This document shows, piece after piece, positions 1 to 64,000 of a DNA stretch of 64,000 nt; within the stretch, counting starts at the first letter, position 1, and each line of letters opens with the position of its first letter. The DNA lies in the NCBI GenBank assembly GCA_037431425.1, contig GCA_037431425.1_4129.1. The stretch is one strand, 5' to 3'. A model generated the notes under the pieces. That model was not told where the DNA came from and did not search any database. It was given only the letters and a program-made list of their open reading frames with translations. The stretch is from a phage. The translations under genes and the position numbers were made by a program.

Positions 1-13
1 ATAAGGAATTCAA

Positions 14-1978
14 ATGGCTAAGAAAGAAAGTGCTGTCCTACAGGAACATGATGTTCAACGACTAAACGATTATCAACATGCTCGTTTACGTACTGAGATG
101 TATCTCGGTTCTCGTTCAGTACATGAAAGTCAAGTACTGATTTTTGGTGAATCAGGATATGAAGTTAAGAATGTAGAATGGGTTCCTGCAATTCTTACTG
201 CTACGCGTGAAATTATTGATAATAGCTTGGATGAATTTAAAAAAGCTGGAACTAAAGAACCTGTTTTGAAAGTTGATTTCAATGAAGAAGAACTATCATT
301 TGAGATTAGTGATAATGGTCGTGGTATTCCAATTGATTATGTTCCAGAGTATCAAAAAAACCTATGTACAATGGTAATGACTGAAACAAAAACTGGTCGT
401 AACTTTGACGATTCCAAACGTGATGAAACTATTGGTCAGAATGGTTTGGGTGGTTCAGTTGCGATGATTGTTAGTTCTAAGGCAGAATTGGAAATTCATC
501 GTCAAGGTCGTCCATATAAAACACAAAGCAGTAATGATGGTTATGATGGGTTTTATAAGTTCAATCAGAAGTTCGAAGAAGGAACTATTATGTTCCCTGA
601 ACTTCATGTACATGAACCTACAATTAGAAAGGTACAAACCGATAAAACTGGTACAACAATTCGTTTTACATTGAGTAAAGAAGTTTTTCCAAATAGAAAA
701 TTACCTACTGAATTACTTTACAGTATTCTTAAAGAAATGGCAGCCGCTAATCCGACTTATAAAATATTTTTGAATGGTAAACGTATTGTCATTAAAGGTA
801 ATACAGAGAAAGCATTGTTCAATGCATCGAAATTAATGCAGTTGCATGTTAAAGATGATTCATTCAATTTTAACAGTACTTTTTATATTGTTCCTAATGC
901 AGTATCTAACATGAACACTAACTTTCATATGCATGGGTTGGTTAACAATGCACCTGCGTTTGATGGTGGTACACATCTTGACACATTTAAAAAATTCTTT
1001 TCTTTGGGTGTAGGAGCAGCTCTAGAGAAAGAATCCAAGAAACGTAGAATGAAACCAAACCGTTCTGACATTGAAGAAGGATTGTTGATTTATAACGTCA
1101 CGACGATGAAAGCACCTTCGTTCAATTCACAGATTAAATCTAAACTAACAAATGAAAATGTAATTCGTCCTATTCAACAAGCAATGAGTTCTGAGTGGTT
1201 TGATGAATTGGTTAAGAAGAATAAAGAGTGGGTTGATGAAATTTTTGAACGCTGTGCAGCCCGTACTAATAAGAAAGATGCTGAAGAAGATCGCCGATTA
1301 GCTAAAAAGCTTCTAAAAGGAAAGGTTGCAAAATTACTTGATAGTACTGGTACTGATCGTTCACAGTGTATTTTATTGATTGCAGAAGGTGACTCTGCTA
1401 TTTCCAACATGGCAAGTGCTCGTATACCAAGTATTCATGGGATTCTACCATTGCGTGGAAAGATTATGAACGTCAGTGGTTCTGAAAAGACTAAAGAATT
1501 AATGGATTCTATGGCATTGCATGACATAATGGCTAGTATCAATTTAGTTCCAGGAGTTAAAGCTGACCGAGCAGACCTGAACTACGGTAAGCTTTATATT
1601 TGTGCAGATGAAGATGAAGATGGTAAGAATATCGGAGCATTAGTATGTAACTTCCTGTTCAAATTCTGGCCTGAATTGTTCCAAGATCCAGAAAATCCAT
1701 TTGTGTACATATTCAAAACTCCATTTATCATTCTAGAGAAAGGTAAGGAAACAAAATACTACTATGGTCATGACGTACATGAATACAATCCTGACGATTG
1801 GAAAGGTTGGAAAGCAACTCGTGCAAAAGGGCTTGGTACGTTAGAAAAATCAAACTTCCGCGACGCATTCACACATAGTGTTGCAGTAGCAATCACTGAT
1901 GATGGACGTCTTGGTGAAACTCTTGATTTGATTTTCAACAAGAAACGTGCAGATGACCGCAAGAACTGGATGGAATAA
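14..1978 (+). CDS. DNA topoisomerase II large subunit (T4 gp39-like; contiguous gp39+gp60-equivalent)
   Basis: 654 aa; GHKL ATPase motifs EIIDNSLDE and DNGRGIP, Toprim-like IAEGDSA; collinear with recalled T4 gp39. Confidence 0.9.
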   Translation: MAKKESAVLQEHDVQRLNDYQHARLRTEMYLGSRSVHESQVLIFGESGYEVKNVEWVPAILTATREIIDNSLDEFKKAGTKEPVLKVDFNEEELSFEISDNGRGIPIDYVPEYQKNLCTMVMTETKTGRNFDDSKRDETIGQNGLGGSVAMIVSSKAELEIHRQGRPYKTQSSNDGYDGFYKFNQKFEEGTIMFPELHVHEPTIRKVQTDKTGTTIRFTLSKEVFPNRKLPTELLYSILKEMAAANPTYKIFLNGKRIVIKGNTEKALFNASKLMQLHVKDDSFNFNSTFYIVPNAVSNMNTNFHMHGLVNNAPAFDGGTHLDTFKKFFSLGVGAALEKESKKRRMKPNRSDIEEGLLIYNVTTMKAPSFNSQIKSKLTNENVIRPIQQAMSSEWFDELVKKNKEWVDEIFERCAARTNKKDAEEDRRLAKKLLKGKVAKLLDSTGTDRSQCILLIAEGDSAISNMASARIPSIHGILPLRGKIMNVSGSEKTKELMDSMALHDIMASINLVPGVKADRADLNYGKLYICADEDEDGKNIGALVCNFLFKFWPELFQDPENPFVYIFKTPFIILEKGKETKYYYGHDVHEYNPDDWKGWKATRAKGLGTLEKSNFRDAFTHSVAVAITDDGRLGETLDLIFNKKRADDRKNWME

Positions 1979-2028
1979 TATAGGCTAATGGGGGACATGG
2001 TGTTCCCCTTTTATAAAGAGACAATGGA

Positions 2029-3441
2029 ATGGCTAAAAGTAAAAAAACAGAAAATCATAATATCGATAACCAAACGCTAACTCTACTAGATTATAACAGT
2101 TCTGATTATGTGAATACCACATCATTAGAGTATTCAATGTACACACTAGATCGTGCAATTCCTGGCATTGACGGTCTAAAGAGTTCACAACGAAAAGCAA
2201 TTTTCACATTATCTAAAATCAGTGGTGAAATTAAAACAGTATCATGTGCTGGTAAAATGATCAGCGATGGCATCTATCTTCATGGTGACACATCTGCATC
2301 AGGAACACTTCAGAACTTAGCATCACCAGTAGCCAATAATTATCCACTAATAGGTAAACGTGGTGGATTTGGTACACAAGTAAACAGCACACCAGCATCT
2401 GCACGTTACACATATGTGAGGAAGAATAAGAGTACTGAGATGCTTGTTTTGCGTGATGTGGATATTATTCCAATGAAAGAGAACTATGACGGGACAACAT
2501 ACGAACCAGTTCATTTCTTGCCTATCATTCCATTATCATTGTTTGGTAATGATAGTATGTCAGTTGGTTATAAGAGCACAATTCTACCACATAAAATTGA
2601 AGATATTATTGATAATTGTATTCGTGCTATTGATAAAAAACCACTAAAAGAAATGACACCATACTATGTGTCATGTGGTGCAAGCGATGTAGTAACCAAG
2701 CTGGATGAAAACAAGTACGAGTTTTATGGTAAAGCACAAGTCATTGATGCAAGTACTGTTAAAGTTACAGGATTACCACCTAATTATGGTATTGAGAAGT
2801 TCATTGAAAAACTCATCAAGATGAGTGATGATGGGGAAATTCGTGATTATGACAATAACAGTACTGATGTAATTGATATTACAATTAAACTTCCACGTGG
2901 AACGTCAGCTAAATGGACAGAGATGGATGTTATTGAGTATTTTGGTATTAACAAAAAAATAACTCAGCATTTAACTGTTCTTGGGGAAAATGGTAAAGTA
3001 AAAGTTTACGATACTACTATGGACTTGATTAAAGACTTTGTGGATTTTCGTTTCAAATATTATATCAAGCGTTATGAAAAGAAACTTGATGATTGTGCCG
3101 CAGAGGTTCGTTATAAAATTCTAATTAAAGAATGTTTCGATAATGATATGATTGCTAAGGTAAAAGGATTTGCCAACCGTGCGGAGATGGTTGAATTCGT
3201 TAAATCATTAAATGTCGAAATTCAAGCAACTGAAGATAATATTCAAAGCATTGTAAACTTCCCTTCATATCGCTGGACACAAGATAATTATCAATCAGTT
3301 CTACAAGATATCCAGGACAATCTAGATTTGATGGATAAGTACAATGAATTACTATCTAACCATGATCTGATTTGGGATATTTATAAATACGAACTTAAAG
3401 AACTGAAAAAGATTGATTTCACACCTAAATCTGATAATTGA
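2029..3441 (+). CDS. DNA topoisomerase II medium subunit (T4 gp52-like, GyrA-type)
   Basis: 470 aa; motifs YSMYTLDRAIPGIDGLK, ASARYTYVR, FLPIIPLSLFGN match recalled gp52/GyrA N-terminal domain. Confidence 0.9.
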   Translation: MAKSKKTENHNIDNQTLTLLDYNSSDYVNTTSLEYSMYTLDRAIPGIDGLKSSQRKAIFTLSKISGEIKTVSCAGKMISDGIYLHGDTSASGTLQNLASPVANNYPLIGKRGGFGTQVNSTPASARYTYVRKNKSTEMLVLRDVDIIPMKENYDGTTYEPVHFLPIIPLSLFGNDSMSVGYKSTILPHKIEDIIDNCIRAIDKKPLKEMTPYYVSCGASDVVTKLDENKYEFYGKAQVIDASTVKVTGLPPNYGIEKFIEKLIKMSDDGEIRDYDNNSTDVIDITIKLPRGTSAKWTEMDVIEYFGINKKITQHLTVLGENGKVKVYDTTMDLIKDFVDFRFKYYIKRYEKKLDDCAAEVRYKILIKECFDNDMIAKVKGFANRAEMVEFVKSLNVEIQATEDNIQSIVNFPSYRWTQDNYQSVLQDIQDNLDLMDKYNELLSNHDLIWDIYKYELKELKKIDFTPKSDN

Positions 3442-3451
3442 TATATTAAAT

Positions 3452-3480
3452 GGAAGACCCATTGGGTCTTCCTTGTCCTT
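3452..3480 (+). terminator. hairpin terminator after topoisomerase genes
   Basis: GGAAGACCC-att-GGGTCTTCC stem-loop followed by T-rich tract. Confidence 0.55.
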
Positions 3481-3482
3481 TA

Positions 3483-3490
3483 TATAAATA
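3483..3490 (+). promoter_or_regulatory. T4-type late promoter-like TATAAATA
   Basis: exact TATAAATA about 40 nt upstream of ATG 3529. Confidence 0.4.
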
Positions 3491-3528
3491 ATCAATAGAT
3501 AATGGTAGCTTGGCTATGGAGAATTACA

Positions 3529-5922
3529 ATGAGAACTTTTACCCCACGTTGGGATATAAAAGCCGATGCTCGATATATACAAGAAGGACAAGACATTCTT
3601 TTGCGTTTGAGTATCAACAAAAATAGCACAACGGATGCTAGTTATGTATTAAATGAAGATGAATACTTAGAGATGATTCTTACAATACAATGCTTGGATA
3701 GTTCAGGTACAGTATTTGAACCAGAATCGCATTATACTTTTTTTGTGGGTAATGATGAAAACAGTTTTATACCCATTTCTGAAGGAACTACTGGAAATAA
3801 ATTTGTAAATGGAAAACATAAATGTAAAATTAGTAAAACACAATTTAACTTATCAGGCAGTTCTAATAGTGAAGATGTATATTTTATAAAAATTCATTGT
3901 AAAAATGACGGGACATACAACAATACCGAAATTATCAATTTTTATTTACAGGCAGTAAATGTGATGTATTTTGGTAATATTTCACCGAGTGGTGAGTTGG
4001 GAACAACTGACGCATCAATAACATATGATAGTCAGGAAGTTTGGGTTACACCTGGTGTAGAGATTGGTGATGATAAAAAACCATACTGTATTGGAGATGT
4101 TGATTATGGTTCTAACAGTACATTATTTGTACAAGGATTTGGTAGAAGACGACCTTTTATATTAGGTACTGACATTACGGATGATATTACACCCCGCGTA
4201 TTTTTCCCAGCTTATAGATTGGTTGATATGGATATATCGGAAGTTCCGCAGAATCACATCACAAATGATTATGCCGTTTTTAAACCAGCCCAAACCGTAT
4301 GGCCTATTTCGGGTATAAACAAAGAAGTTAAAGTTAACATTCAAAACAAAAACGGAAGCACAATTGATACTGGAATGATTTTCAACCCAAATGGTCAATT
4401 ACTTCAAACATTTTTGTACGAATCTGAAGCATGTGACACATATTTTAAGGTTGAGATTGTAGACATTTTAAGTACTTATGTAGATGATAGTGAGAGATTT
4501 GCAATAAATCAACGTTACAAAGCATATCAAATGTGGGTATGCCCAGAAGACATAGACACTATATATTCAATCTCTGATAAACCATTACCAAATCATTTGT
4601 ACCAATTAAAAGATAATGTAGTTTATCCATATGTAATTACTGGTGAGTATGACGATGGTACACTTAAGCCGGTATATGATAGTAGTGATTGGCTAGATTT
4701 AGGTTATTACGATCCAACTCTTGGTGAAAATATCATTGGAATGCAAAAAATATTCAGGGTATTAGTTAATGCAGAAGAAGGGAATAACATAAACTTCATA
4801 ACTGAGAGTGACTTAGGAACCATTCATGTAGGGGAATACTTTGGGAATAGCGTCTATCCTAAGATAGAAACTGATAGTAAAAGTCAGGTTTCTTATATAT
4901 TAGATGGTGGTGATGATATTAGAAAATATGGAATGGACTTAACACCAGATGGTTATCTAGTAGGAACTGCATTTGCTAAAAGTATGGATTTTAGTGCTAA
5001 TGATGATATTAAACTTTCATTTTACGTTAAAGCATTCAGTTCTGACGGTGGTGAGGCAAAAAAATTATTTAATCTTAAAATCGTAAGAGGTTTTGGACAA
5101 AATTATTTAAGTGCACATGTTCTACCATCTGTTTCTTTTGAAAGAGATTGGTTTAAATGTATTAGTACTTCATCATTTACTAACCAATTATTTTTTCGTC
5201 AATCCGATGATAGATATGGTCTTCAAAAAGTACCAAAAATGCTATTGAAAGAAAATTTTCTAAGTCAAACGTACCCATACACTAATCTTTCTGATATTAA
5301 GAAAGTATTACGAAAGAGTATTGTTGATACAAATGGAACCACTATTCCGAATGGTAAATTTAAAATGGTAATGGGTAATTATAAATTGTTATCAGCACTT
5401 GACAATCAAGGAAATTTGCAATATGATTTATTGTACCGTGAAGTTTTACCTGAAGGTTCGTTGGTGTCAGTGTCCAAAAATCCACGTCAGTACACACAAA
5501 TTGACAACGGTCTACTGGGTGAACTGTTCGGCTTACGACAAAACATATTCAAAGCAATTGGTGAAGATACAACCAACTTGATCAAAGATCCTACAGATTT
5601 ACAAAACCGTGGTATGTATGTTGATGCTATACCTAGTGTTAGTGAAGAGATGCTTGATACTGTTCCTAGGTTTATGAATCACCCCTATATTGAAAATAAC
5701 CTACAGAAAAAATTCATGCCTATAATTCCAGTTGCATATTGTCTGCCAGGCAAAGGTGAAGCATTTTTCAACACTTTACTACAGAATAATGAACATGGTA
5801 CAATGGTCGGTCTAGAATTTGAAATTACATCGGTGGAGTTTGGGTATTTTTCACATGAATCAGATAATTATGTACCTGATACATTTGTAATTACATTACC
5901 AAACAATAACATAGGAGTTTAA
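3529..5922 (+). CDS. large hypothetical protein, possibly virion-associated (late-promoter context)
   Basis: 798 aa ORF from ATG 3529 with GGAGA RBS; track ORF starts 3502; Gly/Asn/Tyr-rich, no catalytic motif recognised. Confidence 0.6.
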   Translation: MRTFTPRWDIKADARYIQEGQDILLRLSINKNSTTDASYVLNEDEYLEMILTIQCLDSSGTVFEPESHYTFFVGNDENSFIPISEGTTGNKFVNGKHKCKISKTQFNLSGSSNSEDVYFIKIHCKNDGTYNNTEIINFYLQAVNVMYFGNISPSGELGTTDASITYDSQEVWVTPGVEIGDDKKPYCIGDVDYGSNSTLFVQGFGRRRPFILGTDITDDITPRVFFPAYRLVDMDISEVPQNHITNDYAVFKPAQTVWPISGINKEVKVNIQNKNGSTIDTGMIFNPNGQLLQTFLYESEACDTYFKVEIVDILSTYVDDSERFAINQRYKAYQMWVCPEDIDTIYSISDKPLPNHLYQLKDNVVYPYVITGEYDDGTLKPVYDSSDWLDLGYYDPTLGENIIGMQKIFRVLVNAEEGNNINFITESDLGTIHVGEYFGNSVYPKIETDSKSQVSYILDGGDDIRKYGMDLTPDGYLVGTAFAKSMDFSANDDIKLSFYVKAFSSDGGEAKKLFNLKIVRGFGQNYLSAHVLPSVSFERDWFKCISTSSFTNQLFFRQSDDRYGLQKVPKMLLKENFLSQTYPYTNLSDIKKVLRKSIVDTNGTTIPNGKFKMVMGNYKLLSALDNQGNLQYDLLYREVLPEGSLVSVSKNPRQYTQIDNGLLGELFGLRQNIFKAIGEDTTNLIKDPTDLQNRGMYVDAIPSVSEEMLDTVPRFMNHPYIENNLQKKFMPIIPVAYCLPGKGEAFFNTLLQNNEHGTMVGLEFEITSVEFGYFSHESDNYVPDTFVITLPNNNIGV

Positions 5923-5923
5923 T

Positions 5924-6235
5924 ATGTTTAATCCATTTTTTGACCCGTCTGGGATGACGGATAAAGAATTACAGTTAAAAATCAACGAGCAATCATTACG
6001 TTTGACATCTGCACGTGCGGCTGGTATGAGTGATATGATTATTGGTAATATGCAAATGGTGTTAAATCAATGTTATGCTGAACTAGAACTTCGTCAGGGA
6101 CATAAAGAGAAAAATGTTTATGATGAAGAAGACCCGTGTATCTTCGACATGGACTCGTATCTAACTGACAACGAAGAGGCTCAGAAGAAGAAAAATGAAA
6201 GTACAAGGAAACAGATTTATAAGTCCCAATGGTGA
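5924..6235 (+). CDS. hypothetical protein
   Basis: 103 aa ORF, start immediately after upstream stop. Confidence 0.5.
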   Translation: MFNPFFDPSGMTDKELQLKINEQSLRLTSARAAGMSDMIIGNMQMVLNQCYAELELRQGHKEKNVYDEEDPCIFDMDSYLTDNEEAQKKKNESTRKQIYKSQW

Positions 6236-6713
6236 TGTGAAATGTAATCTTAATGCAGTTGTTTATGCAATCAACTGTGGTGCAGATATCCAGTACTTAC
6301 AATTACAGGAAATCGATGAACCTGAAAGGTTAAAATTCAATGATAACTGTAAAAAATTTGGTTTAGAGCAACGTATGCTGGATTATACCATTGAACATGA
6401 TAAAAATCATGAACTTTGGCGTTATGATCCAGTATATGATAATATAAATCTACGTGACTTTTTTTTACAAAAGTGTACCTCAGATGAAGCACGAACACGT
6501 GTTGAGTATGAGCTTGAATTATATGAATATTATAATATGACAAAACTATTAAGATGTATGATCTGGCTCGTTGATTACATGGAAGAACATGAAATCTTTT
6601 GGGGTCTAGGGCGTGGAAGCTCTGTTGCATCATATTGTTTATACTTGATTGGATTACATATGGTAGATTCATTGAAGTATGACCTTGATGTGAACGAATT
6701 TTTGAAATGGTAG
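6195..6713 (+). CDS. hypothetical protein
   Basis: 172 aa ORF; 5' end overlaps previous ORF, true start uncertain. Confidence 0.45.
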   Translation: MKVQGNRFISPNGDVKCNLNAVVYAINCGADIQYLQLQEIDEPERLKFNDNCKKFGLEQRMLDYTIEHDKNHELWRYDPVYDNINLRDFFLQKCTSDEARTRVEYELELYEYYNMTKLLRCMIWLVDYMEEHEIFWGLGRGSSVASYCLYLIGLHMVDSLKYDLDVNEFLKW

Positions 6714-6777
6714 ATAAACATGTGATATAATGTCTATTGTAGTTATTATATCACACATAAAATAAAAGGATTTTGAT

Positions 6778-7122
6778 ATGTCTAAACATACAACTTATCG
6801 TGGTACAACAATTGACATGGATATGCTCAAGTACCAAAATCAGCACCAAGTAGCATTGGGTAATGCAAATCTAAATGCACGTGGTGATAAAATTGGCTCA
6901 GGTGGAACAATTATCAAAACTCGTGAAGAGTTACTTCAAGAAAAAGAACGTGAAATGCAAATCCCTGATTATATTCCTGAACATCAACTTCATAGTACTG
7001 AACATAGTTCTGAAGAAGTATGGGATGATGAAAGCTTTGAAGTTATGCCCGAAGTAAAAGAAGTTGAGGTTTCTGAAGAAAAGAAAGCTCCACGTCGAGC
7101 AAGAACTAAAGAACAGGAGTGA
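6778..7122 (+). CDS. hypothetical protein (acidic C-terminus)
   Basis: 114 aa ORF preceded by AAGGA RBS. Confidence 0.55.
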   Translation: MSKHTTYRGTTIDMDMLKYQNQHQVALGNANLNARGDKIGSGGTIIKTREELLQEKEREMQIPDYIPEHQLHSTEHSSEEVWDDESFEVMPEVKEVEVSEEKKAPRRARTKEQE

Positions 7123-7457
7123 TGTGTCAAATGACTAATAAAGTAATGACTGCATGTAAAGGTAAAGTTCTAGTAACTGATCTGGAACATGGTGAACGTA
7201 AAACGGCAGGTGGAATCGTTTTAACGAACGATGACGGCAAAATCAGGGGTATTCGTTCTCGCTGGGCAAAAGTCTATTCGGTCGGTGAAGACATTACTGA
7301 TATTAAAGAAGGACAATGGATTTTAATCGACCACGGTCGATGGTCAAGAACTATTGAAGTTGATGGTATTGAATTGAACTTAGTTGATTACCCTGCTGCT
7401 GTTAGTTTAGTATCAGATGAAGATCCAAGAACAAAAATGCTAACCTTTGGACGTTAA
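7122..7457 (+). CDS. GroES-like co-chaperonin (functional analogue of T4 gp31 / CocO)
   Basis: KTAGGIVLT mobile-loop region closely resembles GroES KSAGGIVLT; about 111 aa; start 7122 or 7131. Confidence 0.8.
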   Translation: MCQMTNKVMTACKGKVLVTDLEHGERKTAGGIVLTNDDGKIRGIRSRWAKVYSVGEDITDIKEGQWILIDHGRWSRTIEVDGIELNLVDYPAAVSLVSDEDPRTKMLTFGR

Positions 7458-7473
7458 CAAAAAAATCAATTGA

Positions 7474-7502
7474 AGCTCGGATAGAAATCTGGGCTTTTTA
7501 TT
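7474..7502 (+). terminator. putative intrinsic terminator
   Basis: 7-bp stem with two GU pairs (AGCTCGG/CTGGGCT) followed by TTTTTTAT. Confidence 0.45.
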
Positions 7503-7515
7503 TGGACAAAAAATA

Positions 7516-7785
7516 ATGATAACTGATGATGGTAAATTTAGTTTCAAAGATGTAACATTAGTGTCAAAGAATGGAAGATTCATGTTTGAGGATAGAAAAA
7601 ATACCAAATATGTATATGAAGTTTCACATGATATGTTTAAAGTTTTATTAGTTGCTTCAGCACAAGCTGAAAGAACTGGAATTAAAAATAAGGCAAATTC
7701 TTTTAATTTTTTATTAAATCAACTTGAGATGACAGAAGAACTTTTCACGGCTTTATTATATGATTCAGCCGATTGGATTCTATAA
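7516..7785 (+). CDS. hypothetical protein
   Basis: 89 aa ORF. Confidence 0.45.
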   Translation: MITDDGKFSFKDVTLVSKNGRFMFEDRKNTKYVYEVSHDMFKVLLVASAQAERTGIKNKANSFNFLLNQLEMTEELFTALLYDSADWIL

Positions 7786-7808
7786 CACGTACACAGAAGG
7801 AAATACAC

Positions 7809-8762
7809 ATGACCACACTATGGACTGAAAAATATCGCCCACAAACAATGGAAGATTATGTATCAAAAAATGATGCTCTACGTCAGAAAATGGAAGAATG
7901 GATTAAAACTGGCGACATTCCACATATTGGTTTTTTTGGCCCAGCAGGAACTGGTAAAACATCTGCAATTAAAGTACTTATTAATGGTTTGGTTCAGAAC
8001 GGACACCTCGATCCAAGTGACGTAACCACACTTAATATGTCAGATGAAGGTATTGATGCTGTGCGTGATAAAATCGATGCCGCAGCAAAACTATCATGCT
8101 TTGGTCGATATCGTATTTTTGTTCTTGAAGAAATGGAACAAATGAACCATAAAGCACAAGGTAGCTTGAAGCGTGTTATGGAAGACTATCATGAAAATGC
8201 TCGCTTTATTTTAACAAGTAATGAACCACATAAAATTCAAAAACCTATTATCTCTCGCGTTCAAGTCATTACAATTGAAAAACATGACATGGAACAGTTC
8301 ATGACAAGAATTTATAATATCCTTCTCGCTGAAGGTGTTGATCTGAGTAGTGATGATAGTGTTGAACAAGTTCAAAAGTACATCAATGCTTCATATCCAG
8401 ATTTTCGTAAAACGCTAAACGTATTGCAAAGTTCAGTTGTTGATGGTAAACTAGTCAAACTTGAGGATAGTATTGAAAATTCTGCCGGATATCGCACTGC
8501 AATCATTGATGCGTTGAAGGCAGGAAATATCCGTCAAATGCGAGAGCAAATTGTTCAATCTATTCCTGATGATGAAATGGATGCATTTTTCTCGTACTTG
8601 TACCGAAATGCGGAAATGTTCAGTACTGACGAAATCACACTGATGAAGATTAAAGTTAAAATTCGTGATGCTGTTGTTAAGCAAGCAACTGTATCCGACC
8701 GTGAAATGAATCTTAGTGCATTGTTGTGTGAGATTGATCTAATTTGTTCGGGGAACATGTAA
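7809..8762 (+). CDS. AAA+ ATPase, clamp-loader large subunit-like (RFC / T4 gp44 family)
   Basis: EKYRP, Walker A GPAGTGKT, Walker B FVLEE, FPDFRKT motif as in recalled T4 gp44; ATG 7809 after GAAGGAAA RBS. Confidence 0.65.
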   Translation: MTTLWTEKYRPQTMEDYVSKNDALRQKMEEWIKTGDIPHIGFFGPAGTGKTSAIKVLINGLVQNGHLDPSDVTTLNMSDEGIDAVRDKIDAAAKLSCFGRYRIFVLEEMEQMNHKAQGSLKRVMEDYHENARFILTSNEPHKIQKPIISRVQVITIEKHDMEQFMTRIYNILLAEGVDLSSDDSVEQVQKYINASYPDFRKTLNVLQSSVVDGKLVKLEDSIENSAGYRTAIIDALKAGNIRQMREQIVQSIPDDEMDAFFSYLYRNAEMFSTDEITLMKIKVKIRDAVVKQATVSDREMNLSALLCEIDLICSGNM

Positions 8763-9388
8763 TGAAGCCACGTTGTATTGTTTTTGATTGTGACGAAGTT
8801 CTATTGGACCACATCGGTATGCTTTCAGAGTATGTTAAACAAACTTATAACATAACCCCATCAACACCATATCCAACAGAATATGACCTATCAGATTGGT
8901 TGGGTGTTCCTCAAACTGAAGTTAAAAAAATTCTTGAACGTTTCAATCAACAATCGTATTTGTTTGGATTGTTAAAACCTGTTGAACCAAATACTGTTGA
9001 TATTGTTCAAGAATTACGTGACCGTTTTTATAAAGAAAAGTTTGTGGTTCTGACAAAATGTGGTAAGAAAGGATATGGTGAAGTTTTGCGTAATGTGAAT
9101 CTCATGCGAGAATTTGGTGAAAATTGTTTTGATGAGATCATCATCATTGAAATGGATGAATCAAAGAAAAAGGCATTGGAGGATTTACAAGATAAGTACG
9201 ATGTGAAATTGATGATTGATGATTATATCAACAACATTGAAACAGCATTGGAGCTTGGTATTCCTTCAGTTATGATGGGATGCTCACATAATACTGCATA
9301 CAGGAACAGTAGTGATTTTGAATATATCGAGAACTGGACCGAGCTTAGACTGAAAATTTATTCAGTTCTGGGTAAATATTATAAATAA
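8762..9388 (+). CDS. HAD-superfamily phosphatase (possible 5'-nucleotidase)
   Basis: N-terminal DxDxV motif FDCDEVLLD; start overlaps upstream stop (TAATG). Confidence 0.55.
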   Translation: MKPRCIVFDCDEVLLDHIGMLSEYVKQTYNITPSTPYPTEYDLSDWLGVPQTEVKKILERFNQQSYLFGLLKPVEPNTVDIVQELRDRFYKEKFVVLTKCGKKGYGEVLRNVNLMREFGENCFDEIIIIEMDESKKKALEDLQDKYDVKLMIDDYINNIETALELGIPSVMMGCSHNTAYRNSSDFEYIENWTELRLKIYSVLGKYYK

Positions 9389-9401
9389 TACTTTTTAAAT
9401 T

Positions 9402-9429
9402 AAGGGGTTTGTTTCAAACCCCTTTTGTT
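9402..9429 (+). terminator. intrinsic terminator
   Basis: AAGGGGTTTG...CAAACCCCTT hairpin followed by TTTTGTTG. Confidence 0.7.
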
Positions 9430-9487
9430 GTATTTTAAAAGTAGTAAATAGTATTATATGTGCTAGTTTTTGAGGATAATATAAAAT

Positions 9488-10054
9488 ATGGAAGATTTAG
9501 ATTATACAGATAATGCTATTCAGCAGTTGTATGATAATAGTGGTATGTTAGATATACTTCTTGCTGTTGAGAAATACTTCGATGATAACGATTTATATGC
9601 TTATAAAGGTATTATCGAGGGTGAATTGGTTGAGGGACCAATTGTAAGTAAATATTGGTGTACAGTTACATTTAAATATTATCGTGAAAACTTTCCCGAT
9701 CCTACAGCGTTCTCAATATTGGAGAAACATGGCACTAAAGTATACGTCAAAGCTGATTATGAAATAACACCAATTGAAGAACCAAATCGACAAGCAGATA
9801 TGAAAAGTATTGCAACACAGACTGGTTCTGTGCGTATACCAAAAAATGAACGAATTCCGGTTCTATTGGTTAGAGTTCAAATCCCACGAAATTTAATTAA
9901 TCCAGAAAGTTTTGATGAATATAAACTTATGGCATCTGAATTTAATAGTAACCCAATGAATTCTCCTGAAAATATCGAAGAACCAGTTACTGGGGATGAT
10001 GTTGACTTAGATGTTGATGTAACTGACAATACACAAGAAGGTGGAATGCAATGA
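9488..10054 (+). CDS. hypothetical protein
   Basis: 188 aa ORF; GAGGA RBS. Confidence 0.55.
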   Translation: MEDLDYTDNAIQQLYDNSGMLDILLAVEKYFDDNDLYAYKGIIEGELVEGPIVSKYWCTVTFKYYRENFPDPTAFSILEKHGTKVYVKADYEITPIEEPNRQADMKSIATQTGSVRIPKNERIPVLLVRVQIPRNLINPESFDEYKLMASEFNSNPMNSPENIEEPVTGDDVDLDVDVTDNTQEGGMQ

Positions 10055-10731
10055 AAACGAAATTAAATGAGCAAGGATTACGTCCACAGGTTCTTAAAGA
10101 TTTGATTCATCCTATTATTAGTGTTGATGAATATACTCCTAAAATTGAAGATAGTAATATTGTAATTATGTTTCAGGTTCTGAATAATTTCGATGCTGCA
10201 TATGATTTATCTTCTTTCATCGAAAAATCACCGATTGATGCGATTGACACTGAGGCGGCAGAAACTCCTAATTTGGATGGTCGCTATCAAGTTTATGTGG
10301 AAATGGAACGAAATGCGGAGTTTCCTGAAAAACTTTTACGTTTAATTAAAACTATCGAAAATATTTGTCCTGATCCTGGTTGGAAAATCCAACTATATGG
10401 TGTCAATGATCCAATTGATGTTGATTTCGATGAAATACAACAAAGAATTGACTTAGGTATCCCAAGTTCAATTAGTGAGTTTCTTGACTATGCTGGGGTT
10501 TCTGTGATTAAAGAAGGTAATATGTTGACACTGAAAACTGCATATGGTAAATTGCATTATAGTTCAGGGAGTGGTTTTGTTTCTGAATCATATGTTAAGA
10601 AACTATTAAAAAATGATACACAGTTGGATACATCACGTCTTAGTTCTATATTGGGTGAAAGCTATACAGTACTACGCAGTGGTGATCAATACGTGATTGG
10701 AAGAAATGGGAAATATTTGGTGTTACGATGA
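10051..10731 (+). CDS. hypothetical protein
   Basis: 226 aa; start overlaps upstream stop (ATGA). Confidence 0.55.
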   Translation: MKTKLNEQGLRPQVLKDLIHPIISVDEYTPKIEDSNIVIMFQVLNNFDAAYDLSSFIEKSPIDAIDTEAAETPNLDGRYQVYVEMERNAEFPEKLLRLIKTIENICPDPGWKIQLYGVNDPIDVDFDEIQQRIDLGIPSSISEFLDYAGVSVIKEGNMLTLKTAYGKLHYSSGSGFVSESYVKKLLKNDTQLDTSRLSSILGESYTVLRSGDQYVIGRNGKYLVLR

Positions 10732-11546
10732 GAATTTTAAATATGCTTAAATCTCTTCACGAAACGACGAAATTGGTTCAGGATGAAAAATATCGTCGAA
10801 GTATTACAAAAGATTTAGCATGTCGAATGTATATGCGTAGATTCGAAATTTCTCGAATTGGTAAAAAATGGGATAATATAAATCGTGAAGACATTGACCC
10901 AGATGCTATTTTTAAAGCATACATGGCAAGAAAAGTTTTCATAAATGAAAAAACTTTTTATATAGATAGTGATAGGGTTCTAGAAGATAAATTCACTAAA
11001 GGTTTATGGAATATATGGTGTATTGAAATATTTGGAGAAGTTCTCCCTGAACCACCTGTACCTAAAACGTATAAAGAATTAAAAAATATTTTTGATAATG
11101 AACACATACATTCAAACTTCTCATTATATGACACTGTATCAGAAGCTGTATTTTATGGTGAGTTACATGGTCATAACAAATATTTTGATAGTATGGTTAG
11201 TTTTGATTTGTTTTGTCACTTACCAGGTGTGTCTAGCTGGACCAGTGATCAACACCGAGCTAGTAAGGTTGATAAACGTAAATTCTCTGCTCAAAGATTT
11301 ATGCAAGTTGCAATGAGTATGTATAAACTTGATTATCTTGGTTGTCCAGAACCATATACTCATTTCTGGAAAGAAAAAGCACAAAAATGCTTAAACTATT
11401 GTATAGTTCGTTTGATGGACACATACATTCTTAAGTTTAGGAATGCAACTGTATATGACATGCCAGAACCACCAGAGAATGAAAAGTATCCACCAGTAAA
11501 AACATTTGTATGGTACAGGGATAAAAGTAACAAAAGGATGCACTAA
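10728..11546 (+). CDS. hypothetical protein
   Basis: 272 aa; start overlaps upstream stop. Confidence 0.55.
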   Translation: MRILNMLKSLHETTKLVQDEKYRRSITKDLACRMYMRRFEISRIGKKWDNINREDIDPDAIFKAYMARKVFINEKTFYIDSDRVLEDKFTKGLWNIWCIEIFGEVLPEPPVPKTYKELKNIFDNEHIHSNFSLYDTVSEAVFYGELHGHNKYFDSMVSFDLFCHLPGVSSWTSDQHRASKVDKRKFSAQRFMQVAMSMYKLDYLGCPEPYTHFWKEKAQKCLNYCIVRLMDTYILKFRNATVYDMPEPPENEKYPPVKTFVWYRDKSNKRMH

Positions 11547-11562
11547 TGTGTATCCTTTTTTC
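11535..11562 (+). terminator. intrinsic terminator
   Basis: AGGATGCAC/GTGTATCCT stem followed by TTTTT; stop codon of upstream gene lies in the loop. Confidence 0.65.
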
Positions 11563-11572
11563 GTTTCATGTA

Positions 11573-11601
11573 TTGACATATGGTGTACCAGTATGTATAA
11601 T
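11573..11601 (+). promoter_or_regulatory. sigma70-type promoter (TTGACA-17-TATAAT)
   Basis: exact -35 and -10 hexamers, 17-nt spacer. Confidence 0.7.
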
Positions 11602-11642
11602 ACCCACGTTATTTAAATTTTAATTGATTACGAGGTTTTATA

Positions 11643-12770
11643 ATGAAAGGTAAATATTTTTTTGTTGAAAATGGGAAAGAAGTCGAAATTCAAGAATTCA
11701 ACTATAATTATGTACTGAACTCTTTATTAAAACAATATGACCGTTCATCAAACAAAAAATACATTTACAATGTGATTGTACGCCGTACTTATGATTCGTT
11801 GGGTAATCCATCATTTGATGTGAAATCATTGTCATTGGATGAAATCTATTTTGATAATAGACGCTTAAATGTATTTGATTTAATGAAAGATAAAATTCAT
11901 TTTAGTAATGTTAGAATTGACCCAAACATGCCAGTACCGCCATTGGAGCGTGAGTATCGTGAATGGAAAGAAGGTCGTGCAAAACCGCGTCTGGATTTGG
12001 TAAAAACATCACCCGACGTTCCTGCACCTATTGTTCTTAAGAAAAAACCAATCAACCCAGACGATACCCGAATTAAGGATATTGAATGTGTTGTTGAATT
12101 CCCAGACACTATTGAAAAGAACCCAGTCAAAGTGTTAGATTGGTTTATCAACTTACCAGTTTGTGCACAAGAAATTGGAACTAAGATTCAACAAGTTTCA
12201 GAACGACAACTGGAACTCAGTTCTGCATTACAACAGCATAGTGATTATATCAGAATGCTCATGGATAACTTAACAGTAGCTTTGGAAACCTTGTTCCCAC
12301 TGAAACCGACATTCACCCAGAAATTATTTGGTAAAACAGATATCAAAGTACAACCATCTGATTTACCAAAAGTGATGAAAAAACTCAATGAAGCAGTAAA
12401 GTATGATACCAACAAGTTTAGTGGTTTAAATTCTATGTTTTCTGAAATCAGAAAAGAAGTTAATGAAATCAAAAATGAACTTGAATATGGTAAGTTAGGC
12501 TGTGAATACGCACTATGCAGTGTGGATGATGCATTTGAATATGAATTAACATTAGAACGTATTATGAAAATGAGCATTACCACGTCTATGACAGAAACAA
12601 GTATTATTGCTACAAACAAACAATATCAAGTTGATATGAATCGTATGATTGACATTCAAACTATCACTATTCCTTTGATTATCAATCGTTTACAGTCACA
12701 GGCAGGTAAGGCGGTAGATACAAGTACTGTTGAGATTATTCGCAACCTTGCATATGGCAACAAAGAATAA
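11643..12770 (+). CDS. hypothetical protein
   Basis: 375 aa ORF with RBS. Confidence 0.6.
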   Translation: MKGKYFFVENGKEVEIQEFNYNYVLNSLLKQYDRSSNKKYIYNVIVRRTYDSLGNPSFDVKSLSLDEIYFDNRRLNVFDLMKDKIHFSNVRIDPNMPVPPLEREYREWKEGRAKPRLDLVKTSPDVPAPIVLKKKPINPDDTRIKDIECVVEFPDTIEKNPVKVLDWFINLPVCAQEIGTKIQQVSERQLELSSALQQHSDYIRMLMDNLTVALETLFPLKPTFTQKLFGKTDIKVQPSDLPKVMKKLNEAVKYDTNKFSGLNSMFSEIRKEVNEIKNELEYGKLGCEYALCSVDDAFEYELTLERIMKMSITTSMTETSIIATNKQYQVDMNRMIDIQTITIPLIINRLQSQAGKAVDTSTVEIIRNLAYGNKE

Positions 12771-12777
12771 AAAACAC

Positions 12778-12806
12778 TTGACTTGGATATGTGTTGAACG
12801 TATAAT
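12778..12806 (+). promoter_or_regulatory. sigma70-type promoter (TTGACT-17-TATAAT)
   Basis: near-consensus hexamers, 17-nt spacer. Confidence 0.7.
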
Positions 12807-12854
12807 GTTTATAACTGAGCAGCACATCATATTAACTTAAACGAGGAAATCTCA

Positions 12855-13991
12855 ATGGCAGAGAAAGAAATCAATCCAAAAAAATCGTCAACAGTTACTA
12901 AAAACACAAAACGTTCTTCCAAAACTGCGGCGAAGGGTCACACAATTGATGCAAGTGATATTTTCAACCAAACAACAAAGTCACTCCCAGTACTAAAAGA
13001 TGTAAAGGGTAATACCATGTCACTAACAGTTCAAAACATCAACACTGTTGGTACAACTGCTGGTGCGGCGGTTGGTCGTTTGGCTGATGAAATTATGTCT
13101 AAGGTTAACGTAACCGATGACAATACCGAGTTTGGTAAATCAATCACTACAATTCTCACATTGACCCGTGCGGTTGATATTGATAGTCTTCAGGAAGATA
13201 AATCAATTGTTGGTCGCATTAAGAAATTCTTTGTTAATGCCCAACAGAAAGTCGGCGATCAATACAAAAATAGTAAAGAACAAATTGATGAAATTATGAA
13301 AACTCTACAAACTGGCATCAATCGTCAACATGGAGAGTGTGAGTGGCTTGATAAAGCATATAATGAAAACAAAGAATATTTGTTCGAATTACGTGATACA
13401 TTAGTTGGTTTAGAAGAAGTAACTAAAGCACAAGATGCAGTACTGGCAGAAATGCAAGCAAACAAAGACGTGGACTCTTTTGCTATTCAAGAGCAAAAGA
13501 TGATTTGTGAAGCACTTTCTAAGCAAGAAGACAAGATTCGCCGACTTATCATGATGTGTGAACTGAGTGGTCCACGATTGATGAGTATGAAAAAAGTAAA
13601 CTTAAACACTGTTTCTAAGTTTGAAGATTTGAAATCAGTAGTAATTCCTGCATGGAAATCGCAATTGGCTGAACAGCTAATCTCTGAGCGTCAACGTAAG
13701 GATAATGAATTGGGAAATCTAATTGACAATGAAACAAATCGTTTATTAGAGACTAACTCTAAGATGGTTGCAGCTAATATGCTGGATGCTGCAAAGGCAA
13801 ACAATCGTGGTATTGTGGATATTAAAACCTTGCGTAATGTACATAAAACAATGATTGACAGCATCGAAGCTGTTATTGAAGAAGAGAAAAAAGGTAAAAT
13901 GGAACGTGAACGTGCGAAACAAGAAATTGCACAACTTTCACACGAACTCGAAGACACACTTCGTGAAATTGCAGAAAAAGCTAACAAGTAA
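12855..13991 (+). CDS. hypothetical coiled-coil protein
   Basis: 378 aa, long charged helical segments; GAGGAAA RBS; function not recognised. Confidence 0.6.
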   Translation: MAEKEINPKKSSTVTKNTKRSSKTAAKGHTIDASDIFNQTTKSLPVLKDVKGNTMSLTVQNINTVGTTAGAAVGRLADEIMSKVNVTDDNTEFGKSITTILTLTRAVDIDSLQEDKSIVGRIKKFFVNAQQKVGDQYKNSKEQIDEIMKTLQTGINRQHGECEWLDKAYNENKEYLFELRDTLVGLEEVTKAQDAVLAEMQANKDVDSFAIQEQKMICEALSKQEDKIRRLIMMCELSGPRLMSMKKVNLNTVSKFEDLKSVVIPAWKSQLAEQLISERQRKDNELGNLIDNETNRLLETNSKMVAANMLDAAKANNRGIVDIKTLRNVHKTMIDSIEAVIEEEKKGKMERERAKQEIAQLSHELEDTLREIAEKANK

Positions 13992-13994
13992 TAG

Positions 13995-14023
13995 TTGACA
14001 CATGGGTGCGTTTTCGATATAAT
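13995..14023 (+). promoter_or_regulatory. sigma70-type promoter (TTGACA-17-TATAAT) nested in terminator hairpin
   Basis: consensus hexamers; -10 lies in loop of hairpin 14006-14049. Confidence 0.55.
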
Positions 14024-14049
14024 ATTATTATTGAAAACGCACTCTTTTT
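14006..14049 (+). terminator. hairpin terminator with large loop
   Basis: GTGCGTTTTC...GAAAACGCAC stem followed by TCTTTTT. Confidence 0.5.
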
Positions 14050-14073
14050 AATATACAGATAAGGAACCAATAC

Positions 14074-14763
14074 ATGAAGCGTAGACATATTAGTGTTGAT
14101 ATTGAGTCTCTTGGCACTCCTGAAAATTCAGGATATGATATTATTATTCCAAATTACGCAGCAGTTGTTGTTCCAAATAAACCTGAAAATGATATCAGGA
14201 ATTTTATATATGTTAAGTTGCCATACCAAGCACAAGTTAACGCTGGCCTGAAATCAGATTCAGGTGCAATGGATTTCTGGATGAATACTTGTCAGAAAGA
14301 ATATCCTAATGCATATGCAGAAGTTGCCAGTACTATGACTCTTCGTGCACCAGAATTGTACGGACCTAATGGTAAATCCAAACAAATCTTTACATCTAAT
14401 AGTATTGTCGATTTCTGGAAAGATATCCGTTATGATATCTATGGTAAAGAAGTTGAACATTCAATTTGGGGAAATGGTTGCAATTTCGACTGTAGTATTT
14501 TACAAGCTAATCACTTAAAACTATTGAATGTTGGTGATTTGTGGAAATATGATGCACCAGAAAATGCACGAACATTAAAACGTTTATTGAATGAAGATGC
14601 TCGTGCTGAAATGGATGAGATTGTGTCAGTGCAGTTAGCTAAATTCGTGAAGTATGCAGAACAATGTGGTATTAATGGTTTGGAATTACATCACCCTCTG
14701 TATGATGCAGCACGTGAAGCTATCCAAATCTCCTACTGTCTCAATAAACTTAAACTGGACTAA
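14074..14763 (+). CDS. dexA: DEDDh 3'-5' exonuclease (T4 DexA-like)
   Basis: 229 aa; Exo I motif VDIESLG, Exo II-like WGNGCNFDCSIL, Exo III H-x4-D (HHPLYDA); same order as recalled T4 DexA (227 aa). Confidence 0.75.
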   Translation: MKRRHISVDIESLGTPENSGYDIIIPNYAAVVVPNKPENDIRNFIYVKLPYQAQVNAGLKSDSGAMDFWMNTCQKEYPNAYAEVASTMTLRAPELYGPNGKSKQIFTSNSIVDFWKDIRYDIYGKEVEHSIWGNGCNFDCSILQANHLKLLNVGDLWKYDAPENARTLKRLLNEDARAEMDEIVSVQLAKFVKYAEQCGINGLELHHPLYDAAREAIQISYCLNKLKLD

Positions 14764-14766
14764 TAC

Positions 14767-15861
14767 ATGAATTTTATTATTCTGTTGATTCCTTCACTTA
14801 TCGTTGTATTTGTTATGAAATACATGTATGATAAGCATATCAGTACTAAAGAACTGTTGATTCATATTGGTTGTTGTATAGTTGGGGCTGCTCTTGTGCT
14901 TGGTATCTCATATGCAATCAACTACAGCCAATTGTACGATGTAGAGATTCTAAATGGGCAGGTAACATCCAAATATAATCACAAGGAGTTTTGTACACAA
15001 TCAAGCTCATGTAAGCATTACACGTGGCACGAGAAATGCAGAACTCGTTATGATAGTAAGGGGAAATCCCATCGTGAATGTGAGTCCTATAAGGTATTTG
15101 ATTATTCATACGAAGTTGACTGGTATGTAAAAAGTACTGTAGGGAAGTTTGAGATTGAGCGAGTAAACCGTCAGGGTACAATGACCCCTCCACGCTGGCA
15201 ACAGGTTAACATTGGGGATTATGTTGCCGCAGAAAGTTCTTATATTAACTATCTGTTCGCTGATAAAAACTCATTGTTTAGTCCTGATGAATTACATGAA
15301 ATGTATGATGAGAAATATCTTAGTTCTTTACCAGAATATCCAAGTATTAATGATTATTACATAACACATCATGTTATTAACAAAACAAATTATAATGTAT
15401 ATGGATATGAAGAATATTTACGTAACGTTTTGAAAACTATGGGTTCACGTAAAGAAGTCAATATCTTAGTTATTGTATACAATTATAAAGATAGTGATTT
15501 TGTTGATGCTACCTTAGCAAAGTGGCGTGGTGGTAAGAAGAATGATGTTATTATGTTCTTTGGTATTGATGGTGATGGTAATATTATTAAATTTAACAGT
15601 ACATCATTTGCCCAGGGAATGAAAAATGAAGGATTACATGCAAAGATGCGTATGGACGCATTAAATGAAAAATTAACGATTGACTTACTAGCAATAGAAG
15701 TGCATAATATTGATACACAGTTCGTGAGACTCTCTAATAAAGAGTTTGAGTACTTGTCTATTAAAATGGAACCACGAAAAGATGTTCTCATCGGTGCTTC
15801 TATTTTATTACTAATTATTTCTATTTTTATTGGCCTTTATATGAGGGATAACGAATTATGA
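14767..15861 (+). CDS. membrane protein (N- and C-terminal TM helices, Cys-rich central domain)
   Basis: 364 aa; hydrophobic segments at both ends; translationally coupled to downstream LemA-like gene. Confidence 0.6.
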   Translation: MNFIILLIPSLIVVFVMKYMYDKHISTKELLIHIGCCIVGAALVLGISYAINYSQLYDVEILNGQVTSKYNHKEFCTQSSSCKHYTWHEKCRTRYDSKGKSHRECESYKVFDYSYEVDWYVKSTVGKFEIERVNRQGTMTPPRWQQVNIGDYVAAESSYINYLFADKNSLFSPDELHEMYDEKYLSSLPEYPSINDYYITHHVINKTNYNVYGYEEYLRNVLKTMGSRKEVNILVIVYNYKDSDFVDATLAKWRGGKKNDVIMFFGIDGDGNIIKFNSTSFAQGMKNEGLHAKMRMDALNEKLTIDLLAIEVHNIDTQFVRLSNKEFEYLSIKMEPRKDVLIGASILLLIISIFIGLYMRDNEL

Positions 15862-16412
15862 ATGGTAAAGTTTTTGCATTAATTGGTGTTATTGTTGTAT
15901 TTGGTCTTATGGTAATTGGTTCCATTAGCATGTATGTAGGAACATATGATCGTGCGGTGGAATTTGAAGGTAATATTCAAAAGTATTATGATGCTTCAGA
16001 AAGTCAATTAAGTACTTATACCCTTACAATCCAAGAAAAGGTTCAAGTATCAGATAAGTATAAAGATGCATTGAAAGAAACAATTGAATCGTATTTCAAA
16101 GGACGTGAAGGTGTTGACCAGAAATTTGTAATGTCACAGATTCAACAGCAGGTTCCAAATCTTGATCCTAAAATTTACCAGGAGCTTATGGTAACAATTG
16201 AATCAGGACGTACAAAGTTCAACAATCTTCAAAAAATGAAAATCGACCAATGTACCGAATATTCCAAATTCCGCAAAGGATTCTGGAATTCCAAAATTCT
16301 TGATGTTAACACGTTTCCAAGTGAAAATATTGCACATCTTTGCACGGTAGTATCAGATACCCGCACAAAGAAAGCAATGGATACTGGTATTCAAGAAGTA
16401 ATTAAACTATAA
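15858..16412 (+). CDS. LemA-like membrane protein (tentative)
   Basis: 184 aa; single N-terminal TM then architecture resembling recalled LemA family (Y-x-x-x-V after TM; C-terminal ...Y..F.....FP.EN). Confidence 0.45.
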   Translation: MNGKVFALIGVIVVFGLMVIGSISMYVGTYDRAVEFEGNIQKYYDASESQLSTYTLTIQEKVQVSDKYKDALKETIESYFKGREGVDQKFVMSQIQQQVPNLDPKIYQELMVTIESGRTKFNNLQKMKIDQCTEYSKFRKGFWNSKILDVNTFPSENIAHLCTVVSDTRTKKAMDTGIQEVIKL

Positions 16413-16421
16413 TCTAAATCT

Positions 16422-16447
16422 GGGAGTACAAAATGTACTCCCATTTT
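16422..16447 (+). terminator. intrinsic terminator
   Basis: GGGAGTACA-aaa-TGTACTCCC followed by ATTTT. Confidence 0.7.
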
Positions 16448-16461
16448 CTATAGGGTTTATT

Positions 16462-17034
16462 ATGTTTTTAAAAAATACTTATGAATTAATTAAAATGCTT
16501 CAAAATATGAATTCTGGTGGTCTATTTCCTTATCATTCCGAGGATAAAACACATCGTTTAGTTTTGAAATTGGATGAAACTGGACGTATTGCATCACTAA
16601 GAACGGTTATTCCCAATATGGAGCAAGTAATCACACAATCAACTCCGAAGTCAGGCACTGCTGTTAATACACCACAAACATATAATCCACAGATATATAC
16701 TATTAGTTCTCCACCTATTACACGAGTTGCCTGTATTGTGAATATAAAAGTATCTAAGGACTATCGTGACTTAATATCAGTTGAATGGTCAGAAATAACA
16801 TCATCATTGGGAGCAAATGGGTTTGTAGTAACAAATACAGGTCTAGTACAAAATGTGAAAGAAGGACAGCAGATCATGAGTGCATTGTATATTAGTAATG
16901 GTTGTGTTATCATCAATGGCAAGTTGTATAGAGATACTGAACCTGATGCATTCACTGAAGATTTGGTTGGTGAAAAAGAATACAGCATTCTGGAAATTAT
17001 GAATTTGAAAAAGGTATATGAAAACGGTGTTTAG
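16462..17034 (+). CDS. hypothetical protein
   Basis: 190 aa ORF. Confidence 0.5.
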   Translation: MFLKNTYELIKMLQNMNSGGLFPYHSEDKTHRLVLKLDETGRIASLRTVIPNMEQVITQSTPKSGTAVNTPQTYNPQIYTISSPPITRVACIVNIKVSKDYRDLISVEWSEITSSLGANGFVVTNTGLVQNVKEGQQIMSALYISNGCVIINGKLYRDTEPDAFTEDLVGEKEYSILEIMNLKKVYENGV

Positions 17035-17599
17035 ATTTCATCAAGATGATTTACCATTTATCCAAGAGCTTGAGGAACTGGTAATAAGTACTATGGATGA
17101 AATTAGTACTTGGGATATAACCGTTTTTCGAAATGTATATGATAAAGTGGTGAATTTTAAAAATGTTAATATTGAAGTAAAGCATAATAATTTTTACTTA
17201 ACAAAACAATTCATTCTAACTCGTCCAGGACACAAACCTGTTAAGCGTAATTTGTCATTCGGACACATCATTGGTACTGAAAAGGTATATGATGAATGGG
17301 TTGATTCAATCTATTCGTATACAAAAGAACTTATTCCAGATATTGAGAAAAGATATTATCTAAGTATCACATTAGATGAAAACGGAAATCTTAATGCGTA
17401 TTCAATAAATTCTTCATCAAATGTTCCATTACATTCGGTGACGATTGGTGATAAAAAATTGCTAATAAATTCTGAAACATGGTATAATAGAGAAAATTTC
17501 GCAGCAGAAACATTTCAGTACTCTGTATCAGAACCAAAGACACCTTTTGACTTGGTTTTTGTTAACAATATTATTATACGTTATGGTGTAGGAGTGTAA
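17018..17599 (+). CDS. hypothetical protein
   Basis: 193 aa ORF. Confidence 0.5.
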   Translation: MKTVFRFHQDDLPFIQELEELVISTMDEISTWDITVFRNVYDKVVNFKNVNIEVKHNNFYLTKQFILTRPGHKPVKRNLSFGHIIGTEKVYDEWVDSIYSYTKELIPDIEKRYYLSITLDENGNLNAYSINSSSNVPLHSVTIGDKKLLINSETWYNRENFAAETFQYSVSEPKTPFDLVFVNNIIIRYGVGV

Positions 17600-17601
17600 T
17601 T

Positions 17602-17952
17602 ATGCTAATATATTTAAGTGTACTTGTTGTTTCGTTACTGTTATCACTGGTTATTTTAAAAATTATTGCTATTGTTCGAAGTAAGATTGATTGTTCTGAA
17701 ACTGGTTCAGTTATTGACTTGGTTCTTGATTATCCAAAGCGTTGTGGTGTTATTGTATTAATTGTTCTCCTTATGAATACATACATCGTCAGAGAACATT
17801 TATATAATATGTATGATTGTAGTGTTCGTTCATTTTCACAAGGTGTGGACACTGACTATAGTTGGTATTATAAGAAATGTCGATTTAAAAACCAACACGG
17901 TATTTGGGTTGATTTTGATAAATTACGTGGAACCCCTACTGGAGAAGAATAA
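17602..17952 (+). CDS. small membrane protein
   Basis: 116 aa; two hydrophobic helices. Confidence 0.5.
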   Translation: MLIYLSVLVVSLLLSLVILKIIAIVRSKIDCSETGSVIDLVLDYPKRCGVIVLIVLLMNTYIVREHLYNMYDCSVRSFSQGVDTDYSWYYKKCRFKNQHGIWVDFDKLRGTPTGEE

Positions 17953-17954
17953 TT

Positions 17955-18446
17955 ATGTTTGTCTTCCCTGAAGAGCCATTTAATTTCATTGATCCTACGG
18001 ATGATGGGTATAGACATATTAACATTTATAGTAAAGCCAGAACTAAGCTAGGTAGAGATCTATCTAATTTTTCGTCATATAGCTTCACACTGGAACCATA
18101 TGGGTGGTTTCCATCAGTTGAAACGTTTTACTTTTGGTTTTTAACTGGTCAAAAACACGACGACCTTAGAAAAGTATCTGGTGCAACAGCAAAGGCTGCT
18201 GCTAACAAATATATGCATGATAGAATTATAATGACTGATGATTGTATCTCTATTATTCAAGATGCAATATGTGCTAAGATAATTCAAAACCCAGAGTTAT
18301 CTGAAAGATTAAGAAAAAGCAAATTACCATTCTACCATTACTATGTTTATGGTGGGAAGGTTGTTGATGTATCTGATGAGCATGACTGGTTTGTTAAAAC
18401 ATTCGAAGATATAAGAATTGTTTTAAAGGAGAATCACAATGACTAA
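17955..18446 (+). CDS. hypothetical protein; weak NADAR/YbiA-like resemblance (tentative)
   Basis: 163 aa; LSNFSSYSF...ETFYFWFLTGQK and ...IIQNPELSERL resemble recalled NADAR pattern; unverified. Confidence 0.5.
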   Translation: MFVFPEEPFNFIDPTDDGYRHINIYSKARTKLGRDLSNFSSYSFTLEPYGWFPSVETFYFWFLTGQKHDDLRKVSGATAKAAANKYMHDRIIMTDDCISIIQDAICAKIIQNPELSERLRKSKLPFYHYYVYGGKVVDVSDEHDWFVKTFEDIRIVLKENHND

Positions 18447-18717
18447 ATGTTGGGTATGTTGTAAGCATTTCGATGAAGAATATGATATTTCTTTGGATGT
18501 ATTCCATCAGCAATACATGATATCTTCGGGAAAATATAAACTAGATACCTTCCCAACTCCTAAGTATATGGGGATTTGTCCATTGTGTAATGGGAATGGT
18601 GTATTAGATATTGTTATTGAATTCACAAACACACAAACTACTGATTGTGTTGCTGCGTATATAAGAGATAATCTTGATTTTTTCACTAGGAGATTATATG
18701 AACGAGAAAATATTTAA
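18439..18717 (+). CDS. Cys-rich small protein (putative zinc-binding)
   Basis: 92 aa; CWVCC ... CPLC. Confidence 0.5.
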   Translation: MTKCWVCCKHFDEEYDISLDVFHQQYMISSGKYKLDTFPTPKYMGICPLCNGNGVLDIVIEFTNTQTTDCVAAYIRDNLDFFTRRLYERENI

Positions 18718-18934
18718 TTCATATAATATGGAAGATTTACTAATACCATCCGAGAACAGTACTGTTAAGATGCAAATGTATTGGTTAGTAAAAGATGGTA
18801 AAGTATTTCAACACAAAGTTACAAAAGTATGGCAATGTAACAAAAACAAGTCAATAGTTGATGCACTAGCAACTGCATTTCCTGGTGTGGAGGTTGTATT
18901 TTTACCAGTTGCTTATATTAAGGAAATAAAATGA
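18698..18934 (+). CDS. hypothetical protein
   Basis: ATG 18698 after AGGAG RBS; track ORF 18674. Confidence 0.45.
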   Translation: MNEKIFNSYNMEDLLIPSENSTVKMQMYWLVKDGKVFQHKVTKVWQCNKNKSIVDALATAFPGVEVVFLPVAYIKEIK

Positions 18935-19098
18935 GAAAAGCATGGACAATATTCGTAATACCTATTATAATGTTGTTATTGGTAATCACGGTTCCACAAG
19001 TATACGTTGTTGCTTTGAATGTGGTGGAAATTATTCTTCTTGCAATTCACTGCCTTGTGTGTTATTACTACGTAAAATGGGATGATAAAAAAATATGA
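18931..19098 (+). CDS. small membrane protein (55 aa)
   Basis: not in ORF track (<60 aa); RBS AAGGAAA; overlapping stop/start with both neighbours. Confidence 0.45.
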   Translation: MRKAWTIFVIPIIMLLLVITVPQVYVVALNVVEIILLAIHCLVCYYYVKWDDKKI

Positions 19099-19517
19099 AG
19101 TACTATCGAATTCGAGTTGGAGTAAGCTCTGGTTTTAGTAATTGGGTATATTATGATTTACCTGATAGCTATACCGTAGAAGATGTAATTAACTTATATT
19201 ATGAAGAAGAGACATGGGTACTCAGTACTGAAACACATAGTGTAGTGTGTGAAGAACTATGTGCAGAAGATTACAAGCACTCTGTCCAAGCAATGAAGTA
19301 TTACAGTAACGATGTGAAGATGTTATCTGAAAACATTTTTCCGGTAAAAGAATGGGCAATTTTACTTGCAAATCCTAACAAACCTGTTAGAATTGGTTAT
19401 CCAAACAATCATATGGTTTATCGAATGAATAATAAACGTGAGCTAAGTTATCAGTATGAATACAGTGCTTCTAAGTTTGGAGTTCTACCACAATTTAAAA
19501 AGGCTTATCCAGTATGA
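19095..19517 (+). CDS. hypothetical protein
   Basis: 140 aa ORF. Confidence 0.55.
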   Translation: MKYYRIRVGVSSGFSNWVYYDLPDSYTVEDVINLYYEEETWVLSTETHSVVCEELCAEDYKHSVQAMKYYSNDVKMLSENIFPVKEWAILLANPNKPVRIGYPNNHMVYRMNNKRELSYQYEYSASKFGVLPQFKKAYPV

Positions 19518-19849
19518 ACAATGACAACAAAGAATTTATAGTACGTTGTAGTTGTGGCGATAATACTGAACATTGTGTTCACATTGCACAATTTGACTTG
19601 ACTCAAGAAGATGGAGATGGTAAACTTGGTCAATGTTTGGTGAGTATGCGTTTGAATCCTTTCTTAAAATGGCACAAACGTGTATTGGTTGGATTGAAGT
19701 ATATTTTTGGTGTAAACGATTTTCAATATAAAGAAGCAATGATTGATGTTGACATTCTGAAAGAAGTTGTGTTACAATTAGAAGACACCCGACCCGATGA
19801 GGTAAAGAAAGAAGAAAGAGATAAACGTAGTGATGTGAAGGTTTTATGA
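19514..19849 (+). CDS. hypothetical protein
   Basis: 111 aa; overlapping start/stop. Confidence 0.5.
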   Translation: MNNDNKEFIVRCSCGDNTEHCVHIAQFDLTQEDGDGKLGQCLVSMRLNPFLKWHKRVLVGLKYIFGVNDFQYKEAMIDVDILKEVVLQLEDTRPDEVKKEERDKRSDVKVL

Positions 19850-20040
19850 GTACTGAACTTTATGAAAAAAAGTACTGTACAAATTGCTCAACTGAGTATA
19901 CAATACAAGGTATGTTAATTTGCACAGTATGTAAGTCAAAAGAATCAGCTACATTCATAGTTGATGATAGATTTAGTGATTTAAAACAGTTAAAAGCAAA
20001 CCGCAATCTTCGTATTTTTAGCAATCTAAATAAGGAATAA
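19846..20040 (+). CDS. small zinc-ribbon protein
   Basis: 64 aa; CTNC...CTVC. Confidence 0.5.
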   Translation: MSTELYEKKYCTNCSTEYTIQGMLICTVCKSKESATFIVDDRFSDLKQLKANRNLRIFSNLNKE

Positions 20041-20046
20041 CATTTT

Positions 20047-20475
20047 ATGAATATCGAACAAATCATCAGTAATCATTCTTTCTTCGCTCCAGAAACTGGT
20101 CGTGTAATTGAGAATGTCAAAATCGAAGAACTTATGGTGAATGTTAAATATAAAGAGCCAAATGATGAGATTAGCAGCACTTTTTGTGCACTTCGTGCAC
20201 CATTCCGCAATGAAAAAGCAAAAAAACCAGCATATGTTCTTGCAATTGCTTTAGGGTGTGTTGTTAAACTTGCAGTTGATGAAAATATTATTAATATCAA
20301 AGTCGCCCCTACCAATGACGAAGAAAACATTGATTTGAACTTTGATGGTAATCTCGACGAAGATGTATTTTTTCAACAGTCACTTGTTTATGACTTCCGT
20401 ACCGTGACATATTCACATATTAACTTCGTCAATGAAATGGTTGATATTGTAGCCAAATATGAAGAATCTCTATAA
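20047..20475 (+). CDS. CtFQ-family small protein (C-terminal EExFFQxST-type motif)
   Basis: 142 aa; motif DEDVFFQQSLVYDF. Confidence 0.65.
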   Translation: MNIEQIISNHSFFAPETGRVIENVKIEELMVNVKYKEPNDEISSTFCALRAPFRNEKAKKPAYVLAIALGCVVKLAVDENIINIKVAPTNDEENIDLNFDGNLDEDVFFQQSLVYDFRTVTYSHINFVNEMVDIVAKYEESL

Positions 20476-20486
20476 TTAAATCATAA

Positions 20487-20510
20487 AAGCCTCCATGTTG
20501 GAGGCTTTTC
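20487..20510 (+). terminator. intrinsic terminator
   Basis: AAGCCTCCA-tgt-TGGAGGCTT followed by TTCTC. Confidence 0.65.
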
Positions 20511-20532
20511 TCACATAAGGAAATGAAGAAAT

Positions 20533-21084
20533 ATGATTGAACAAATTAATATTCTCACACAACAAATTACCGACTTTCTTTCAGATAAAGAAGGTTTCAA
20601 AACTGAAGTGAAAATGCACGGAGTTAGTCTTGATGTAATTTCACCAGATGGAAATGTTACAAATTATGATATGTACGAATTGTTTCTTTACACTTTAGCA
20701 GTACGTAAACTAGGAAGTGACATTGAACTAAACATTAACACTGATAGTGATGGAAATAAAATTTTTGCAATCAATACAAGTGCTAAGTATGATGTTAGTG
20801 CAGAAATTAAAAAAATTAACGATAGCTTTGTTGGTTTCACCCATGATTCAATTCAAGGTGTTTTTGTAGGTAAACAAACTTCATCAAGTCAATGCCCATT
20901 TTGTATTATGACTTTATATAAAAATGGTGATTGGATGCGACAAGACTTGGTATATGCTGAAATGTTGTATGCATTTACACATGGTCTAGAAATTGAATTA
21001 GATGATAGTGCTTTTTGCTTTAAGAAAATCCGAAAACTCACAAATGATATTCAAAAGCAACTTAAAGAATTAAATGATAAATAA
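20533..21084 (+). CDS. hypothetical protein
   Basis: 183 aa; RBS AAGGAAA. Confidence 0.55.
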   Translation: MIEQINILTQQITDFLSDKEGFKTEVKMHGVSLDVISPDGNVTNYDMYELFLYTLAVRKLGSDIELNINTDSDGNKIFAINTSAKYDVSAEIKKINDSFVGFTHDSIQGVFVGKQTSSSQCPFCIMTLYKNGDWMRQDLVYAEMLYAFTHGLEIELDDSAFCFKKIRKLTNDIQKQLKELNDK

Positions 21085-21196
21085 ATGTACCAGAAGTGGT
21101 TAACATATCATGTTATTTTCCTCCCTTACATAATAATGATGCGTTATTAGATTTTCATTTTATTATTTCTTTTTTGTACAAAATCATATTAGTACT

Positions 21197-21219
21197 GCCC
21201 CGTATATCGGGGCATTTTA
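21197..21219 (+). terminator. intrinsic terminator
   Basis: GCCCCG-tatat-CGGGGC followed by ATTTTATT. Confidence 0.6.
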
Positions 21220-21241
21220 TTATCTAAAATATGGTGATTTT

Positions 21242-21634
21242 ATGAAAAACATTGGCTCTTCTATACAAAAAGACCTTTCATTTTACCTTAATAAATTCAG
21301 AAGTATAAATGGTAATAAATTTAATAGTATCTATCAGTTCACACATAAAGAATATATTACTATTGATCCCTTTTCAAAAAAACTGATGTATGTTAATGAT
21401 AATAATTATAGTGTTAAATTATCATTCGATATTGTGTTAGATAAATTAACATTTACGGAATACACTACCAATAAAACTTCATTTTTACACAAGTATAATA
21501 GAAAGGTATATAATCATATTTCTAGTTATTTAAATGAAGATTATCACTTTCAACAATCTACAATAGAAAAAGTATTATTCAGTACTGAAGAATTAAAAGA
21601 ATTATATTATTGGTATGAGAAATTTACATCTTGA
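21242..21634 (+). CDS. CtFQ-family small protein
   Basis: 130 aa; motif EDYHFQQSTIEKV. Confidence 0.6.
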   Translation: MKNIGSSIQKDLSFYLNKFRSINGNKFNSIYQFTHKEYITIDPFSKKLMYVNDNNYSVKLSFDIVLDKLTFTEYTTNKTSFLHKYNRKVYNHISSYLNEDYHFQQSTIEKVLFSTEELKELYYWYEKFTS

Positions 21635-21689
21635 CATTATGGTGGTTTCATCTTACAATACAAGATAATGATGCGTTGAGGACAAATTC

Positions 21690-22100
21690 ATGAGTATAGA
21701 TTTACACAATGAACTACAATATTTTTTTGATTTGGATATATCACGTTTGAACAGACATGTCAATCATATATCCAGAACTATATGGTGGTCTGATGAGGCT
21801 GATGAACCAAGGATTCAGATTTGTGATAATTTGTCAGTTTTAAGATTGTATGTTCTTGATACCGAAATGAATATTATGATAACATACGTACCACCCACAA
21901 ACAAACTTCTAATCAACACACTAAACCCAGATACAGTACTGAAAATTTTTGATTTGGATACGATACAGTCAAGCGAAACACTATTCCAACGTTCATTGGT
22001 TGATGATCTAGGGGGTATTTCTTTTGACGATATATTAAAATTGAAGAAGATGTATAATGAATTATTAGAGATTAAAAATACCGTTCTAATGGGGATTTAA
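21690..22100 (+). CDS. CtFQ-family small protein
   Basis: 136 aa; motif SETLFQRSLVDDL. Confidence 0.6.
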   Translation: MSIDLHNELQYFFDLDISRLNRHVNHISRTIWWSDEADEPRIQICDNLSVLRLYVLDTEMNIMITYVPPTNKLLINTLNPDTVLKIFDLDTIQSSETLFQRSLVDDLGGISFDDILKLKKMYNELLEIKNTVLMGI

Positions 22101-22101
22101 T

Positions 22102-22506
22102 ATGGTAAGTTTATTAGATATTGATAATACTAGTCTGGTTCTGGTGAAAAAAGGATTAATTCCAAATTCTAACAAGATTGATTATGCTGTTATTGAAACA
22201 AATATTGGGAATATCTGGTACGACTCTGAAAGAGACATTGTGTTTAGCTGTGTAGATAGTGATCGTTCTGAGTGCTGTAGGGTTGGGCATGACGGACAAT
22301 TTATTTTCGAATTTCGTTTCTGGAAAGATTCCAGATTTCACCAGGAGCATGTTTCAATTACAAATGTAAATTGTAATGAAGAATCATTCTTCATGGAAAG
22401 TACTATTAATGATTTTGGCTCAGTTACTTTTGAGTACTATAAAAAAGTATATAACTTGTACAGAGAAGTAATTCGAATCATAAGAACCTCTGAGGGTCAA
22501 GATTAA
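22102..22506 (+). CDS. CtFQ-family small protein
   Basis: 134 aa; motif EESFFMESTINDF. Confidence 0.6.
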   Translation: MVSLLDIDNTSLVLVKKGLIPNSNKIDYAVIETNIGNIWYDSERDIVFSCVDSDRSECCRVGHDGQFIFEFRFWKDSRFHQEHVSITNVNCNEESFFMESTINDFGSVTFEYYKKVYNLYREVIRIIRTSEGQD

Positions 22507-22507
22507 T

Positions 22508-22885
22508 ATGACTACTACCATATATAATATTTTAGGTAACTTGAATAAAAACATAGATAATGATTTTGTTATAGTTGAAAACACTAAAAATATAATTCAT
22601 CTACCATTGGGTACACCAGATAGGTTAATTTTTAACATATACGCTAACACACTGACATACATACACGATGGTATGGTTATCGTTGTGCTTGATATTAAAG
22701 AAAATACAATACGATATGCATATGACTTTAACGTTTATTGGTCAAGAACTCATTGTATTGATATTGAGGAAGATGAACTTTTTCAATTATCGTTAATTGA
22801 GAAAAATGTAATAGGAGTTACCGAGATTGGTATTGTTAAAAAAGCTTTGGAATATGCAAATAAAAAAATAAATGGCGAACTATGA
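22508..22885 (+). CDS. CtFQ-family small protein
   Basis: 125 aa; motif EDELFQLSLIEKN. Confidence 0.6.
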   Translation: MTTTIYNILGNLNKNIDNDFVIVENTKNIIHLPLGTPDRLIFNIYANTLTYIHDGMVIVVLDIKENTIRYAYDFNVYWSRTHCIDIEEDELFQLSLIEKNVIGVTEIGIVKKALEYANKKINGEL

Positions 22886-23346
22886 TGAACATTGAGGAAA
22901 TAAAAAATCATTTTGAAATTGCATTGTCTTGTGATTTTGATAGTTGTTATGTTACTGAACCAGAAGATATAATTAGAATTTCCACATCGTTTTCAGAAGA
23001 ATACAATATACTCATTGAGAAATCATATGACAGAACCGAACTCTCATTTTACAATAAGGATTTACGAACAACATCATTTATATTATTATATAACACAACA
23101 TCGGATATAATAGAGATTATAACAAGTAAAACAGGTAAAACAAGTAAAGATGTACATTATGAGACTATACCAAATGTAAGTTATTGTTCAACAGAAGAAG
23201 GATACTTCCAGGAATCACTTATTAAAAATTTATCAGTTAGCTATTCTGATTTAAGCATTATAGTCAATTATGTGGAAAAGTTAAATGATTTCGTTCTATC
23301 GATGTTTGATATCACTGAGCAAAAACCAAAGGAAATCAAATGTTAA
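22882..23346 (+). CDS. CtFQ-family small protein
   Basis: 154 aa; motif EEGYFQESLIKNL. Confidence 0.6.
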   Translation: MMNIEEIKNHFEIALSCDFDSCYVTEPEDIIRISTSFSEEYNILIEKSYDRTELSFYNKDLRTTSFILLYNTTSDIIEIITSKTGKTSKDVHYETIPNVSYCSTEEGYFQESLIKNLSVSYSDLSIIVNYVEKLNDFVLSMFDITEQKPKEIKC

Positions 23347-23795
23347 ATCCTGGACATTTTTTTCATTTACTGGACATTACACCTATACCCGATTTAATCA
23401 GCGAGACTAATCATTATCGTGATATTGGAATTGTATCAATGGAATATGATTCACCTGACTTTAAATGTTACGTAACATACGATCAGGTGGCTTATGAGTC
23501 AGAGCCTGCGATTAAAAAACCATCATATATTTTTGTGTTCATATATAATGATTATAGTGGTGATGTACTGAATGATGTTCATATTGACACATTTGAAATA
23601 TGTGGTAATATTATATCAGATGATTCAGCATCCACATTTGATTTGGAATTAAACAGTACTGAAGAGTCACTTTTTCAGTTGAGTACTATATGTGATACTA
23701 TATTAACTCTAGATGACATTGAGAAATTTAAAGAACAGCTTGACGCAGTTCGTGAGATGTTCTATAATCATTATCCAGAAGTAGAGTTCAATTAA
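23340..23795 (+). CDS. CtFQ-family small protein
   Basis: 151 aa; motif EESLFQLSTICDT; KKPSYIFVF segment shared with 20047 member (KKPAYVLAI). Confidence 0.6.
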   Translation: MLNPGHFFHLLDITPIPDLISETNHYRDIGIVSMEYDSPDFKCYVTYDQVAYESEPAIKKPSYIFVFIYNDYSGDVLNDVHIDTFEICGNIISDDSASTFDLELNSTEESLFQLSTICDTILTLDDIEKFKEQLDAVREMFYNHYPEVEFN

Positions 23796-23809
23796 CTAAA
23801 GGTAATAAG

Positions 23810-24070
23810 ATGACTAAAGTAGTTCGTAAACGCCACATGATGAATATGGATGAATTTCGTACATTTGACAAATATCGTACTATGTTTCGTATGCTGTCAC
23901 AGGGTCGCCCAATCGTCATTGTAACAGAGAATTACATGTCACCTGAGATTATGTTTGGTAATTACGAAAAGGTCTTCATGTTGTACGTGAAGCGTGGATT
24001 GCTTACAATCAAGACATTAGCTGAAGCAACTGATGATGATATGGATGGAGATAATACCTTTACCATGTGA
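23810..24070 (+). CDS. hypothetical protein
   Basis: 86 aa ORF. Confidence 0.5.
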   Translation: MTKVVRKRHMMNMDEFRTFDKYRTMFRMLSQGRPIVIVTENYMSPEIMFGNYEKVFMLYVKRGLLTIKTLAEATDDDMDGDNTFTM

Positions 24071-24148
24071 GGAAATATATGTCTGAAAAACCAAAAGAAC
24101 CTTTAGATCGTGATGATGATTTTTATGACGAACGATATGGAGATGATA

Positions 24149-24400
24149 ATGAGTGAACATAGTGCGGTGCTTAAAAAGATTTTAAAGGAAATTGATGGTG
24201 AGTTTAATGTCACAGAAGAAGAATATCAGCATTGGAAGAAAGATTTCGAACAACTAACCGAGTATGATAAAGTGTTCAATATGATTGGCGTAATTAGCCA
24301 GTACTTACTTGGTGGAGGACGTGCAAGTGCTTCAATTCTGGCATCTGCAATCATCTGTACATCACGATGGTGTGATGAAAAAAGTTTGGAAGATTTCTAA
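24149..24400 (+). CDS. hypothetical protein
   Basis: ATG 24149 after GGAG RBS; track ORF from 24110 is Met-rich and probably over-extended. Confidence 0.45.
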   Translation: MSEHSAVLKKILKEIDGEFNVTEEEYQHWKKDFEQLTEYDKVFNMIGVISQYLLGGGRASASILASAIICTSRWCDEKSLEDF

Positions 24401-24452
24401 ATAAGATGCTATAATATATCAGAGTTCCTTAACAATATAAAAAGGATTTTAT

Positions 24453-26333
24453 ATGAAACCTATCCGAGTACTATCTCTTTTTAATGGGATGAGTGTAGGA
24501 TACATGGCATTAAAAGATGCTGGTATCCCTGTTGAAAAATATTATTCATCCGAAATTGACAAATTTGCTATAGCTGAATCCCAAGCTAACTTCCCCGATA
24601 TCATCCAATTGGGTGATGTAACTAGATGGAGAGAATGGGATATTGAATGGGATAAGATAGATCTACTGATGGGTGGTTTTCCATGCTTCCCAGCAGGAAC
24701 TATGATAATGACAAATAAAGGTCATAAAGATATAAAAGATATAAAAATTGGTGATATGGTTCTTACACACACTGGACAGTACCAAAAAGTATTGAGTACT
24801 GGTGTTAAAAAGGCTCCCACTCGTATTATTACAGGTCAAGGTCACCTTCCAATTGAATGTACCGATAATCATCCATTTTGGAGTAGGGAACGTCTAGCCA
24901 ATAAATGGAATAATCAACACCGAAGATATGATTCTGTGTTTTCTGAACCGCAATGGGTAAATGCTATAGATCTTACTAAACAAAGTTATATTTGTAATGT
25001 TAAAAATATTACACATAATACAGTAAGTGATAAAGATGAAAAATATTGGTATTTTGTTGGTCGTTTTATGGGTGATGGATGTGCTAGTGTATCTAATAAC
25101 AAATACAGTATTACTATTGTAGATTCATTAGATAAAGTTGATGAATTGAAAAAATGTTTTGATGATTTTGGATACAAATACACATTAGCTATTAAAGATA
25201 ATCATGTAAGATGTGATATATATAGCAAAAAGCTTTATGATGAATTAATATGTATTGGGCATAAATCACAAAACAAATGTTTACCACCTGAAATATTCAA
25301 TGAAACTATCAATAACAAAGAAGCATTTATTAAAGGATACATGGATGCAGATGGTTGTGAGGATAAACACAATAAAAAATACAAATTTACCACCACAAGT
25401 TATAAAATAGTTCTTGGTATGCAACAGTTAATCTTAGATACTTATCAACGTCATTGTACTATTAGTCAAACTGTTCCAAAAACAAAAAAATATATAAAAA
25501 ATAAGTTGGTTAATCAGCTTCCGTATTGGAATGTTCATTTTAGCTATAATAAAATTAAAAGAGATGATGTAATATATGATGAAATTTATATATGGAATCG
25601 TGGTGTAAAAAGTAATGTACCAACCGGAGAATGGAAAACCGTTTACAATATTGAAGTTGCAGTAGATAACACATATACAGCGAACAATATTGTAGTTCAT
25701 AACTGCCAAGCGTGGTCAGTTGCAGGTAAACAGGGTGGAATAAATGATCCTCGTGGTATGTTATTCCATACAATGGTTGATATTTACCAGCACATAAAAA
25801 GTCTCAATCCAGACTTGAAAGTACTGTTCGAGAATGTTAAAATGAAAGAAGATTTCAAGCAATACATTAATAGTGTTCTTGAGATGACACCAGTACTGAT
25901 AAATTCCCAGCATTATACGCCTCACTTCAGGCAGAGATATTACTGGTACAGTACTGATAAACTTTTTATACCACCTGCATTATCAAATGCACCTAAACTT
26001 CAAGATATTATTGAAGATGGTTGGTACACTGACAGAACCGCTTCGTACTGTATAGATGCTAACTATTTTAAGGGTGGGGATTGTAACCAGTACTTTAATA
26101 AATCAAGAAGACAAATTGTTTTCAAAGAACCTGATATCGATAGGGATTTCCTTCTTGAACATGGTAAGCGAAATGTGGACTATCGTCATTTAACAGTGCA
26201 AGAGTGTTGCATGTTGCAAGGAATTGATGTAAACTACTTCAAAGTTAGTAGTTCAACACAAGCATACAAAATGCTTGGGAATGGATGGACTATGCCAGTT
26301 ATATCACACTTACTACGAGATATATTCTTTTGA
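24453..26333 (+). CDS. DNA (cytosine-5)-methyltransferase precursor containing an intein
   Basis: 626 aa; motif I SLFNGMSVG; motif IV GGFP|CQAWSVAG split by 340-aa insertion; ENV motif (LFENV) in C-extein; extein about 286 aa. Confidence 0.8.
   Translation: MKPIRVLSLFNGMSVGYMALKDAGIPVEKYYSSEIDKFAIAESQANFPDIIQLGDVTRWREWDIEWDKIDLLMGGFPCFPAGTMIMTNKGHKDIKDIKIGDMVLTHTGQYQKVLSTGVKKAPTRIITGQGHLPIECTDNHPFWSRERLANKWNNQHRRYDSVFSEPQWVNAIDLTKQSYICNVKNITHNTVSDKDEKYWYFVGRFMGDGCASVSNNKYSITIVDSLDKVDELKKCFDDFGYKYTLAIKDNHVRCDIYSKKLYDELICIGHKSQNKCLPPEIFNETINNKEAFIKGYMDADGCEDKHNKKYKFTTTSYKIVLGMQQLILDTYQRHCTISQTVPKTKKYIKNKLVNQLPYWNVHFSYNKIKRDDVIYDEIYIWNRGVKSNVPTGEWKTVYNIEVAVDNTYTANNIVVHNCQAWSVAGKQGGINDPRGMLFHTMVDIYQHIKSLNPDLKVLFENVKMKEDFKQYINSVLEMTPVLINSQHYTPHFRQRYYWYSTDKLFIPPALSNAPKLQDIIEDGWYTDRTASYCIDANYFKGGDCNQYFNKSRRQIVFKEPDIDRDFLLEHGKRNVDYRHLTVQECCMLQGIDVNYFKVSSSTQAYKMLGNGWTMPVISHLLRDIFF
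24684..25703 (+). mobile_element. intein with LAGLIDADG homing-endonuclease domain
   Basis: starts CFPAGTMIMT (block A), TDNHPFW (block B TxxH), two LAGLIDADG-like motifs (FVGRFMGDGCAS, FIKGYMDADGCE), ends VVHN followed by Cys +1. Confidence 0.8.
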
Positions 26334-26815
26334 ACATAAACAAACACCAAACTTATATAAAACGTGCAGAAAGTTTCAAACGGCTGGCTGTAAAATCTGA
26401 ATTAGAATTTAATTTGTATTATCCTAATATTGGTGATGAGGTATTTTATTGCTCACATTCAAAGAATGGAACTTTACTTAAATCGGGTAAAGGAACTATT
26501 GTTGATATGACCGCAAATTTCAGAGGTAAACTTAATGTAATGTACAAAGTGCAAGATTCAAGTACTGAGTGTATTCATGAAGTGATGCATAACATACCTG
26601 CATATCCAAAAGATTTTGTTCAGCTAATATCTCGAAGGGAGAAACCTATGTTCTATTGTGGTTACGACAAATTAACCAAACAAATTATTCCTAATACTAT
26701 GGGAAAATTTAAAAGTGATGTAAAATCTGAATTAGAAAAGAAATTTGGTACATCATGGGAAACTGAAAACGAGTTTATCGAAATTCGTTTAATTGAAGTT
26801 ACTATTATTGATTAA
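26285..26815 (+). CDS. hypothetical protein
   Basis: 176 aa ORF; 5' end overlaps methyltransferase gene, true start unclear. Confidence 0.45.
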   Translation: MDYASYITLTTRYILLNINKHQTYIKRAESFKRLAVKSELEFNLYYPNIGDEVFYCSHSKNGTLLKSGKGTIVDMTANFRGKLNVMYKVQDSSTECIHEVMHNIPAYPKDFVQLISRREKPMFYCGYDKLTKQIIPNTMGKFKSDVKSELEKKFGTSWETENEFIEIRLIEVTIID

Positions 26816-26821
26816 TTATAA

Positions 26822-26846
26822 ATCCACGCAATGCGTGGATTTTTTC
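26822..26846 (+). terminator. intrinsic terminator
   Basis: ATCCACG-caatg-CGTGGAT followed by TTTTTC. Confidence 0.7.
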
Positions 26847-26858
26847 ATAGGTGTATAT

Positions 26859-27374
26859 ATGTCAATTCATTATGTTAAAATTATTAACAATATTCTTGAT
26901 TCTTGGGAAGATGTCATTATTGGCAAAAAGAAGCCTTTTCCAGTTCATGCACTAACTGGAAGACTACAATTCAGAATGTCAAACAAAACTGAAACGTTTA
27001 ATAATCATGATATTTGTATTACATTAAAAACACCTGTTAGTATTGTAATTAAAAAAAATAAAGATGATGAATTGTCATTATCTATTGGTCGTGATAAAAT
27101 TATTTTAAGTAATTTGTCTGAAGAAGAATTCTTTCAAAGAAGTACTATCATCGACATGAAAGATTTCACATATGAATCATTAGTAGAACTCAATACACGC
27201 TTTGATGATATTCAGGAACGATTGCGACCAATCCTTCGTAGAGAAGAAGAAGCCTGGATTGAAAGTATGAATAAGATGCAAGAAATGTTAAAAGAAAATA
27301 TTAACAATCTGGGTAAAGCCACAATGGAAATTGGTAAAACTTTAAAACTCAACTTTTCAAAGGATCGTAAATGA
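26859..27374 (+). CDS. CtFQ-family small protein
   Basis: motif EEEFFQRSTIIDM; ATG 26859 chosen because track start 26793 overlaps the terminator. Confidence 0.6.
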   Translation: MSIHYVKIINNILDSWEDVIIGKKKPFPVHALTGRLQFRMSNKTETFNNHDICITLKTPVSIVIKKNKDDELSLSIGRDKIILSNLSEEEFFQRSTIIDMKDFTYESLVELNTRFDDIQERLRPILRREEEAWIESMNKMQEMLKENINNLGKATMEIGKTLKLNFSKDRK

Positions 27375-27823
27375 AAATCGATGAACTGATTTATATTTTA
27401 GGTAACTTGCACAAAATATTGTTACATCGTAACGAGATGAATAAACTAGGATATAATATAACTAATATAAATGAAACATCATTTAAATATAATTCAATCA
27501 CTGGTGTAAATTATAATATTGTGTATTGTCATGAAACTGACCCAGACTGCTATCAACTTACGTTATACTTTTATCCAACAAACCCTGCCATTGTTCAAGA
27601 CATATCATCAATATCACTTGACCCAGATGGTGAAATGAGTATAGAATATAGCTATGATTCTAAAAAAGAATGTTACGTTGAAGATATGAAAAATATGTTT
27701 AACGATGCATATGTGTTCCAGCTAAGTACTGTACATGATGTTGGAAGTACTAATGGGCAATTTTGGAATACATGCTATTATCATATGATTGGAATTTGTA
27801 AATTACTAAAAGGCGATGATTAA
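27371..27823 (+). CDS. CtFQ-family small protein
   Basis: 150 aa; motif NDAYVFQLSTVHDV. Confidence 0.55.
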   Translation: MKIDELIYILGNLHKILLHRNEMNKLGYNITNINETSFKYNSITGVNYNIVYCHETDPDCYQLTLYFYPTNPAIVQDISSISLDPDGEMSIEYSYDSKKECYVEDMKNMFNDAYVFQLSTVHDVGSTNGQFWNTCYYHMIGICKLLKGDD

Positions 27824-28206
27824 TGAAATACAGCATTGAAGTACATTACACTACTGGTGATACTGAAAATCAATATAACATAGTTAAGACCGTTGATATT
27901 CAATGGGATACTAAAGAGGAAGCAGTTGCTGCTTTACAGTGCTTAAAAGAGCATTGGGTGTTTTATATGAAGCAAGATAATTGCTATACAAAAGAACACG
28001 AAACTATCGTTAAAAATGCTAAACAAAAAGAGTGGTTTGACCCAATTTCACCAGAATATTCATTTTTGGTTAAAGTTGGAGGCGTGACAGTTCCCTTACG
28101 AACACCGTGGAACGGCTACTTTGAAACTCTTCATAATGCACGAGTTGTCGCAGTTGACAATCCTGAACAAATCGATTTTGATTCATTGGACTGGAAAAAA
28201 TTATGA
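27823..28206 (+). CDS. hypothetical protein
   Basis: 127 aa ORF. Confidence 0.55.
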   Translation: MKYSIEVHYTTGDTENQYNIVKTVDIQWDTKEEAVAALQCLKEHWVFYMKQDNCYTKEHETIVKNAKQKEWFDPISPEYSFLVKVGGVTVPLRTPWNGYFETLHNARVVAVDNPEQIDFDSLDWKKL

Positions 28207-28646
28207 CAGTACTGCACAGATTGAAGAAGGTTAAGCATCCAGTTGTATATGAGGACTGGAAACGACAAAAGTTACTGGGTGATTTTTATTACCCAAAATC
28301 TAAAGTTCTTGCGAATTCAAGATGTACATATATCAAACATAACGATAAAGATACAGTATTTGTTGAAATGGGGTTCAATCCATCAAATACAATGTTCAGT
28401 ACTAACCAAACATTTTACAAATTTCATATCAAAAAAGATGTATTTTCTATTAAAATTATAAAACATTTAGTTGAAGATCTGGTATACAGTGAAGAAAGAG
28501 TTCCTTTATCATTAGTGGATATTCCTTATAATAATTTAGAGGAAATGTACTTCCAACAGTTGACAGTACAAGAAAACTTTGGTATGATAGGACTTCAAGA
28601 GTTAGAGATGATTAAGCAAATTCGTGATATCTACTTTAAGGAGTAA
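28203..28646 (+). CDS. CtFQ-family small protein
   Basis: 147 aa; motif LEEMYFQQLTVQEN. Confidence 0.55.
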   Translation: MTVLHRLKKVKHPVVYEDWKRQKLLGDFYYPKSKVLANSRCTYIKHNDKDTVFVEMGFNPSNTMFSTNQTFYKFHIKKDVFSIKIIKHLVEDLVYSEERVPLSLVDIPYNNLEEMYFQQLTVQENFGMIGLQELEMIKQIRDIYFKE

Positions 28647-28648
28647 CT

Positions 28649-28792
28649 ATGCCAGTACGTAACAGTACTTCACGCTTTACGCTTCAACAGAAAGCAGATC
28701 TTTTGAATATGGCAAATAAAGATTCTAATTATTACTATCTAGTACTCGGTGGTTCAGTTGAAAAGATTGACCTACGTGAGTGTGTGAAATAA
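28649..28792 (+). CDS. small hypothetical protein (47 aa)
   Basis: not in track; ATG 3 nt after upstream stop. Confidence 0.35.
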   Translation: MPVRNSTSRFTLQQKADLLNMANKDSNYYYLVLGGSVEKIDLRECVK

Positions 28793-28805
28793 CAAAGGGG
28801 ATAAA

Positions 28806-28976
28806 ATGAGCCTACGTGAATCATGGGAACAATTTAAAGAAGAGATTGGTTATCGTGGTGTTAAGATTGAACAAATCAATCGAACCGAAAGTATCAAAGC
28901 AAGTTCTAATGGTACTACATATGATCGTTATGATGAAAAGTATGGTTTACATTCTAAATCAAAGGATACTGAGTAA
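28806..28976 (+). CDS. small hypothetical protein (56 aa)
   Basis: not in track; RBS AAGGGGA. Confidence 0.4.
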   Translation: MSLRESWEQFKEEIGYRGVKIEQINRTESIKASSNGTTYDRYDEKYGLHSKSKDTE

Positions 28977-29119
28977 TGGTGTATATTAATATTTTTACTG
29001 GTATTATGCGTAAGTTTGTTAATGGTATTGGATATGTATCCAATGATAATGGTAGTACATGGGTAAAAAATAATACGCCCGAATCTTTAGTGAAAAATCT
29101 TCCGTATTATAAAGCTTGA
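28976..29119 (+). CDS. small hypothetical protein (47 aa)
   Basis: not in track; start overlaps upstream stop (TAATG). Confidence 0.35.
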   Translation: MVYINIFTGIMRKFVNGIGYVSNDNGSTWVKNNTPESLVKNLPYYKA

Positions 29120-29144
29120 CCCCTGAAAATGGAGTATGTATAAT
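29116..29144 (+). promoter_or_regulatory. sigma70-type promoter (TTGACC-17-TATAAT)
   Basis: near-consensus hexamers upstream of 29177 gene. Confidence 0.65.
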
Positions 29145-29176
29145 ACTCCTATATTAATTAAATGAGGATATACGAA

Positions 29177-29749
29177 ATGGCTGGTGTTGATAAAATTTGT
29201 GAATTCAGTGGTGATTATGAAGGTTACGAAATGTACAAGTCCAAGCGTAATCACATTCAAGTACTATCAAAATATCGAAAACATTTTCGTGGACATAAAG
29301 CAACATTGTATGTTTTTGAGAATGGATATTCTGAAGTTTTCACAAGTGGTGGGTACAGTACAGCTAACATGGCACATATCAACCCAAACCCAACTGAAGA
29401 TGATTGGAATAGTGGTAATGCTTTTCGTATTTCAATTTTGAATAAAATGAATCGATACGACCGTTATTGTACATTCTTTGAAAATATTTCAGAATACAAG
29501 CAAGCATTAAAGAAATATAATCAACGCTTACTAATGAATTATGATTACATTCTTCATGTACCTACTGTTCCAGGTCAGGTTAATGGTCTGTACACGAACA
29601 GTACACACGATTTAACTGCGGTGAAGCGTCGTCTTAAACGTATGTTGGGTCATGGAAAACTAACTATCAAGATTATGCGTAATGAATCTATGTATAACTT
29701 TTTAAATGTTCTTCATTACACATTAAAGGATAAAAATGGAAGCGATTAA
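29177..29749 (+). CDS. hypothetical protein
   Basis: ATG 29177 after GAGGA RBS; track start 29162. Confidence 0.55.
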   Translation: MAGVDKICEFSGDYEGYEMYKSKRNHIQVLSKYRKHFRGHKATLYVFENGYSEVFTSGGYSTANMAHINPNPTEDDWNSGNAFRISILNKMNRYDRYCTFFENISEYKQALKKYNQRLLMNYDYILHVPTVPGQVNGLYTNSTHDLTAVKRRLKRMLGHGKLTIKIMRNESMYNFLNVLHYTLKDKNGSD

Positions 29750-29933
29750 GTTTATTTTTGAGGTACTTATTGCATTCATCGTATGTACGATATCTATTGC
29801 TATTTCTTTAATCCCAGTCATCATTTACCAAGTCTATGGTGGCACAGACCAAACAATTGATATGCTTCTTCGTTGTTTTGGTTTCTGTATATGGTTGATT
29901 ATGTTTATGTATTATATGCATATTGAGGACTGA
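29736..29933 (+). CDS. small membrane protein
   Basis: 65 aa, two hydrophobic segments. Confidence 0.5.
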   Translation: MEAIKFIFEVLIAFIVCTISIAISLIPVIIYQVYGGTDQTIDMLLRCFGFCIWLIMFMYYMHIED

Positions 29934-29935
29934 TT

Positions 29936-30766
29936 ATGTCATTGGAAAAATTAATCATTTCCGAATTCCGAAAGTACATCATGGATTGTGATAGAGATAT
30001 CCAGCGTAAATTCAATGAGTATCTTGACAAATATCCATATTTGATGTTTAATCCATTTGAAACTCAAACCGATGTCAAACTTGGATTTTACATTGGGTTT
30101 ACTCAACGAATTCTACAACAATATGAGATGAAACAAGCAGAGGTTTGGGTAGAAACTGATTCGAATGAGACGAATGTTTTTTACCTGTACTCTTATTATG
30201 CGGAAATTGTTAGTTCAATGACACTAGAAGGGTATCTATTCGTCAAAACATCTGATATTGAAAAAATATACATAGAACCTGTATCTTTGGATATGGTTGC
30301 CCAGCTTCCAACTATCCAGCAAATGGATGCGAATGAATTAACATATTCAGTATTTGAGTACCTTAATAGAGATGATTTAACTCAAGAAATTGAGAATATG
30401 GTTGCATCATATACTTCAACTCTTATATCTAATGGTTCACTTAGAATAGAACTGATTTACGACGATACTAGTACTAATGCAGTACGAGGTACTCGAATTG
30501 GAAAAGTTACTATACGTGTTGTCCACAATGATGTAGTACTTGGTTATATTTCGAAACGTGGTCATGACTTGTGTATGATTAACGCATATGTTATTGACCG
30601 AAAAGAATGGAACGATTTAATGCAAAAAATCGTAGACGGAAGTGGAATTCGTGATATAATGAGTAATGAAACAGTGATAATTAATCCTGATATTGACTGT
30701 GATGTATATTTTCCAGTTCCTGGATTTACACTACGTAATTTTGGTAAATTAAAGGATACAAAATGA
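29936..30766 (+). CDS. hypothetical protein
   Basis: 276 aa ORF. Confidence 0.6.
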   Translation: MSLEKLIISEFRKYIMDCDRDIQRKFNEYLDKYPYLMFNPFETQTDVKLGFYIGFTQRILQQYEMKQAEVWVETDSNETNVFYLYSYYAEIVSSMTLEGYLFVKTSDIEKIYIEPVSLDMVAQLPTIQQMDANELTYSVFEYLNRDDLTQEIENMVASYTSTLISNGSLRIELIYDDTSTNAVRGTRIGKVTIRVVHNDVVLGYISKRGHDLCMINAYVIDRKEWNDLMQKIVDGSGIRDIMSNETVIINPDIDCDVYFPVPGFTLRNFGKLKDTK

Positions 30767-31053
30767 AAATTTTAGAAGTTTTACTTGAAAAAGATGCATC
30801 TGGTACTCTTTATGTTGGTAATGATTTCAGTCCTGATCCAATTGATATGATGCAGCGTATTCAATCACTGACCCAATCAATTTCAGTTAAACAACCTTTC
30901 CTAAAAGAATTGGAAATTCATTGCGATAAAGACATGGAGCAGCATGATAATGTTATTTCTGATATCAAAAATCTGTTGACAAAGAACGGATATGTGGAGT
31001 ATAATCCTCCTATCGTAATCGTTATCCCTGGCTTCATGAGAGGAACATTGTAA
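30763..31053 (+). CDS. hypothetical protein
   Basis: 96 aa; overlapping start/stop. Confidence 0.5.
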   Translation: MKILEVLLEKDASGTLYVGNDFSPDPIDMMQRIQSLTQSISVKQPFLKELEIHCDKDMEQHDNVISDIKNLLTKNGYVEYNPPIVIVIPGFMRGTL

Positions 31054-31322
31054 TGACGAAAGAAGAAATGAAATCTCGCTTAAGCGAACTGAAGAAAGAA
31101 CGCAAACTAGTCCGTTTGGACTGGGACATTCTTAACAAAAAAGATGAGCAATCATATGCTAATTGGAGTTCTGATAAAGTTCGCAATGAACGTAGTAAAG
31201 AAGACAACAAACAGTTTATGGCACTGTCCAAGCGTTTATCTGCATTAAATAGTGAAATTACAGGTCTACAGAAAGAAATTATTTCGATTTTACGAGATGA
31301 GATTAAATCACTATATGAATAA
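31053..31322 (+). CDS. hypothetical coiled-coil protein
   Basis: 89 aa, charged helical. Confidence 0.5.
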   Translation: MTKEEMKSRLSELKKERKLVRLDWDILNKKDEQSYANWSSDKVRNERSKEDNKQFMALSKRLSALNSEITGLQKEIISILRDEIKSLYE

Positions 31323-31611
31323 ACATGAAGTATTAGTATTAGATAATAAATTCTATGTACCAAATAATGATAGTACTGAAACATATTATCTAATTAATAA
31401 AATTATGACTGAAACTAATACTTGTTGTCGTCAAATCCCAGGAAAATATGAGTTCAGTCAGTCTATTGGCTATTATCGTTATAATCCATTGGAATCATTT
31501 ACAATTGACGTGTTGAAAGTTATTGACATTCTTGTACAGAATGGGTATAATGAAAAACATGTAAATAACTCAGAATTACCAGTTTCAAAAATCGTTATTT
31601 CTAATAATTAG
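31315..31611 (+). CDS. hypothetical protein
   Basis: ATG 31315 overlapping upstream stop; track start 31252. Confidence 0.45.
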   Translation: MNKHEVLVLDNKFYVPNNDSTETYYLINKIMTETNTCCRQIPGKYEFSQSIGYYRYNPLESFTIDVLKVIDILVQNGYNEKHVNNSELPVSKIVISNN

Positions 31612-31613
31612 AG

Positions 31614-31642
31614 TTGGATAATAACAGATGATGTGATATAAT
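31614..31642 (+). promoter_or_regulatory. sigma70-type promoter (TTGGAT-17-TATAAT)
   Basis: -35-like and exact -10, 17-nt spacer. Confidence 0.5.
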
Positions 31643-31724
31643 GTTTTTATCGGCAGATGTTAAAATGCAAACCATTCCTCAATGATGAGGGTTTTTCATT
31701 AAAAAGAAATAAAAGGGTATTAAA

Positions 31725-31934
31725 ATGGCTAAAGAAATTCACGCACAAGTACTAGATATCACCGACTTCGACCGCACTGTGAACTACATTCAATTCCAGA
31801 TTCATCAAGCTGAAGAAGCTCTTGCTGCATTCCATGGTACTGGTGCAAGGCCAATCCGTTTTGCTCACCTAGTTGCATGGAAGAAAAGTCTACAAGAAGA
31901 ACTGTCTGAAATGCGTAAAGCAAATCGTAAGTAA
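31725..31934 (+). CDS. hypothetical protein
   Basis: 69 aa; RBS AAAGGG. Confidence 0.5.
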   Translation: MAKEIHAQVLDITDFDRTVNYIQFQIHQAEEALAAFHGTGARPIRFAHLVAWKKSLQEELSEMRKANRK

Positions 31935-31943
31935 TCTGTTTTC

Positions 31944-31970
31944 GCCCCATCAATTCTGGTGGGGCATTTT
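31944..31970 (+). terminator. intrinsic terminator
   Basis: GCCCCA...TGGGGC hairpin followed by ATTTT. Confidence 0.6.
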
Positions 31971-31997
31971 AATCACATAAATCAAGAGGATTAACAC

Positions 31998-32504
31998 ATG
32001 AGTATCGAGTATTGGTTTTTGTTTGTGTGTATTGGAACACTTGCATTAATTACAATTGGATTAATTTTTAATACAATGATTACTGGAAGTAAGTACTTTA
32101 AAACATTCCAGCTTTTAATGTCAGCTATGCCATATAGTGCAGAAGCCGAAAAAACAATTTCTCTAATTTTAGATAAGTTCGATGCAAATCTGTTAGTTGC
32201 GAAAATTTCGGATTGTGATACAAATATGGTATTTTATTCTACCGTCGATGAATCAGGTTCAAAATATGACAAATGTACATCTCCTATAGTTGCTGAAATT
32301 TTTATTGGTTCAAAATATTATGCTTACGGGTATGTAAGAAAATATTATTCCGAAGCAAAAGCTGAGTTGACGAAGAAACGCCCATCGGTAAAAACATTAA
32401 AACGTATCATTGCGTTGGAAAATAAACTTCGTGGAGAAATTAATACAAATGAACCACCATCAGTAATTAAATCAAAAAATAATATTGTCGTGGAGTTAGA
32501 ATGA
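31998..32504 (+). CDS. membrane-anchored hypothetical protein
   Basis: 168 aa; N-terminal TM; RBS AAGAGGA. Confidence 0.55.
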   Translation: MSIEYWFLFVCIGTLALITIGLIFNTMITGSKYFKTFQLLMSAMPYSAEAEKTISLILDKFDANLLVAKISDCDTNMVFYSTVDESGSKYDKCTSPIVAEIFIGSKYYAYGYVRKYYSEAKAELTKKRPSVKTLKRIIALENKLRGEINTNEPPSVIKSKNNIVVELE

Positions 32505-32505
32505 G

Positions 32506-32793
32506 ATGCAGCCTGAAAAATCAAAACAGATCCTTATTGATGTACAAGCTAAATTATTAGATGTTATGAAAATCATCGATGAGTTACCACAGGGTTATAA
32601 GTTCAAAGTTCGTGAGATGTTATCGTGTGCCGAAACTGTTGTTTCTATGTATGATGATGTGCAGAACGGAGTTATTCCTGATATTTTAAACGATGATGTA
32701 AATAATACCGAAGTGGAAGAGACGATCTCAGAAACAGAAAATGTATCTAATAAAAAAGTACTTGATATTAGTGGTATAAAAATTAATATCTAA
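32506..32793 (+). CDS. hypothetical protein
   Basis: 95 aa. Confidence 0.5.
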   Translation: MQPEKSKQILIDVQAKLLDVMKIIDELPQGYKFKVREMLSCAETVVSMYDDVQNGVIPDILNDDVNNTEVEETISETENVSNKKVLDISGIKINI

Positions 32794-32881
32794 AATATTC
32801 AATAAGAGAATTAATGAGTTATTAAATAGTTAGAGATCAAAACACATACATTCGCAGTTACGTCAAAAATCACTTTATATT

Positions 32882-32908
32882 ACCCAGTACTAGTACTGGG
32901 TATTTTTA
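32882..32908 (+). terminator. intrinsic terminator built on palindrome CCCAGTACTAGTACTGGG
   Basis: perfect inverted repeat followed by TATTTTTAT. Confidence 0.65.
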
Positions 32909-32920
32909 TAAGGATATAAA

Positions 32921-33313
32921 ATGACTAAATCTGAACTATATGAAATGATAGATTTCATTTATGAAATGGTACAGGATGAAAAACACATCAATACTATTGG
33001 ATCAGGTCCAAGACAAATTGGTAACCAAATGACATATTCTTTGTCCTTATGGTTACACCAACAATTCAATGTTGATTGTTTGTATTTCCGTCCTGATATT
33101 GGTGCATATTATTTTGTCAATTATGATGCACTAATGAAACAAAGCAAGCGACCAGTTGATGAATCATTTGTTACATACCCATTTTACCTTGCTGAATCAG
33201 AGGAAGATGAATTTCAAAAAGAAACCGTTTTAAGCAAAGGCGAAATTTGTATCCCTTACGCACTTAAAGATAAAATGATTTACATCACAGAAGTTATGAA
33301 AACATGCTGGTAA
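32921..33313 (+). CDS. hypothetical protein, possible divergent CtFQ-family member
   Basis: 130 aa; weak motif EEDEFQKETVLSKG. Confidence 0.5.
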   Translation: MTKSELYEMIDFIYEMVQDEKHINTIGSGPRQIGNQMTYSLSLWLHQQFNVDCLYFRPDIGAYYFVNYDALMKQSKRPVDESFVTYPFYLAESEEDEFQKETVLSKGEICIPYALKDKMIYITEVMKTCW

Positions 33314-33360
33314 GTGCAATGAAACTCAGATATAATACTATGACTTACTAAGGAGAACAT

Positions 33361-33930
33361 ATGAACTTTATTAAATTCAACACATCTGAGTCAGAAGCAT
33401 ACTTTAATACAAATAATAAATTTAATATTATTCTTAAAGACGGAACGGTTGTTATCGGAGTATCATTGCTTTCATTTGATGGCGAAAAACTCGAAACTGT
33501 TTATAAATTCACCAATCTTGATGGTGATTATTGGGATACATCAGATGTATCTAAAATTTGCACACATTATGTATTTGAATCTATTGAAGTTGGTGATGGC
33601 TGGGCATTGACCTGCAATGGTAATAAAGTATTTTCTGGTAACATATTTGGGGTAATTTCCAGTAAAGAAATAGTAGACCATCATCTTCATGTTCTCAATA
33701 ATAACGCCAACACTTATACACCTGATAATATCAAAATTCACGATATTGTAACATATATTGATTATAATGGTTTCAGACATAAAGCAATTGTAACTGAAAT
33801 TAAAAAACCAAAAAATTATTTCGATCACGGTTTGATTGAAGTATATATGGTAGGTGGCGAAAAACAATACTTTGAACATTTCACTTATACTGGTTGGGAT
33901 AGATTCCTAACCGTTATTGAGGAATACTAA
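33361..33930 (+). CDS. hypothetical protein
   Basis: 189 aa; RBS AAGGAGAA. Confidence 0.6.
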   Translation: MNFIKFNTSESEAYFNTNNKFNIILKDGTVVIGVSLLSFDGEKLETVYKFTNLDGDYWDTSDVSKICTHYVFESIEVGDGWALTCNGNKVFSGNIFGVISSKEIVDHHLHVLNNNANTYTPDNIKIHDIVTYIDYNGFRHKAIVTEIKKPKNYFDHGLIEVYMVGGEKQYFEHFTYTGWDRFLTVIEEY

Positions 33931-33931
33931 C

Positions 33932-34420
33932 ATGCCGATTCGTGGTGTACCAGACCCAATACGTGAAATTCTTAAGCACATTCGCATTGAAACACTAGAA
34001 GTTAACATGCGTCGTTATAATATATATTACTTTAAAACTTCCGAAATGAGTTCTGTACAGATTGTCATTGGTACATCTATTAAGATTACTCGTGTACTTG
34101 ATGGCAGTACTGACTTTGTTGAATACAACGTACTTACTAATAAAGTAACACATACATATAAATGGAGTGGATATAAAACTATTAAATATGAGTTTGACTT
34201 AGCTAGAACCGAAGAAGAACGATTCATGTTGAGTACTATAAATCCAGAAAACTATCCTGACATTGATACATTTTTGCTAATTTTAAAATTGTATAATAAA
34301 GCAAATGAGAAAGCTAAAGAGTACAATAGAATCATGTATGAACGCAAAAAAGAACGTGTACAAAAAAGTTATGATCTGTATGATAACCCATACGTGAAAT
34401 ATAGTAAGGGAAAGAAATGA
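33932..34420 (+). CDS. CtFQ-family small protein
   Basis: motif EEERFMLSTINPEN; ATG 33932 just after upstream stop. Confidence 0.55.
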   Translation: MPIRGVPDPIREILKHIRIETLEVNMRRYNIYYFKTSEMSSVQIVIGTSIKITRVLDGSTDFVEYNVLTNKVTHTYKWSGYKTIKYEFDLARTEEERFMLSTINPENYPDIDTFLLILKLYNKANEKAKEYNRIMYERKKERVQKSYDLYDNPYVKYSKGKK

Positions 34421-34821
34421 ATAATGAAGTTCAAATTATCATTACTCCACCTATACAAAGTCTGGATGTAACCATTAGTGATTTTTTGGAAAAATACTAT
34501 GAATGGTTTAATGAAGATTCAGTCATTTATAACCATTCATTACCTGATGGTTTCGTTGAGCTTATTGAATTAAATGCCAAATCACTATACTTCTGTGTTG
34601 AATACAATGATTATATGACAGATGAAGCATATCGTTTTCGTTGTACATTGTATCCTAACCATTTTTCCATTGGTTATAAAGACTATCAGTACTGCACCAC
34701 AAACTATAGTGTAGAGGAAGAATTTCAGTACAATTTACTTTATCCTGATTTAGATTATACGATTGCAGTACTGTTGACTAAAATCATGGATTTTTATAAA
34801 GATAAATATAATGCAGCCTAA
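34417..34821 (+). CDS. CtFQ-family small protein
   Basis: 134 aa; motif EEEFQYNLLYPDL. Confidence 0.5.
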   Translation: MNNEVQIIITPPIQSLDVTISDFLEKYYEWFNEDSVIYNHSLPDGFVELIELNAKSLYFCVEYNDYMTDEAYRFRCTLYPNHFSIGYKDYQYCTTNYSVEEEFQYNLLYPDLDYTIAVLLTKIMDFYKDKYNAA

Positions 34822-34996
34822 GACATTCGATGAGTGGTATCAAATACATTACAATATAAATGCAGCAGATATATACTATTTTAAGCTTGAATTGTATATA
34901 TCATTGCGTGACCCAGTTGAGTACTATAACAACATTATCAATTGTGATGATTTTGGTACATATTTTAGTATTGCAGTTATGGATAAAATAAGATGA
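34811..34996 (+). CDS. hypothetical protein
   Basis: 61 aa. Confidence 0.45.
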   Translation: MQPKTFDEWYQIHYNINAADIYYFKLELYISLRDPVEYYNNIINCDDFGTYFSIAVMDKIR

Positions 34997-35163
34997 CACA
35001 CAAAGAATGGTTAGATGAACTAAAGTTCAAACATGATCATTTTGGCCTTGGTATACGCCAGAGTCATTATGATGTGTTAAAAGATAAACAACTTTTCAAA
35101 TCATTAGTACTTGATGAGGATAGTAATCACTGGTACATCTATGAGCTTGCGGTTAGAGATTAG
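34993..35163 (+). CDS. MTHEEW-family small protein (56 aa)
   Basis: not in track; MTHKEWLDELKFKH... N-terminus homologous to tandem small ORFs at 36249-36735. Confidence 0.45.
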   Translation: MTHKEWLDELKFKHDHFGLGIRQSHYDVLKDKQLFKSLVLDEDSNHWYIYELAVRD

Positions 35164-35173
35164 AAGATATAGT

Positions 35174-35466
<293 letters not shown>

Positions 35467-35473
35467 TTTTTCA

Positions 35474-35501
35474 TTGACAACCTCAGTATATTTGCTATAA
35501 T
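35474..35501 (+). promoter_or_regulatory. sigma70-type promoter (TTGACA-16-TATAAT)
   Basis: consensus hexamers upstream of 35536 gene. Confidence 0.65.
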
Positions 35502-35535
35502 CACTTCAGATGAATAAATCCACGAGGTATCCAAA

Positions 35536-35736
35536 ATGACAAAAGCAGAACTTGTTGCATTATTGGAATCATACCCTGATGATGCATGTATTGAAATTGT
35601 ACATACTACACGACATTTTGACATTGAAGATGTAGTACGTTATAATGATAAAGGTGTACTAATCATGGAACTGTGTATTGGTGAAGTGAAAACTGTACCT
35701 GAATCAGAAAAACGTAAAAAAATTAATCAGGAGTAA
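35536..35736 (+). CDS. hypothetical protein
   Basis: 66 aa. Confidence 0.5.
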   Translation: MTKAELVALLESYPDDACIEIVHTTRHFDIEDVVRYNDKGVLIMELCIGEVKTVPESEKRKKINQE

Positions 35737-35740
35737 TATT

Positions 35741-36013
35741 ATGCATTTTGAAAAATTCAACACAAGTCGTGACACACGCATTGATGCTCTTTATGAAACC
35801 CAAGACTCAATTAGTATTCGTACACGTAGTGGTGATGTATATCATGACTGTACTATTGGTTGGGAACAGGGAAGAACACGTAGTGCAGAATTCGATAACT
35901 ATCGCTTCTACCAAGGGGACATCACAATCTGGCCTGAAGACGTAGAAGATATTGCAATTGAAGATGAACATAAAGATGAATTTATCAAATTTAATCCCGA
36001 AACCGAATCATAA
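35741..36013 (+). CDS. hypothetical protein
   Basis: 90 aa; RBS AGGAG. Confidence 0.55.
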   Translation: MHFEKFNTSRDTRIDALYETQDSISIRTRSGDVYHDCTIGWEQGRTRSAEFDNYRFYQGDITIWPEDVEDIAIEDEHKDEFIKFNPETES

Positions 36014-36027
36014 ATAACGGGACAACA

Positions 36028-36143
<116 letters not shown>

Positions 36144-36150
36144 CAAAAGA

Positions 36151-36224
36151 CGGGGTATAGCACAATTGGATAGTGCAAGAGAATTCTAATCTCTAGGTTG
36201 GGGGTTCAAGTCCCTCTACCTCGG
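36151..36224 (+). tRNA. tRNA-Arg (anticodon UCU)
   Basis: manual fold: acceptor CGGGGTA/TACCTCG, anticodon stem AGAGA/TCTCT, loop ATTCTAA, T-loop TTCAAGT. Confidence 0.75.
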
Positions 36225-36248
36225 CCTACTTCAATTAAAGGTTAAACC

Positions 36249-36413
36249 ATGACGCATGAAGAATGGATGAATGACATTAATTTTAGATATGCAGGTATCG
36301 GTAACTGGAGAAAGTATCATTGGGAAATCATATCAGACCCAGCAGAATACGATAAACTTATGAATCATGAAGTGTATCCGTGGTTCTTTATTGAAATAAT
36401 GGTACGATTATGA
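36249..36413 (+). CDS. MTHEEW-family small protein (54 aa), tandem copy 1
   Basis: not in track; MTHEEWMNDINFRYAGIG... Confidence 0.45.
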   Translation: MTHEEWMNDINFRYAGIGNWRKYHWEIISDPAEYDKLMNHEVYPWFFIEIMVRL

Positions 36414-36570
36414 CACATGAAGAATGGATGAATGACATTAATTTTAGATATTCGGGTATCGGTAAATGGCTAAAGTATCATTGGGAATTCATTTCAGAGC
36501 CACATCTGTATGATAAACTTATCAACGATTCTGCATATAAAATGTACTTAATTGAACTACTGGTACGAAC

Positions 36571-36574
<4 letters not shown>
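36410..36574 (+). CDS. MTHEEW-family small protein (54 aa), tandem copy 2
   Basis: MTHEEWMNDINFRYSGIG...; start overlaps upstream stop. Confidence 0.45.
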
Positions 36575-36743
<169 letters not shown>

Positions 36744-36747
36744 AATC

Positions 36748-37188
<441 letters not shown>

Positions 37189-37216
37189 GTATCTTAACAA
37201 CAGAAGGTATATTGAA

Positions 37217-37456
37217 ATGGGTAAGTATTTTGTGAGTTATAGTTATAATGTATCACGAAAGATTCCACGCGGTGACGGAATGGGATGGTCTTATGATGCA
37301 TATACTTTAAATGAGTCATGTATCATCGAATTACAAGAAAAAGACCTTGACATTTTAAAAATCAAACAATATATTCTTGATGTTGAATTGGCACATCGTA
37401 CTGATACCTATCCAGATGTAAACAACATCAGCATCTTAGTACTAACCAAAGTATAA
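37217..37456 (+). CDS. hypothetical protein
   Basis: ATG 37217 after AGAAGG RBS; track start 37187. Confidence 0.5.
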   Translation: MGKYFVSYSYNVSRKIPRGDGMGWSYDAYTLNESCIIELQEKDLDILKIKQYILDVELAHRTDTYPDVNNISILVLTKV

Positions 37457-37526
37457 GATAAAAAGAACTTTACTAAATAATTCCACTGGAGATTAATATG
37501 TTTAAAGATGAACGTCCAGATTTGTA

Positions 37527-37565
<39 letters not shown>

Positions 37566-37571
37566 GAATTC

Positions 37572-37925
37572 CACAATCAGACGTATATGGTGTAAGTTAC
37601 GTCGATGCTATCCAGAACAAGATCTCTGGTACTCTAGGAAGTGGTGAATGTTAACCTAGACGGGTTTGATAATTGGACGATAGGCAATTATTACTTGACT
37701 AGCAGGTTGAAACTAGAGGTGACAGTCCTTCACCAAACTGGAAAGCCGGATGGACTTTTATTTAAAAGGGTAAGGCGTGGAAATATGTTTACTGTAGTTG
37801 CTTTTAGTAGCCTGTACGCCCCACGTCAAGGTAGTCGAAAGGCAAGTTAAAACGGGTGGTTATAAAGCTGAATTAACAGCGGCGTTTAAAAGCGTCACCA
37901 TCCATTTTTTTAATTAAAGTTGGCT
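37572..37925 (+). ncRNA. candidate structured noncoding RNA (unclassified)
   Basis: noticeably more GC-rich than flanks; only a poor 69-codon ORF; directly downstream of consensus promoter; inside tRNA cluster. Confidence 0.3.
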
Positions 37926-37927
37926 AT

Positions 37928-38295
<368 letters not shown>

Positions 38296-38305
<10 letters not shown>

Positions 38306-38324
38306 TATTCAGTACTGATATAAT
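38296..38324 (+). promoter_or_regulatory. sigma70-type promoter (TGGACA-17-TATAAT) for tRNA-Ser
   Basis: -10 ends 6 nt before tRNA 5' end; spacer contains TTCAGTACTG. Confidence 0.55.
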
Positions 38325-38330
38325 TAATTT

Positions 38331-38417
<87 letters not shown>

Positions 38418-38429
38418 TAAATTGTTCCA

Positions 38430-38516
<87 letters not shown>

Positions 38517-38566
38517 CTGATATTGTTATTATATGAGTTCTAACGATAATGAAACACTAGGAACAT

Positions 38567-38737
<171 letters not shown>

Positions 38738-38761
38738 ACGAAATTACAATAGGAAATTAAA

Positions 38762-38947
38762 ATGCAACTTTTAATTCTTTCAATATTGTATATTATTATA
38801 ATGGTTCCGATATCAATACGTTTAATTACAGTTGAACGATTTTTATCGAAACATGGAAATAGATCTATGATATTTGTACCAATCGGGTTGATATTGTTTG
38901 GTATATTTTCATTTATAATGGGAATTAACGCTACATTCATTTCATAG
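38762..38947 (+). CDS. small membrane protein
   Basis: 61 aa, two hydrophobic helices; RBS AGGAAA. Confidence 0.5.
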   Translation: MQLLILSILYIIIMVPISIRLITVERFLSKHGNRSMIFVPIGLILFGIFSFIMGINATFIS

Positions 38948-38956
38948 GAAACAAAT

Positions 38957-39214
<258 letters not shown>

Positions 39215-39316
39215 ATAAAAAGAACGAAAAGTAGACGGTCGTATTCAGTACTGAATCACCAGGGGAGGTTGTGATTCCCGATTCAGTAGCTTAAAAGCAG
39301 ACCCGTATGTGCCTAA

Positions 39317-39369
<53 letters not shown>

Positions 39370-39370
39370 T

Positions 39371-39416
<46 letters not shown>

Positions 39417-39417
39417 T

Positions 39418-39551
<134 letters not shown>

Positions 39552-39553
39552 TA

Positions 39554-39737
<184 letters not shown>

Positions 39738-39817
39738 TAAATAATACAGTAAGATGGCCTCCCCTCCATATCATGAGAGTATAGAGACTTGTTGGTTATC
39801 TTACTTTTAAACAAACT

Positions 39818-39891
39818 GCCTCAATAGCAAAATTGGTAATGCACACGTTTTGTAAGCGTGAGATTTTTCCGTTCGAGTCGGAATTGGGGCA
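39818..39891 (+). tRNA. tRNA-Thr (anticodon UGU)
   Basis: manual fold: acceptor GCCTCAA/TTGGGGC (one GU), anticodon stem CACGT/GCGTG, loop TTTGTAA, T-arm TTCCG-TTCGAGT-CGGAA; variable loop 6 nt (slightly atypical). Confidence 0.65.
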
Positions 39892-39908
39892 CAAAATAAA
39901 GGCACACT

Positions 39909-40325
39909 ATGACATACAATATTGTTAAAATGGTGAACTATGTATTAAAAAACAACTCATGGTCACTGCATGATGTACAATTAGAAGATATTGGTGAAGT
40001 TAGAGTATTTTGCTATGATGACGATTTGAACGAAACCACTGATTTGAGTAAATGTTTTAATATTTTTCTTGGTTATGAAATCAATAATCATTTTTATTCA
40101 TTTGATGTGTATTTTGAACGAGTTAAAATCAGAATTGCTAATGTAAATAGTGATTATTATGACACTAGAATTGAATTGAATTTTGATGATATAGATACTG
40201 AAGAAAAATTCTTTCAGTACTGTCTCGTAAACGATCTAAATGGATTGACATTTGAGGACATTAAAGCTATACTTAAAGTTCAAAGATTGATACCAGAAGA
40301 GGTTCTAAATCCCTTTAATGACTAG
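39909..40325 (+). CDS. CtFQ-family small protein
   Basis: 138 aa; motif EEKFFQYCLVNDL. Confidence 0.6.
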   Translation: MTYNIVKMVNYVLKNNSWSLHDVQLEDIGEVRVFCYDDDLNETTDLSKCFNIFLGYEINNHFYSFDVYFERVKIRIANVNSDYYDTRIELNFDDIDTEEKFFQYCLVNDLNGLTFEDIKAILKVQRLIPEEVLNPFND

Positions 40326-40683
40326 TTTAATAACTCGTATAATGCAAGATGTTCGTAAGAATCTTTATACTGGTAATTTTGATGATCCTAACATAAAAAT
40401 ATTATGTTATGATGGATTCACACTGGTACATCCATCAGAATCTAATAATATATACATAGCATATACTTCTCCTAATCTTTTGTATCAATTTGATTTATAT
40501 AGTACATTAGCGAAAGTAATCTTAGATGTTTCAAAGGAGCCAATTTTTATAGCAGTACGTGATATTGAGTACACAGAAGAATCATTATTCCAGTACTCAA
40601 CGATAAATGACATTGGTGGGTTGACATTGGATGAGGTTAATGCTATAATAGCAGTCTCACGTTTGATTGATACTCACAATTAG
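40318..40683 (+). CDS. CtFQ-family small protein
   Basis: 121 aa; motif EESLFQYSTINDI. Confidence 0.6.
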   Translation: MTSLITRIMQDVRKNLYTGNFDDPNIKILCYDGFTLVHPSESNNIYIAYTSPNLLYQFDLYSTLAKVILDVSKEPIFIAVRDIEYTEESLFQYSTINDIGGLTLDEVNAIIAVSRLIDTHN

Positions 40684-40692
40684 GAGATTCAT

Positions 40693-40884
40693 ATGTTCTG
40701 GAATTTATTATGCTTGTTTGGTCGTACATTAGTTCTTGCAATTATTCATACACCTGGCATTCGTAATTATGTTTCTTATGAATTTAAGAAAAATTATCAC
40801 AACAATACTGAAGATCGTGCAACTAAGATGTGCAAAGACTTCAATGTAGATGTTCCACCATTCAAGAAGTACGAGGATGAATAA
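40693..40884 (+). CDS. hypothetical protein
   Basis: 63 aa; RBS AGGAG. Confidence 0.5.
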   Translation: MFWNLLCLFGRTLVLAIIHTPGIRNYVSYEFKKNYHNNTEDRATKMCKDFNVDVPPFKKYEDE

Positions 40885-41168
40885 TGGAATTTATTGTTGC
40901 ACCTGATGAACTAAAAACATTCACGTTCCGAGACAATAACAATTATCCTTATACAAATCATTCATTGAATTCATTACATGTTATTTCAATCATTGCATCT
41001 GAATACAGAGACAATCCATGTATTGATTTTAAAACCACTGATGGTGAATATACATGGGTGATCCCAAAAGATAAATATAGTTATCAAGGGGCAGTAGAAA
41101 TTCGCGACTCGATTCTACAGCAAATTGAAGATGGACATACTCATCCTAAACTAAACATTCAGTACTGA
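40884..41168 (+). CDS. hypothetical protein
   Basis: 94 aa; RBS GAGGA; overlapping stop/start. Confidence 0.55.
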   Translation: MEFIVAPDELKTFTFRDNNNYPYTNHSLNSLHVISIIASEYRDNPCIDFKTTDGEYTWVIPKDKYSYQGAVEIRDSILQQIEDGHTHPKLNIQY

Positions 41169-41285
41169 AATCGCTTATCAGAATAACTTCTAATAATAAT
41201 TATTTTTCTCTACTATCTAACAGTATTTTACAAGAATTCTGTATTTTTGAAGTTGATTTTTGAACTTCTTATATGTTATACTTAC

Positions 41286-41315
41286 GGCTGATTCAATTAT
41301 GAATCAGCCTTTTTT
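41286..41315 (+). terminator. intrinsic terminator
   Basis: GGCTGATTCA-atta-TGAATCAGCC followed by TTTTTT. Confidence 0.75.
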
Positions 41316-41333
41316 CTTATGAGGATTAATATA

Positions 41334-41750
41334 ATGAACAGAGAAGTTATTAGTTTAATGGATGAGTATATAAACCAAACGCATCGTTTGATATTTTTAA
41401 ATGAATTCGAGTCCAGAACAACGTATCATTCTGGAGAATATGAGATAACGACTGGATCATTTCTGAACGGATATATGGAGTTTTTTGAACAAAGCGATAA
41501 TGTTTTTATTTCCATATCTGAAAAACATGGTGATGGTTGTGTTATTGATGTATGGCCCAATAAAGTAGAGATTGATACTTCACACAAAATTGTAATTGAT
41601 GTAGACGAATCATTATATGATTTAACTGAAGATATGTATATGCAGCTAAATTTTGTATATGACCTAACTAATATAAGTTATTGTAATTTAAGTAAATTAT
41701 TTTATATTTGTGGTGTATTACATAATAATACACAACAAAATAAAGGATAA
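41334..41750 (+). CDS. CtFQ-family small protein (divergent)
   Basis: motif EDMYMQLNFVYDL; ATG 41334 after GAGGA RBS. Confidence 0.5.
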   Translation: MNREVISLMDEYINQTHRLIFLNEFESRTTYHSGEYEITTGSFLNGYMEFFEQSDNVFISISEKHGDGCVIDVWPNKVEIDTSHKIVIDVDESLYDLTEDMYMQLNFVYDLTNISYCNLSKLFYICGVLHNNTQQNKG

Positions 41751-41758
41751 ACATTTAA

Positions 41759-42163
41759 ATGTTGAAAATTCCACAACAGGCATTATCTATACTAATTGAA
41801 AATGGTGTAATATTTTCTGAAGGATGTAGTTCATTCTATACATGTGATGTGGACCAGTACACATTTGAATACCGTTCATTTAAAAATACATTGAGTGTTT
41901 CGTGTGAAGCTTCTGACAACATTGTACTTGTTGTTTCTTTCTATGGTGTACCAAAATTCTTCATTGATATATATTATGATTCTTTTAAGATACAAACATA
42001 CGACCATTTTCTTGGTGAAGTGCTCTTGCAAATGCCAATTGAACATGTTACTATAAATGAAGATATGTTCTTTCAGCTATCTACGGTATATGATATGTGT
42101 GGTTTGACATTTGACAACATTAATGGTATTTTTGAAATTGCCAGAACCCTACGAGGAAGATGA
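41759..42163 (+). CDS. CtFQ-family small protein
   Basis: 134 aa; motif NEDMFFQLSTVYDM. Confidence 0.6.
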   Translation: MLKIPQQALSILIENGVIFSEGCSSFYTCDVDQYTFEYRSFKNTLSVSCEASDNIVLVVSFYGVPKFFIDIYYDSFKIQTYDHFLGEVLLQMPIEHVTINEDMFFQLSTVYDMCGLTFDNINGIFEIARTLRGR

Positions 42164-42164
42164 T

Positions 42165-42572
42165 ATGGTCAAAATTTTAAGTGACAATACAGTTGATATT
42201 GTTATTGATGTACTTGAAAACAGTAATACATTTGAGAAGAAACACAGTACTGTATACTTCGGTAAAGATTGTTGGCTGAACTATACATCTGATAGTTCAT
42301 TTATAATTCATGTTGAAAAGGGTGATATTGGATTAACGATACATGCTTCCTATAATAAAACAATCACTGTTATTGCCAACAAGCCAAGTTCTTCTGATTT
42401 CTGGGATATTATTGATGATTGTGATCATTTCATGTCAACATTCTATAAAACAGAAGAAGAACATTTCATGGATAGTACTGTTCGAGAATTACAAATTCCA
42501 TTTAAATTAATGAAAGCGGCAAGGGATTTTATTTCAAAATACAAAAAAACAGGAGTATGTGATGCAATTTAA
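42165..42572 (+). CDS. CtFQ-family small protein
   Basis: motif EEEHFMDSTVREL; ATG 42165 directly after upstream stop. Confidence 0.55.
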   Translation: MVKILSDNTVDIVIDVLENSNTFEKKHSTVYFGKDCWLNYTSDSSFIIHVEKGDIGLTIHASYNKTITVIANKPSSSDFWDIIDDCDHFMSTFYKTEEEHFMDSTVRELQIPFKLMKAARDFISKYKKTGVCDAI

Positions 42573-43023
42573 TGGTAATGTTTCTAAAGTTGCTTTAGTA
42601 TTTGAAAATTGTGAGTGTGTGTATATTGATGTAAAGGATGTTTTATGGATGCATATTGGTGATGAGAAGACACTTTGTAGTCGTTTTTCGAATGGACTGA
42701 CAATTAGTACTGGTATTGGTGAGTTTGGAATTGCGTTACGTAGTAATACTCCAGCGGATTTTATGGACAATACCACACTGTTGGAACGTTTAAAAATGCG
42801 TGACGTTACACATGTTTATCTATATGATAATCAAGACGTAGAACGTCATTATGTTGTTGAATGGGCTGATTATAACATGAATGGGCAATATTCCGTAAAC
42901 CAGCGTGTACAAATTACACCAGGTGGTAATATTGTATTTGTTAGTACAACAGGTAAATTAATCAACGTAGATGATAAAAATATCGATCTATTTACGTCAT
43001 ACGATAGTTATAATTTGAGGTGA
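42562..43023 (+). CDS. hypothetical protein
   Basis: 153 aa from ATG 42562; RBS AGGAG. Confidence 0.55.
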   Translation: MQFNGNVSKVALVFENCECVYIDVKDVLWMHIGDEKTLCSRFSNGLTISTGIGEFGIALRSNTPADFMDNTTLLERLKMRDVTHVYLYDNQDVERHYVVEWADYNMNGQYSVNQRVQITPGGNIVFVSTTGKLINVDDKNIDLFTSYDSYNLR

Positions 43024-43027
43024 TATT

Positions 43028-43390
43028 ATGAACTTGTGGATATTTACACTTATTTGTTGTATTACTATTGTACTTTGTCGTCTAATTCATGTATACTCAT
43101 ATCATAAAGCGTTACGTATTGAGCAAGAGACTTACTTAAAAAAACAGCCACCGAAGAAGTTACCATCACCGTATGGGTTGAAACGTGAAATGCACTCCAA
43201 AAGCAAAGAGTGGGGATATGCAATCACAAAAAATGGGTATATTTACACAGCGAGTAATGGTTATTTTCAAATTCACCACAAATTAGAGGTAGCAGTTAAG
43301 ATTTTGTGGGAAATGGAGGATATTGGTGGTTATGAGCGTACTAAGTTTGAATACATATCAGATGATCCAGGAACTTCGCGAGAAACATGA
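43028..43390 (+). CDS. membrane-anchored hypothetical protein
   Basis: 120 aa; N-terminal TM. Confidence 0.55.
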   Translation: MNLWIFTLICCITIVLCRLIHVYSYHKALRIEQETYLKKQPPKKLPSPYGLKREMHSKSKEWGYAITKNGYIYTASNGYFQIHHKLEVAVKILWEMEDIGGYERTKFEYISDDPGTSRET

Positions 43391-43424
43391 TATAATTATC
43401 GATGTTGAGAAGAAGGAAGTTGTT

Positions 43425-43535
43425 ATGAAAAAGCAAGAATATCGCATATTAGATAACTTCCGTCTAAAATCATTTATAATGAAGTTCTGTACAGATGAAC
43501 ATCTTACTGGACGAGCAATACGTAAGGAGTTGTAA
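43425..43535 (+). CDS. small hypothetical protein
   Basis: ATG 43425 after GAAGGAAG RBS; alternative start 43362. Confidence 0.35.
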   Translation: MKKQEYRILDNFRLKSFIMKFCTDEHLTGRAIRKEL

Positions 43536-43536
43536 A

Positions 43537-43878
43537 ATGAACTTAAGTTCAACAATTCAGTTTTTGAGCAATAACTTTGATAGGATCATATCTCGCGGTG
43601 GGATGATTGTACATCCAGATACAGACGAAATGTATATCATTGGATTTGATAAAAATTCTTATGATCAAGTGCTTGTAATTTCAAAGTTAGAAAGTTATAA
43701 TGAAGTCGTTCAGTTTTGTTGTACCGAATTTGGTATATACATTAAAGATGCTGAAACAAATACGATTTCACATTATTTTTATCACACACTGATGGGTACT
43801 AAAGACTTCGGATTAAAGTTTGATGATTTAGTACAATGTCATTATATGTTTAAAACCTTCCCTGTTAGTGGACACTAA
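43537..43878 (+). CDS. hypothetical protein
   Basis: ATG 43537 after AAGGAG RBS; track start 43495. Confidence 0.55.
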   Translation: MNLSSTIQFLSNNFDRIISRGGMIVHPDTDEMYIIGFDKNSYDQVLVISKLESYNEVVQFCCTEFGIYIKDAETNTISHYFYHTLMGTKDFGLKFDDLVQCHYMFKTFPVSGH

Positions 43879-43892
43879 GGAGTGTATCAAAT

Positions 43893-44678
43893 ATGAACAA
43901 CATTTTCTTCAAAACTATTTCTTTCAAAAAAGAATCTTACTCATATTCCTATGTTGATGGTAATGTGCTTAATATTGTTCTGAATGGGGTAGATGTTCCT
44001 GTGAAATTCGACTCACATGAAGAAGCAGTCGATGGGGCAAAAGAATTGAATTCAATTCTCAATGGTGAAGATAGTCAAAAACAAAAGGTAAAATCCGATT
44101 TAGATGCACTTTTGGAAAAAATCAAAAGTGGTGAAGTTCTTGAAATTTTAGAAAACTGTAATGAAAAACTACGTAAAGTAGTCAATGATGTTCATGACCA
44201 GATTCAAGAAAAAGCACTAGACCAAGCCTTTAAACATGTATCTAAAAAAGCTGAATCACGTATTGATAATATGGTCAAAAACATTGATGATGTACTTTCA
44301 CATCTCTTTACCAAAGAATACGAATGTAACACAGACGAGCCAGTTACTGAATCTAAAAAAGAAAAACGCAACTTTGGTTCAAGTGATGATGTATTTGGTT
44401 TTTCTAATGTACGAACAAGTGCAGATGAACCAAAGGAAATCAGTGAGATGCTCATTGGTGACATGACAACAAAACAACTTCGTAATGAAATTGACAAGTT
44501 TGTTACTACATCTATCAAATCTGAACGTGCACAAAATATGTTCAAAAGTATCAGTGCTAATTTTGGTACTGAAGCCACCGAACAAGCACTAAATGCATTT
44601 AAAGAATTGATTTATAATGTTGCCATTCGCAATCCAGAAAAAACACTCGAAGAAGTCCTACGAGAAAATTTCAAATAA
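43893..44678 (+). CDS. hypothetical coiled-coil protein
   Basis: 261 aa; RBS AAGGAG. Confidence 0.6.
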   Translation: MNNIFFKTISFKKESYSYSYVDGNVLNIVLNGVDVPVKFDSHEEAVDGAKELNSILNGEDSQKQKVKSDLDALLEKIKSGEVLEILENCNEKLRKVVNDVHDQIQEKALDQAFKHVSKKAESRIDNMVKNIDDVLSHLFTKEYECNTDEPVTESKKEKRNFGSSDDVFGFSNVRTSADEPKEISEMLIGDMTTKQLRNEIDKFVTTSIKSERAQNMFKSISANFGTEATEQALNAFKELIYNVAIRNPEKTLEEVLRENFK

Positions 44679-44690
44679 TTAGATAAAAGT

Positions 44691-44720
44691 AAAGCCACTA
44701 CTTTCGTAGTGGCTTTTTTA
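44691..44720. terminator. bidirectional intrinsic terminator between convergent genes
   Basis: AAAGCCACTAC-tttc-GTAGTGGCTTT with T-runs on both sides. Confidence 0.7.
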
Positions 44721-45875
44721 TTATGCGTTATAACCAACAATAACGACAGTACAATCAATTGGATTTACTACTTTAACAGTTACGTTATCATCTTCATCAA
44801 ACTGTATTTCGCTATGAACTACCTGTTTGGTTGAAGAATACAATTGAACTTGTGGTAATACTTTACCATGTTCAGTAACTGGAATAGATAGTGAATACAT
44901 AGAGTCTTCATCTTCTACCCAATCACTCTCCACATATTCCTTATGGAATGGGGTGGTGTGTAGTGTTTTGCCCATAATACGCAAAGACACAGGCGAATTA
45001 TCGCTTTGGTTCACTGTAATATCACCTTTATCATCAACAGACATATCAACACCTATTTGGTGTAAATCATCGCTATATGCTTGGAGAACTAATTTATTAC
45101 CACGTTTATGAACATCATATGGTACGACCGCAGAAAAAACTCCATCACCTGATGGTTGGAATTGCGTCAATTGAACCGGAGTAACATAATCAACATCCTC
45201 GCCGTGTTCTTGAACATCAAATTCAACAACTTTAGTGTTATAATATGGGGAAGTTAATGTGGCAGTACCTTTGCCTTTTTGTTGAATAGCATCTACTTGA
45301 ATCGTAAACTCATCATCAACAATTTGTTTAGTGACGTATTCTTTCCCTTCTGGTAATACAAATTTAATTTCCATGCCATTGGTATCAATTTCAGAACCAG
45401 CATTGAATAGTTTACCACTAATTGATTTATCACCAACAAATACTGGTGAAATAATAATATTATCAATATCCCTATCAATAATACTACATTCTGGGGTATA
45501 CATATTATAAAGAGATTTTGAATTTCCTAAAATAGTTTTGTGTAGTAGGAATTTATAAACAAATCCAGTATCTGCCTCTTGCTGCTCATTAGTGTGTCCA
45601 CGAACAAAGAAACTGTTTCTATTAATTTCACTTAATAGTTCATCATTAGATTTACTATAATTTAGCAGATAACCTTTATTATCTTTAGTTGTTAGTTGGA
45701 CTTTACGGTAAATTATATTAGTTCTTGGGTCAACCAAATCATATAATTTGTGACTTCTCTGACGATAGATTCTAATATTTTTAAGTTTAGTTCCGTCATT
45801 AAGTATCGCTCCATCAACGACATAACCACATTCGCCAAACTTGTATCTACCTGCTGACGCTATAGACCTTGACAT
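44721..45875 (-). CDS. hypothetical protein (only confident minus-strand gene)
   Basis: 384 aa ORF; protein-like composition; flanked by terminator and AT-rich divergent promoter region. Confidence 0.65.
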   Translation of the reverse strand: MSRSIASAGRYKFGECGYVVDGAILNDGTKLKNIRIYRQRSHKLYDLVDPRTNIIYRKVQLTTKDNKGYLLNYSKSNDELLSEINRNSFFVRGHTNEQQEADTGFVYKFLLHKTILGNSKSLYNMYTPECSIIDRDIDNIIISPVFVGDKSISGKLFNAGSEIDTNGMEIKFVLPEGKEYVTKQIVDDEFTIQVDAIQQKGKGTATLTSPYYNTKVVEFDVQEHGEDVDYVTPVQLTQFQPSGDGVFSAVVPYDVHKRGNKLVLQAYSDDLHQIGVDMSVDDKGDITVNQSDNSPVSLRIMGKTLHTTPFHKEYVESDWVEDEDSMYSLSIPVTEHGKVLPQVQLYSSTKQVVHSEIQFDEDDNVTVKVVNPIDCTVVIVGYNA

Positions 45876-45933
45876 TTATCCTTCCTTTGTTATAATTATT
45901 ATAACATATTTATTGTATAGATTAAAAAAATGA

Positions 45934-45962
45934 TTGACACGTGTAAGAAAAACTGATACTAT
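45934..45962 (+). promoter_or_regulatory. putative sigma70-type promoter (TTGACA-17-TACTAT)
   Basis: exact -35, weak -10. Confidence 0.35.
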
Positions 45963-45992
45963 AACATTTAATTATTAAGTGAGGATTTTTGT

Positions 45993-46577
45993 ATGAATGT
46001 TATTGAAGATAGATTAGTACTGAAAAATGGAAAAATGACTGTTAAGTTATATAAAGACGAAGCTGATTCATTCATGGCAAAAGCTATTGAAAAATCAGAA
46101 CGATATAAATTATTAGCACCTGCTAGTAAATCACCGTATGGTTTTAATCATGCCCATAGTCATTTTGTAGGAATGGTTTGTGAACATGCATCTTTAGTTC
46201 TTTTTAATGAAATTGAAAATAATACTGGTATTAAACTTAATATTGATCCTGCATTTCAAAATGATGCACGCGATGGGGAGTGTGATATTAAGGTAAACAA
46301 CCTTCGTATAGAAGTAAAAGGTATTAAGTATAAATCATGGACCGACTTTGGACCGTGTGTCAGCACTCGACAGTTGAAAAATATCCAAAAAAAAGCTGAC
46401 GTAATACTATGGGTATTGTATAATGAGAAAAAACAAGAGTTCACGTTTGAGGGTTTCAACTATGTGAAAGATATTAGTTCTATCCCAGTTGTGCTCACGG
46501 GTGTCCCAGGGCGACCAATGATTGAAAATCATCCAGTACTGAGTATTATCAAACCACTTCAGGAGTTACCGTTATGA
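45993..46577 (+). CDS. hypothetical protein, possible PD-(D/E)xK nuclease fold
   Basis: 194 aa; D...ECDIKV...EVKG arrangement; RBS GTGAGGA; tentative. Confidence 0.55.
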   Translation: MNVIEDRLVLKNGKMTVKLYKDEADSFMAKAIEKSERYKLLAPASKSPYGFNHAHSHFVGMVCEHASLVLFNEIENNTGIKLNIDPAFQNDARDGECDIKVNNLRIEVKGIKYKSWTDFGPCVSTRQLKNIQKKADVILWVLYNEKKQEFTFEGFNYVKDISSIPVVLTGVPGRPMIENHPVLSIIKPLQELPL

Positions 46578-46801
46578 TTACAGCCACTGTATACCAAGAT
46601 ATCAATGAAGAGTTTAATTCCAAAATTGCATTTTTACAATTCCCAGTTATCCCACCAGTTGGGGCAACATTAAATCTAACCATTTGTGGGTTTGAAAAAT
46701 ATTACGAAATTCTAGATATTGAGTACTGTGCTGATGTGTATTCATGTAATAGTGAATTTGCCATTCCGGTATCAATCGATATTATCGTTAAAGAGGTTTA
46801 A
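46574..46801 (+). CDS. hypothetical protein
   Basis: 75 aa; overlapping start/stop. Confidence 0.5.
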   Translation: MITATVYQDINEEFNSKIAFLQFPVIPPVGATLNLTICGFEKYYEILDIEYCADVYSCNSEFAIPVSIDIIVKEV

Positions 46802-46804
46802 AAT

Positions 46805-47260
46805 ATGTTTAAAAATTTTATTGTTATTGTAGCAGTACTGTTTGGTGCATCATGTTTTATTACACCAGTACATGCAGAAGAACAACGTCAAACTATTAAA
46901 ACTATTGGTACTGGTAAAACACCACCTAAACGTACTGCGGAAGAATACATGCCGGAAATCCGTGAGCGTTATCGCCAGACATACAGGGAAAAACATGCAA
47001 ATGACAAACCAATCAAAAAGCACAAATGGGAAGTAGTTAAATCCCCTTCATTTTGTGCTGGTTATGCGAAGGTAAAGGTTGAACAACACAACAACCAGTA
47101 CTATAAGGATATGTATTACTTCTATGACTCCAGAATTTCTGACACTGATTTGATGGCAGGGAAGGTTGATAAAGAAGAATTTCTTCAAGGTTATGATATG
47201 ATGGACGATGCTAAGATCATGGAGTGTGTAGATGTGTATGAAAAATATAGAGGGTTCTAA
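46805..47260 (+). CDS. secreted protein (signal peptide)
   Basis: 151 aa; hydrophobic N-terminus with VHA-EE cleavage-like site. Confidence 0.55.
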   Translation: MFKNFIVIVAVLFGASCFITPVHAEEQRQTIKTIGTGKTPPKRTAEEYMPEIRERYRQTYREKHANDKPIKKHKWEVVKSPSFCAGYAKVKVEQHNNQYYKDMYYFYDSRISDTDLMAGKVDKEEFLQGYDMMDDAKIMECVDVYEKYRGF

Positions 47261-47721
47261 TGATACTACTAGTATTATTATCAAGCCCGTTTGCTTATTT
47301 TATTCTGTATAATATTTTTAGTAATGCTCATCATTTTAAATACGCACAAACAATTGCAAAACATGAAGGATGGTGGCATTTTTTTCCAGCACTACTGTGT
47401 TCATATATGTTCAATGAACGCTATTTTATTTTTCCAGAATATACAAAGTACTATTATGATACTAAAATAAATGGCATAATTGAGTACTGTCTACGTAATT
47501 ATCTGAACAATACAGATAATGTTAAAGTGAATTTATTAAATGGAAATTCACCAAGAATAGTCTTTACATCTTACATAGAAGACCCCATTTACTTATATCT
47601 ATATGATTATAGTATTTCGGTTCGTTGTTCTATGCGTAGTAGTTGTGAGTACTTTATCTTACTACCTACACAAATAAGATTAATAGAAAAATACTTGAAA
47701 TTGATTGACAAAAAAGATTAG
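47260..47721 (+). CDS. membrane-anchored hypothetical protein
   Basis: 153 aa; N-terminal hydrophobic segment. Confidence 0.5.
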   Translation: MILLVLLSSPFAYFILYNIFSNAHHFKYAQTIAKHEGWWHFFPALLCSYMFNERYFIFPEYTKYYYDTKINGIIEYCLRNYLNNTDNVKVNLLNGNSPRIVFTSYIEDPIYLYLYDYSISVRCSMRSSCEYFILLPTQIRLIEKYLKLIDKKD

Positions 47722-47765
47722 TAGGGTTATAATCATAAGACTAACCGACAAAAGAGGAACTGAAA

Positions 47766-48224
47766 ATGGACGTATTGGCTACCAATTTCAAACGTAACAC
47801 AGAAGAGCGTGAAGGATACCTTAGTATTAGCGATGTAGTTGATGATAACTTCAAACAATACATTTTTAATAGTGCGATTAAGTTAAAATGCACAAAGGAT
47901 GCACCAGACCGTAGTTTTACTAAATGGATTGCATATTGGGAAGATTCACCAATTGCAATTGAAATGACAGTTATTACAACAGTTCTGGAAACGGGATATA
48001 TCAAAGCTATTGTAGTTGATAAGAAAGTCAGATCTCTTGATGAAATTAACCCATATCCAGCCCGAAATTCTAAAGTTTTTGGGTTTTTGGTTGAAGGTAA
48101 GTTTATGATTGAAAAAGATGCAAAAGAATATGTAATTAATATGCTACAAACACCAACCGAGAAAAAAAAGGTCGTTGACCAGAATGCTATTGATTCCATC
48201 AAGAAAGCATGGGGACTTAAGTAA
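47766..48224 (+). CDS. hypothetical protein
   Basis: 152 aa; RBS AAGAGGAA; preferred over low-complexity antisense ORF 47741-48202. Confidence 0.6.
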   Translation: MDVLATNFKRNTEEREGYLSISDVVDDNFKQYIFNSAIKLKCTKDAPDRSFTKWIAYWEDSPIAIEMTVITTVLETGYIKAIVVDKKVRSLDEINPYPARNSKVFGFLVEGKFMIEKDAKEYVINMLQTPTEKKKVVDQNAIDSIKKAWGLK

Positions 48225-48225
48225 C

Positions 48226-48648
48226 ATGTTCACACTAAGTAATACAAAATATCTTTTTCTTATTAGTATTATTGGTTGGGTTATGGCTCCAGTGCTTAAT
48301 GCACTGGGGATTCCAGAGGAACACAAACTTGTCAATATTTCAGGTTTAATCCAAGCTATTTCGTGGTATTCATTAATCATATTTTTTGTGTGTATTAACA
48401 CATTTGCACGCGAGTATCGACGCTTACTTTATTTTAAAGTTTTCGGAACCACATACTATAGTTTTCTTTATACATTTATTTTAGTTCCATGTGTAGTATA
48501 TGCCTTTGTTTTTGATTACTATACATATATGTGGGTGTGTAGTACAATGTTTGTTATGTTAGAATATACAAGAACTATTCAAAACTCATATGCAGAAGAG
48601 TTTCATGATCAAGAAGTCAAACGCAAATTAACGGAGCTAAACAAATGA
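48226..48648 (+). CDS. integral membrane protein
   Basis: multiple TM helices; ATG 48226 right after upstream stop (track start 48175). Confidence 0.55.
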   Translation: MFTLSNTKYLFLISIIGWVMAPVLNALGIPEEHKLVNISGLIQAISWYSLIIFFVCINTFAREYRRLLYFKVFGTTYYSFLYTFILVPCVVYAFVFDYYTYMWVCSTMFVMLEYTRTIQNSYAEEFHDQEVKRKLTELNK

Positions 48649-49070
48649 GAGTATATAATAAAATTTGTATTTTTGTATTTTTAGTTTGTGCGTTCAATTC
48701 CTTTGGCTACTACTGCAACGAAAACAATATTTCATATGGATTAAATCCTTTGTGGTTTTCAATTTCAAATGTAGCTCAAACTGGTATTGCTATTATGTCT
48801 GCCCTTATGTTCTTTCCAATAGTTACGATGGATACTGATTATGAAAGGCTTGGATTTATCCGTGATACTGGTGACGAACCTTACAGTAGATTGATTGTGT
48901 TGTATCCATTTATTGTTATATTAGGTACTAATATCCAACTTGGGTCTTTATCTAATAGTCTTACTTCAGCAGTCATTACCATCTTTGCATTCATATTTTT
49001 TATGGTACACAAATCAGTACTTAAATGGCACATCACTCAATTGGCAGAGAAGGGTACAGAAATCAGTTGA
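48645..49070 (+). CDS. integral membrane protein
   Basis: 141 aa, about 4 TM helices. Confidence 0.55.
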   Translation: MRVYNKICIFVFLVCAFNSFGYYCNENNISYGLNPLWFSISNVAQTGIAIMSALMFFPIVTMDTDYERLGFIRDTGDEPYSRLIVLYPFIVILGTNIQLGSLSNSLTSAVITIFAFIFFMVHKSVLKWHITQLAEKGTEIS

Positions 49071-49129
49071 CGTGATGTATCGAGTCATATATAATTATTA
49101 CATCAAAACGATCAAATGGTAAGGAACTT

Positions 49130-49381
49130 ATGAACATTGATAAGGTCAAAGAACTTAGTGCAGCACTAATTAAGAACGAAGAAGTATGTGAAGAACTTCG
49201 CAGTACTATCAAAGTGGAGTATGCACGTCTTCAAGCTATGCTTCAGGAGTCAGAATGGGTTGTAACGAAATCTATCGAATCCATCTATAAGGATATCGAA
49301 TCTCTTTTTAACAAGAAAAGTAAAATCGAATCTGATTCATATAACAAACGCAAAGAATTAAATTCAGTACTTGGAATCTAA
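49130..49381 (+). CDS. hypothetical protein
   Basis: 83 aa; RBS AAGGAA. Confidence 0.5.
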   Translation: MNIDKVKELSAALIKNEEVCEELRSTIKVEYARLQAMLQESEWVVTKSIESIYKDIESLFNKKSKIESDSYNKRKELNSVLGI

Positions 49382-49458
49382 AAAAAAGTATTTGACATAA
49401 AACAAAATATGGAGTACAGTGTGCTCCATATTTAATTATAAGATAAAAGGAAACCGTT

Positions 49459-49728
49459 ATGAAATCTATTCTCGTTGCAGTTAACCAGATTGCTTCTCCA
49501 TCTTTCAACTTCAAACAAGCTGTTGCTGATAAATTGAAGAAAATCTGCCCCAACGCTGAATTAACGTTCTGTGTGTTTGATTCTGAAAAAGTATCAACGG
49601 TTGATCTAAACTATATCATCAACGACATTAAAAGCATTTCAGGCGAAAGTAATTTAAACTTACTAAATGAGATTGCTGATGATTATGATCATACACTAGT
49701 AATTTCGGAGAAATATTCAATCAAATGA
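49459..49728 (+). CDS. hypothetical protein
   Basis: 89 aa; RBS AAGGAAA. Confidence 0.55.
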   Translation: MKSILVAVNQIASPSFNFKQAVADKLKKICPNAELTFCVFDSEKVSTVDLNYIINDIKSISGESNLNLLNEIADDYDHTLVISEKYSIK

Positions 49729-50144
49729 TTAGATTACTTCAGTACTTAATCATTAAATTTTTTGGCTGTCATACAATTGAAGGAAAAGCTACACTTGCAC
49801 ATAAAATTTTTGTAGCATTGTGTACAGGTGATTATGACGTATTGAATAAGTACTGTAAATCTCAAGCATGTATTGATATAATGGCACTTCGTATCTATGA
49901 GTGTCAATTCAATAGATATAATTTTTACCAGTACAGATATGATAAACAAGAATTTGATAGTTTTGGAATGTTAAAAAATTTATGCAACAATAAAAAGAAT
50001 ATGCATATATCTGAATTTATTGCTTTGTATTTTTATTTAAAAAGTTCATTGTTCATGAACACGAGTCAACTTTTTGATACTAGATTTAATGCATTCAAAG
50101 GTGAAGAATTTTACATATATAATAAATTCTTAGATAAGGTTTAA
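49725..50144 (+). CDS. hypothetical protein
   Basis: 139 aa. Confidence 0.5.
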   Translation: MIRLLQYLIIKFFGCHTIEGKATLAHKIFVALCTGDYDVLNKYCKSQACIDIMALRIYECQFNRYNFYQYRYDKQEFDSFGMLKNLCNNKKNMHISEFIALYFYLKSSLFMNTSQLFDTRFNAFKGEEFYIYNKFLDKV

Positions 50145-50145
50145 T

Positions 50146-50643
50146 ATGACAACAGTTTACATTGATAAACGATTAAATTTATTGATTACTGATTCTAGAG
50201 TTACATTAACCATACCACGAAACTTATTTGGTATTTTCCCACTAAAACCAAAATATCAATATGAAGTTGTTAATCAAAAAACTTTATATGTACATGACCG
50301 TTTATTCAGTGCTAGTGGGACAATAAGTGAAATTGATAAAGTACTGAATTGGTTAATTAACAAAGAACCTGTTATACCGCACAAAAAACTAGGTTGTCAT
50401 TGTGTTCTACTATCCAAAGATTATATCATTCACATGAATATATCTAATGGTAAGTTCACTAAGAAACTTCAATATCTTCATGAAGACTATACATTCTTTA
50501 TGGGAAGTGGTGGAGAGTATATGGTAGATGCAGCAATACATGAAGACACTACGACTTTATGTAATAAAGTTTTTAGTACATTCATGGACGTTCATAACCA
50601 TGATTCTTTTACAGATAGTAATATTAATGTGTATAAATTTTAA
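50146..50643 (+). CDS. hypothetical protein
   Basis: 165 aa. Confidence 0.55.
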   Translation: MTTVYIDKRLNLLITDSRVTLTIPRNLFGIFPLKPKYQYEVVNQKTLYVHDRLFSASGTISEIDKVLNWLINKEPVIPHKKLGCHCVLLSKDYIIHMNISNGKFTKKLQYLHEDYTFFMGSGGEYMVDAAIHEDTTTLCNKVFSTFMDVHNHDSFTDSNINVYKF

Positions 50644-50664
50644 TTTCGTCAATAGGAGAAGTAG

Positions 50665-51630
50665 GTGAAAAAACTTGATTTGAATACAATTGCAGATGAA
50701 GTTCTGGATGAATGCTTTGGTAATGAAGAAGTGAATACGCTGGATGCGTTAGAACCAGTTCAAGAAAAAGATAACATTGACGAGAAAAATAATGGTAATT
50801 TCAAGTTTAATATTAGTCTTAAGCGACCAGCAAATGTAACAAATGAAGATATTATTCGTGATATTCAAGCAGGTATTAACGTAAAGAAAAATACTGAACT
50901 ATTAGTTCGTTATAATTACGGTTTGATTATTGATGTTGCAAGTAAATGCACGTGTTATATTCCATTTGAAGATAAGATTTCATATGGCATTGAGGGATTC
51001 ATGCGAGCATTAAAAACATTTGACCTTAGTAAGAATGTAAAGTTCGCTACGTATGCATCGTCAAGTATCTATATGACTGTATACAATGAAAGCTCAGATG
51101 CTAATCATCTGGTCCACTTCCCTCGTTACATGAGTGTTAATAAGATACAAGTGAAACGCTTCTGTCATAATTATGAGCGTCAGCATGGTTGTCGTCCTAC
51201 ACCTGAAATTATTTCTGAAGAGACTGGTATTGAAATCCAGCACGTTAAGAATTGTTTATTATTCCAAAGTGAATATACTTCACTGGATGCACCATTGGAT
51301 GGTGTTTCTGATGGGACGATGAGTGATATTCTGCATTCATCTGAAGGTGATTATAATCTTAATGTTGACAGTATTCGTGCACCGTTGCGTTATACCATCA
51401 ACGAACTAACTAATGAGTTGAGTGCTAAGGAATGTGAGATTATTCAACGTGTTCATGGATTAGGTGAATTTAATCCTGAAACACTACGTGAAATTGCTGA
51501 TAGTGGTTTTATTGATGACAATGGTAAGTGTGTAAAATCCAGATCTTCGGTTCATCGTAAATACAGTGATGCTCTTAAGAAACTCAAGAAATTAGTGCTC
51601 GCTAAAGGGTACGAATACGAAGATTTCTAA
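50665..51630 (+). CDS. RNA polymerase sigma factor, sigma-70 family (regions 2 and 4)
   Basis: 321 aa; GTG start after AGGAGAAG RBS; region 2-like FMRALKTFD...KFATYASSSI and region 4 HTH-like LREIADSGF...SRSSVHRKYSDALKKLKKL. Confidence 0.6.
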   Translation: MKKLDLNTIADEVLDECFGNEEVNTLDALEPVQEKDNIDEKNNGNFKFNISLKRPANVTNEDIIRDIQAGINVKKNTELLVRYNYGLIIDVASKCTCYIPFEDKISYGIEGFMRALKTFDLSKNVKFATYASSSIYMTVYNESSDANHLVHFPRYMSVNKIQVKRFCHNYERQHGCRPTPEIISEETGIEIQHVKNCLLFQSEYTSLDAPLDGVSDGTMSDILHSSEGDYNLNVDSIRAPLRYTINELTNELSAKECEIIQRVHGLGEFNPETLREIADSGFIDDNGKCVKSRSSVHRKYSDALKKLKKLVLAKGYEYEDF

Positions 51631-51636
51631 ATTGTA

Positions 51637-51663
51637 AAGGTTGGCATATGCCAACCTTTTTTA
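51637..51663 (+). terminator. intrinsic terminator
   Basis: AAGGTTGGCAT/ATGCCAACCTT palindrome followed by TTTTTT. Confidence 0.8.
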
Positions 51664-51947
51664 TTGGGACACAGAATAAATATATGATATAATAATTATG
51701 TACAATCCTGTTGAATGCAGAAATGCATATAAATTAGAACCTGATCCTATCGAAAACGTAGATGGCAGATGAGCAGTTCAGCAGTGCGATGAGCAGAAGA
51801 AACCCGTCAGAAGTGGGCATAGTTTGAACCCCTCACGGCAATGCGGCTCAATAAAGAACTCCGATAAGCATACAGAGAGTTCCTAGATAGACATATAAGG
51901 AATCACACCTTACCAGATTTGCTAAGGGAGTCTTGAAATAAGACAGC

Positions 51948-52253
51948 TTGAGCTTTGATTGTATAGAGTTTCAAGTGAGTGCTGGGATGAAAAGACCAGT
52001 GACCGTTGCATATGACCGTGATAGGGAGAAACAGAGCAACCCGCTTCCGTTTGTGATTGATCATTTTAACAATATAGATCCGTCCAAAATTCACGATACA
52101 ATAATATCCGATGCCATCAGCGTCAAGAAGAGACTTAATTGTCTCTTTTTTATTACTTTCATTCCCCTGTGGGGGGATGAAATAGTCCTCAACAAATCCC
52201 GTCAAGTATTAAAAGTCCTAGACAGTTATGAAACATTCGCGTATAATACGTAG
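51948..52253 (+). CDS. questionable ORF in compositionally atypical region
   Basis: 101 aa ORF almost fully overlapped by a 100-aa antisense ORF; region more GC-rich than surroundings. Confidence 0.3.
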   Translation: MSFDCIEFQVSAGMKRPVTVAYDRDREKQSNPLPFVIDHFNNIDPSKIHDTIISDAISVKKRLNCLFFITFIPLWGDEIVLNKSRQVLKVLDSYETFAYNT

Positions 52254-52311
52254 TATTAGAAGCGAACAGACATCTCGAAGAGATGGATGATTAACTATTA
52301 AGGAATATCCA

Positions 52312-52521
52312 ATGAATTCAATCATATTTTTAGTAGTAGCTTTCTCTGTTAATTCCGGTGTACAAATAACCCCAATGAATTCCATGAATCAATGTATAGC
52401 AGTTCGTGATAGTACATACGAACAAGTAAACAAAAATATTAGAATGACAGTTAGTAAAGAACAAATGTGGTGTTACAATAGTAATACTAACGCAAAGCTT
52501 ATTGTAGGACAAACTCAATGA
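52312..52521 (+). CDS. small secreted/membrane protein
   Basis: 69 aa; hydrophobic N-terminus; RBS AAGGAA. Confidence 0.5.
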   Translation: MNSIIFLVVAFSVNSGVQITPMNSMNQCIAVRDSTYEQVNKNIRMTVSKEQMWCYNSNTNAKLIVGQTQ

Positions 52522-52748
52522 GTTATGGTGTTCGTTTTGAGATTCGCTCTATTGTTATTAATGATGATAAGAAAGCATCGTTAGATAGTGATATACGTGA
52601 AATTTATCTATCATGTATCCGTGCAAAATCTGAAGCAGATGCATTAGCACAAATGTATAGTTTTAACTTTTCAAACGGATTTAATTTGGAACGAGTTATT
52701 GAAGTGAAAAAAGTACTTATAGGTTGTAGCATAGAAGGAATCATGTAA
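52518..52748 (+). CDS. hypothetical protein
   Basis: 76 aa. Confidence 0.5.
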   Translation: MSYGVRFEIRSIVINDDKKASLDSDIREIYLSCIRAKSEADALAQMYSFNFSNGFNLERVIEVKKVLIGCSIEGIM

Positions 52749-52749
52749 A

Positions 52750-53538
52750 ATGTGCACTATAGATGAACTGATTCGACGGAATTCAAAATATTACAAACCA
52801 TCAGAAATTGTAGATAACATTACTAAATCAGAGTTCGGACCAAATACACGAAAACTAATTCATGTAATGTTACGTGATGGCTTTAAATGTGATTGTTGTG
52901 GTGAATCCAATGTGGTATTCACTTTACATAAGCACAGTACTAAAGAACGTTATAAATTCAGACCTTATGTACTTAAAGGGAAACGCCTTGTACGCATGAC
53001 GTTAGACCATAATGTACTGGACTGTCTTCAGGGCGGTAATGATAAAGAAAACATGACTGCACTGTGTGAGGATTGCAATGCATTACGCCAGCATAAATTT
53101 GCTGAGTACAGCGAGTTTAAGTTCTGGTATCATAATGCAGATCGTTCTATTGAACCTGACGTTAACTACTGCTTTATCGAGTACATTAAGAATGCAAAAG
53201 ATACATACATTCTTAAATCTATGGAACCAATTACCGTGTTTCCAATGAACCTATACACTACATTAAAGAATAGTTTTATGGTAGGTGATATTGATGCATT
53301 CAAGTATTTTGACAAAGGTGCAAAACATTTTGAAGTTCAATGTCTTAGTACTGCACTATGTGAACTTATTAAAATTTACATAAAAGATTATTTGGGTATT
53401 GACAATGTACGCGTACCAGAGTATACTTTTTCTATTGATTTCGATTGTGAATCAATCAAAGAGTTTGGGATTCTTTTCAATAAACAAATAGAACTTGCAA
53501 TTCAAAACGAAATCAAGTACTATAATACTAACATTTAA
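52750..53538 (+). CDS. HNH endonuclease (putative free-standing homing endonuclease)
   Basis: 262 aa; Cys pairs CDCCG / CEDCN flanking LDHNVLDCLQGGN (H-N-H core). Confidence 0.7.
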   Translation: MCTIDELIRRNSKYYKPSEIVDNITKSEFGPNTRKLIHVMLRDGFKCDCCGESNVVFTLHKHSTKERYKFRPYVLKGKRLVRMTLDHNVLDCLQGGNDKENMTALCEDCNALRQHKFAEYSEFKFWYHNADRSIEPDVNYCFIEYIKNAKDTYILKSMEPITVFPMNLYTTLKNSFMVGDIDAFKYFDKGAKHFEVQCLSTALCELIKIYIKDYLGIDNVRVPEYTFSIDFDCESIKEFGILFNKQIELAIQNEIKYYNTNI

Positions 53539-53553
53539 TCAGAGGAAATTATT

Positions 53554-53736
53554 ATGCAAATCATCATTCTTATCGTAGGTATCATTCTTGGTGTATATGG
53601 TCACTCCTGGATGAACGAGAAGTTCCCTAATACCCGTCCTGAGTATTGCAGTACGAATGTATACCAGAATGGTGAGAAACCAAAGGAAAGTATTGGTAAA
53701 AAGCTGGACAAAGTACTTGACGTTATCAACGAATAA
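53554..53736 (+). CDS. small membrane protein
   Basis: 60 aa; N-terminal TM; RBS GAGGAAA. Confidence 0.5.
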   Translation: MQIIILIVGIILGVYGHSWMNEKFPNTRPEYCSTNVYQNGEKPKESIGKKLDKVLDVINE

Positions 53737-53745
53737 GGGTAAAGT

Positions 53746-53946
53746 ATGTTTAAATCAAATACAAATGTTGGTAAGAAGGTTAAATTACTTGAGGATGTAT
53801 CCACCTTGAGTGGAATTTTCCCAAGAGGTCACATCATGACTATTATTGCAGAAACATCCCGTGGGTGGGATTTGGAAGATGCTGATGGTAATCGCATCCT
53901 TGAGGCTGGATTCTATGGTCATCGTGAATATAAAATCATTGATTAA
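53746..53946 (+). CDS. hypothetical protein
   Basis: 66 aa. Confidence 0.5.
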   Translation: MFKSNTNVGKKVKLLEDVSTLSGIFPRGHIMTIIAETSRGWDLEDADGNRILEAGFYGHREYKIID

Positions 53947-53955
53947 GGATGTAAC

Positions 53956-54039
53956 ATGACTTTAGAGATTGTCTTTGGTATTGTTAGCTTAGTCGTCTGT
54001 GTGGGTTGGTTTGGGTATCTGATGATTTTTGGTGATTAA
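53956..54039 (+). CDS. small hydrophobic peptide (27 aa)
   Basis: not in track; RBS AAGGA; single TM. Confidence 0.35.
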   Translation: MTLEIVFGIVSLVVCVGWFGYLMIFGD

Positions 54040-54042
54040 TAC

Positions 54043-54070
54043 TTGACATAAGATATCAGTACTGTATAAT
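54043..54070 (+). promoter_or_regulatory. sigma70-type promoter (TTGACA-16-TATAAT)
   Basis: TTGACATAAGATATCAGTACTGTATAAT; spacer contains CAGTACTG. Confidence 0.7.
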
Positions 54071-54163
54071 GTTTATATCAAAGGGAATGCAGTGAAAGGA
54101 AAGACAGCATAATCGTACTCGTCACTGTGTTCCTTTACTTTTAAATTAAATGAGGAATTAACT

Positions 54164-54472
54164 ATGTTTCAAACTAACACTCAAGGTTTTGTAATCATTG
54201 ATTTGAATCAAAACAGCGGTAATTGGATGAAACCTACTGACGCATGTATGCAGTTTGATTTCTTAGGTTACAGAATTAGTGTAAGCACTGGTGCTTCTGT
54301 ACTGAGGGGTGGTTGTATTGTTGAACATCTGGTAACTGATCCAGAAGGTCGTGAGTATGAAATCGCAGGTTCAGTACAAGATGCCATTATGTTTGTATGT
54401 CAGCGTGAAATGAATGGTTCGAATTCAAATGCACTGACTCATGCTCTTTCTCAAGAAGTGGAGATTCGTTAA
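54164..54472 (+). CDS. hypothetical protein
   Basis: 102 aa; RBS GAGGAA. Confidence 0.55.
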   Translation: MFQTNTQGFVIIDLNQNSGNWMKPTDACMQFDFLGYRISVSTGASVLRGGCIVEHLVTDPEGREYEIAGSVQDAIMFVCQREMNGSNSNALTHALSQEVEIR

Positions 54473-54723
54473 TGAAATACATTGTAGCAGTACTCGTCGC
54501 ATTTTTACTCACTGCATGTGATGCTTCAACCAAAGAACGCACAAGTGATTTTATTCTCCCGACTGAATTAAAAGAAGCCGGATGTAAGATTTATCGTATG
54601 CAAAAGGACGGTGCTGATGTAACCTTGTATACAGTTTATTGCCCTAATGCAAATACCAGTACTGGATACACTAGCGGTAAAACACGAGTCAATACTTCAG
54701 TGATTAATGGAGTACAACAATGA
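54472..54723 (+). CDS. small lipoprotein
   Basis: 83 aa; signal peptide with lipobox LLTAC. Confidence 0.55.
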   Translation: MKYIVAVLVAFLLTACDASTKERTSDFILPTELKEAGCKIYRMQKDGADVTLYTVYCPNANTSTGYTSGKTRVNTSVINGVQQ

Positions 54724-55088
54724 GCCTTGATACAACCCGTGCAACAGATTTATTAACTCGTCTGAATGATGAAGAATATCTTGCTGAAATAAAGTACAAG
54801 CTTGACAAACTGGTTCGAAGTGCTGAAGTAATTGAAGTTGAAGGTCACTTACCAATGGATCAATTCCATACGTTCAACGAAGAGATGGTTTATTATCCTA
54901 ATGAAATTTGGATTGAGTGGCAACATTGGACTGGTAAAACACTACGTATTGAAGGGTATTGTGTGAAGTATGAACGTGATCCTGGTTATGTGACAAAAAC
55001 TTTGTCAATTTGGTGTACAAAAACACATGAACTCGTTGAGGTGAATTTGAATTATATGAATGGCTTCCGTTGGGGTGATGTTAAATGA
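54720..55088 (+). CDS. hypothetical protein
   Basis: 122 aa. Confidence 0.55.
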   Translation: MSLDTTRATDLLTRLNDEEYLAEIKYKLDKLVRSAEVIEVEGHLPMDQFHTFNEEMVYYPNEIWIEWQHWTGKTLRIEGYCVKYERDPGYVTKTLSIWCTKTHELVEVNLNYMNGFRWGDVK

Positions 55089-55360
55089 TTAAAAAACTCT
55101 TGACGGTGTTCTTTGTATTCAGTACAATGTTTCTTACAGCATGTAACGATGACGGCAGGTTAAGTGCAAAAGACTTAGCTCGATTAGATTGTGCATACAC
55201 AGGTAAGTCTTTTATTAACGAGTATGAGGTATGCACACAATCAGGTCGTATCTGTGGTGGTTGGGAGAAACGTCAGGAGCGATTGTATGTATATGAATGT
55301 CCTGGACAACTCAACAAAGTACTAAGCACACAAAAACTTGTTTATGATAAGGTTGAATAA
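55085..55360 (+). CDS. small lipoprotein
   Basis: 91 aa; signal peptide with lipobox FLTAC. Confidence 0.55.
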   Translation: MIKKLLTVFFVFSTMFLTACNDDGRLSAKDLARLDCAYTGKSFINEYEVCTQSGRICGGWEKRQERLYVYECPGQLNKVLSTQKLVYDKVE

Positions 55361-55575
55361 TGACTACTAATGAAATGATGCAGGTTATTTGGGATAAAGG
55401 TTGTGATATTAAAATCACTAGTACTGATGTTCGTGTATTCAAAACTGAATACCTGGAGTACTTGGACCTTGATACTTATAATAATATTGTATCAATTGAA
55501 CATAAAGGTGCAGTACTTGAAACTATTGATGTGGTTCTGAAGAAAGCAACAGACCTATTAGGTGCGTCAGTGTGA
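55360..55575 (+). CDS. hypothetical protein
   Basis: 71 aa. Confidence 0.5.
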   Translation: MTTNEMMQVIWDKGCDIKITSTDVRVFKTEYLEYLDLDTYNNIVSIEHKGAVLETIDVVLKKATDLLGASV

Positions 55576-55718
55576 ATAATAAAGAGTGGGAAGAATACCG
55601 AAAAAAATGCCGAGAGTTTGATAAAGAACTAACTGGTACTATTAATGCAGTAATGGGTGTATCTGTTTTTATTGCAGTTGTGTCATTATTTGCTGTTATT
55701 ATTAATAAATTTTTATAG
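55572..55718 (+). CDS. small membrane protein (48 aa, GTG start)
   Basis: not in track; C-terminal TM; alternative start codon, weak. Confidence 0.3.
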   Translation: MNNKEWEEYRKKCREFDKELTGTINAVMGVSVFIAVVSLFAVIINKFL

Positions 55719-55726
55719 GAACTCCC

Positions 55727-55924
55727 ATGTTTACTTTATATCTCGCAGTGGTTCTTACTAATGGTGAAATCACTCGTACTATTGGTGAAGGTGTATATAA
55801 AACGCCTGAGCAATGTTACTCTGCTACACATTGGCCTCGTGATAGTGATGATACTCGTACCGAATTTAAATGCATGAAAGTAAAAGGTGATTTTGTTAAC
55901 CTTAAAGTTATTGAGGATAAATGA
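55727..55924 (+). CDS. hypothetical protein
   Basis: 65 aa. Confidence 0.5.
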   Translation: MFTLYLAVVLTNGEITRTIGEGVYKTPEQCYSATHWPRDSDDTRTEFKCMKVKGDFVNLKVIEDK

Positions 55925-56439
55925 TGAATATTAATGAGTTGTTAATATTATTGTTTAATCGTGGAAATGATGTAAGACGTACTATCTATCAAGACAAAAT
56001 ACACATTGAAACTGATAAATGTTATGGTAAAACAACTCATGAGATTTTAAAACCGAACGGTAAACGATATGCCGACGTATGTTTTCATGAAAGAAGTGAT
56101 GGTAGTGACATAATCAGTACTGATATTGTGTTTTATGCTAGATCATCGGCAGAATCGTATGAAATCGAACTTGTATATTGCCCTAGTTCAAAAGCACACA
56201 ATAAGCGTCAGATATTGTATGATGTTTATTCACCACCAGGTGTAGCTGAACATTTTGTTATCGATTACAGTACTGAAGAAAGTGTGTTTCAACAGAGTTT
56301 GATTCATAACTTCCAGTTGAACGATCCAAATGTACCAAAGATGTTCAAACTACTCGATGTAATTGATGTTGATTTTGAATTTGTTATGTGCATCAGAACT
56401 TCTTTAATCGATGAATTTATGGAATTACTTAATATATGA
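55921..56439 (+). CDS. CtFQ-family small protein
   Basis: 172 aa; motif EESVFQQSLIHNF. Confidence 0.6.
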   Translation: MMNINELLILLFNRGNDVRRTIYQDKIHIETDKCYGKTTHEILKPNGKRYADVCFHERSDGSDIISTDIVFYARSSAESYEIELVYCPSSKAHNKRQILYDVYSPPGVAEHFVIDYSTEESVFQQSLIHNFQLNDPNVPKMFKLLDVIDVDFEFVMCIRTSLIDEFMELLNI

Positions 56440-56657
56440 ATCGTTACTACATTGTTTATGAGCATGTATCTGAGTTTAATAATATACGTGGATATAAGAA
56501 AGAAGTTCAGAAGATTGATGTATTTGTACATGCTTTTAATCCTACTCATGCACTAATGAAACTGTTTGATGAAGTAACTAAGTACAACACACCAAAAACA
56601 CAACGCTATGTTGGAACTGTACATAGTGTAATGCTTACTGAATATGATGGAGAATGA
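56436..56657 (+). CDS. hypothetical protein
   Basis: 73 aa. Confidence 0.5.
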   Translation: MNRYYIVYEHVSEFNNIRGYKKEVQKIDVFVHAFNPTHALMKLFDEVTKYNTPKTQRYVGTVHSVMLTEYDGE

Positions 56658-56660
56658 CAA

Positions 56661-56879
56661 ATGAATTTATATCTTGTTGAAGGGTCAGTGCAAGTGTGCA
56701 CCGTAGATGGTGAAGGTTATCGCTTTTCACATGTAGAAGATTTTAAGTACGTTGTACATGCGGAAGGTCAGTATGACGCAGAAATTCAGGTTAAAGAATC
56801 ATTCCGTAATAAGAATGCCATTGGAAAATTCAAATACCAGAACTTACAATTCATTGTATGGCCCAGCATTAATGACTAA
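56661..56879 (+). CDS. hypothetical protein
   Basis: 72 aa. Confidence 0.5.
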   Translation: MNLYLVEGSVQVCTVDGEGYRFSHVEDFKYVVHAEGQYDAEIQVKESFRNKNAIGKFKYQNLQFIVWPSIND

Positions 56880-57087
56880 GATGTGGTGGTGTCATGGTGT
56901 CTACAATGTCTATGAATATGGTAGATTCAAAATGAGCAGTACATATGCCAGACGTGTAAATGCGAAAAACCAAGTTGATGCTGCTTGTGAGATTGTAGAG
57001 TGGTATGCAGAGTTCAATGCAATTGAATATATGTACGAAATAGTCACAATAAATGTTGTACAAATTGACACTTCTTTGATACAATAA
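56872..57087 (+). CDS. hypothetical protein
   Basis: 71 aa from ATG 56872 overlapping upstream stop; track ORF 56752 over-extended. Confidence 0.45.
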   Translation: MTKMWWCHGVYNVYEYGRFKMSSTYARRVNAKNQVDAACEIVEWYAEFNAIEYMYEIVTINVVQIDTSLIQ

Positions 57088-57118
57088 CTTTATCAAAACA
57101 ACTTCATCTGAGGATTTT

Positions 57119-57781
57119 ATGTTAGTAAATCTCAACTTTATCACTTCTCCTGATTGGGCATTGCGTGGTGTTTCTTTGAACTTTAAAGAAACTCATTTTG
57201 AACACATTGGTGATTGTACTTTAGTTAATGCTACATTTGATCCACATCATCCTTTTTGGGCTAAAATTCACGATCCAAATGTAAACAATAGTACATCAGT
57301 CATGACTATTGTTCAAACGAAACATCCTGGTATTCTTGCAGGCTACCGTCCTGAACATGCAATTGAACACTTCACTGATTACGATGTGGTTGATGAATAT
57401 CCAATGATCCATAAAGATGGAAGTTTATACACATCTGAAGACGTTCGTGCTATCTTTAATAGTACTGATGATATTCTACCAAGTGGACGAGCACGTCCTA
57501 AGTCTTATCTTATGCATTCATCTTATGGTGTAGCAGACACACTTGAGCAGATTATGAAGAAGTTCAAGAACCTAATTGAAGGTCCAGAAGAAATTGTTTT
57601 ATGCTATCATCCAGTACTGAAATCTGACCAACCAGAGAGTGGTGGGTGGCGTTGGCATAAGAATGGTGAGTACATCGGAACTAAGCGTAGTAAAGAACGC
57701 TTTGAGTACTTGTATGATGAGCCAGATGTTGATGTTGTTTTGTGTTATAATTTTCTTAAGGTGAAAAAGAAATGTATCTAG
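57119..57781 (+). CDS. hypothetical protein
   Basis: 220 aa; RBS GAGGA. Confidence 0.6.
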   Translation: MLVNLNFITSPDWALRGVSLNFKETHFEHIGDCTLVNATFDPHHPFWAKIHDPNVNNSTSVMTIVQTKHPGILAGYRPEHAIEHFTDYDVVDEYPMIHKDGSLYTSEDVRAIFNSTDDILPSGRARPKSYLMHSSYGVADTLEQIMKKFKNLIEGPEEIVLCYHPVLKSDQPESGGWRWHKNGEYIGTKRSKERFEYLYDEPDVDVVLCYNFLKVKKKCI

Positions 57782-58014
57782 TATTGAATTTTGTAGTTGT
57801 GTTTTTGTTTATGTTATATCCTACACTTGTAGCATTAGCCACTAAACGAACATGGACACACATTATTACTGTTTTCTTTCTTAACGTTGTTCTTGTATTT
57901 GTGTCTATTATTATTCCAATAAGCTTTACATATACTGACATTGTATTTGTATTACTCTTTGTGTTCAGTTATCTTATGCTCATTGATGAAAATAATATTG
58001 ACAAACGTTCTTAG
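57772..58014 (+). CDS. small integral membrane protein
   Basis: 80 aa, 2-3 TM. Confidence 0.5.
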   Translation: MYLVLNFVVVFLFMLYPTLVALATKRTWTHIITVFFLNVVLVFVSIIIPISFTYTDIVFVLLFVFSYLMLIDENNIDKRS

Positions 58015-58068
58015 AACTGTATAATAGTTACTGTAGTTTAAAAACACTTTATTTTGAGGATATGAAAT

Positions 58069-58389
58069 ATGTTATCAGTATTGTTTTCGATTCCATCCCT
58101 AGTTCTGATTTGGCTTATTGTTTACGAATTCTTTATCACTGATGTTAATGATAAAAAAGAGTTTGTACAGTTGTTTCTGCTAGATTCACCGATTGTCCGA
58201 ATTTATTATACTATCGTTTGTGTTTCAGTACTTGTATGGATTGTGAGTTTTATTTTTCCATTGGGATCATTAGTATATACATTGAATTTTATGGAAAATG
58301 TAGTGGCTATTCTATGGCTAATTGCAGCATGGTATGCAGGTAATGTTAGTATTTGGATTGATATTTTAAAATCTAAATTCACAAAATAA
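58069..58389 (+). CDS. integral membrane protein
   Basis: 106 aa, about 3 TM; RBS GAGGA. Confidence 0.55.
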   Translation: MLSVLFSIPSLVLIWLIVYEFFITDVNDKKEFVQLFLLDSPIVRIYYTIVCVSVLVWIVSFIFPLGSLVYTLNFMENVVAILWLIAAWYAGNVSIWIDILKSKFTK

Positions 58390-58472
58390 TATTTAATAGT
58401 AAAAAAATACCCCTATGATATTAAATACTTGTATACTATATGTACAAATGTATTTTTCTATAGGGGTTTGTT

Positions 58473-58832
58473 ATGGGTAGATATATAAAATTAATAGCAT
58501 TTGCTTGCTTATTATTTTCATGTTTTAGTTATGGTTCGTCATCTGTAACACAATGTCGTAGTTCGAATGGAACTATATATTCATTGACAAACGATCCGAA
58601 TAATGGTAAAAACATTGTTATCAATGGTGTAACTTATCGTGTTAAAGCTCAGAGTACCATCGGTAATAAAAAGATAACGACTTATGTAAATGATTCTGGA
58701 ACAATTGCGAATGTTATATTAATCGTTAACCCAATAACAGGTAATGGTGATATCTATATTGTGATTTATTTGGATACAGCATTACAACGAGAACTAAATT
58801 TGGATGAATTAAATCTGCACTGCAAAATATAG
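58473..58832 (+). CDS. secreted protein (signal peptide)
   Basis: 119 aa; hydrophobic N-terminus. Confidence 0.55.
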   Translation: MGRYIKLIAFACLLFSCFSYGSSSVTQCRSSNGTIYSLTNDPNNGKNIVINGVTYRVKAQSTIGNKKITTYVNDSGTIANVILIVNPITGNGDIYIVIYLDTALQRELNLDELNLHCKI

Positions 58833-58842
58833 GATATAATAT

Positions 58843-59220
58843 ATGCTCAATTCTATTGTGATTTGGTTTTTAAGTATTCCAATTATTTTATCTTTTGTAA
58901 TTTCTATTTGTATGATTTTATATTTTATTTTTGCTGGGGTGTATTTTATTTTTACAAACAAAGATATTTTTATTTCTAAACTTGATTCTATATTTGCTTG
59001 TGAGTCGTTAGCTTATAATTTGTGGATAATTTGTTCTTGTATCATGGGTATGGCATTCCTACTACACGAATTTAATGTCATTGATGATAATGTTGTATAT
59101 ATTAGTACTGGGTTAGCATTATATCCAGCTACATGGTACTTGATTTATGTTGTCGATATATGGTATAGTACTTACAAAGAATACCAGTGTAAAAAGTCAT
59201 CAAAAGTTGAGAGGAAATGA
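58843..59220 (+). CDS. integral membrane protein
   Basis: 125 aa, about 4 TM. Confidence 0.55.
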   Translation: MLNSIVIWFLSIPIILSFVISICMILYFIFAGVYFIFTNKDIFISKLDSIFACESLAYNLWIICSCIMGMAFLLHEFNVIDDNVVYISTGLALYPATWYLIYVVDIWYSTYKEYQCKKSSKVERK

Positions 59221-59573
59221 TTATGAAAATTATCTTGTTTTTTGTATCTATGTTAGTTTGTGGTTTAGTGTCAGCAGAACCGTTGGAAGGTGTTGTTTGT
59301 ACAGATGGAAATACCAAACACACATATCAAGGTGATAGCTATGACCGCGATATCGTTTATATTGATGGTCAACAATACAGCTTTGTTAAAGAACATACCA
59401 TTGGTGACATTAGTTTTACTGAGTTCGCGAAAGATGAGAATCCGAAGGAATTGGCATTTATTGAAGTTGATTTGTATGAAGACAGTAATGGCTCTCAATA
59501 TGCTAAACTTGTATTGATGCGTCGTGGTGCAAAAGAAACAAGTTTTGGTGGTTTATGTAAATACAAGGACTAA
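59217..59573 (+). CDS. secreted protein (signal peptide)
   Basis: 118 aa; signal peptide ...GLVSA-EP. Confidence 0.55.
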   Translation: MIMKIILFFVSMLVCGLVSAEPLEGVVCTDGNTKHTYQGDSYDRDIVYIDGQQYSFVKEHTIGDISFTEFAKDENPKELAFIEVDLYEDSNGSQYAKLVLMRRGAKETSFGGLCKYKD

Positions 59574-59578
59574 ATTTT

Positions 59579-59770
59579 ATGTTGATTTATCAATGTGACG
59601 GTATTCGTGTTCTACAACATCCTTATCTTCAAATCTTTCATGTTCAGATGTTTATGGAAGGTGATAATCCGAGAACTTATGAACGCACATATGATTATTT
59701 CACGGTCAAAGAGTGCGACAACATCGATGAAGTACGACGATTAGTACATGAACTCCAAAACAAAGGTTGA
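59579..59770 (+). CDS. hypothetical protein
   Basis: 63 aa; stop codon inside terminator stem. Confidence 0.5.
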   Translation: MLIYQCDGIRVLQHPYLQIFHVQMFMEGDNPRTYERTYDYFTVKECDNIDEVRRLVHELQNKG

Positions 59771-59790
59771 CTTCGGTCAGCCTTTTTTGT
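59762..59790 (+). terminator. intrinsic terminator with UUCG tetraloop (copy 1 of 3)
   Basis: AAAGGTTGAC-TTCG-GTCAGCCTTTTTTGTT. Confidence 0.85.
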
Positions 59791-59824
59791 TATAATTATT
59801 TTATATTCTAATGGAGTTTAAATT

Positions 59825-60265
59825 ATGTTAGTATATCGTTTTGAACTTAAATTTAGTTACATTGAACCTGATTTGAAACCAGCAACAAATGTTGGTCCAT
59901 TTGCACGGTATTCTTCAAAATATAGTACTAAAAATGGTTTTGACCGTTTGTATATGTCTACGCCTACGCAGTTCCAACCTGAACCAACTGATGATGGGAT
60001 CTATTCAATCAAATATGGATGGGCATTTGGCTGTCAAAGTTTGAATGATTTGTTTCGGTTCTTTACTATGGACTTGGGTAAATTACATCGTGCTGGGTTT
60101 GCTATTTCCGTATATGACGTACCTGATAATCACGTTGATATTGGACGAAACCAGGTTCAGTTCCATTATAGGAGTGCAACTTTGGTTCGTATTATGTCTA
60201 TTAAGGAAGCAAAGGATGAGTACCGCCATAGTAAAAGAATAATACATGAGGCTGTATATGGATAA
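59825..60265 (+). CDS. hypothetical protein
   Basis: 146 aa; RBS AATGGAG. Confidence 0.55.
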   Translation: MLVYRFELKFSYIEPDLKPATNVGPFARYSSKYSTKNGFDRLYMSTPTQFQPEPTDDGIYSIKYGWAFGCQSLNDLFRFFTMDLGKLHRAGFAISVYDVPDNHVDIGRNQVQFHYRSATLVRIMSIKEAKDEYRHSKRIIHEAVYG

Positions 60266-60602
60266 GACTCAAATAGAATTAAAAAAATTTGTATCGTTCT
60301 ATCTACCAAATGATCCACGTAATTCACAAAAAGATTTTGAATATTATAATATCCTAAGTAAACAGTTAATGAGAAAGTTTCAACAGTGTTTAAGTATATT
60401 CAATACTGATGGTAGACGTAGATACCGAATCATTTCAATGAATGATGAAAACGCAAACTACTTTGATTATGATGTTGTTTTTAGAGCATATAATGATGAC
60501 CGAATTAAATTAAATTATGATCAAATAATATTTGATCTAAGTGCTATATCTGTTATAATTACTCACATCGCCGAGATTAATGGTTTTAAAGAGTGGTATT
60601 GA
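60258..60602 (+). CDS. hypothetical protein
   Basis: ATG 60258 after GAGG RBS; track start 60246. Confidence 0.5.
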   Translation: MDKTQIELKKFVSFYLPNDPRNSQKDFEYYNILSKQLMRKFQQCLSIFNTDGRRRYRIISMNDENANYFDYDVVFRAYNDDRIKLNYDQIIFDLSAISVIITHIAEINGFKEWY

Positions 60603-60616
60603 ATAGAGGACAATAT

Positions 60617-60883
60617 ATGAAGCTTAAATTGCAATATAATGGATTTACTTTACGTAATGATACTGAGTTTGTCAATCGTTCACCTGGTGCTGAACTTTTT
60701 TTGCGAGAGATGAACATTCCTTTCATCATCACTACTGTAGGAGATCGTGAAGTTTTACAATACGCAGAGCATCCTATTATTGATGTTCCTTGGTACTCTG
60801 AACATATGTACATGGATATGGCACGTCGCTACAACTGTAAGTTCATAGTAGAAGGTGATAAAATTACAGTACAATTTAAATGA
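60617..60883 (+). CDS. hypothetical protein
   Basis: ATG 60617 after AGAGGA RBS; track start 60593. Confidence 0.5.
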   Translation: MKLKLQYNGFTLRNDTEFVNRSPGAELFLREMNIPFIITTVGDREVLQYAEHPIIDVPWYSEHMYMDMARRYNCKFIVEGDKITVQFK

Positions 60884-60952
60884 TGTGAATTGAAATGATC
60901 ATTTAAGCATCATTGTAAATGTAGAAATGGTGTACATGAAGTATAATATAAA

Positions 60953-60983
60953 AAGGGAAATCATATATGGTTTCCCCTTTTTC
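60953..60983 (+). terminator. putative intrinsic terminator
   Basis: GGGAAA...TTTCCC hairpin followed by CTTTTTC. Confidence 0.5.
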
Positions 60984-61024
60984 TTATTACGTACAATTAA
61001 GGACATATATTAATTGAGGAAATT

Positions 61025-61597
61025 ATGAATCGTAAAGGTCGTTTTAAGGTATCAAAGAAGAACAAAAGTTCTAGATTTAAGCCTATAGTTTTAACCGTTA
61101 AAGCCAAAGCGGAATTAACTGCACTTAGTAAAAAGATCATTTCATCTAAGATTAAAGTATCATACGTAAATTCGGTAAAATATCGAAAGGTTAAACCACA
61201 AGACCTACTCATTTCACTTATATTTGAACGTAATGATTTTGAGATATCAGTGGATGATTATAGAGCCTATAATGCTGGTTTCATTAATGTTACTTGTACT
61301 ACAGAACTAACTGAATTAGAACATTTGTCATGTATAGTAAATCTCGATAAAGGTGTAGTGAAATACCACTTTGTACATTTTACTAATATTAATGATGGAA
61401 AGGGTGTACAATCCAGAACTATAGTACCTACATGTGATGTGACTAAATTATCAAAGCTCAATGACGAAGAATATTTTCAAGAAAGTACTGTAACTGAATA
61501 TATAGATGAAATTATAGCAACTTACAAAGAATGTATATGGGTTTTAAATGCAATGAAGCCTAAATTATGTTTGATGAATATTGTACGTGATTTATGA
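61025..61597 (+). CDS. CtFQ-family small protein
   Basis: 190 aa; motif DEEYFQESTVTEY; RBS GAGGAAA. Confidence 0.6.
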   Translation: MNRKGRFKVSKKNKSSRFKPIVLTVKAKAELTALSKKIISSKIKVSYVNSVKYRKVKPQDLLISLIFERNDFEISVDDYRAYNAGFINVTCTTELTELEHLSCIVNLDKGVVKYHFVHFTNINDGKGVQSRTIVPTCDVTKLSKLNDEEYFQESTVTEYIDEIIATYKECIWVLNAMKPKLCLMNIVRDL

Positions 61598-61610
61598 ATA
61601 AGGAATTGAA

Positions 61611-62054
61611 ATGTGTTGGGTAAATGTAAACAGTATTGAGCTTAATGAAAAAGATATTTTTGCATTTGTAAATTTAACAAATAATACAGTTCTAAAAGGT
61701 CGATTGTTCAGTTCCAGCACTGGTGAAAAATGGATTTCATTGATGAATGATTGTGGTGAGATTTATAATGTGATGTCGTTACCACAATGGGTCTATAGTA
61801 ACACTGCGGATGATGTTCTTGCAGCAGTTATGCGTGAGTTTGAAAAACTTCCCGGTGGTGATATCAAAAACAAAGTTTTTAATGCCGAGCGTAAAAATTA
61901 TACAGCACAGCAATTAGAATCACTCGCTATTGCTGCATATCAAGCTGCTATTAAGAAGCCAGAATGTGTTATTCTTAAGTATATTCCAGACTTAAAACTC
62001 ACATTGGAAGATATGGATGCATTCATTTTTACATCTGAACTTGAACAGTACTGA
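61611..62054 (+). CDS. hypothetical protein
   Basis: 147 aa; RBS AAGGAA. Confidence 0.55.
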   Translation: MCWVNVNSIELNEKDIFAFVNLTNNTVLKGRLFSSSTGEKWISLMNDCGEIYNVMSLPQWVYSNTADDVLAAVMREFEKLPGGDIKNKVFNAERKNYTAQQLESLAIAAYQAAIKKPECVILKYIPDLKLTLEDMDAFIFTSELEQY

Positions 62055-62124
62055 TTTAACTTTGGGACAAACCTTCCTATAATGATATAATTTTTTTGTC
62101 AGTTTATTTAAATGACATATGAAA

Positions 62125-62132
62125 TATAAATA
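62125..62132 (+). promoter_or_regulatory. T4-type late promoter-like TATAAATA
   Basis: exact TATAAATA 36 nt upstream of ATG 62168. Confidence 0.4.
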
Positions 62133-62167
62133 TTATTGTAAAGTTTATCTCTTATAGGAGTTATAAA

Positions 62168-62551
62168 ATGGTTGATAAATGGAATAAGAAAGAACCATCT
62201 CATGATGTGGATATTTCTGACCTAGATAATGAACATAAACACAAGTACCTAGATTCACTAGGACTACTAAAGCCGGACCAAAGTATTGCACATGATCGTC
62301 CTTCACGTGAAAAAGCATTCAGTCTGGAATCTCTAGGTCATGAGCTAAATCGTGTGTTTGAAGAACACCCAATCTATGTACGTGATATTATTGAGAAACT
62401 TAAAGTAACTCCTAAAGAGCACTTTAAAGCAACTGTACACTCTGCATTCAATGCATTACATGAAGCACTTAAGAAAACTCACAACCTTCGTAAGATTCAT
62501 GATGATATTGTAAATGCAATTGAAAGTGAAAAGCATAAGTTCAAAAAGTAA
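62168..62551 (+). CDS. hypothetical basic protein, paralogue of N-terminal region of 62616 protein
   Basis: 127 aa; shared YLDSLGLLKPDQ / YVNSLGLLNATQ and IEKLKVTPKEHFKATVHSAFNAL / VKELQSVPKEELKVKAQAVLDAM segments; RBS TAGGAG. Confidence 0.6.
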   Translation: MVDKWNKKEPSHDVDISDLDNEHKHKYLDSLGLLKPDQSIAHDRPSREKAFSLESLGHELNRVFEEHPIYVRDIIEKLKVTPKEHFKATVHSAFNALHEALKKTHNLRKIHDDIVNAIESEKHKFKK

Positions 62552-62552
62552 T

Positions 62553-62582
62553 AGAAAGGGTTGACTTCGGTCAGCCTTTTTT
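62553..62582 (+). terminator. intrinsic terminator with UUCG tetraloop (copy 2 of 3)
   Basis: GGTTGAC-TTCG-GTCAGCC followed by TTTTTTT. Confidence 0.85.
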
Positions 62583-62589
62583 TATATAC

Positions 62590-62597
62590 TATAAATA
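62590..62597 (+). promoter_or_regulatory. T4-type late promoter-like TATAAATA
   Basis: exact TATAAATA 19 nt upstream of ATG 62616. Confidence 0.4.
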
Positions 62598-62615
62598 TAA
62601 TCATAGAGAAAAAAC

Positions 62616-63887
62616 ATGAAATCTATGGAGAGAAATCAAATGCCAAGTAATTTTACTGATAAAAATGGTGGTAACATGGCAGGTCACTCGGATAAATGGA
62701 GTGAACGCAACCGCCGCCCAAATAGTTACCAAGCAGGCCAAGGTTCCCGTGGCTCCAGAAACCAAGGAACGGGACTTGCTGGCAAGGCAAACGCAGAAGC
62801 AGGTGAAGTTAAGAGTACTGAGAACATGACTGAGCTAGAAAAGCTACGTTATGTTAATTCATTAGGACTTCTTAATGCTACACAAAAACAACGTCTAGCT
62901 GATATGGAACGCGAAGAAAAAGAAAAAACAACTACTAAAGAAGAATCAAAACAGGAAGCACCGAAGCCGTCTAACCCTGTCAAAGAACTGTCTGATAAGT
63001 TAGGTAAGATCTTTGCAAATAAACCCCAACTTATTCAAGGTATTGTCAAAGAATTACAATCTGTACCTAAAGAAGAATTAAAAGTCAAAGCACAAGCTGT
63101 TCTGGATGCAATGAAAGGAAATACCAGTACTGAACCAACTGAAGTGTTCAGTACTATTATGCGTGCACTGGAAGGTAAACAACAAGGTGAAGAACGTGGT
63201 GATGAAGTAAGTCTTGAACGTATTCTTAAAACATTTGATAGTATTGGGAAAGAAGATCGTGTTAATGCACAACAGGTTAAAAATGTTCTAGCAAAATTGG
63301 AAAACCGTCTAGAAGGTAAAGATGATAAGATTAAATTGGTATCTGATGTAGTTGACAATGCACTTAAATCTTATGTACAAGGTGAAAAGAGTCGTTTTGT
63401 GACCGCGATGGATGCAGCATTCAATACTATGAAAAAGTACGAAGCTGACCATGGTGAGAAGGTTACACCTGATGGTTATCTGATGCGTGATGATGAAGAA
63501 GGTGCAGTAGAACAGAATGATGTTCATTCTGACGAAGATATTGATGACATGGAAGCTGAACTGTCACAAGATCGCCAAATGACTGAAAAATCACACAACG
63601 AACTAAAGAAATTAATGCAGTGGGTCGCTGATGTTGGAGAAAAAGCGGGTGCTGATAAGAAAAGTATAAACCGAAATCTTAGTTGGATTAAAGATAAAGT
63701 AGGTAACAACGCTCGCAAACTACAAAAAGCATGGACTGATGTAGTGAATGGTGCAGTAGATATTGACGTTGAATCTGGTGAAGCATATGATTATGCATTG
63801 ACTACACTTGATGATTCTTTTCGTGACTACGAAAAAGGAAACGTGACTCCTTGGGAAAAGGACATAATGAGCAAATACGGCAAATGA
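62616..63887 (+). CDS. hypothetical highly charged protein (possible late/virion internal protein)
   Basis: 423 aa, K/E/D-rich; N-terminal region paralogous to 62168 product. Confidence 0.6.
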   Translation: MKSMERNQMPSNFTDKNGGNMAGHSDKWSERNRRPNSYQAGQGSRGSRNQGTGLAGKANAEAGEVKSTENMTELEKLRYVNSLGLLNATQKQRLADMEREEKEKTTTKEESKQEAPKPSNPVKELSDKLGKIFANKPQLIQGIVKELQSVPKEELKVKAQAVLDAMKGNTSTEPTEVFSTIMRALEGKQQGEERGDEVSLERILKTFDSIGKEDRVNAQQVKNVLAKLENRLEGKDDKIKLVSDVVDNALKSYVQGEKSRFVTAMDAAFNTMKKYEADHGEKVTPDGYLMRDDEEGAVEQNDVHSDEDIDDMEAELSQDRQMTEKSHNELKKLMQWVADVGEKAGADKKSINRNLSWIKDKVGNNARKLQKAWTDVVNGAVDIDVESGEAYDYALTTLDDSFRDYEKGNVTPWEKDIMSKYGK

Positions 63888-63892
63888 TAACA

Positions 63893-63922
63893 AAAAGGTT
63901 GACTTCGGTCAGCCTTTTTTGT
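63893..63922 (+). terminator. intrinsic terminator with UUCG tetraloop (copy 3 of 3)
   Basis: AAAAAGGTTGAC-TTCG-GTCAGCCTTTTTTGTT. Confidence 0.85.
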
Positions 63923-64000
63923 TATGATAGTGCTATCCACTATTGAGGCCAGAGAGATGACAAAGCAAGAAATATTCAAAACTTTAATTGACATATTACG

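Follow-up and report, generated by a model that had tools for sequence, protein, structure and literature searches.

Why does a phage genome carry one short palindrome many times more often than its composition predicts? The question is raised by a stretch of DNA from a 121Q/ph0011-like jumbo coliphage, analysed over its whole length of 64,000 nucleotides (referred to below as the window). An earlier note, made by eye, had pointed to an apparent excess of the hexamer AGTACT and of the octamer CAGTACTG that contains it. Exact counting confirms this excess. The window holds 127 AGTACT sites vs ~15−18 expected (15.2 in dinucleotide shuffles, 18.4 in an order-3 model built with the motif masked out, i.e., a 6.9-fold excess over the latter), and 31 copies of CAGTACTG vs ~0.7 expected (0.66 in dinucleotide shuffles of the window, with a maximum of 3, and 1.0 in the motif-masked model). 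With an order-3 Markov model in which the motif was retained, and both strands counted, the numbers are 62 vs 5.7 for CAGTACTG and 254 vs 88.5 for AGTACT, i.e., the ratio that the earlier note had proposed to determine at this order is far from 1. The note's figure of roughly 20 octamers was too low, and the coordinates it listed are correct to within ~10 nt. Examples among the 31 octamers start at 25891, 25949, 28207, 34105, 34687, 35347, 37171, 37551, 38310, 39246, 41160, 46833, 54057, 56115, 56268, 57612, 62046 and 63125. By over-representation, AGTACT and CAGTACTG are the top 6-mer and 8-mer, respectively, of the window, where the runner-up palindromic hexamer reaches only 1.8 times its expectation. 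Most GC-containing palindromes are avoided, and the window lacks 25 other palindromic hexamers as well as the tetramer GCGC, while AGTACT is enriched ~7-fold.

1..64000, no strand assigned: dispersed array of 127 AGTACT sites (31 of them within CAGTACTG), defined by counts, spacing and shuffles

The word itself is sharply delimited. It is an exact palindrome with a symmetric flank preference (C at position −1 and G at +1, with G at −1 depleted), and the information resides almost wholly within the 6 bp, with little in the flanks. One-mismatch neighbours occur at 0.99−1.68 times expectation (AGTATT at 1.17) vs 6.9 for AGTACT, and none of them is depleted. A comparison of non-coding with coding sites did not reveal a longer consensus, and the effective site is the 6-bp core together with “not G” at position −1. 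Because both the word and its flank preferences are palindromic, a strand or orientation skew tied to replication is excluded. The preferred flanks are C..G in Asteriusvirus and RaK2 and A..T in Mimasvirus around an invariant core, and such a shift by genus fits a co-evolving reader. Recognition over 6 bp resembles that of an enzyme, i.e., it is nearer to a type II enzyme than to a classical operator.

The sites are found in all reading frames, as claimed earlier. Those within open reading frames (ORFs), 111 of the 127 (~87%), are distributed as 54, 27 and 30 over frames 0, 1 and 2, respectively, the remaining 16 are intergenic, and the density is ~2/kb in coding and non-coding DNA alike. Synonymous-codon shuffles in which the proteins and the codon usage were kept yield 31±5 sites (maximum 47) vs the 111 observed, and the excess over these shuffles is 3−5-fold in each frame. 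Ser-Thr pairs are spelt AGT-ACT in 54 of 99 cases (13 expected), and the dipeptides ST and VL are themselves inflated. The spacing in the window is Poisson-like with a mean of 500 bp and a coefficient of variation of 1.04, the Poisson value, which rules out regular spacing. A bias toward gene starts or stops was looked for in the window and none was found, so that the positional check suggested in the earlier note gave a negative answer. Although AGT, ACT and GTA are frequently used codons, and frame 0 (Ser-Thr) is the richest in sites, an artefact of base composition, of the usage of codons or dipeptides, or of a single repeated element can be set aside with near certainty, being refuted by the Markov models and synonymous shuffles, by an intergenic excess equal to that in genes and, for the repeated element, by similar flanks at only 4 of the 127 sites.

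Comparison of related genomes adds a further line of evidence. At ~86.5% identity, 70 of 92 orthologous sites (76%) are kept, vs 43 expected from a baseline of 47%. Some sites are kept across genera and others have turned over; some were gained via amino-acid changes, and XaC1 gained sites non-synonymously. Three sites in topoisomerase II genes illustrate the range:

875..880, no strand assigned: ancient site in the large-subunit gene, AGT-ACT (Ser-Thr), found in 12/12 Rak2-like genomes at ~30% nucleotide divergence (alignment column 879)
2752..2757, no strand assigned: deeply conserved site in the medium-subunit gene, found in 10/12 genomes (alignment column 741)
2860..2865, no strand assigned: conserved site in the medium-subunit gene, found in 8/12 genomes (alignment column 849); the genomes without AGTACT here have AGTTCT or AGTTCA

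As judged from sequence comparison, purifying selection acts on AGTACT sites, and the excess is a real DNA-level signal maintained by natural selection. The earlier note had argued for a signal of this kind, which is borne out by the synonymous shuffles, the equal coding and intergenic densities, the conservation of orthologous sites, the sites shared across genera and the clade-wide occurrence of the trait.

This occurrence is confined to a group of phages. Across Rak2-like jumbo-phage genomes AGTACT is found at ~2−5/kb, which is ~30−80 times the density in an E. coli K-12 sample (3 sites in one 50 kb stretch, i.e., 0.06/kb), and the sites are spread evenly, in a Poisson-like manner, over all genome regions and gene classes. 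The tetramer GCGC, at 6.8/kb in the E. coli sample, is absent from every sampled stretch of these phages. The AGTACT excess is present in 121Q, RaK2, GAP32, CBB, Munch, Serratia BF, Yen9-04 and XaC1, the trait thus covering Asteriusvirus, Alcyoneusvirus, Mimasvirus and Eneladusvirus together with Munch and XaC1. Among the genomes compared, PA5oct, Atu_ph07, T4 and a phi92-like coliphage do not show it (0 sites vs 5.3 expected in the last). In a scan of IMG/VR for dense AGTACT triplets in independent lineages, the matches listed from outside the Rak2 group were coding tandem repeats, and no description of the word was found in the Rak2-group literature. Presence and absence along clade lines speaks for a factor of phage rather than host origin, and the evidence leans toward a phage-encoded reader; a generic, host-driven feature of coliphages was rejected in view of T4 and the phi92-like phage.

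A specific version of the host-factor model is that a host DNA-binding protein reads the sites, the obvious candidate being the nucleoid-occlusion factor SlmA, e.g., with the effect of blocking cell division. The hosts of the clade are mostly Enterobacterales, and the core is identical to that of the SlmA-binding sequence GTGAGTACTCAC (PMC3020112), which is also palindromic, scattered over the chromosome and read by a dimer. However, the SlmA site is a 12-bp palindrome, GTRAGYRCTYAC, in which G1, T2, A4 and G5 are required and position 3 is a purine (PMC3020112), whereas the phage flanks are T/A, T/A and C, with G at −1 depleted, i.e., they have neither the outer GT..AC nor a purine at position 3. 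The window contains no match to GTRAGYRCTYAC and no copy of GAGTACTC, the AGTACT density is vastly higher than that of SlmA sites, the coliphages T4 and phi92-like lack the excess, and the topoisomerase block is richest in sites in XaC1, a phage with Xanthomonas as its recorded host. With incompatible flanks and no consensus match, SlmA was rejected as the reader, and recognition by a host protein is very improbable.

A subset of the sites is tied to promoters. About 10% of the sites are paired boxes that abut the −35 and −10 elements of an early-promoter class and are conserved between genera. Pairs of sites 18−22 bp apart are enriched (29 vs 13.6 expected). In Mimasvirus, AGTACT is found at an offset of 7 bp from TATAAT 10 times vs 0.7 expected, and at 27−29 bp 15 times vs 2.1; Asteriusvirus shows the same offsets. 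The word is also enriched ±5−6 bp from TTGACA, and the TATAAT and TTGACA offsets are strongly enriched in the two genera. The following elements are found in the window:

37532..37565, + strand: dual-box early-type promoter; AGTACT at 37532 abuts the −35 element TTGACT and AGTACT at 37552 lies 2 nt upstream of TATAAT at 37560, the boxes being 20 bp apart
38291..38324, + strand: dual-box promoter-like element immediately in front of tRNA-Ser (38330); the AGTACT boxes at 38291 and 38311 are followed by gaTATAAT
37157..37184, + strand: single-box promoter, TTGACT-N9-AGTACT-g-TATAAT, with the box next to the −10 element; paralogous to those at 36748 and 54043
54043..54070, + strand: promoter with a single −10-proximal box, TTGACA-N9-AGTACT-g-TATAAT

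The spacer copies immediately upstream of the −10 element that had been noted earlier are thus real (37172, 37552, 38311 and 54058). The box is decayed or lost in some promoter paralogues (AGTGCT at 36748, AGAACT at 57998) and is therefore dispensable for some promoters. Only ~5 of the ~25 intergenic sigma70-like promoters in the window carry AGTACT, so the word does not qualify as a core sigma70 element, and a promoter element as the main explanation was rejected on this ground and because 87% of the sites reside in ORFs. No phasing of AGTACT was found with the late or middle promoter motifs TATAAATA and TGAAACG. Two hairpins proposed earlier fared differently: the terminator palindrome at 32882 folds (dG −12.6, z −3.0) and is followed by a U tract, whereas the one at 39250 is no better than shuffled sequence (z +0.8).

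32881..32898, + strand: 18-bp perfect palindrome CCCAGTACTAGTACTGGG, in which two sites overlap, with a T tract after it; intrinsic-terminator-like hairpin

Homologous non-coding loci of RaK2 and 121Q carry dense arrays of 10−12 sites/kb; a search of AGTACT-dense non-coding loci against Rfam returned no match.

The sites may also have accumulated by molecular drive rather than function, i.e., biased mismatch repair (Vsr-like) or directed mutation would convert near-matches to AGTACT during frequent recombination. An exact, frame-independent word gained through non-synonymous changes is what such a process would leave, and the m5C methyltransferase gene overlaps at its 3′ end with a small ORF, much as dcm does with vsr in E. 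coli. Yet that ORF has no Vsr or other Pfam match, Vsr-type repair depletes its source word and none of the one-mismatch neighbours is depleted (on which ground Vsr-like conversion was rejected), and neither the promoter phasing nor the shift in flank preference between genera is explained. We consider drive quite unlikely.

Somewhat less unlikely, though still poorly favoured, is a role in replication or recombination, where the sites would serve as primase starts, as preferred topoisomerase II sites or as a Chi-like signal, a palindrome being functional for forks or ends that travel in either direction. The clade harbors T4-type replication and recombination genes (PMC5259590). The uniform, Poisson-like density in all regions and gene classes, the weak selection per site and the turnover of sites are all consistent with such a role, and one site per 200−500 bp is about the order needed for lagging-strand priming. 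The primases known to us read 3−5 nt and need no enrichment of a word, however, Atu_ph07 has topoisomerase and replisome genes yet lacks the word, and the fixed offsets from −35 and −10 are left unexplained. Over-represented architecture words are well known from bacteria, i.e., Chi, KOPS and DUS/USS, read by RecBCD, FtsK and the uptake machinery, respectively. As with Chi, KOPS and DUS/USS, a short, exact and largely frame-independent word exceeds its expectation by far under weak selection acting on numerous scattered copies, and its usage separates self from foreign DNA. In contrast to these words, which are asymmetric and bacterial (Chi and KOPS being also oriented with replication), AGTACT is palindromic, belongs to a phage clade and is found also at fixed promoter positions.

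The main rival to recognition by a binding protein is that a phage enzyme covalently modifies AGTACT, by methylation or otherwise, or introduces a nick there; the mark would then label self DNA or time events, e.g., the shut-off of early promoters once replication has occurred. The word is identical to the ScaI site, and a palindrome that is sharply delimited to 6 bp, with little contribution from the flanks, is typical of type II targets; about 1000 such sites would plausibly need protection in a genome that avoids most GC-containing palindromes. The clade encodes several DNA methyltransferases, which fall into three families. A DNMT3-like m5C enzyme, which aligns end to end with DNMT3 catalytic domains, and a Dam-family enzyme (PF05869) are clade-wide, and an N4/N6-type enzyme is found in Mimasvirus and Eneladusvirus. 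The first of these is encoded in the window:

24453-26333: m5C methyltransferase gene, DNMT3-like

The DNMT3-like enzyme probably acts at CpG, RaK2 DNA is reported to be methylated at CpG, and AGTACT contains no CpG; this enzyme, of which a 51%-identical homologue is found in a phage with zero AGTACT in 20 kb sampled, was rejected as the writer. The N4/N6 enzyme of CBB and GAP32 was rejected as well, because it is absent from Asteriusvirus and RaK2 and is thus not clade-wide. The Dam-family enzyme is only 41% identical between genera, though the word is invariant. EcoRI, HindIII and ClaI are blocked by adenine methylation. With DNA of fEgEco12, ten enzymes, these three among them, gave the cleavage predicted in silico (PMC13070987), a finding that weighs against modification. 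More generally, methylation alone offers no reason for sites to accumulate, nicking of both strands of a palindrome would break the DNA, and restriction targets are normally avoided in phages, whereas AGTACT is 7-fold enriched. No cognate AGTACT methyltransferase or endonuclease was identified. Besides a binding site, the earlier note had listed a modification or nicking target and a recombination or packaging signal; the analysis turned up no positive sign of modification, nicking or packaging. A modification target is a possible explanation, to which we would assign roughly one chance in a handful or slightly better.

The reading that we prefer, tentatively and at somewhat below even probability, is that AGTACT is recognised by a phage-encoded protein with two-fold symmetry, which labels the phage DNA and regulates a class of early promoters. 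The word would be read in duplex DNA by a factor of the Rak2-like clade, most likely an abundant sequence-specific DNA-binding protein or, alternatively, a non-cleaving protein of the restriction-enzyme type. Given 2−5 sites/kb in the phage and ~0.06/kb in the host sample, the factor would be expected to occupy phage DNA selectively and may mark or organise it genome-wide. If each site adds only a small benefit, Poisson scatter, moderate conservation per site, turnover and gains at the cost of amino-acid changes would follow; the benefit drawn from the ~1000 intragenic sites is a matter of conjecture. Where two boxes abut the −35 and −10 elements of sigma70-type early promoters, the same factor would control these promoters, probably by shut-off. 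That the reader is a protein, that it is encoded by the phage, and what its binding does, we infer from the pattern of sites. Pfam and PHROG scans of the window ORFs returned no candidate, 120 ORFs being without an HTH or restriction-type Pfam family. A Cro-like HTH (HTH_37), the single plausible candidate, adjoins the sigma gene in CBB and GAP32 only; not being clade-wide and having no detectable homologue in the window, it was rejected.

The proposed logic has a precedent in TF1 of phage SPO1, an abundant, phage-encoded DNA-binding protein with a preference for phage DNA and a repressive effect on early promoters. Phage-favouring, genome-wide binding and overlap with early promoters would be common to both. 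TF1, however, reads hydroxymethyluracil DNA at few, loosely defined sites, whereas here identity would reside in ordinary bases and a dense exact word to which binding is putative. With repressor/Cro operators and T4 MotA boxes the word shares a subset of sites at fixed offsets that overlap or abut −35 and −10. It differs from them in that the sites, far from being confined to regulatory DNA, are mostly intragenic, in a length of 6−8 bp vs 14−20 bp, in that most promoters lack it and in that the scans of the window ORFs revealed no cognate regulator.

Short palindromes are usually eliminated from phage genomes. In this clade, with genomes of 350 kb, one hexamer has instead been accumulated throughout, even at the price of altered protein sequences, which implies an unrecognised, strongly selected DNA−protein or DNA−enzyme interaction at roughly 1000 sites per genome and may represent discrimination between self and host DNA in phages that have neither modified bases nor a phage nucleus. 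A bolder and rather doubtful extension is a two-word code in ordinary bases, in which AGTACT would be the positive tag, to which a phage factor binds and thereby protects, organises or favours the expression of phage DNA, and GCGC the negative tag, cut by a phage nuclease that destroys the host chromosome; if true, this system would play a role equivalent to that of hydroxymethylcytosine in T4. Engineering of these therapeutic-candidate phages may need to respect the AGTACT sites, and the combination of an AGTACT-rich and GCGC-free sequence provides a simple signature for members of the clade in metagenomes.

In the window, the palindromic hexamer AGTACT is found in 127 copies where 15 are expected, and the palindromic octamer with the same core, CAGTACTG (named as an oligonucleotide beside a further AGTACT-word sequence, AAGTACTT), in 31 copies where dinucleotide shuffles yield 0.66, i.e., the octamer excess noticed by eye in an earlier note is real. 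The order-3 Markov check proposed there gave a both-strand octamer count of 62 against 5.7 expected and, with the motif masked out, 127 hexamer sites against 18.4 (6.9-fold); the second most enriched palindromic hexamer reaches just 1.8-fold. The coordinates in that note are right to within about 10 nt, and a single repeated element is not the source of the copies, as similar flanks are seen at only 4 of the 127 sites. A terminator that it placed at 32882 is credible, but a hairpin at 39250 is not. An artefact as the source of the excess is excluded. The sites display a Poisson-like spacing (coefficient of variation 1.04). Because one-mismatch variants are found at 1.0−1.7-fold, with none depleted, the word is sharply defined. 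The sole addition is a symmetric flank preference: 47% of half-sites carry C at −1 and, correspondingly, G at +1, and G at −1 is depleted. No longer consensus was found at non-coding than at coding sites, so that the unit recognized is essentially 6−8 bp.

The word is a DNA-level signal, as the earlier note had argued from its frame-independence, and it is under selection. Sites are found in all three reading frames (n = 54, 27 and 30 for frames 0, 1 and 2, respectively) and in intergenic DNA (n = 16), at a density of about 2 per kb within and outside coding DNA alike. Shuffling of synonymous codons within genes yielded 31 ± 5 sites (maximum 47, n = 500), compared to 111 observed, with a 3−5-fold excess in each frame. 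Ser-Thr dipeptides are spelled AGT-ACT in 54 of 99 cases (13 expected), and this dipeptide, like Val-Leu, is in turn over-represented. Among Ser codons AGT is the commonest, and ACT is a major Thr codon. When the window is aligned with 121Q (86.5% identity), 92 sites can be compared, of which 70 are intact, against an arbitrary-hexamer baseline of 43, and this conservation is seen in every codon phase and also between genes.

The window shares 97−98.5% identity with Escherichia phage ph0011 and about 86−88% with 121Q, PBECO4 and phAPEC6; these phages belong to Asteriusvirus, a genus of Rak2-like jumbo myoviruses. AGTACT is also the top hexamer in two more 121Q regions, in RaK2 (tail genes included), in CBB and in GAP32, where it reaches 5 per kb. 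Across the orthologous topoisomerase block, the density is 1.4−3.2 per kb in ten Rak2-like genomes (UE-S1, fEgEco12, A4, RaK2, Munch, Serratia BF, Yersinia fHe-Yen9-04, GAP32, CBB and XaC1). The word is missing or under-represented in the distant relatives PA5oct (1 site, 7 expected) and Atu_ph07 (none in 11 kb), in T4 (2 sites, 3.9 expected) and in a phi92-like coliphage (0 sites, 5.3 expected). The excess thus belongs to the Rak2-like clade as a whole and to no other group sampled. In a codon alignment of two topoisomerase genes, one site is retained by all 12 genomes and others by 7−10 of them, and some lineages display gains of their own with amino-acid changes (e.g., Lys-Glu and Met-Asp to Ser-Thr in XaC1). 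The core is invariant, but Asteriusvirus and RaK2 prefer C..G as flanks and Mimasvirus prefers A..T; the flank preferences appear to co-evolve. A literature search found no mention of the word in Rak2-group genome papers.

The window extends from the topoisomerase II genes across an early-type region of small ORFs, the tRNA genes and the gene of a phage sigma70-family factor. Some of the sites are linked to promoters. Pairs of AGTACT separated by 18−22 bp are found 29 times (13.6 expected). In the GAP32 early region, such pairs belong to a promoter of stereotyped layout, aaaAGTACT-TTGACA/TGCAA ... AGTACT-tTATAAT, in which the spacers diverge. The relevant features of the window are:

37532−37565, dual-box promoter of the GAP32-type design (AGTACT pair)
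38291−38324, dual-box promoter of the GAP32-type design (AGTACT pair)
37157, single-box promoter version
54043, single-box promoter version
36057−39892, cluster of six tRNA genes (Ser-TGA, Arg-TCT, Ser-GCT, Met, Asn, Thr-TGT)
50665−51630, phage-encoded sigma70-family factor gene with regions 2, 3 and 4

The tRNA genes are interleaved with paralogous AGTACT-box promoters. In Mimasvirus, AGTACT is offset from TATAAT by 7 bp (10 cases, 0.7 expected) or 27−29 bp (15 cases, 2.1 expected), the same offsets are found in Asteriusvirus, and the word adjoins TTGACA on either side. Neither the late motif TATAAATA nor the TGAAACG motif shows phasing with AGTACT. Because the majority of the sigma70-like promoters in the window lack AGTACT and the box is lost in some promoter paralogues, the boxes most probably modulate these promoters rather than define them.

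A separate promoter-associated element is a fused terminator-promoter cassette, found in three copies in the window:

59763−59800, terminator-promoter cassette
62557−62594, terminator-promoter cassette
63895−63932, terminator-promoter cassette

Its hairpin, GGTTGAC-UUCG-GUCAGCC followed by a U tract (dG −14 to −19, z −5 to −7), holds a TTGACT −35 hexamer in the stem, with a −10-like hexamer 18 bp downstream, and a similar cassette is found in RaK2 (around 1115 in L030, the RaK2 stretch).

The exactness of the palindrome and its symmetric flanks, the weak, real selection on about 1000 scattered copies, the clade specificity with its apparently co-evolving flanks, and the fixed promoter offsets together with dense non-coding arrays point, tentatively and at somewhat less than an even chance, to a two-fold-symmetric, phage-encoded factor. 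Such a factor would cover the phage DNA at high density and would additionally govern one class of early promoters. None of the 120 ORFs of the window matched an HTH or restriction-type family. CBB and GAP32 harbor a Cro-like HTH_37 gene two genes upstream of the sigma gene, after a 1.2-kb non-coding stretch, of which no homologue was found in the window.

The main rival, a covalent mark at AGTACT, is somewhat unlikely. A methyltransferase gene and an ORF that overlaps it lie in the window:

24453−26333, C-5 cytosine DNA methyltransferase (m5C) gene, interrupted by an intein
26285−26815, small orphan ORF (phrog_28599; 121Q gp92) overlapping the 3′ end of the methyltransferase gene

The m5C methyltransferase is found clade-wide in Rak2-like phages. 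Its 340-residue intein carries a LAGLIDADG homing endonuclease and is inserted exactly at catalytic motif IV (GFP|C...HN|CQ), which makes the catalytic Cys the +1 residue; the 121Q copy is intein-free. The extein aligns end-to-end with mammalian DNMT3 catalytic domains, in keeping with the CpG methylation reported for RaK2 DNA (PMC3622015); AGTACT contains no CpG. An N4/N6-type methyltransferase is found in Mimas- and Eneladusvirus only, and a small Dam-family enzyme is clade-wide and poorly conserved. With fEgEco12 DNA, ten restriction enzymes cut as predicted (PMC13070987). The orphan ORF, which matched no Pfam family, recalls by its overlap the dcm-vsr arrangement.

The dense arrays are found outside the window, in a homologous non-coding locus of 1−2 kb in RaK2 and 121Q with 10−12 AGTACT per kb and iteron-like repeats:

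L142 (the 121Q stretch) 47200−49160, i.e., 121Q 135.2−137.2 kb, with GGCTAGATGG-type iteron-like repeats
L030 2400−3620, i.e., RaK2 224.6−225.9 kb, with Fur-box-like gataatgattctcatt repeats

The two loci share an identical 21-nt block, AGTACTGATATGCCACTAAGT, and matched no Rfam family; an origin, a regulatory hub and a nucleation site are possible roles for the locus.

Where AGTACT is not intact, the most frequent alternative state is AGTTCT, the change with little consequence for the protein whichever the frame, since Val is kept by a synonymous codon, Thr becomes Ser or Tyr becomes Phe. AGTTCT is found in the window where 121Q has AGTACT at 12 positions (e.g., 3297, 5038, 7166, 9364, 39037, 39367, 40731 and 46196), and the reverse at only 2; at least one of the losses is also seen in UE-S1. 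The pattern suggests a net loss of AGTACT in the sub-lineage of the window.

Use of AGTACT by the replication or recombination machinery is quite improbable, and we consider a repair or mutational drive behind the excess very improbable. A host protein as the reader of AGTACT is unlikely, and we give it the least credence, because the flanks required by SlmA are missing, other coliphages display no excess, and the recorded host of XaC1 is Xanthomonas. SlmA itself, which has the core in common, was rejected as a candidate, with no consensus match in the window.

The tetramer GCGC is absent from the window (about 22 expected) and from every AGTACT-rich stretch examined, including all Rak2-like loci sampled, but is found at normal frequency in each examined stretch without an AGTACT excess. 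In 50 kb sampled from E. coli K-12, AGTACT occurs 3 times (0.06 per kb) and GCGC 342 times (6.8 per kb). The perfect co-occurrence of AGTACT excess and GCGC absence, together with this extreme contrast between host and phage, leads us to consider, speculatively, a word-based self/non-self system in Rak2-like phages. The palindrome pattern hints at a nuclease specific for GCGC, encoded by the phage or else frequently encountered in hosts. Other palindromes are also avoided in the window: 25 of the 64 palindromic hexamers are missing (e.g., CTGCAG, 8.8 expected, and GGTACC, 9.7 expected), and GATC is found at 0.42-fold, with CGCG at a normal level.

What the first reader, a model, noticed from the sequence alone, without database searches (positions are those of the whole stretch)
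14767..16412. Translationally coupled membrane-protein pair including a LemA-like protein
A 364-aa protein with TM helices at both termini and a Cys-rich central domain is coupled (ATGA overlap) to a 184-aa single-TM protein whose layout resembles the bacterial LemA family. In bacteria LemA genes are typically paired with a second membrane protein; a phage-borne pair suggests a membrane-remodelling or superinfection-exclusion module.
Basis: partly seen in the sequence, partly recalled or inferred. Interest (0 to 1): 0.45.

Follow-up and report, generated by a model that had tools for sequence, protein, structure and literature searches.

The report
Phage LemA–TPM inner-membrane gene pair
Two overlapping genes of a jumbo coliphage encode very divergent copies of the bacterial LemA protein and its usual TPM-domain partner; the pair is kept together in about 480 large phages of Gram-negative bacteria, and its function is unknown in both phages and bacteria.

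Summary
ORFs 14767..15861 (364 aa) and 15858..16412 (184 aa) overlap in ATGA, and both encode membrane proteins. The window is an Asteriusvirus jumbo coliphage, 98.8% identical to phage ph0011.

**LemA-like protein (184 aa).** It has no direct Pfam LemA hit. Its family is nevertheless homologous to LemA:
- hhalign against bona fide PF04011 proteins gives 90.7% (narrow family) and 98.2%, E 5e-14 (wide family).
- The wide family profile finds only PDB 2ETD (LemA), at E 1e-7.

**The pairing.** TPM proteins directly follow LemA in 5 of 7 bacterial loci inspected. In 79 of 80 viral loci the LemA-like gene directly follows the TPM-like gene. About 480 isolated phage genomes carry both, and every host genus listed is a Proteobacterium.

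**Transcription here.** The pair sits with an exonuclease gene between a perfect sigma-70 promoter and a terminator.

**Interpretation.** Charge bias and co-varying cysteines place both soluble domains in the periplasm. The most likely reading is an early-made inner-membrane complex acting on the host envelope. The biochemical role is untested. I rate it a new variant of a known kind, of moderate interest.

The parts
13995..14023 (+). Perfect sigma-70 promoter (TTGACA-N17-TATAAT), the likely start of the transcription unit
   Evidence: 12/12 match. It is one of six perfect matches in the window, all on the + strand, against 0.04 expected by chance. In phage G17 an annotated terminator precedes the orthologous exonuclease gene.
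14074..14763 (+). Rv2179c-like 3'-5' exonuclease gene. It is the first gene of the unit in this phage lineage and is not part of the conserved pair.
   Evidence: PF16473 at 2.2e-8 and phrog_255 at 4.5e-33. Its stop lies 3 nt before the ATG at 14767. It is linked to the pair only in the Asteriusvirus/GAP32-like clade.
14767..15861 (+). Gene for the 364-aa TPM-domain membrane protein
14767..14928 (+). N-terminal hydrophobic hairpin: residues 1-22 and 27-54, with a K/R-rich loop at residues 18-29
   Evidence: Hydropathy and family charge bias (loop K+R 2.41 against D+E 1.45); helices 4-21 and 27-54 in the model.
14929..15366 (+). [not shown]
   Evidence: Strands 57-75, 85-95, 101-111, 115-123, 126-130 and 152-160. 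C76/C82/C91 are at least 88% conserved; D58, G64, K69, P141, N161 and Y191 are invariant. No Pfam family at E<=0.01 in 66 members other than weak TPM.
15367..15726 (+). TPM domain (residues ~201-320): four strands flanked by four helices, with an invariant W-x-G-G-K-K-N-D loop at residues 253-260
15772..15849 (+). C-terminal transmembrane helix (residues 336-361) followed by a short basic tail
   Evidence: Hydropathy peak 2.69; in the family the tail has K+R 2.92 against D+E 1.52; helix 338-361 in the model.
15858..15861 (+). ATGA start/stop overlap (translational coupling)
   Evidence: Read directly from the sequence. The same -4 overlap occurs in 20 related loci, and 85 of 99 loci have a spacing of 50 nt or less.
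15858..16412 (+). Gene for the 184-aa divergent LemA-family protein: N-terminal TM (residues 1-30) plus a helical domain
   Evidence: ORF; hhalign against bona fide LemA 90.7% and 98.2%; 2ETD at E 1.1e-7; annotated 'LEMA protein' in phages ph0011 and Ecwhy_1.
16421..16443 (+). Intrinsic terminator closing the unit
   Evidence: 10-bp stem with 5 GC pairs, followed by a T run. An orthologous terminator was annotated independently in phage G17.

Best explanation
The two genes encode a phage version of the bacterial LemA–TPM membrane-protein pair.

**Shown**
- The 184-aa protein is a remote homologue of LemA: one N-terminal TM helix plus a helical domain.
- The 364-aa protein contains a TPM fold. 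A Cys-bearing beta-rich domain precedes it, and the whole is bracketed by an N-terminal hydrophobic hairpin and a C-terminal TM helix.
- The two genes are adjacent and co-oriented in 79 of 80 viral loci and have near-identical distributions in isolated phages.
- In this phage they lie between a perfect sigma-70 promoter and a terminator.

**Inferred**
- The unit is transcribed early by host RNA polymerase.
- The ATGA overlap couples translation of the two proteins.
- Both proteins insert into the host inner membrane with their soluble domains in the periplasm, where conserved cysteines form disulfides.
- The two proteins act as one complex.

**Most likely role (inferred, not shown).** The complex has a conserved biochemical or chaperone-like action on a universal envelope or inner-membrane component. 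This would keep the infected cell's membrane functional during the long cycle of large virulent myoviruses. Characterised TPM proteins offer the analogy: they act as extracytoplasmic accessory factors of membrane complexes.
For: **LemA homology**
- 23 of 139 family representatives hit PF04011.
- The family profile hits only 2etd_A 'lemA protein', E 1.1e-7, across the whole soluble domain.
- hhalign A1 vs A4: 90.7%, E 1.3e-6, 151 columns. A3 vs A4: 98.2%, E 4.7e-14, 141 columns.
- An HMM built from bona fide LemA picks out the gene downstream of the TPM-like gene in 36 phage loci, with one off-target hit. The ph0011 orthologue scores E 5e-3.

**TPM fold**
- The secondary-structure order, four strands and four helices, fits the published definition of the fold.

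**Canonical pairing in bacteria**
-.

**Module conservation**
- 79 of 80 viral loci have the pair.
- These two are the only gene families shared across the 57 locus groups defined at 60% TPM-protein identity.
- 480 and 474 phage genomes carry them, with matching genus counts.

**Topology**
- K/R bias in the loop and C-tail of the TPM protein and at the N-terminus of the LemA-like protein.
- C132 and C162 of the LemA-like protein are each Cys in 49 of 139 representatives; 50 have exactly two Cys in the soluble domain and 76 have none.
- All hosts listed are Proteobacteria.

**Transcription unit**
-.

**Not a virion protein**
- Neither gp143 nor gp144 appears in the phAPEC6 paper, whose Table 1 lists the MS virion proteome.
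Against: - The window's two proteins have no significant direct hit to Pfam LemA or TPM, NCBIfam or PADLOC.
- Sequence-level support for TPM is weak: 4 of 66 members at best 1.6e-3 against Pfam, and hhalign probabilities of 3.5-6.9%.
- Gene order is reversed relative to bacteria. The partner lacks the Gly-rich tail of YgcG-type TPM proteins, and its family consensus shows no Asp at the first TPM strand.
- Physical interaction, topology, timing of expression and any phenotype are all inferred. The function of bacterial LemA–TPM is itself unknown, so the analogy carries little mechanistic content.
Confidence: 0.6

Rival explanations
1. Superinfection-exclusion module. The periplasm-facing complex blocks DNA injection or wall penetration by secondary phages, as T4 Imm and Sp do.
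For: The unit has a probable early promoter. Both proteins are predicted to sit in the inner membrane facing the periplasm.
Against: The pair occurs in phages of at least 17 named proteobacterial host genera. It has invariant motifs (D58, G64, K69, P141, N161, Y191, GK-ND) and 57 sequence groups. From my own knowledge, known exclusion proteins are lineage-restricted and fast-evolving. No exclusion family was hit.
Confidence: 0.15
2. Lysis-timing device. It would be a holin, antiholin or lysis regulator, with the periplasmic domains sensing or controlling hole formation.
For: The Vi01 orthologue of the TPM-like gene carries the gene label 'host lysis protein'. A type II membrane protein with a periplasmic helical domain and disulfide-forming cysteines resembles i-spanins or the T4 holin T in layout only (own knowledge).
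Against: Perfect sigma-70 promoters point to early rather than late expression. No endolysin or spanin family is conserved next to the pair across loci. Homology is to LemA and TPM, not to any holin or spanin family. The basis of the Vi01 label is not documented.
Confidence: 0.1
3. Virion structural protein, as the PHROG label and several GenBank records state for the 184-aa protein.
For: phrog_1383 is labelled 'virion structural protein'. The same label, or 'putative structural protein', appears in several records.
Against: Neither gp143 nor gp144 is mentioned in the phAPEC6 paper that reports 62 virion proteins by ESI-MS/MS; that locus is 86% identical in DNA to this one. The protein is a bitopic membrane protein homologous to LemA and is always paired with a three-TM protein. 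The labels match PHROG wording and look automated. The Agricanvirus mass spectrometry I could read used crude lysates.
Confidence: 0.05
4. The resemblance to LemA and TPM is spurious, arising from compositional or helical-bundle similarity, and the pair is an unrelated phage-specific membrane module.
For: There are no direct Pfam hits. The fold searches of the 184-aa model do not recover 2ETD. hhalign probabilities for TPM are low.
Confidence: 0.05

Closest known systems
Bacterial LemA (PF04011; T. maritima TM0961, PDB 2ETD) with its downstream TPM/YgcG-family partner (PF04536)
   Same: Both are two adjacent, co-oriented, overlapping or nearly overlapping genes. One encodes a bitopic ~185-195-aa protein with an N-terminal TM helix and a helical domain, and the (E/Q)-x-x-P-N-L motif aligns. 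The other encodes a membrane-anchored TPM-domain protein with a C-terminal TM helix.
   Different: - Gene order is TPM then LemA in the phages, and LemA then TPM in bacteria. One contig binned in a bacterial MAG (L091) has the bacterial order.
- The phage TPM protein has a hydrophobic hairpin in place of a signal peptide, an extra ~145-residue Cys-bearing beta-rich domain and linker, and no Gly-rich tail.
- Sequence identity is so low that the curated HMMs miss both proteins.
Characterised TPM-domain proteins: AtTLP18.3 and Psb32 (photosystem II repair), BA41/BA42 of Bizionia, Rhom172_1776, CrLMTP1, and the DUF5130 chain of the M. smegmatis CIII2CIV2 entry (6adq_J)
   Different: Identity is 8-16%. 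The metal site between strand A and helix I described for CrLMTP1 (Asp/Glu) is not evident in the phage family consensus. The phage family's invariant residues lie in the W-x-G-G-K-K-N-D loop instead. No activity or client is known for the phage protein.
LemA with a DUF2207 partner
   Same: This is another LemA pairing with a large membrane protein. A DUF2207 gene lies two genes upstream of LemA in Fusobacterium, and a 524-aa hypothetical protein overlaps LemA in Streptomyces.
   Different: No member of the phage partner family hits DUF2207. The phage family HMM does not match the Fusobacterium DUF2207 protein.
T4 Imm/Sp superinfection-exclusion proteins and T4 holin T/antiholin RI
   Same: They are phage-encoded inner-membrane proteins with periplasm-facing parts that alter the envelope of the infected cell. 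This rests on my own knowledge and is an analogy of location only.
   Different: No sequence or fold relationship was found. Those proteins are lineage-restricted, whereas this pair spans many phage families.

Membership tests
LemA family (PF04011) | Score above the Pfam gathering threshold for PF04011 | tested here: not met
   No PF04011 hit at E<=1 for the window protein. Of 139 family representatives, 23 hit at E<0.01, best 2.9e-6.
LemA family (PF04011) | Homology to bona fide LemA over the whole soluble domain, by profile methods | tested here: met
   hhalign 90.7% / E 1.3e-6 (A1 vs A4) and 98.2% / E 4.7e-14 (A3 vs A4). hmmsearch against PDB returns 2etd_A as the only significant hit, E 1.1e-7, query positions 29-158 against chain positions 9-155. 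A bona fide LemA HMM hits 54 of 139 representatives.
LemA family (PF04011) | Architecture: ~185-200 aa, a single N-terminal TM helix, then an all-helical domain | tested here: met
   184 aa; one hydrophobic segment at residues 1-30; all-helical model. The 44 aligned LemA proteins listed are 182-195 aa long.
LemA family (PF04011) | Conserved E-N-Y-P-N-L motif preceding the last long helix | tested here: inconclusive
   P100, N101 and L102 align with P119/N/L121 of LemA. The Glu is at least 90% conserved in the wide family, but it is Gln (Q97) in this protein and its close relatives.
LemA family (PF04011) | Helical-bundle fold of PDB 2ETD | tested here: inconclusive
   [not shown]
LemA family (PF04011) | Genomic pairing with a TPM/YgcG or DUF2207 membrane protein | tested here: met
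   Partner with a TPM fold. Adjacent in 79 of 80 viral loci. Bacterial reference loci.
TPM domain (PF04536) | Fold: central four-stranded sheet flanked by amphipathic helices | tested here: met
   [not shown]
TPM domain (PF04536) | Significant match to the Pfam PF04536 HMM | tested here: not met
   None for the window protein. Four of 66 homologues hit, best 1.6e-3. hhalign against bacterial LemA-linked TPM proteins gives E 0.012 and 0.005, probability 3.5-6.9%, though in the correct register.
TPM domain (PF04536) | Extracytoplasmic location with a membrane anchor | tested here: inconclusive
   Predicted only. The evidence is positive-inside charge bias and conserved ectodomain cysteines. It needs fusion or accessibility mapping.
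TPM domain (PF04536), YgcG type | Signal peptide, TPM domain, C-terminal TM helix, Gly-rich tail | tested here: not met
   The C-terminal TM helix is present. The N-terminus is a two-helix hairpin followed by an extra domain, and the tail is RDNEL rather than Gly-rich.
TPM domain (PF04536) | Divalent-metal site between strand A and helix I, or phosphatase/nucleotidase activity | not testable with these tools
   The site is described for CrLMTP1 only and is absent from its paralogue. The phage family consensus shows no Asp at strand A. Activity needs biochemistry.
Virion structural protein (phrog_1383 label) | Detected in purified virions | tested here: not met
   gp143 and gp144 are not mentioned in the phAPEC6 paper, whose Table 1 lists the ESI-MS/MS virion proteome. 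This is literature evidence for a relative, not for this phage.
Anti-phage defence or exclusion systems (PADLOC) | Match to a known defence-system protein model | tested here: not met
   No PADLOC hit for either protein at E<=1.

The most novel reading that the evidence does not exclude
The LemA–TPM pair is an unrecognised, near-core 'envelope takeover' function of large virulent myoviruses of Proteobacteria. These include Ackermannviridae, Asteriusvirus and other jumbo phages, Aeromonas T4-likes, ICP1, and phages of Acinetobacter, Sinorhizobium and Xanthomonas. The phage-specific Cys-bearing beta-rich domain would target the complex to a universal periplasmic or inner-membrane client. Working out what the phage pair does would then also reveal the still-unknown function of the widespread bacterial LemA–TPM operon.
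Probability: 0.3. Interest if true: 0.65.

Novelty: new variant of a known kind. Interest (0 to 1): 0.45.

Why it matters
LemA and TPM-domain proteins are widespread in bacteria. TPM proteins also occur in chloroplasts and invertebrates. There is still no agreed molecular function for either family.

Here a highly diverged copy of the pair stays rigidly linked in about 480 sequenced large lytic phages that infect many proteobacterial genera. These include therapy-relevant and model phages such as Vi01-like phages, ICP1 and Asteriusvirus. That linkage argues the two proteins work as one unit on a conserved envelope target. It also offers a tractable system for finding out what the unit does: a phage deletion or a plasmid expressing the pair, tested in E. 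coli, Salmonella or Vibrio.

Practically, the result corrects database labels. The 364-aa protein is a TPM-domain membrane protein, not 'hypothetical'. The 'virion structural protein' label on the 184-aa family is probably wrong.

Tried and rejected
- **Direct family scans of both proteins.** Pfam, NCBIfam and PADLOC gave nothing meaningful.
- **Narrow-family and partner-family profiles against PDB.** Nothing found.
- **hhalign of the narrow family against the single 2ETD sequence.** Not significant: E 0.19, although in the right register.
- **AFDB Foldseek.** Not available.
- **Sequence-level proof of TPM.** hhalign against small alignments of bacterial TPM partners was only suggestive.
- **DUF2207 kinship of the partner.** No support.
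- **A third conserved partner gene.** None exists. TelA, orf375 and the exonuclease travel with the pair only in the Asteriusvirus/GAP32-like clade.
- **orf375 as a TelA paralogue.** No similarity.
- **A cellular (non-phage) home for this variant.** Only 26 loci were found among genomes of 185,579 species, mostly MAG contigs. The Achromobacter isolate locus sits among YqaJ, RecA and thymidine-kinase genes, a phage-like context.
- **Literature searches for phage LemA/TPM/TelA function.** Nothing relevant came back, including from a 2026 review of jumbo phages.

Full report
**What the window is.** The 5.5-kb stretch around the finding is 98.8% identical to Escherichia phage ph0011. It is about 86% identical to phAPEC6, PBECO4, G17 and other Asteriusvirus jumbo coliphages of about 350 kb. 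Nearly all of the larger ORFs lie on the + strand.

**The observation.**
- ORF 14767..15861 (364 aa) and ORF 15858..16412 (184 aa) are present. They share ATGA at 15858-15861, and a GAGGG lies upstream of the second start.
- Hydropathy finds three hydrophobic segments in the 364-aa protein (residues 1-22, 27-54, 336-361) and one in the 184-aa protein (residues 1-30).
- The ectodomain of the larger protein has four cysteines. C76, C82 and C91 are at least 88% conserved in 66 homologues.
- Both ORFs are real genes. They match phrog_2087 (2e-129) and phrog_1383 (1.7e-65). They also have large homologue families.

**Is the 184-aa protein LemA-like?**
- Direct scans say no. Pfam has no PF04011 hit at E<=1, and NCBIfam and PADLOC give nothing.
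- A profile of close relatives only (A1, at least 53% identity) was searched against 1.84 billion representatives. It found 772 clusters, and all but a few of the 150 listed are 175-205 aa long.
- Of 139 of these representatives (alignment A3), 23 hit PF04011 on their own, best 2.9e-6.
- The A3 profile searched against all PDB sequences gives one significant hit. It is 2etd_A, 'lemA protein' of Thermotoga maritima, at E 1.1e-7, and it covers the whole soluble domain.
- I built an independent alignment of 44 bona fide PF04011 proteins (A4). hhalign gives 90.7% probability (E 1.3e-6, 151 columns) for A1 against A4. For A3 against A4 it gives 98.2% (E 4.7e-14, 141 columns).
- An HMM of A4 alone was searched against all ORFs of 82 phage loci. 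It picks out the gene downstream of the partner in 36 loci, with one off-target hit. The ph0011 orthologue scores E 5e-3.
- Fold searches of the moderate AF2 model (pLDDT 72) do not list 2ETD, so that test is inconclusive.
- Conclusion: the protein is a remote member of the LemA superfamily, below the reach of the curated HMM. Two GenBank records (ph0011, Ecwhy_1) already call the orthologue 'LEMA protein'.

**What is the 364-aa partner?**
- It has no family hits.
- Its AF2 model is confident: pLDDT 88, with block means of 88-97 across the C-terminal alpha/beta domain.
- The element order matches the published description of the fold, four strands flanked by four helices.
- Sequence support is weak but points the same way. 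Four of 66 homologues hit PF04536. hhalign places the invariant W-x-G-G-K-K-N-D loop on the W-G-I-G-x-x-x-N-N-G loop of bacterial TPM proteins.

**Is TPM the usual LemA partner?**
- Yes, as checked here. The gene directly downstream of T. maritima LemA (the 2ETD protein itself) and of Neobacillus LemA is a PF04536 protein that overlaps LemA by one base.
- Annotated loci in Legionella, Burkholderia and Halomonas show LemA followed by YgcG/TPM genes.
- Streptomyces and Fusobacterium show other partners: a 524-aa hypothetical protein, and a DUF2207 protein nearby.
- The bacterial partners have a signal peptide, a TPM domain, a C-terminal TM helix and a Gly-rich tail.
- The phage protein differs at both ends and carries the extra domain. 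The gene order is also reversed.

**How conserved is the pair?**
- A scan of IMG/VR found 195 confirmed loci, of which 80 were kept.
- In 79 of those 80, the LemA-like gene lies directly downstream on the same strand. The one exception is a contig that ends there.
- I added 26 loci from the genome collection and grouped all loci at 60% partner identity, which gave 57 groups. The only gene families shared broadly are these two. TelA, orf375 and the exonuclease accompany them only in the Asteriusvirus/GAP32-like clade.
- Spacing is -4 nt in 20 loci and 50 nt or less in 85 of 99.
- Among 50,697 isolated phage genomes, 480 carry the partner and 474 carry the LemA-like gene. Genus counts are almost identical: Salmonella 166/166, Escherichia 63/63, Klebsiella 55/54, Erwinia 29/29, Aeromonas 26/25, Acinetobacter 23/23, Serratia 22/22, Vibrio 22/22, Dickeya 19/19, Sinorhizobium 8/8.
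- Carriers include Vi01-like Ackermannviridae, ICP1, Aeromonas T4-likes, Erwinia jumbo phages and Delftia phage PhiW-14. Every host listed is a Proteobacterium.
- In genomes of 185,579 bacterial and archaeal species only 26 loci appear. Most are on MAG contigs. The Achromobacter isolate locus lies among YqaJ, RecA and thymidine-kinase genes, a phage-like context.

**Expression context.**
- A perfect TTGACA-N17-TATAAT promoter sits at 13995-14023. It is one of six perfect matches in the window, all on the coding strand, against 0.04 expected by chance.
- It precedes the Rv2179c-like exonuclease gene (14074..14763). That gene's stop is 3 nt before the partner's ATG.
- A strong terminator (16421-16443) follows the LemA-like gene.
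- In phage G17, terminators were annotated independently at the equivalent positions on both sides of the three genes.
- TelA (12855..13991; PF05816 at 1.3e-38) lies upstream with its own near-consensus promoter.
- Early transcription by host RNA polymerase is inferred from these signals, not shown.

**Topology.**
- Across the partner family, the loop between the first two hydrophobic segments and the C-terminal tail are K/R-rich. The flanks of the ectodomain are acidic.
- Across the LemA-like family, the N-terminus is basic and the post-TM stretch is acidic.
- By the positive-inside rule, both soluble domains face the periplasm.
- C132 and C162 of the LemA-like protein are each Cys in 49 of 139 representatives. 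Fifty representatives have exactly two Cys in the soluble domain and 76 have none. This pattern fits a disulfide.

**Mechanism.**
- Shown: homology of the two halves to the two halves of a known bacterial pair, rigid linkage between them, and a defined transcription unit.
- Inferred: a periplasm-facing inner-membrane heterocomplex made early in infection.
- The breadth of hosts and the invariant residues (D58, G64, K69, P141, N161, Y191, G256, K257, N259, D260) favour a conserved biochemical or chaperone-like action on a universal envelope component. They fit a host-specific exclusion device less well.
- Characterised TPM proteins are accessory factors of membrane complexes, and they have no agreed single activity.
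- The 'virion structural protein' label of phrog_1383 is not supported. The paper reporting the phAPEC6 MS virion proteome mentions neither orthologue.
- The 'host lysis protein' gene label on the Vi01 orthologue is undocumented.

**Novelty.** LemA-likeness had already been noted by two annotators. I did not find three things described in the papers available to me, including a 2026 review of jumbo phages: the TPM identity of the partner, the equivalence to the bacterial LemA–TPM operon, and the breadth and rigidity of the phage module. I rate it a new variant of a known kind. The function remains unknown.

Noticed in passing
window 11573-11601, 13995-14023, 31523-31551, 35618-35646, 40621-40649, 47705-47733 (+): Six perfect TTGACA-N17-TATAAT sigma-70 promoters, all on the coding strand, against 0.04 expected by chance. 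They probably mark early transcription units of this jumbo phage.
   Followed up: partly
window 12855-13991 (+): A TelA-family gene ('toxic anion resistance'; PF05816 at 1.3e-38, phrog_5890) with its own 11/12 promoter at 12778-12806. It travels with the LemA–TPM pair only in the Asteriusvirus/GAP32-like clade.
   Followed up: partly
window 11643-12770 (+): A 375-aa protein of unknown function (phrog_13312), preceded by a perfect promoter and a terminator at 11532-11559. It shows no similarity to TelA. phAPEC6 annotates the orthologue as 'S-layer domain-containing'.
   Followed up: partly
window 36057-39892 (+): Cluster of six tRNA genes: Ser-TGA, Arg-TCT, Ser-GCT, Met-CAT, Asn-GTT and Thr-TGT.
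   Followed up: no
[not shown]
   Followed up: no
L113 5001-6110 (Salmonella phage Vi01, Vi01_203): The TPM-like orthologue carries the gene label 'host lysis protein' in the Vi01 record, with no stated basis.
   Followed up: no
L114 3989-5017 and 5034-5582 (Vibrio phage ICP1): The model cholera phage ICP1 carries the pair, both genes annotated as hypothetical proteins, in a same-strand block of genes running from old numbers GP45 to GP29. ICP1 would be a tractable system for testing function.
   Followed up: no
L091 356-910 and 913-1995: One MAG contig has the pair in the bacterial order, LemA-like gene first and TPM-like gene second.
   Followed up: no
L093 (Achromobacter anxifer LMG 26857, contig of 487 kb): The pair lies next to YqaJ-like recombinase, RecA and thymidine-kinase genes and a protein with a mechanosensitive-channel domain. 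This suggests a large prophage or phage-derived island in a bacterial isolate.
   Followed up: partly
window 17602-17952 and 18931-19098 (+): Two further small hydrophobic ORFs lie downstream. The 116-aa one matches phrog_8041, and its orthologue is called 'WWE domain-containing' in ph0011. The other is a 55-aa ORF.
   Followed up: no

Follow-up and report, generated by a model that had tools for sequence, protein, structure and literature searches.

A divergent NADAR-family protein related to T4 AdfN in an Asteriusvirus jumbo coliphage

The locus at 17955-18446

The window, i.e. the whole stretch of 64,000 nucleotides (64 kb) analyzed here, belongs to an Asteriusvirus (121Q/PBECO4-type) jumbo coliphage and, as judged by megablast, shares 98.4% identity with Escherichia phage ph0011 across 5 kb. 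Almost all of its ORFs, which were chosen greedily, lie on the + strand (109 of 115). The gene studied here encodes a protein of 163 aa and is tightly spaced with its neighbors: 2 nt separate the stop codon of the upstream gene from its ATG, and its own stop and the start of the downstream gene overlap by 8 nt. The features of the locus are as follows.

16421-16443, + strand: terminator-like hairpin, probable upstream boundary of the block containing the NADAR gene (consensus scan only)
17941-17944, + strand: GGAG, Shine-Dalgarno-like, 10 nt 5' of the ATG (read from the sequence)
17955-18446, + strand: NADAR-like coding sequence, ATG to TAA, 163 aa (ORF read, phrog_652, profiles, AlphaFold2 model)
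18060-18071, + strand: codons of the LSNF motif (L36-S37-N38-F39), aligned to LSNF/FSNF of 8BAU, YbiA and T4 gp30.3
18120-18122, + strand: codon of E56, predicted catalytic Glu coordinating the distal ribose, aligned to PnNADAR E43 and T4 AdfN E36
18192-18194, + strand: codon of K80, equivalent of PnNADAR K75 and E. coli C7 DarG1 K115 (profile alignment)
18336-18338, + strand: codon of H128, clade-defining residue where the last beta-hairpin begins, aligned to H123 of the gp30.3 family
21196-21214, + strand: terminator-like hairpin, probable downstream boundary of the same block (consensus scan only)

Both hairpins are strong, with stems of 10 bp and 7 bp, respectively, followed by T-runs, and the first of them sits between the ORFs 15858-16412 and 16462-17034. 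Together they flank about 4.7 kb with about 12 small + strand genes of unknown function, the NADAR gene included. A promoter scan returned 57 matches against 45.7 ± 7.5 expected; since this number is not above chance, we do not claim a promoter for the gene.

The gene directly 5' of the NADAR gene (17602-17952, + strand) carries the label "WWE domain-containing protein" in ph0011 and in UniRef. Its product of 116 aa consists of two predicted transmembrane helices and a soluble tail of ~45 aa, the latter with two invariant cysteines and a YSW...G.W motif. The protein had no Pfam match at E ≤ 1, and a profile of 14 homologs retrieved no WWE structure from the PDB at E ≤ 10. A WWE domain is a fold of ~80 residues. 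In view of this lack of Pfam and PDB profile support for a protein made of two transmembrane helices and a ~45-aa tail, we rejected the label and, together with it, a two-gene ADP-ribose module of WWE and NADAR proteins. Homologs of the gene adjoin the NADAR gene in RaK2 (47%) and lie near it in XaC1 (28%), and the two genes occur together only in the syntenic RaK2-like lineage.

The 163-aa protein adopts a NADAR fold

The original prediction had tentatively proposed a NADAR/YbiA-like domain because three segments of the protein resembled signatures of this family. All three are indeed present in the ORF, namely LSNFSSYSF (residues 36-44), VETFYFWFLTGQK (55-67) and IIQNPELSERLRKS (109-122), and their resemblance to NADAR signatures goes beyond chance. 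In profile alignments, the first segment aligns with the NADAR LSNF motif, VETFYFWFLTGQK with the catalytic S-x-E helix of the solved NADARs, and IIQNPELSERLRKS with the helix that matches "KFEQHAELRALLL" of YbiA.

Searches with the single 163-aa sequence returned nothing from Pfam at E ≤ 10 (the NADAR model PF08719 included), no match from NCBIfam, and no meaningful match from the PDB using phmmer. Profiles were therefore needed. Weak matches to PF08719 were found in five of 27 homologs, the best at 0.024. The protein itself matches phrog_652 (4e-43) and phrog_11222 (2e-32), both of which are listed as "unknown function", and T4 gp30.3 matches phrog_652 as well (9e-51) in the same region of the profile. 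A family alignment of 26-27 homologs (A1) was used for a PDB profile search, for an AlphaFold2 model and for an hhalign comparison with gp30.3. Among 177,635 distinct PDB sequences, the A1 profile retrieved only two at E ≤ 10, 8BAU (7e-5) and 2B3W (3e-4), which are the NADAR of P. nicotianae and YbiA of E. coli, i.e. both NADARs. The alignments to both span the LSNF motif, the S-x-E helix and the subsequent helices.

Structure prediction likewise bore out the original prediction. The AlphaFold2 model (pLDDT 90.6, pTM 0.83) contains strands at residues 21-23, 44-46/50-52 and 129-132/135-138, helices at 55-63, 69-73, 76-84, 95-110 and 113-121, and a C-terminal helix at 144-161. In a Foldseek search of the PDB, the three solved NADARs (2B3W, 8BAU and 8BAT) took ranks 1-3 with a probability of 1.00 and TM-scores of 0.55-0.62, with modest E-values of 3e-3 to 3e-2, while TM-scores were below 0.2 from rank 4 onward. 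Beyond the members of the family itself, the named matches in BFVD are "NADAR domain-containing protein" entries of giant viruses and phages. In addition, a profile of 174 family sequences aligned with YbiA in hhalign at 93.8% (E 1.7e-7), which is about equal to the 95.3% obtained for the gp30.3 family against YbiA.

Taken together, the homolog profile, Foldseek, phrog_652 and hhalign all speak for a NADAR/YbiA-like domain; the Pfam NADAR model has no match at E ≤ 10. A significant NADAR profile match is thus missing in the narrow setting of Pfam and a single sequence, whereas all more sensitive tests were specific and positive. The missing PF08719 match reflects the sensitivity of the model and not the fold. 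We conclude that the protein is almost certainly a divergent member of the NADAR family that is related to T4 AdfN.

A sister subfamily of T4 gp30.3/AdfN

T4 gp30.3 has been renamed AdfN and is a DNA ADP-ribosylglycohydrolase that removes the guanine ADP-ribosylation written by DarT1 (PMC11825919). Comparison of A1 with a 42-sequence gp30.3 alignment by hhalign gave 97.3% (E 2.2e-11) over 142 columns, i.e. essentially the full length. Both proteins are stand-alone (163 aa versus 152 aa in T4), belong to phrog_652, and have in common the LSNF motif, the catalytic Glu, a His at the clade-defining position of the last beta-hairpin and a conserved helix at the C-terminus that contains an invariant Arg; both occur in large E. 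coli myoviruses. However, they are only ~20% identical, and the equivalent of T4 K43 is absent from the protein described here. Its subfamily is further set apart by the N-terminal motif D-G-x-x-H-I-N-I-Y-S-K-x-x-T-x-L-G-R, by an aromatic E-G-Y-W-Y-W helix and by an invariant Lys at position 80, which is Gln in T4 gp30.3/AdfN. The Pfam model of the T4 family, PF08010 (Phage_30_3), did not match the protein and matched its relatives weakly, below the cut-off of 36 bits (best match 0.01 among 27 and 4.4e-6 among 84 relatives). Because phrog_652 is common to both proteins but PF08010 is not reached, we place the protein in a sister subfamily of gp30.3 and not in PF08010 itself.

With DarG1/BC4488-type proteins (E. 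coli C7; G. lovleyi 8BAT), the protein shares the fold (TM-score 0.58 to 8BAT), the catalytic Glu and K80 as the equivalent of K115. It differs from them in having His for Asp at the clade-defining position and no Lys seven residues after the catalytic Glu (Glu+7 Lys), and in being encoded by a virus without an adjacent DarT1 toxin gene and not by a chromosomal toxin-antitoxin module. YbiA (2B3W; PF08719) has the same fold (TM-score 0.62), I-N-x-Y-S N-terminal strand, SNF motif, S-x-E Glu and helix topology. Unlike YbiA, the phage protein has His in place of E125 and a beta-hairpin insertion in place of the D-x-x-W-G-x-G motif, lacks the Glu+7 Lys and stays below the Pfam PF08719 threshold.

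The catalytic pair is conserved, whereas phosphate-contacting residues are lost

Residue conservation was counted across 174 family members. E56 is kept in every one of them, H128 and K80 in 172 each, and N38 of the LSNF motif in 171. The hhalign comparison with gp30.3 pairs E56 with E36, H128 with H123 and R154 with R149, and the PDB profile alignment identifies PnNADAR E43 as a further equivalent of E56. H128 is assigned to the clade-defining catalytic position on the basis of a chain of alignments: it pairs with H123, which is invariant in the gp30.3 family; T4 H123 aligns ungapped with YbiA E125; and the latter aligns with PnNADAR E125 in RLYE-ASRHD-AIW. At this position, YbiA has Glu, DarG1/BC4488 proteins have Asp and phage gp30.3 NADARs have His. 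In the model, H128 immediately precedes the strand 129-132.

In the PnNADAR-ADPr structure, the distal ribose is held by E43 and E125 and the pyrophosphate by K50, R79, W89, R93 and W133 (PMC11543638). The Glu+7 Lys (PnNADAR K50, DarG1 K95, T4 K43) binds phosphate/adenine, is essential in DarG1 and has been described as "largely conserved over the superfamily" (PMC11543638). In the 163-aa protein, this position (residue 63) is Leu, and across the 174 members it is Leu in 45, Ser in 40, Gly in 39 and Lys in 13. A second departure concerns the clade to which the window protein belongs, which has A83-N84 where the family has Gly (163/174) followed by Arg or Lys (128/174), at the position of the G78-R79 pyrophosphate contact of PnNADAR. 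With the Glu+7 Lys and the G-R motif of the clade lost, ADP-ribose may be bound in another way, or the substrate may be another one. The N-terminal signature of the subfamily (D17-G18-x-x-H21-I-N23-I-Y25-S26-K27...T30...G33-R34) contains two basic residues, K27 and R34, and we infer that either of them may compensate for the missing Glu+7 Lys. As for K80, its equivalent in DarG1, K115 (PnNADAR K75), is dispensable for catalysis in vitro, although the antitoxin needs it to function in vivo (PMC11543638).

Purifying selection on the gene is strong (dN/dS 0.03-0.05). The ratio was 0.028 in comparison with phage Turkey3, with 64.5 synonymous and 18.5 nonsynonymous differences and saturated dS, and 0.05 in comparison with ph0011.

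The absence of two pyrophosphate-binding residues (the K50 equivalent family-wide and the R79 equivalent in the window clade) could be taken to mean that the NADAR fold is weakened or inactive here and works by binding, either sequestering ADP-ribose derivatives or shielding DNA. We consider this lesser alternative very unlikely, since a pair such as E56/H128 that hardly varies among 174 divergent members, combined with strong purifying selection, is typical of an active enzyme. Furthermore, AdfN-T4 carrying K43A retained partial function (PMC11825919). We therefore favor an active enzyme.

A predicted role in the removal of guanine ADP-ribosylation

What such an enzyme might do is suggested by the experimental work on its relatives. 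T4 AdfN allows T-even phages to escape DarTG1; its E36A and K43A mutants are impaired, its full activity required other T-even factors, and activity or DarTG1 rescue is known only for the AdfN proteins of T4, Bas32 and Bas60 (PMC11825919). G-ADPr on DNA and RNA is hydrolyzed by all NADAR clades tested. DarTG1 also occurs in E. coli, the host species of the window phage (E. coli C7).

By analogy, we propose that the protein acts as a stand-alone ADP-ribosyl N-glycohydrolase of the phage "His-type" lineage. [quoted passage not shown] The likeliest substrate would be N2-ADP-ribosyl-guanine on phage DNA, possibly also on RNA, as written by host ADP-ribosyltransferases of the DarT1 or pierisin type. 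Removal of the adduct would then enable phage replication in hosts with DarTG1-like abortive-infection systems. Building on the fold, the family relationship, the catalytic pair and the purifying selection found here, we hold with moderate confidence that the protein is a guanine-ADP-ribose hydrolase that counters DarT1-type defence. Substrate and role are proposed with caution because two pyrophosphate-binding residues are missing. Given that AdfN-T4 required other T-even factors, activity of the window protein in vivo may depend on its context. The original prediction had also guessed that a phage copy could counter an ADP-ribosylating toxin defence, which agrees with the experimental role of the sister family against DarTG1.

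The family is widespread among phages and fused to ADP-ribose-processing domains

Syntenic orthologs of the same length are present in RaK2 (71%), GAP32 (47%), CBB (46%) and Xanthomonas phage XaC1 (40%). By tblastn, the family was found in 553 phage records. It is mostly viral, and when clustered at 50% identity, the members retrieved by an exhaustive HMM search form at least 2,082 clusters. A 31%-identical version occurs in 283 Ackermannviridae-type records, none of them annotated. This subfamily member is conserved across Agtrevirus/Limestonevirus/Kuttervirus-like phages, e.g. at 24228-24716 of LHE287, and is called "hypothetical" everywhere; a MazG-like pyrophosphatase often adjoins or overlaps the match. 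We considered the LHE287 homolog as a link to AdfN of Bas32 and Bas60 and rejected it, as the phage is a member of the Ackermannviridae (149 kb) and not phi92-like, and the homolog has no Pfam NADAR match.

About half of the best 150 family representatives are multidomain proteins (n = 84) of up to 1,415 aa. Among these 84, the fusion partners are DUF4326 (23), SLOG domains (about 28; YAcAr 18, DprA-like 9, and also YpsA), Macro (6), DUF488-N3a (6), a Rv2179c-like exoribonuclease (2) and a canonical NADAR (1). The same partners have been described by the Aravind lab for viral NADARs in the processing of ADP-ribose derivatives (PMC9503650, PMC7824862). The fusions to Macro, SLOG, DUF4326 and DUF488-N3a domains place the family in ADP-ribose processing. 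In a pattern-limited scan of the genomes of 185,579 species, only 11 loci were found, all of them prophage-like in appearance, with genes for Macro, DUF488-N3a, YAcAr, AAA_28 and NADAR proteins among their neighbors. No ART toxin was present near these loci among the 25 of 62 neighbor families listed.

This genomic context bears on the main rival to a DNA-directed enzyme, namely an active NADAR that acts on soluble, low-molecular-weight ADP-ribose derivatives and not on ADP-ribosylated DNA. Candidate substrates are host immune signals or toxins (cyclic ADPR isomers, ADPr-1''-phosphate) and by-products of NAD-dependent RNA repair. Such substrates have been proposed by the Aravind lab for most phage NADAR, Macro and SLOG proteins (PMC7824862, PMC9503650), and specifically for the 92%-identical protein QAY00367.1 (PMC7824862). 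The frequent fusions to SLOG, Macro and DUF4326 (a predicted ribose-phosphate phosphatase) are in line with this proposal, as are the Macro, DUF488-N3a, YAcAr and AAA_28 neighbors of the cellular loci, with no ART among the families listed. An altered binding mode would likewise fit the loss of the canonical Lys and, in the window clade, of the Arg. However, all NADARs assayed, including the phage His-type T4 gp30.3, act on base-linked G-ADPr in nucleic acids, and we found no published NADAR activity on a soluble immune signal. Moreover, K80 is invariant, and the equivalent K115 of DarG1 is implicated in the handling of the DNA substrate in vivo. On balance, we regard a soluble substrate as rather unlikely. 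It appears unlikely, too, that the subfamily has a substrate specificity unlike that of any characterized NADAR; if it does, the target may be a soluble immune signal derived from ADP-ribose or a base-ADPr bond that does not involve guanine-N2, and the protein would then represent a new enzymatic counter-defence activity and not another AdfN. Hydrolysis of guanine-ADP-ribose on nucleic acids is the reading that we continue to prefer.

The protein might also regulate or clean up the NAD/ADP-ribose chemistry of the phage itself, for instance by reversing modifications that a NAD-utilizing phage enzyme (an ART or SIR2 protein) has made on macromolecules of the host or the phage, and would then not act against a host defence. 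T4-like phages express NADAR genes early and together with ARTs (PMC9503650), and in T4, adfN (30.3) lies about 3 kb from alt, which encodes the virion ADP-ribosyltransferase, on the same strand. In addition, the Asteriusvirus genome that encodes QAY00367.1 also encodes the SIR2-domain protein QAY00582.1, about 215 genes away (PMC7824862). A family search of 87 window ORFs found no ART, Macro, Nudix, SLOG or SIR2 gene within the 64 kb, so there is no ART neighbor and no linkage to an ART or SIR2 gene of the kind seen in T4, and the nearest relative has been validated as a counter-defence protein. This lesser alternative is thus improbable, and we retain counter-defence against DarT1-type toxins as the preferred role.

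What is known and what is new

The NADAR assignment is correct but already known. Iyer et al. 2021 (Viruses 13:63, PMC7824862) name QAY00367.1 as an example of a jumbo phage NADAR domain; this protein is an ortholog with 92% identity over all 163 aa and falls into the same 90% cluster. A second ortholog with 92% identity, XMR01337.1, is encoded syntenically in phage Turkey3, where it is annotated as "NADAR domain-containing protein" (GenBank PQ471515). Neither differs substantively from the window protein, which, like nearly all other orthologs, is still labelled "hypothetical protein". More generally, over 48% of medium and jumbo phages have been reported to encode NADAR domains (PMC9503650). 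Because the fold has already been published for a 92%-identical protein, the finding itself is ordinary. Only two points are mildly new: the Glu+7 Lys has been lost throughout the subfamily, and a family of this size is missed by standard profile libraries.

The main value of the result lies in annotation. The gene is present in hundreds of phage genomes, including those of Asteriusvirus, RaK2-like jumbo phages and Ackermannviridae, and nearly all of them list it as "hypothetical protein"; it can nevertheless be placed confidently in the phage NADAR lineage, in which the T4 protein has been validated as an anti-DarTG1 factor. If the subfamily is active on ADP-ribosylated DNA, DarTG1 resistance should be widespread in large coliphages that are therapeutic candidates and in Salmonella/Klebsiella phages. 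Lacking the canonical Lys, the protein is also a useful natural variant for studies of ADP-ribose binding by NADARs.

Other genes in the window

Two further genes of the window are worth mentioning. A protein with a Rv2179c-like 3'-5' exoribonuclease domain is encoded at 14074-14763 (+ strand), ~3 kb 5' of the NADAR gene, and its counterpart in Turkey3 is annotated as Pol III epsilon. A Rv2179c-like domain is also the one fused to the NADAR-like domain in two of the 84 multidomain relatives, which could be coincidence. A C5 cytosine DNA methyltransferase of 626 aa is encoded at 24453-26333 (+ strand) and is split after about residue 77 by an intein with Hint, intein-splicing and LAGLIDADG homing-endonuclease domains. 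The Turkey3 ortholog has no intein and is encoded by 861 bp (about 286 aa), and the presence of the intein therefore varies within Asteriusvirus.

What the first reader, a model, noticed from the sequence alone, without database searches (positions are those of the whole stretch)
21242..23795. Tandem arrays of CtFQ genes with overlapping stop/start codons
Six consecutive family members (21242-23795) are arranged head-to-tail, mostly with ATGA/TAATG overlaps; similar arrays occur at 26859-27823, 33932-34821, 39909-40683 and 41334-42572. This indicates repeated local duplication and translational coupling, a signature of rapidly evolving arms-race gene families.
Basis: seen in the sequence. Interest (0 to 1): 0.6.

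Follow-up and report, generated by a model that had tools for sequence, protein, structure and literature searches.

The report
Giant phage's 60-copy small-protein family
The six head-to-tail genes belong to an uncharacterised family of about 50-65 small, mostly acidic proteins that fills roughly 9% of RaK2/121Q-type giant phage genomes; the copies are old and mostly kept in the same order between phage genera, and they are probably early host-takeover proteins, though that function is inferred only.

Summary
The window is Escherichia phage ph0011 (Asteriusvirus, about 348 kb). The six ORFs at 21242-23795 are real and homologous. They share a motif, [TSND]-E-E-x-[YFL]-F-Q-x-S-[TL]-[VIL]-x-[DEN], about 35-50 residues from the C-terminus.

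A family profile finds 21 members in the window, all on the + strand. It finds 51-66 in a complete relative (TH47), about 8.7% of that genome. It also finds 125 clusters among 1.84 billion proteins. A DNA version of the motif hits almost only 345-378 kb phage contigs (RaK2, GAP32, 121Q).

The "mostly ATGA/TAATG" claim is wrong for the focal array, where only 1 of 5 junctions is ATGA. Neighbours there are no more alike than distant copies. RaK2 carries collinear orthologues, so the duplications are ancient.

Copy number still varies (4, 5 or 6). Omega is higher than in neighbouring genes (0.25 vs 0.11) but always below 0.4. Some blocks look exchanged between lineages.

32 near-consensus sigma-70 promoters lie on the + strand against 1 on the other, which suggests an early region. 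The function, diversified early binders of host proteins, is inferred.

The parts
20047..20475 (+). Family member (142 aa). It sits upstream of the focal array, separated from it by one non-family gene (20533-21084).
   Evidence: Leave-one-out E 1.3e-10. Motif DEDVFFQQSLV. RaK2 orthologue at 45% identity, E 7e-47. 20533-21084 is not a member (hhalign).
21196..21214 (+). Terminator-like GC hairpin followed by a T-run, just upstream of the first array gene.
21242..21634 (+). Array gene 1 (130 aa, basic, pI 8.9). No orthologue in Turkey5.
   Evidence: (E 2e-6).
21631..21659 (+). Sigma-70-type promoter-like site, TTGACA-N17-TACAAT, in the 55-nt gap between array genes 1 and 2.
21690..22100 (+). 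Array gene 2 (136 aa).
   Evidence: E 7.7e-8. RaK2 orthologue E 3e-15.
22102..22506 (+). Array gene 3 (134 aa).
   Evidence: E 5.4e-9. RaK2 orthologue E 5.5e-10.
22508..22885 (+). Array gene 4 (125 aa).
   Evidence: E 1.6e-7.
22882..23346 (+). Array gene 5 (154 aa). It is the most divergent allele of the focal array: 46% aa identity to 121Q, dS 1.38.
   Evidence: RaK2 orthologue E 4.7e-8.
23340..23795 (+). Array gene 6 (151 aa, net charge -23). This is the protein of AF2 model 1.
26859..27374 (+). Family member. The longest ORF starts at TTG 26793; ATG 26859 matches the 121Q gp93 annotation. It has a C-terminal extension.
27371..27823 (+). Family member (150 aa).
   Evidence: External profile E 1.1e-11. 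Leave-one-out is weak, E 0.009.
28203..28646 (+). Family member (147 aa), separated from 27371-27823 by a non-family gene.
   Evidence: RaK2 orthologue E 5.8e-11.
33932..34420 (+). Family member (longest ORF starts at TTG 33917). It has a basic C-terminal tail.
34417..34821 (+). Marginal or degenerate member (motif VEEEFQYNLL).
   Evidence: hmmsearch E 0.0045. hhalign E 0.0055, probability 6.6%.
36807..37160 (+). Family member (117 aa), with a promoter-like site 32 nt upstream.
37928..38305 (+). Family member, weaker than most.
   Evidence: External profile E 2.7e-8. Leave-one-out E 0.028.
39909..40325 (+). Family member. With 40318-40683 it forms the most similar neighbouring pair (34% identity, E 2e-13).
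40318..40683 (+). Family member (121 aa).
41319..41750 (+). Only 40% identical to 121Q but 91% to TH47.
41759..42163 (+). Family member (134 aa). This is the protein of the confident AF2 model 2.
42165..42572 (+). Family member. The longest ORF starts at TTG 42111, but the likely start is ATG 42165, which follows an SD-like GAGGAAG.
55921..56439 (+). Isolated family member (172 aa).
61025..61597 (+). Isolated family member with a basic N-terminal extension; weaker than most.
   Evidence: External profile E 4.6e-9. Leave-one-out E 0.003.

Best explanation
The six genes belong to a large, ancient multigene family specific to RaK2/121Q-type jumbo phages, with about 50-65 copies per genome. The products are small (median about 148 aa), soluble and mostly acidic.

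They share one fold: an N-terminal helix, a six-stranded antiparallel sheet and two C-terminal helices. The near-invariant motif forms the first C-terminal helix. It begins with a helix N-cap residue, and its variable positions lie on a single helical face. I therefore infer that the motif is mainly the buried, fold-defining core. The sheet and loops are the parts that vary.

The genes lie in a region packed with co-oriented consensus sigma-70 promoters. I infer from this that host RNA polymerase transcribes them early.

The most likely role (inference only) is a repertoire of diversified intracellular binders or inhibitors of host proteins, serving host takeover or anti-defence.

The arrays arose by tandem duplication before Asteriusvirus and Alcyoneusvirus split. 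They have since changed by slow gain and loss of copies, relaxed purifying selection, and exchange of divergent allele blocks between lineages.
For: Family is real and large:
- Leave-one-out profiles support the members.
- There are 21 hits in the window, 20 in the syntenic 50 kb of 121Q, 18 in Erwinia phage Hallingskeid and 19 in Turkey5. All lie on the coding strand.
- The examined 185 kb of ph0011 holds 51-63 members.
- The complete TH47 genome holds 51-66 members, covering 8.7% of the genome.
- 125 clusters match among 1.84 billion representative proteins, nearly all carrying the motif.
- 16 of 17 DNA-motif matches in IMG/VR lie in 345-378 kb contigs, including RaK2, GAP32 and 121Q.

Structure:
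- AF2 model 2 has pLDDT 86.4 and pTM 0.79. Its topology is a1-b6-a2-a3, with the motif forming a2.
- Model 1 agrees in its confident C-terminal half.
- In the motif logo, T/S/N/D (the residues favoured at helix N-caps) occupy position -5 in 89% of sequences, followed by E (84%) and E (78%).
- In orthologue pairs the C-terminal module is more conserved than the N-terminal part: 11 of 13 pairs against 121Q and 10 of 12 against Turkey5.

Protein properties:
- Median pI is 4.7-4.8. Only one member has a strongly hydrophobic 19-residue window.
- No member is annotated as a structural protein in 121Q.

Early region:
- 32 promoter matches of at least 11/12 lie on the + strand against 1 on the - strand. 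Most are 30-100 nt upstream of an ORF.
- The homologous region of the related phage CBB was proposed to be the early, host-takeover region (PMC5259590).
- An ADP-ribosyltransferase, protein kinases and a DksA-like gene lie in or near the dense family block.

Evolution.
Against: There is no direct evidence of function.
- No member matches Pfam, NCBIfam, a functionally annotated PHROG, or any PDB sequence.
- Expression timing is inferred from promoter consensus only.
- Several members are well conserved as far as RaK2 (20047 is 45% identical). That would suit conserved core roles better than arms-race binders.
- Omega is below 0.4 for every member. Against TH47 the family diverges no faster than its neighbours.
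Confidence: 0.5

Rival explanations
1. Adaptor model. The conserved C-terminal two-helix module is a docking site for one shared partner, such as the phage ClpP-like protease, a kinase or ADP-ribosyltransferase, or host RNA polymerase. The variable N-terminal sheet selects different targets. This would resemble F-box or BTB substrate adaptors.
For: About 8 of 10 positions in the motif helix are conserved, which is more than packing alone usually needs. The C-terminal module is more conserved than the N-terminal part in orthologue pairs. The genome encodes a ClpP-like subunit, another protease, kinases and an ADP-ribosyltransferase, some of them beside the dense family block.
Against: The variable motif positions (-2, +2, +6) fall on one helical face and the conserved ones on the others. 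This fits a helix sandwiched between the sheet and a3. The residue at -5 belongs to the N-cap set, which points to a structural role. No partner is known. No co-variation or co-occurrence test was done.
Confidence: 0.15
2. One reading: an actively expanding and contracting set of recent tandem duplicates under positive selection, with translational coupling through ATGA/TAATG overlaps.
For: Copy number differs among relatives: 4, 5 or 6 in the focal array, with extra copies in Turkey5. Two neighbouring pairs are each other's closest relatives. Omega is higher than in neighbouring genes. Junctions are tight in 8 of 10 cases.
Against: Paralogue identity is only 20-35%. In the focal array, neighbours are no closer than distant copies. 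Collinear orthologues exist in RaK2. The order is 1:1 in 121Q and TH47. No gene has omega above 0.4. Only 3 of 10 junctions are ATGA and none is TAATG. SD-like sequences precede 5 of the 6 genes.
Confidence: 0.08
3. p32/Mam33-like acidic oligomers that act as nucleic-acid mimics or general chaperone-like binders of basic proteins, rather than as specific inhibitors.
Confidence: 0.1
4. The motif (E-E-x-Y/F-F-Q-x-S) is a shared processing site or degron, since it resembles the ExxYxQ|S site of TEV-type proteases. The family members would then be substrates.
For: A superficial sequence resemblance (my own knowledge of the TEV site). The genome encodes proteases.
Against: The motif lies in a helix predicted with pLDDT about 94-96, packed within the fold. 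The would-be P1' position is highly variable. No 3C-like protease is annotated in the parts of the genome I read.
Confidence: 0.03
5. The copies are functionless or selfish DNA that is merely tolerated in a giant genome.
For: The family takes up about 9% of the genome. No function is known and some copies can be lost.
Against: All ORFs are intact. Omega is 0.08-0.39, which indicates purifying selection. Positional orthologues persist between phage genera. The motif is conserved across 283 sequences.
Confidence: 0.05

Closest known systems
Lineage-specific expansions in jumbo phages, e.g. the ~35-copy zinc-ribbon family of Bacillus phage G (Iyer et al. 2021, PMC7824862). [quoted passage not shown]
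   Same: One small domain is massively expanded inside a giant phage genome. The copies are clustered, co-oriented and of unknown function.
   Different: This is a different fold and motif, with a higher copy number (51-66). It is shared across several genera rather than confined to one phage. In the papers I could search, the family itself and its motif are not described.
Multigene families of large eukaryotic DNA viruses (ASFV MGF110/360/505; poxvirus ankyrin, Bcl-2-like and BTB families). This comparison rests on my own knowledge.
   Same: Tandem arrays of diverged paralogues occupy variable genome regions. Copy number varies between isolates, a conserved scaffold carries variable surfaces, and the families have roles in host range and immune evasion.
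   Different: The folds and hosts are unrelated. A role in host range is not shown for this phage family.
Mam33 / p32 / gC1qBP fold (Pfam MAM33)
   Different: The similarity is not robust between the two models. There is no sequence or profile match, the sheet has six strands rather than seven, and the oligomeric state is unknown.
PHROG families of unknown function (phrog_23322, 33313, 24941, 24510, 36084, 30841, 30548, 17453, 28118 and others)
   Same: Each window paralogue is the full-length match of its own PHROG. Weak cross-hits link these PHROGs through the C-terminal module.
   Different: PHROGs splits the family into many unannotated groups and does not recognise them as one superfamily.
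T4-type early gene regions (clusters of small host-takeover genes behind strong sigma-70 early promoters). This comparison rests on my own knowledge and on the CBB paper.
   Same: Dense co-oriented consensus sigma-70 promoters, small tightly packed ORFs, and ADP-ribosyltransferase and kinase genes nearby.
   Different: T4 early regions are not dominated by a single paralogous family.

Membership tests
Tandemly duplicated multigene family | Members are demonstrably homologous | tested here: met
   Leave-one-out profile E is at most 1e-4 for 17 of 21 members. An outside-built profile hits only coding-strand ORFs.
Tandemly duplicated multigene family | Head-to-tail arrangement on the same strand, with members adjacent | tested here: met
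   Six consecutive members lie at 21242-23795. There are further runs of 2-3 in the window and runs of more than 10 in the ph0011 block at 30.7-57.6 kb.
Tandemly duplicated multigene family | Neighbouring copies are each other's closest relatives (the signature of recent local duplication) | tested here: not met
   This holds only for 39909/40318 and 41319/41759. In the focal array, five of the six genes have their best partner in another array; only 22102 pairs with a neighbour, 21690.
Tandemly duplicated multigene family | Copy number varies among relatives | tested here: met
   The focal array has 6 copies in ph0011, 121Q and TH47, 5 in Turkey5 and 4 in RaK2. Turkey5 has three extra copies at L003 42579-43918.
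Arms-race (positively selected) gene family | dN/dS above 1, or site-level positive selection | tested here: not met
   Gene-wide NG86 omega is 0.08-0.39 against 121Q. Site models were not run because too few lineages were in hand.
Arms-race (positively selected) gene family | Faster protein divergence than neighbouring genes | tested here: inconclusive
   Yes against 121Q (75% vs 92% identity, p = 2e-4) and Turkey5 (34% vs 71%, p = 4e-6). No against TH47 (86.8% vs 86.4%, p = 0.70). Divergence is block-wise and comes with raised dS.
Translationally coupled operon | Stop and start codons overlap (ATGA or TAATG) | tested here: not met
   Only 1 of 5 junctions in the focal array and 3 of 10 overall are ATGA. 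None is TAATG.
Translationally coupled operon | Downstream translation depends on upstream translation | not testable with these tools
   This needs reporter fusions or ribosome profiling. SD-like sequences precede 5 of the 6 genes.
Mam33/p32/gC1qBP family | Match to the MAM33 sequence profile | tested here: not met
   No Pfam hit for any of 111 members.
Mam33/p32/gC1qBP family | Significant and reproducible structural similarity | tested here: not met
Mam33/p32/gC1qBP family | Homotrimeric doughnut assembly | not testable with these tools
   No multimer prediction or experiment was available.
Known anti-defence or host-takeover protein families | Profile match to a characterised family | tested here: not met
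   Pfam, NCBIfam and PDB sequences gave nothing. PHROG matches are all 'unknown function'. BFVD hits are all uncharacterised proteins.
Early (host sigma-70 transcribed) phage genes | Consensus sigma-70 promoters upstream and co-oriented with the genes | tested here: met
   32 sites of at least 11/12 on the + strand against 1 on the - strand, including 21631-21659 inside the focal array.
Early (host sigma-70 transcribed) phage genes | Transcripts appear in the first minutes of infection | not testable with these tools
   I found no transcriptome for an Asteriusvirus in the searchable literature.

The most novel reading that the evidence does not exclude
The 50-65 paralogues are a hard-wired repertoire of binders. 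One stable scaffold (motif helix plus sheet) displays many different surfaces, each neutralising a different host defence or housekeeping protein. Lineages swap alleles as cassettes. This would be the phage counterpart of the immune-evasion multigene families of poxviruses and ASFV. It would also be a rich, unexplored source of new anti-defence proteins and a determinant of jumbo-phage host range.
Probability: 0.25. Interest if true: 0.8.

Novelty: new member of a known kind. Interest (0 to 1): 0.55.

Why it matters
About one gene in ten of the RaK2/121Q-type jumbo phages belongs to a single family that no database names. Several of these phages are being developed for therapy against E. coli, Klebsiella, Salmonella and Cronobacter.

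Recognising the many separate 'hypothetical protein' groups (separate PHROGs) as one superfamily simplifies annotation of these genomes. The superfamily has a sharp diagnostic motif and a confident fold model. It also defines a clade marker.

It gives a concrete, testable set of candidates for host takeover or anti-defence. The copy number exceeds the ~35-copy zinc-ribbon expansion of phage G, which was called unprecedented (PMC7824862). If the binder-repertoire idea is right, the family is a natural library of inhibitors built on one small scaffold.

Tried and rejected
- Recent duplication. All-vs-all BLASTP and Smith-Waterman matrices show only 20-35% identity, and the adjacency signal comes from two pairs.
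- Known families. Pfam on 10 and then 111 members, NCBIfam, PHROGs and a profile search of PDB sequences gave no informative match.
- The search for related loci with the whole-family alignment failed because no stretch was conserved enough. My first degenerate DNA pattern had too few fixed bases. A longer pattern worked.
- The word-indexed protein search added little beyond close Asteriusvirus relatives.
- Interspersed genes. I tested whether 20533, 27823 and 42559 are cryptic members. hhalign says they are not.
- The shared 13-mer ATAATGATGCGTT in the two intergenic gaps flanking array gene 1. There are only two exact copies in the window, and looser matches are barely above chance, so I did not pursue it.
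- TEV-like cleavage site. Rejected because the motif lies in a confidently predicted helix and the would-be P1' position is variable.
- Literature. Searches and reading of papers on RaK2, CBB, 121Q, UE-S1, fEgEco12 and Sharanji, plus the jumbo-phage comparative paper, found only generic remarks on paralogues.
Full report
**Identity of the window.** The region 21000-24400 is 99.6% identical to Escherichia phage ph0011 (OP557969, 348,217 bp, genus Asteriusvirus). It is about 85% identical to some 30 other 121Q/PBECO4-type jumbo phages of E. coli and Salmonella. The window corresponds to about 262,850-326,849 of that record. G+C content is about 0.30-0.36 and nearly all long ORFs are on the + strand.

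**Check of the observation.** The six ORFs exist exactly as described: 21242-21634, 21690-22100, 22102-22506, 22508-22885, 22882-23346 and 23340-23795, encoding 125-154 aa.

All six carry an F-Q/M-x-S-[TL]-[IV] core preceded by acidic residues, about 35-50 residues from the C-terminus. Pairwise BLASTP similarity is weak, 23-43% identity and often confined to the C-terminal 30-50 residues. Profiles nevertheless establish homology:
- An iterated HMM converges on 21 + strand ORFs in the window.
- In leave-one-out tests, 17 of the 21 score E at most 1e-4 against a profile of the others. The six focal genes score 2e-6 to 5e-9.
- A profile built mostly from sequences outside the window hits 21 of 263 ORFs (both strands), all on the + strand.

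The genes interspersed among members (20533-21084, 27823-28206, 42559-43023) are not members.

The statement about junctions is inaccurate. In the focal array the junctions are:
- a 55-nt gap containing TTGACA-N17-TACAAT;
- two TAAtATG junctions with a 1-nt spacer;
- one ATGA overlap;
- one 7-nt overlap.

Over all ten family-family junctions, three are ATGA and none is TAATG. Eight of ten are tight, against 43% of other junctions (Fisher p = 0.04). SD-like sequences precede five of the six genes. Coupling is therefore possible, but the sequence neither requires it nor demonstrates it.

**How big the family is.** The profile of the window paralogues, searched against 1.84 billion representative proteins, finds 125 clusters at E at most 1e-3. 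All are 60-206 aa, and 117 of the 130 proteins then on file match a strict motif pattern.

A motif-anchored logo from 283 sequences gives [TSND](89%)-E(84%)-E(78%)-x-[YFL]-F-Q(92%)-x-S(90%)-[TL]-[VIL]-x-[DEN](89%). The F, Q/M and S-[TL]-[VIL] positions were part of the anchor and their frequencies are inflated. The N-cap, E-E and D positions were not forced.

A degenerate DNA version of the motif matches 17 places in IMG/VR. Sixteen of them lie in contigs of 345-378 kb. These include RaK2 (345,809 bp; identity confirmed) and 121Q (348,532 bp; its fragment L018 is 100% identical to the 121Q locus, and L020 maps to KM507819). A 358,663-bp contig has the length I recall for GAP32; I did not confirm its identity.

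The dense blocks lie outside the window:
- 121Q has 17 hits in 9.7 kb at 165-175 kb.
- ph0011 has 32 more members at 30.7-50 kb and 8 at 50-71 kb of its record. That gives 51 (outside profile) to 63 (iterated profile) members in the 185 kb examined, all on the + strand.
- The complete genome of TH47 (352,450 bp) was fetched whole. It has 51-66 members, all on one strand and none on the other (1281 ORFs on both strands searched). They occupy 30.7 kb, or 8.7% of the genome, mainly in two blocks.

Erwinia phage Hallingskeid has 18 members in a syntenic 40 kb, bounded by a TelA-like gene, a DNA methyltransferase and tRNAs.

**What the proteins look like.**
- Sequence databases. No member matches Pfam (10 and then 111 members tested), NCBIfam or any PDB sequence. 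PHROGs places each paralogue in its own 'unknown function' group, with weak cross-hits through the C-terminal module.
- Physical properties. The proteins are soluble and mostly acidic. In ph0011 the median pI is 4.8 and the median length 148 aa. Fifty of 62 are acidic, nine are basic, and only one has a strongly hydrophobic 19-residue window. None is marked as a structural protein in the 121Q record.
- Predicted fold. AF2 on 23340-23795 gave a moderate model (pLDDT 68.8), confident only in the C-terminal half. AF2 on 41759-42163 gave a confident model (pLDDT 86.4, pTM 0.79). Its topology is helix 6-14, six antiparallel strands (26-93), helix 101-110 (which is the motif EDMFFQLSTV) and helix 118-132.
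- Role of the motif. The residue set at position -5 (T/S/N/D) is the set favoured at helix N-caps (established knowledge). It is followed by E-E at the first helical turn. The variable motif positions (-2, +2, +6) fall on one helical face. From this I infer that the motif is mostly the buried central helix of the fold.
- Where orthologues vary. The C-terminal module is more conserved than the N-terminal sheet in 11 of 13 pairs against 121Q and 10 of 12 against Turkey5.

**Evolution.** The Smith-Waterman matrix shows that adjacent members are more alike than random pairs (permutation p = 0.003). This is due only to 39909/40318 and 41319/41759. In the focal array, five of the six genes have their best partner in a different array.

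The order is 1:1 between ph0011, 121Q and TH47. More tellingly, RaK2, a Klebsiella phage that I recall is classified in the genus Alcyoneusvirus, carries reciprocal-best orthologues of 20047, 21690, 22102, 22882, 27371 and 28203. They lie in the same order and flank the same methyltransferase gene. Their E-values run from 7e-47 to 1e-4, whereas no RaK2 paralogue scores above about 28 bits against them. The duplications that built the array therefore predate the split of these phage lineages.

Copy number is not fixed. The focal array has 4 members in RaK2, 5 in Turkey5 (no 21242 orthologue) and 6 in ph0011, 121Q and TH47. Turkey5 lacks 26793- and 40318-type copies and has three extra copies after the 41-42 kb array.

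Rates of change:
- Against 121Q, family members are 75% identical (median) versus 92% for other genes (p = 2e-4).
- Against Turkey5, the figures are 34% versus 71% (p = 4e-6).
- NG86 estimates against 121Q give dN 0.149 vs 0.051 and omega 0.25 vs 0.11 (p = 6e-5), with similar dS. No member exceeds omega 0.39.
- Against TH47, the family is no more diverged than its neighbours (86.8% vs 86.4%, p = 0.70).

The divergence from 121Q is block-wise. Genes 22508-23795 and 41319-42572 are 82-93% identical to TH47 but only 40-69% identical to 121Q. Their flanking genes are 83-97% identical to both. The most divergent members also have raised dS (1.35-1.46, against a median of 0.58). This pattern fits exchange of divergent allele blocks between lineages, plus relaxed constraint. 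It fits less well with steady positive selection.

**Expression context.** In the 64-kb window, 32 sigma-70-type sites match at least 11 of 12 consensus positions on the + strand, against one on the - strand. Twelve are perfect matches. Most lie 30-100 nt upstream of an ORF start. One of them (21631-21659) sits in the only sizeable gap of the focal array, and a hairpin terminator (21196-21214) precedes gene 1.

The equivalent region of the related phage CBB was proposed to be the early host-takeover region on the same kind of evidence (PMC5259590). Genes for a putative ADP-ribosyltransferase, protein kinases, a DksA-like protein and an acetyltransferase lie in or beside the dense family block. 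Early transcription by host RNA polymerase is thus a reasonable inference, but it has not been shown.

**Most likely mechanism.**
- Shown: an ancient, very large family of small, acidic, soluble proteins with one fold, specific to one clade of phages.
- Inferred with fair support: early expression, a structural role for the motif, and variability concentrated in the sheet and loops.
- Inferred by analogy: each copy binds a different host (or phage) protein, and together they form a repertoire for host takeover or anti-defence.

I put about 0.5 on this overall reading. The main rival is an adaptor model in which the conserved helices dock onto one shared partner (0.15).

**Comparison with what is known.** The phenomenon is a known kind. 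Lineage-specific expansions occur in jumbo phages: phage G has about 35 zinc-ribbon copies (PMC7824862), RaK2 was said to have 'nearly 10%' paralogues (PMC3622015), and CBB was reported to have 22 paralogous ORFs. It also resembles the multigene families of poxviruses and ASFV (my own knowledge).

This particular family, its motif, its fold and its size are not described in any paper I could search. No family database holds it. I therefore rate it a new member of a known kind.

**Verdict.** The junction detail is wrong. The interpretation as a young, rapidly duplicating arms-race family is only partly supported. Interest is moderate (0.55). A 50-65-copy unnamed family making up about 9% of a therapeutic-phage genome is notable and easy to test experimentally, but its function remains inferred.

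Noticed in passing
window 24453-26333: The DNA cytosine methyltransferase gene is interrupted by an intein. The 626-aa product carries Hint_2 and a weak LAGLIDADG_3 domain between two DNA_methylase halves. The 121Q and Turkey5 orthologues are intein-free 861-bp genes.
   Followed up: partly
window, whole length: Near-consensus sigma-70 promoters show extreme strand asymmetry: 32 sites of at least 11/12 on the + strand against 1 on the - strand. Twelve are perfect TTGACA-N16-18-TATAAT matches.
   Followed up: partly
window 21133-21145 and 21665-21677: An exact 13-mer, ATAATGATGCGTT, occurs in both intergenic regions flanking array gene 1. In one of them it lies just after the promoter's -10 element. 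There are only two exact copies in the window. It may be a remnant of a duplicated promoter or leader.
   Followed up: partly
window 36057-39892 and 36248-36593: A cluster of six tRNA genes (Ser-tga, Arg-tct, Ser-gct, Met, Asn, Thr) is interleaved with family members. Beside it is a 161-bp tandem repeat (2.1 copies, 81% identity), which corresponds to the tandem ~54-aa ORFs gp125-127 of 121Q.
   Followed up: no
L025 (ph0011 record) about 24757-31258: About 30 consecutive 65-115-aa ORFs, most overlapping by 4 nt, lie just upstream of the dense family block. They may be a second expanded family of even smaller proteins.
   Followed up: no
L026 5359-5772 (ph0011 record 55359-55772): A putative ADP-ribosyltransferase gene is embedded among family members in the dense block. 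Protein kinase genes lie at record 19863-20447 and 327047-327670.
   Followed up: no
L001 43195-43614 (121Q gp150) versus window about 43023-43028: 121Q has an extra 420-bp gene between the orthologues of window ORFs 42559-43023 and 43028-43390. ph0011 lacks it, and it is not a family member.
   Followed up: no
window 21096-21241 / L001 21145-21297: 121Q annotates a 50-aa ORF (gp82) in the 157-nt gap upstream of array gene 1. In the window that gap holds a terminator-like hairpin and only a GTG-started 43-aa ORF.
   Followed up: no
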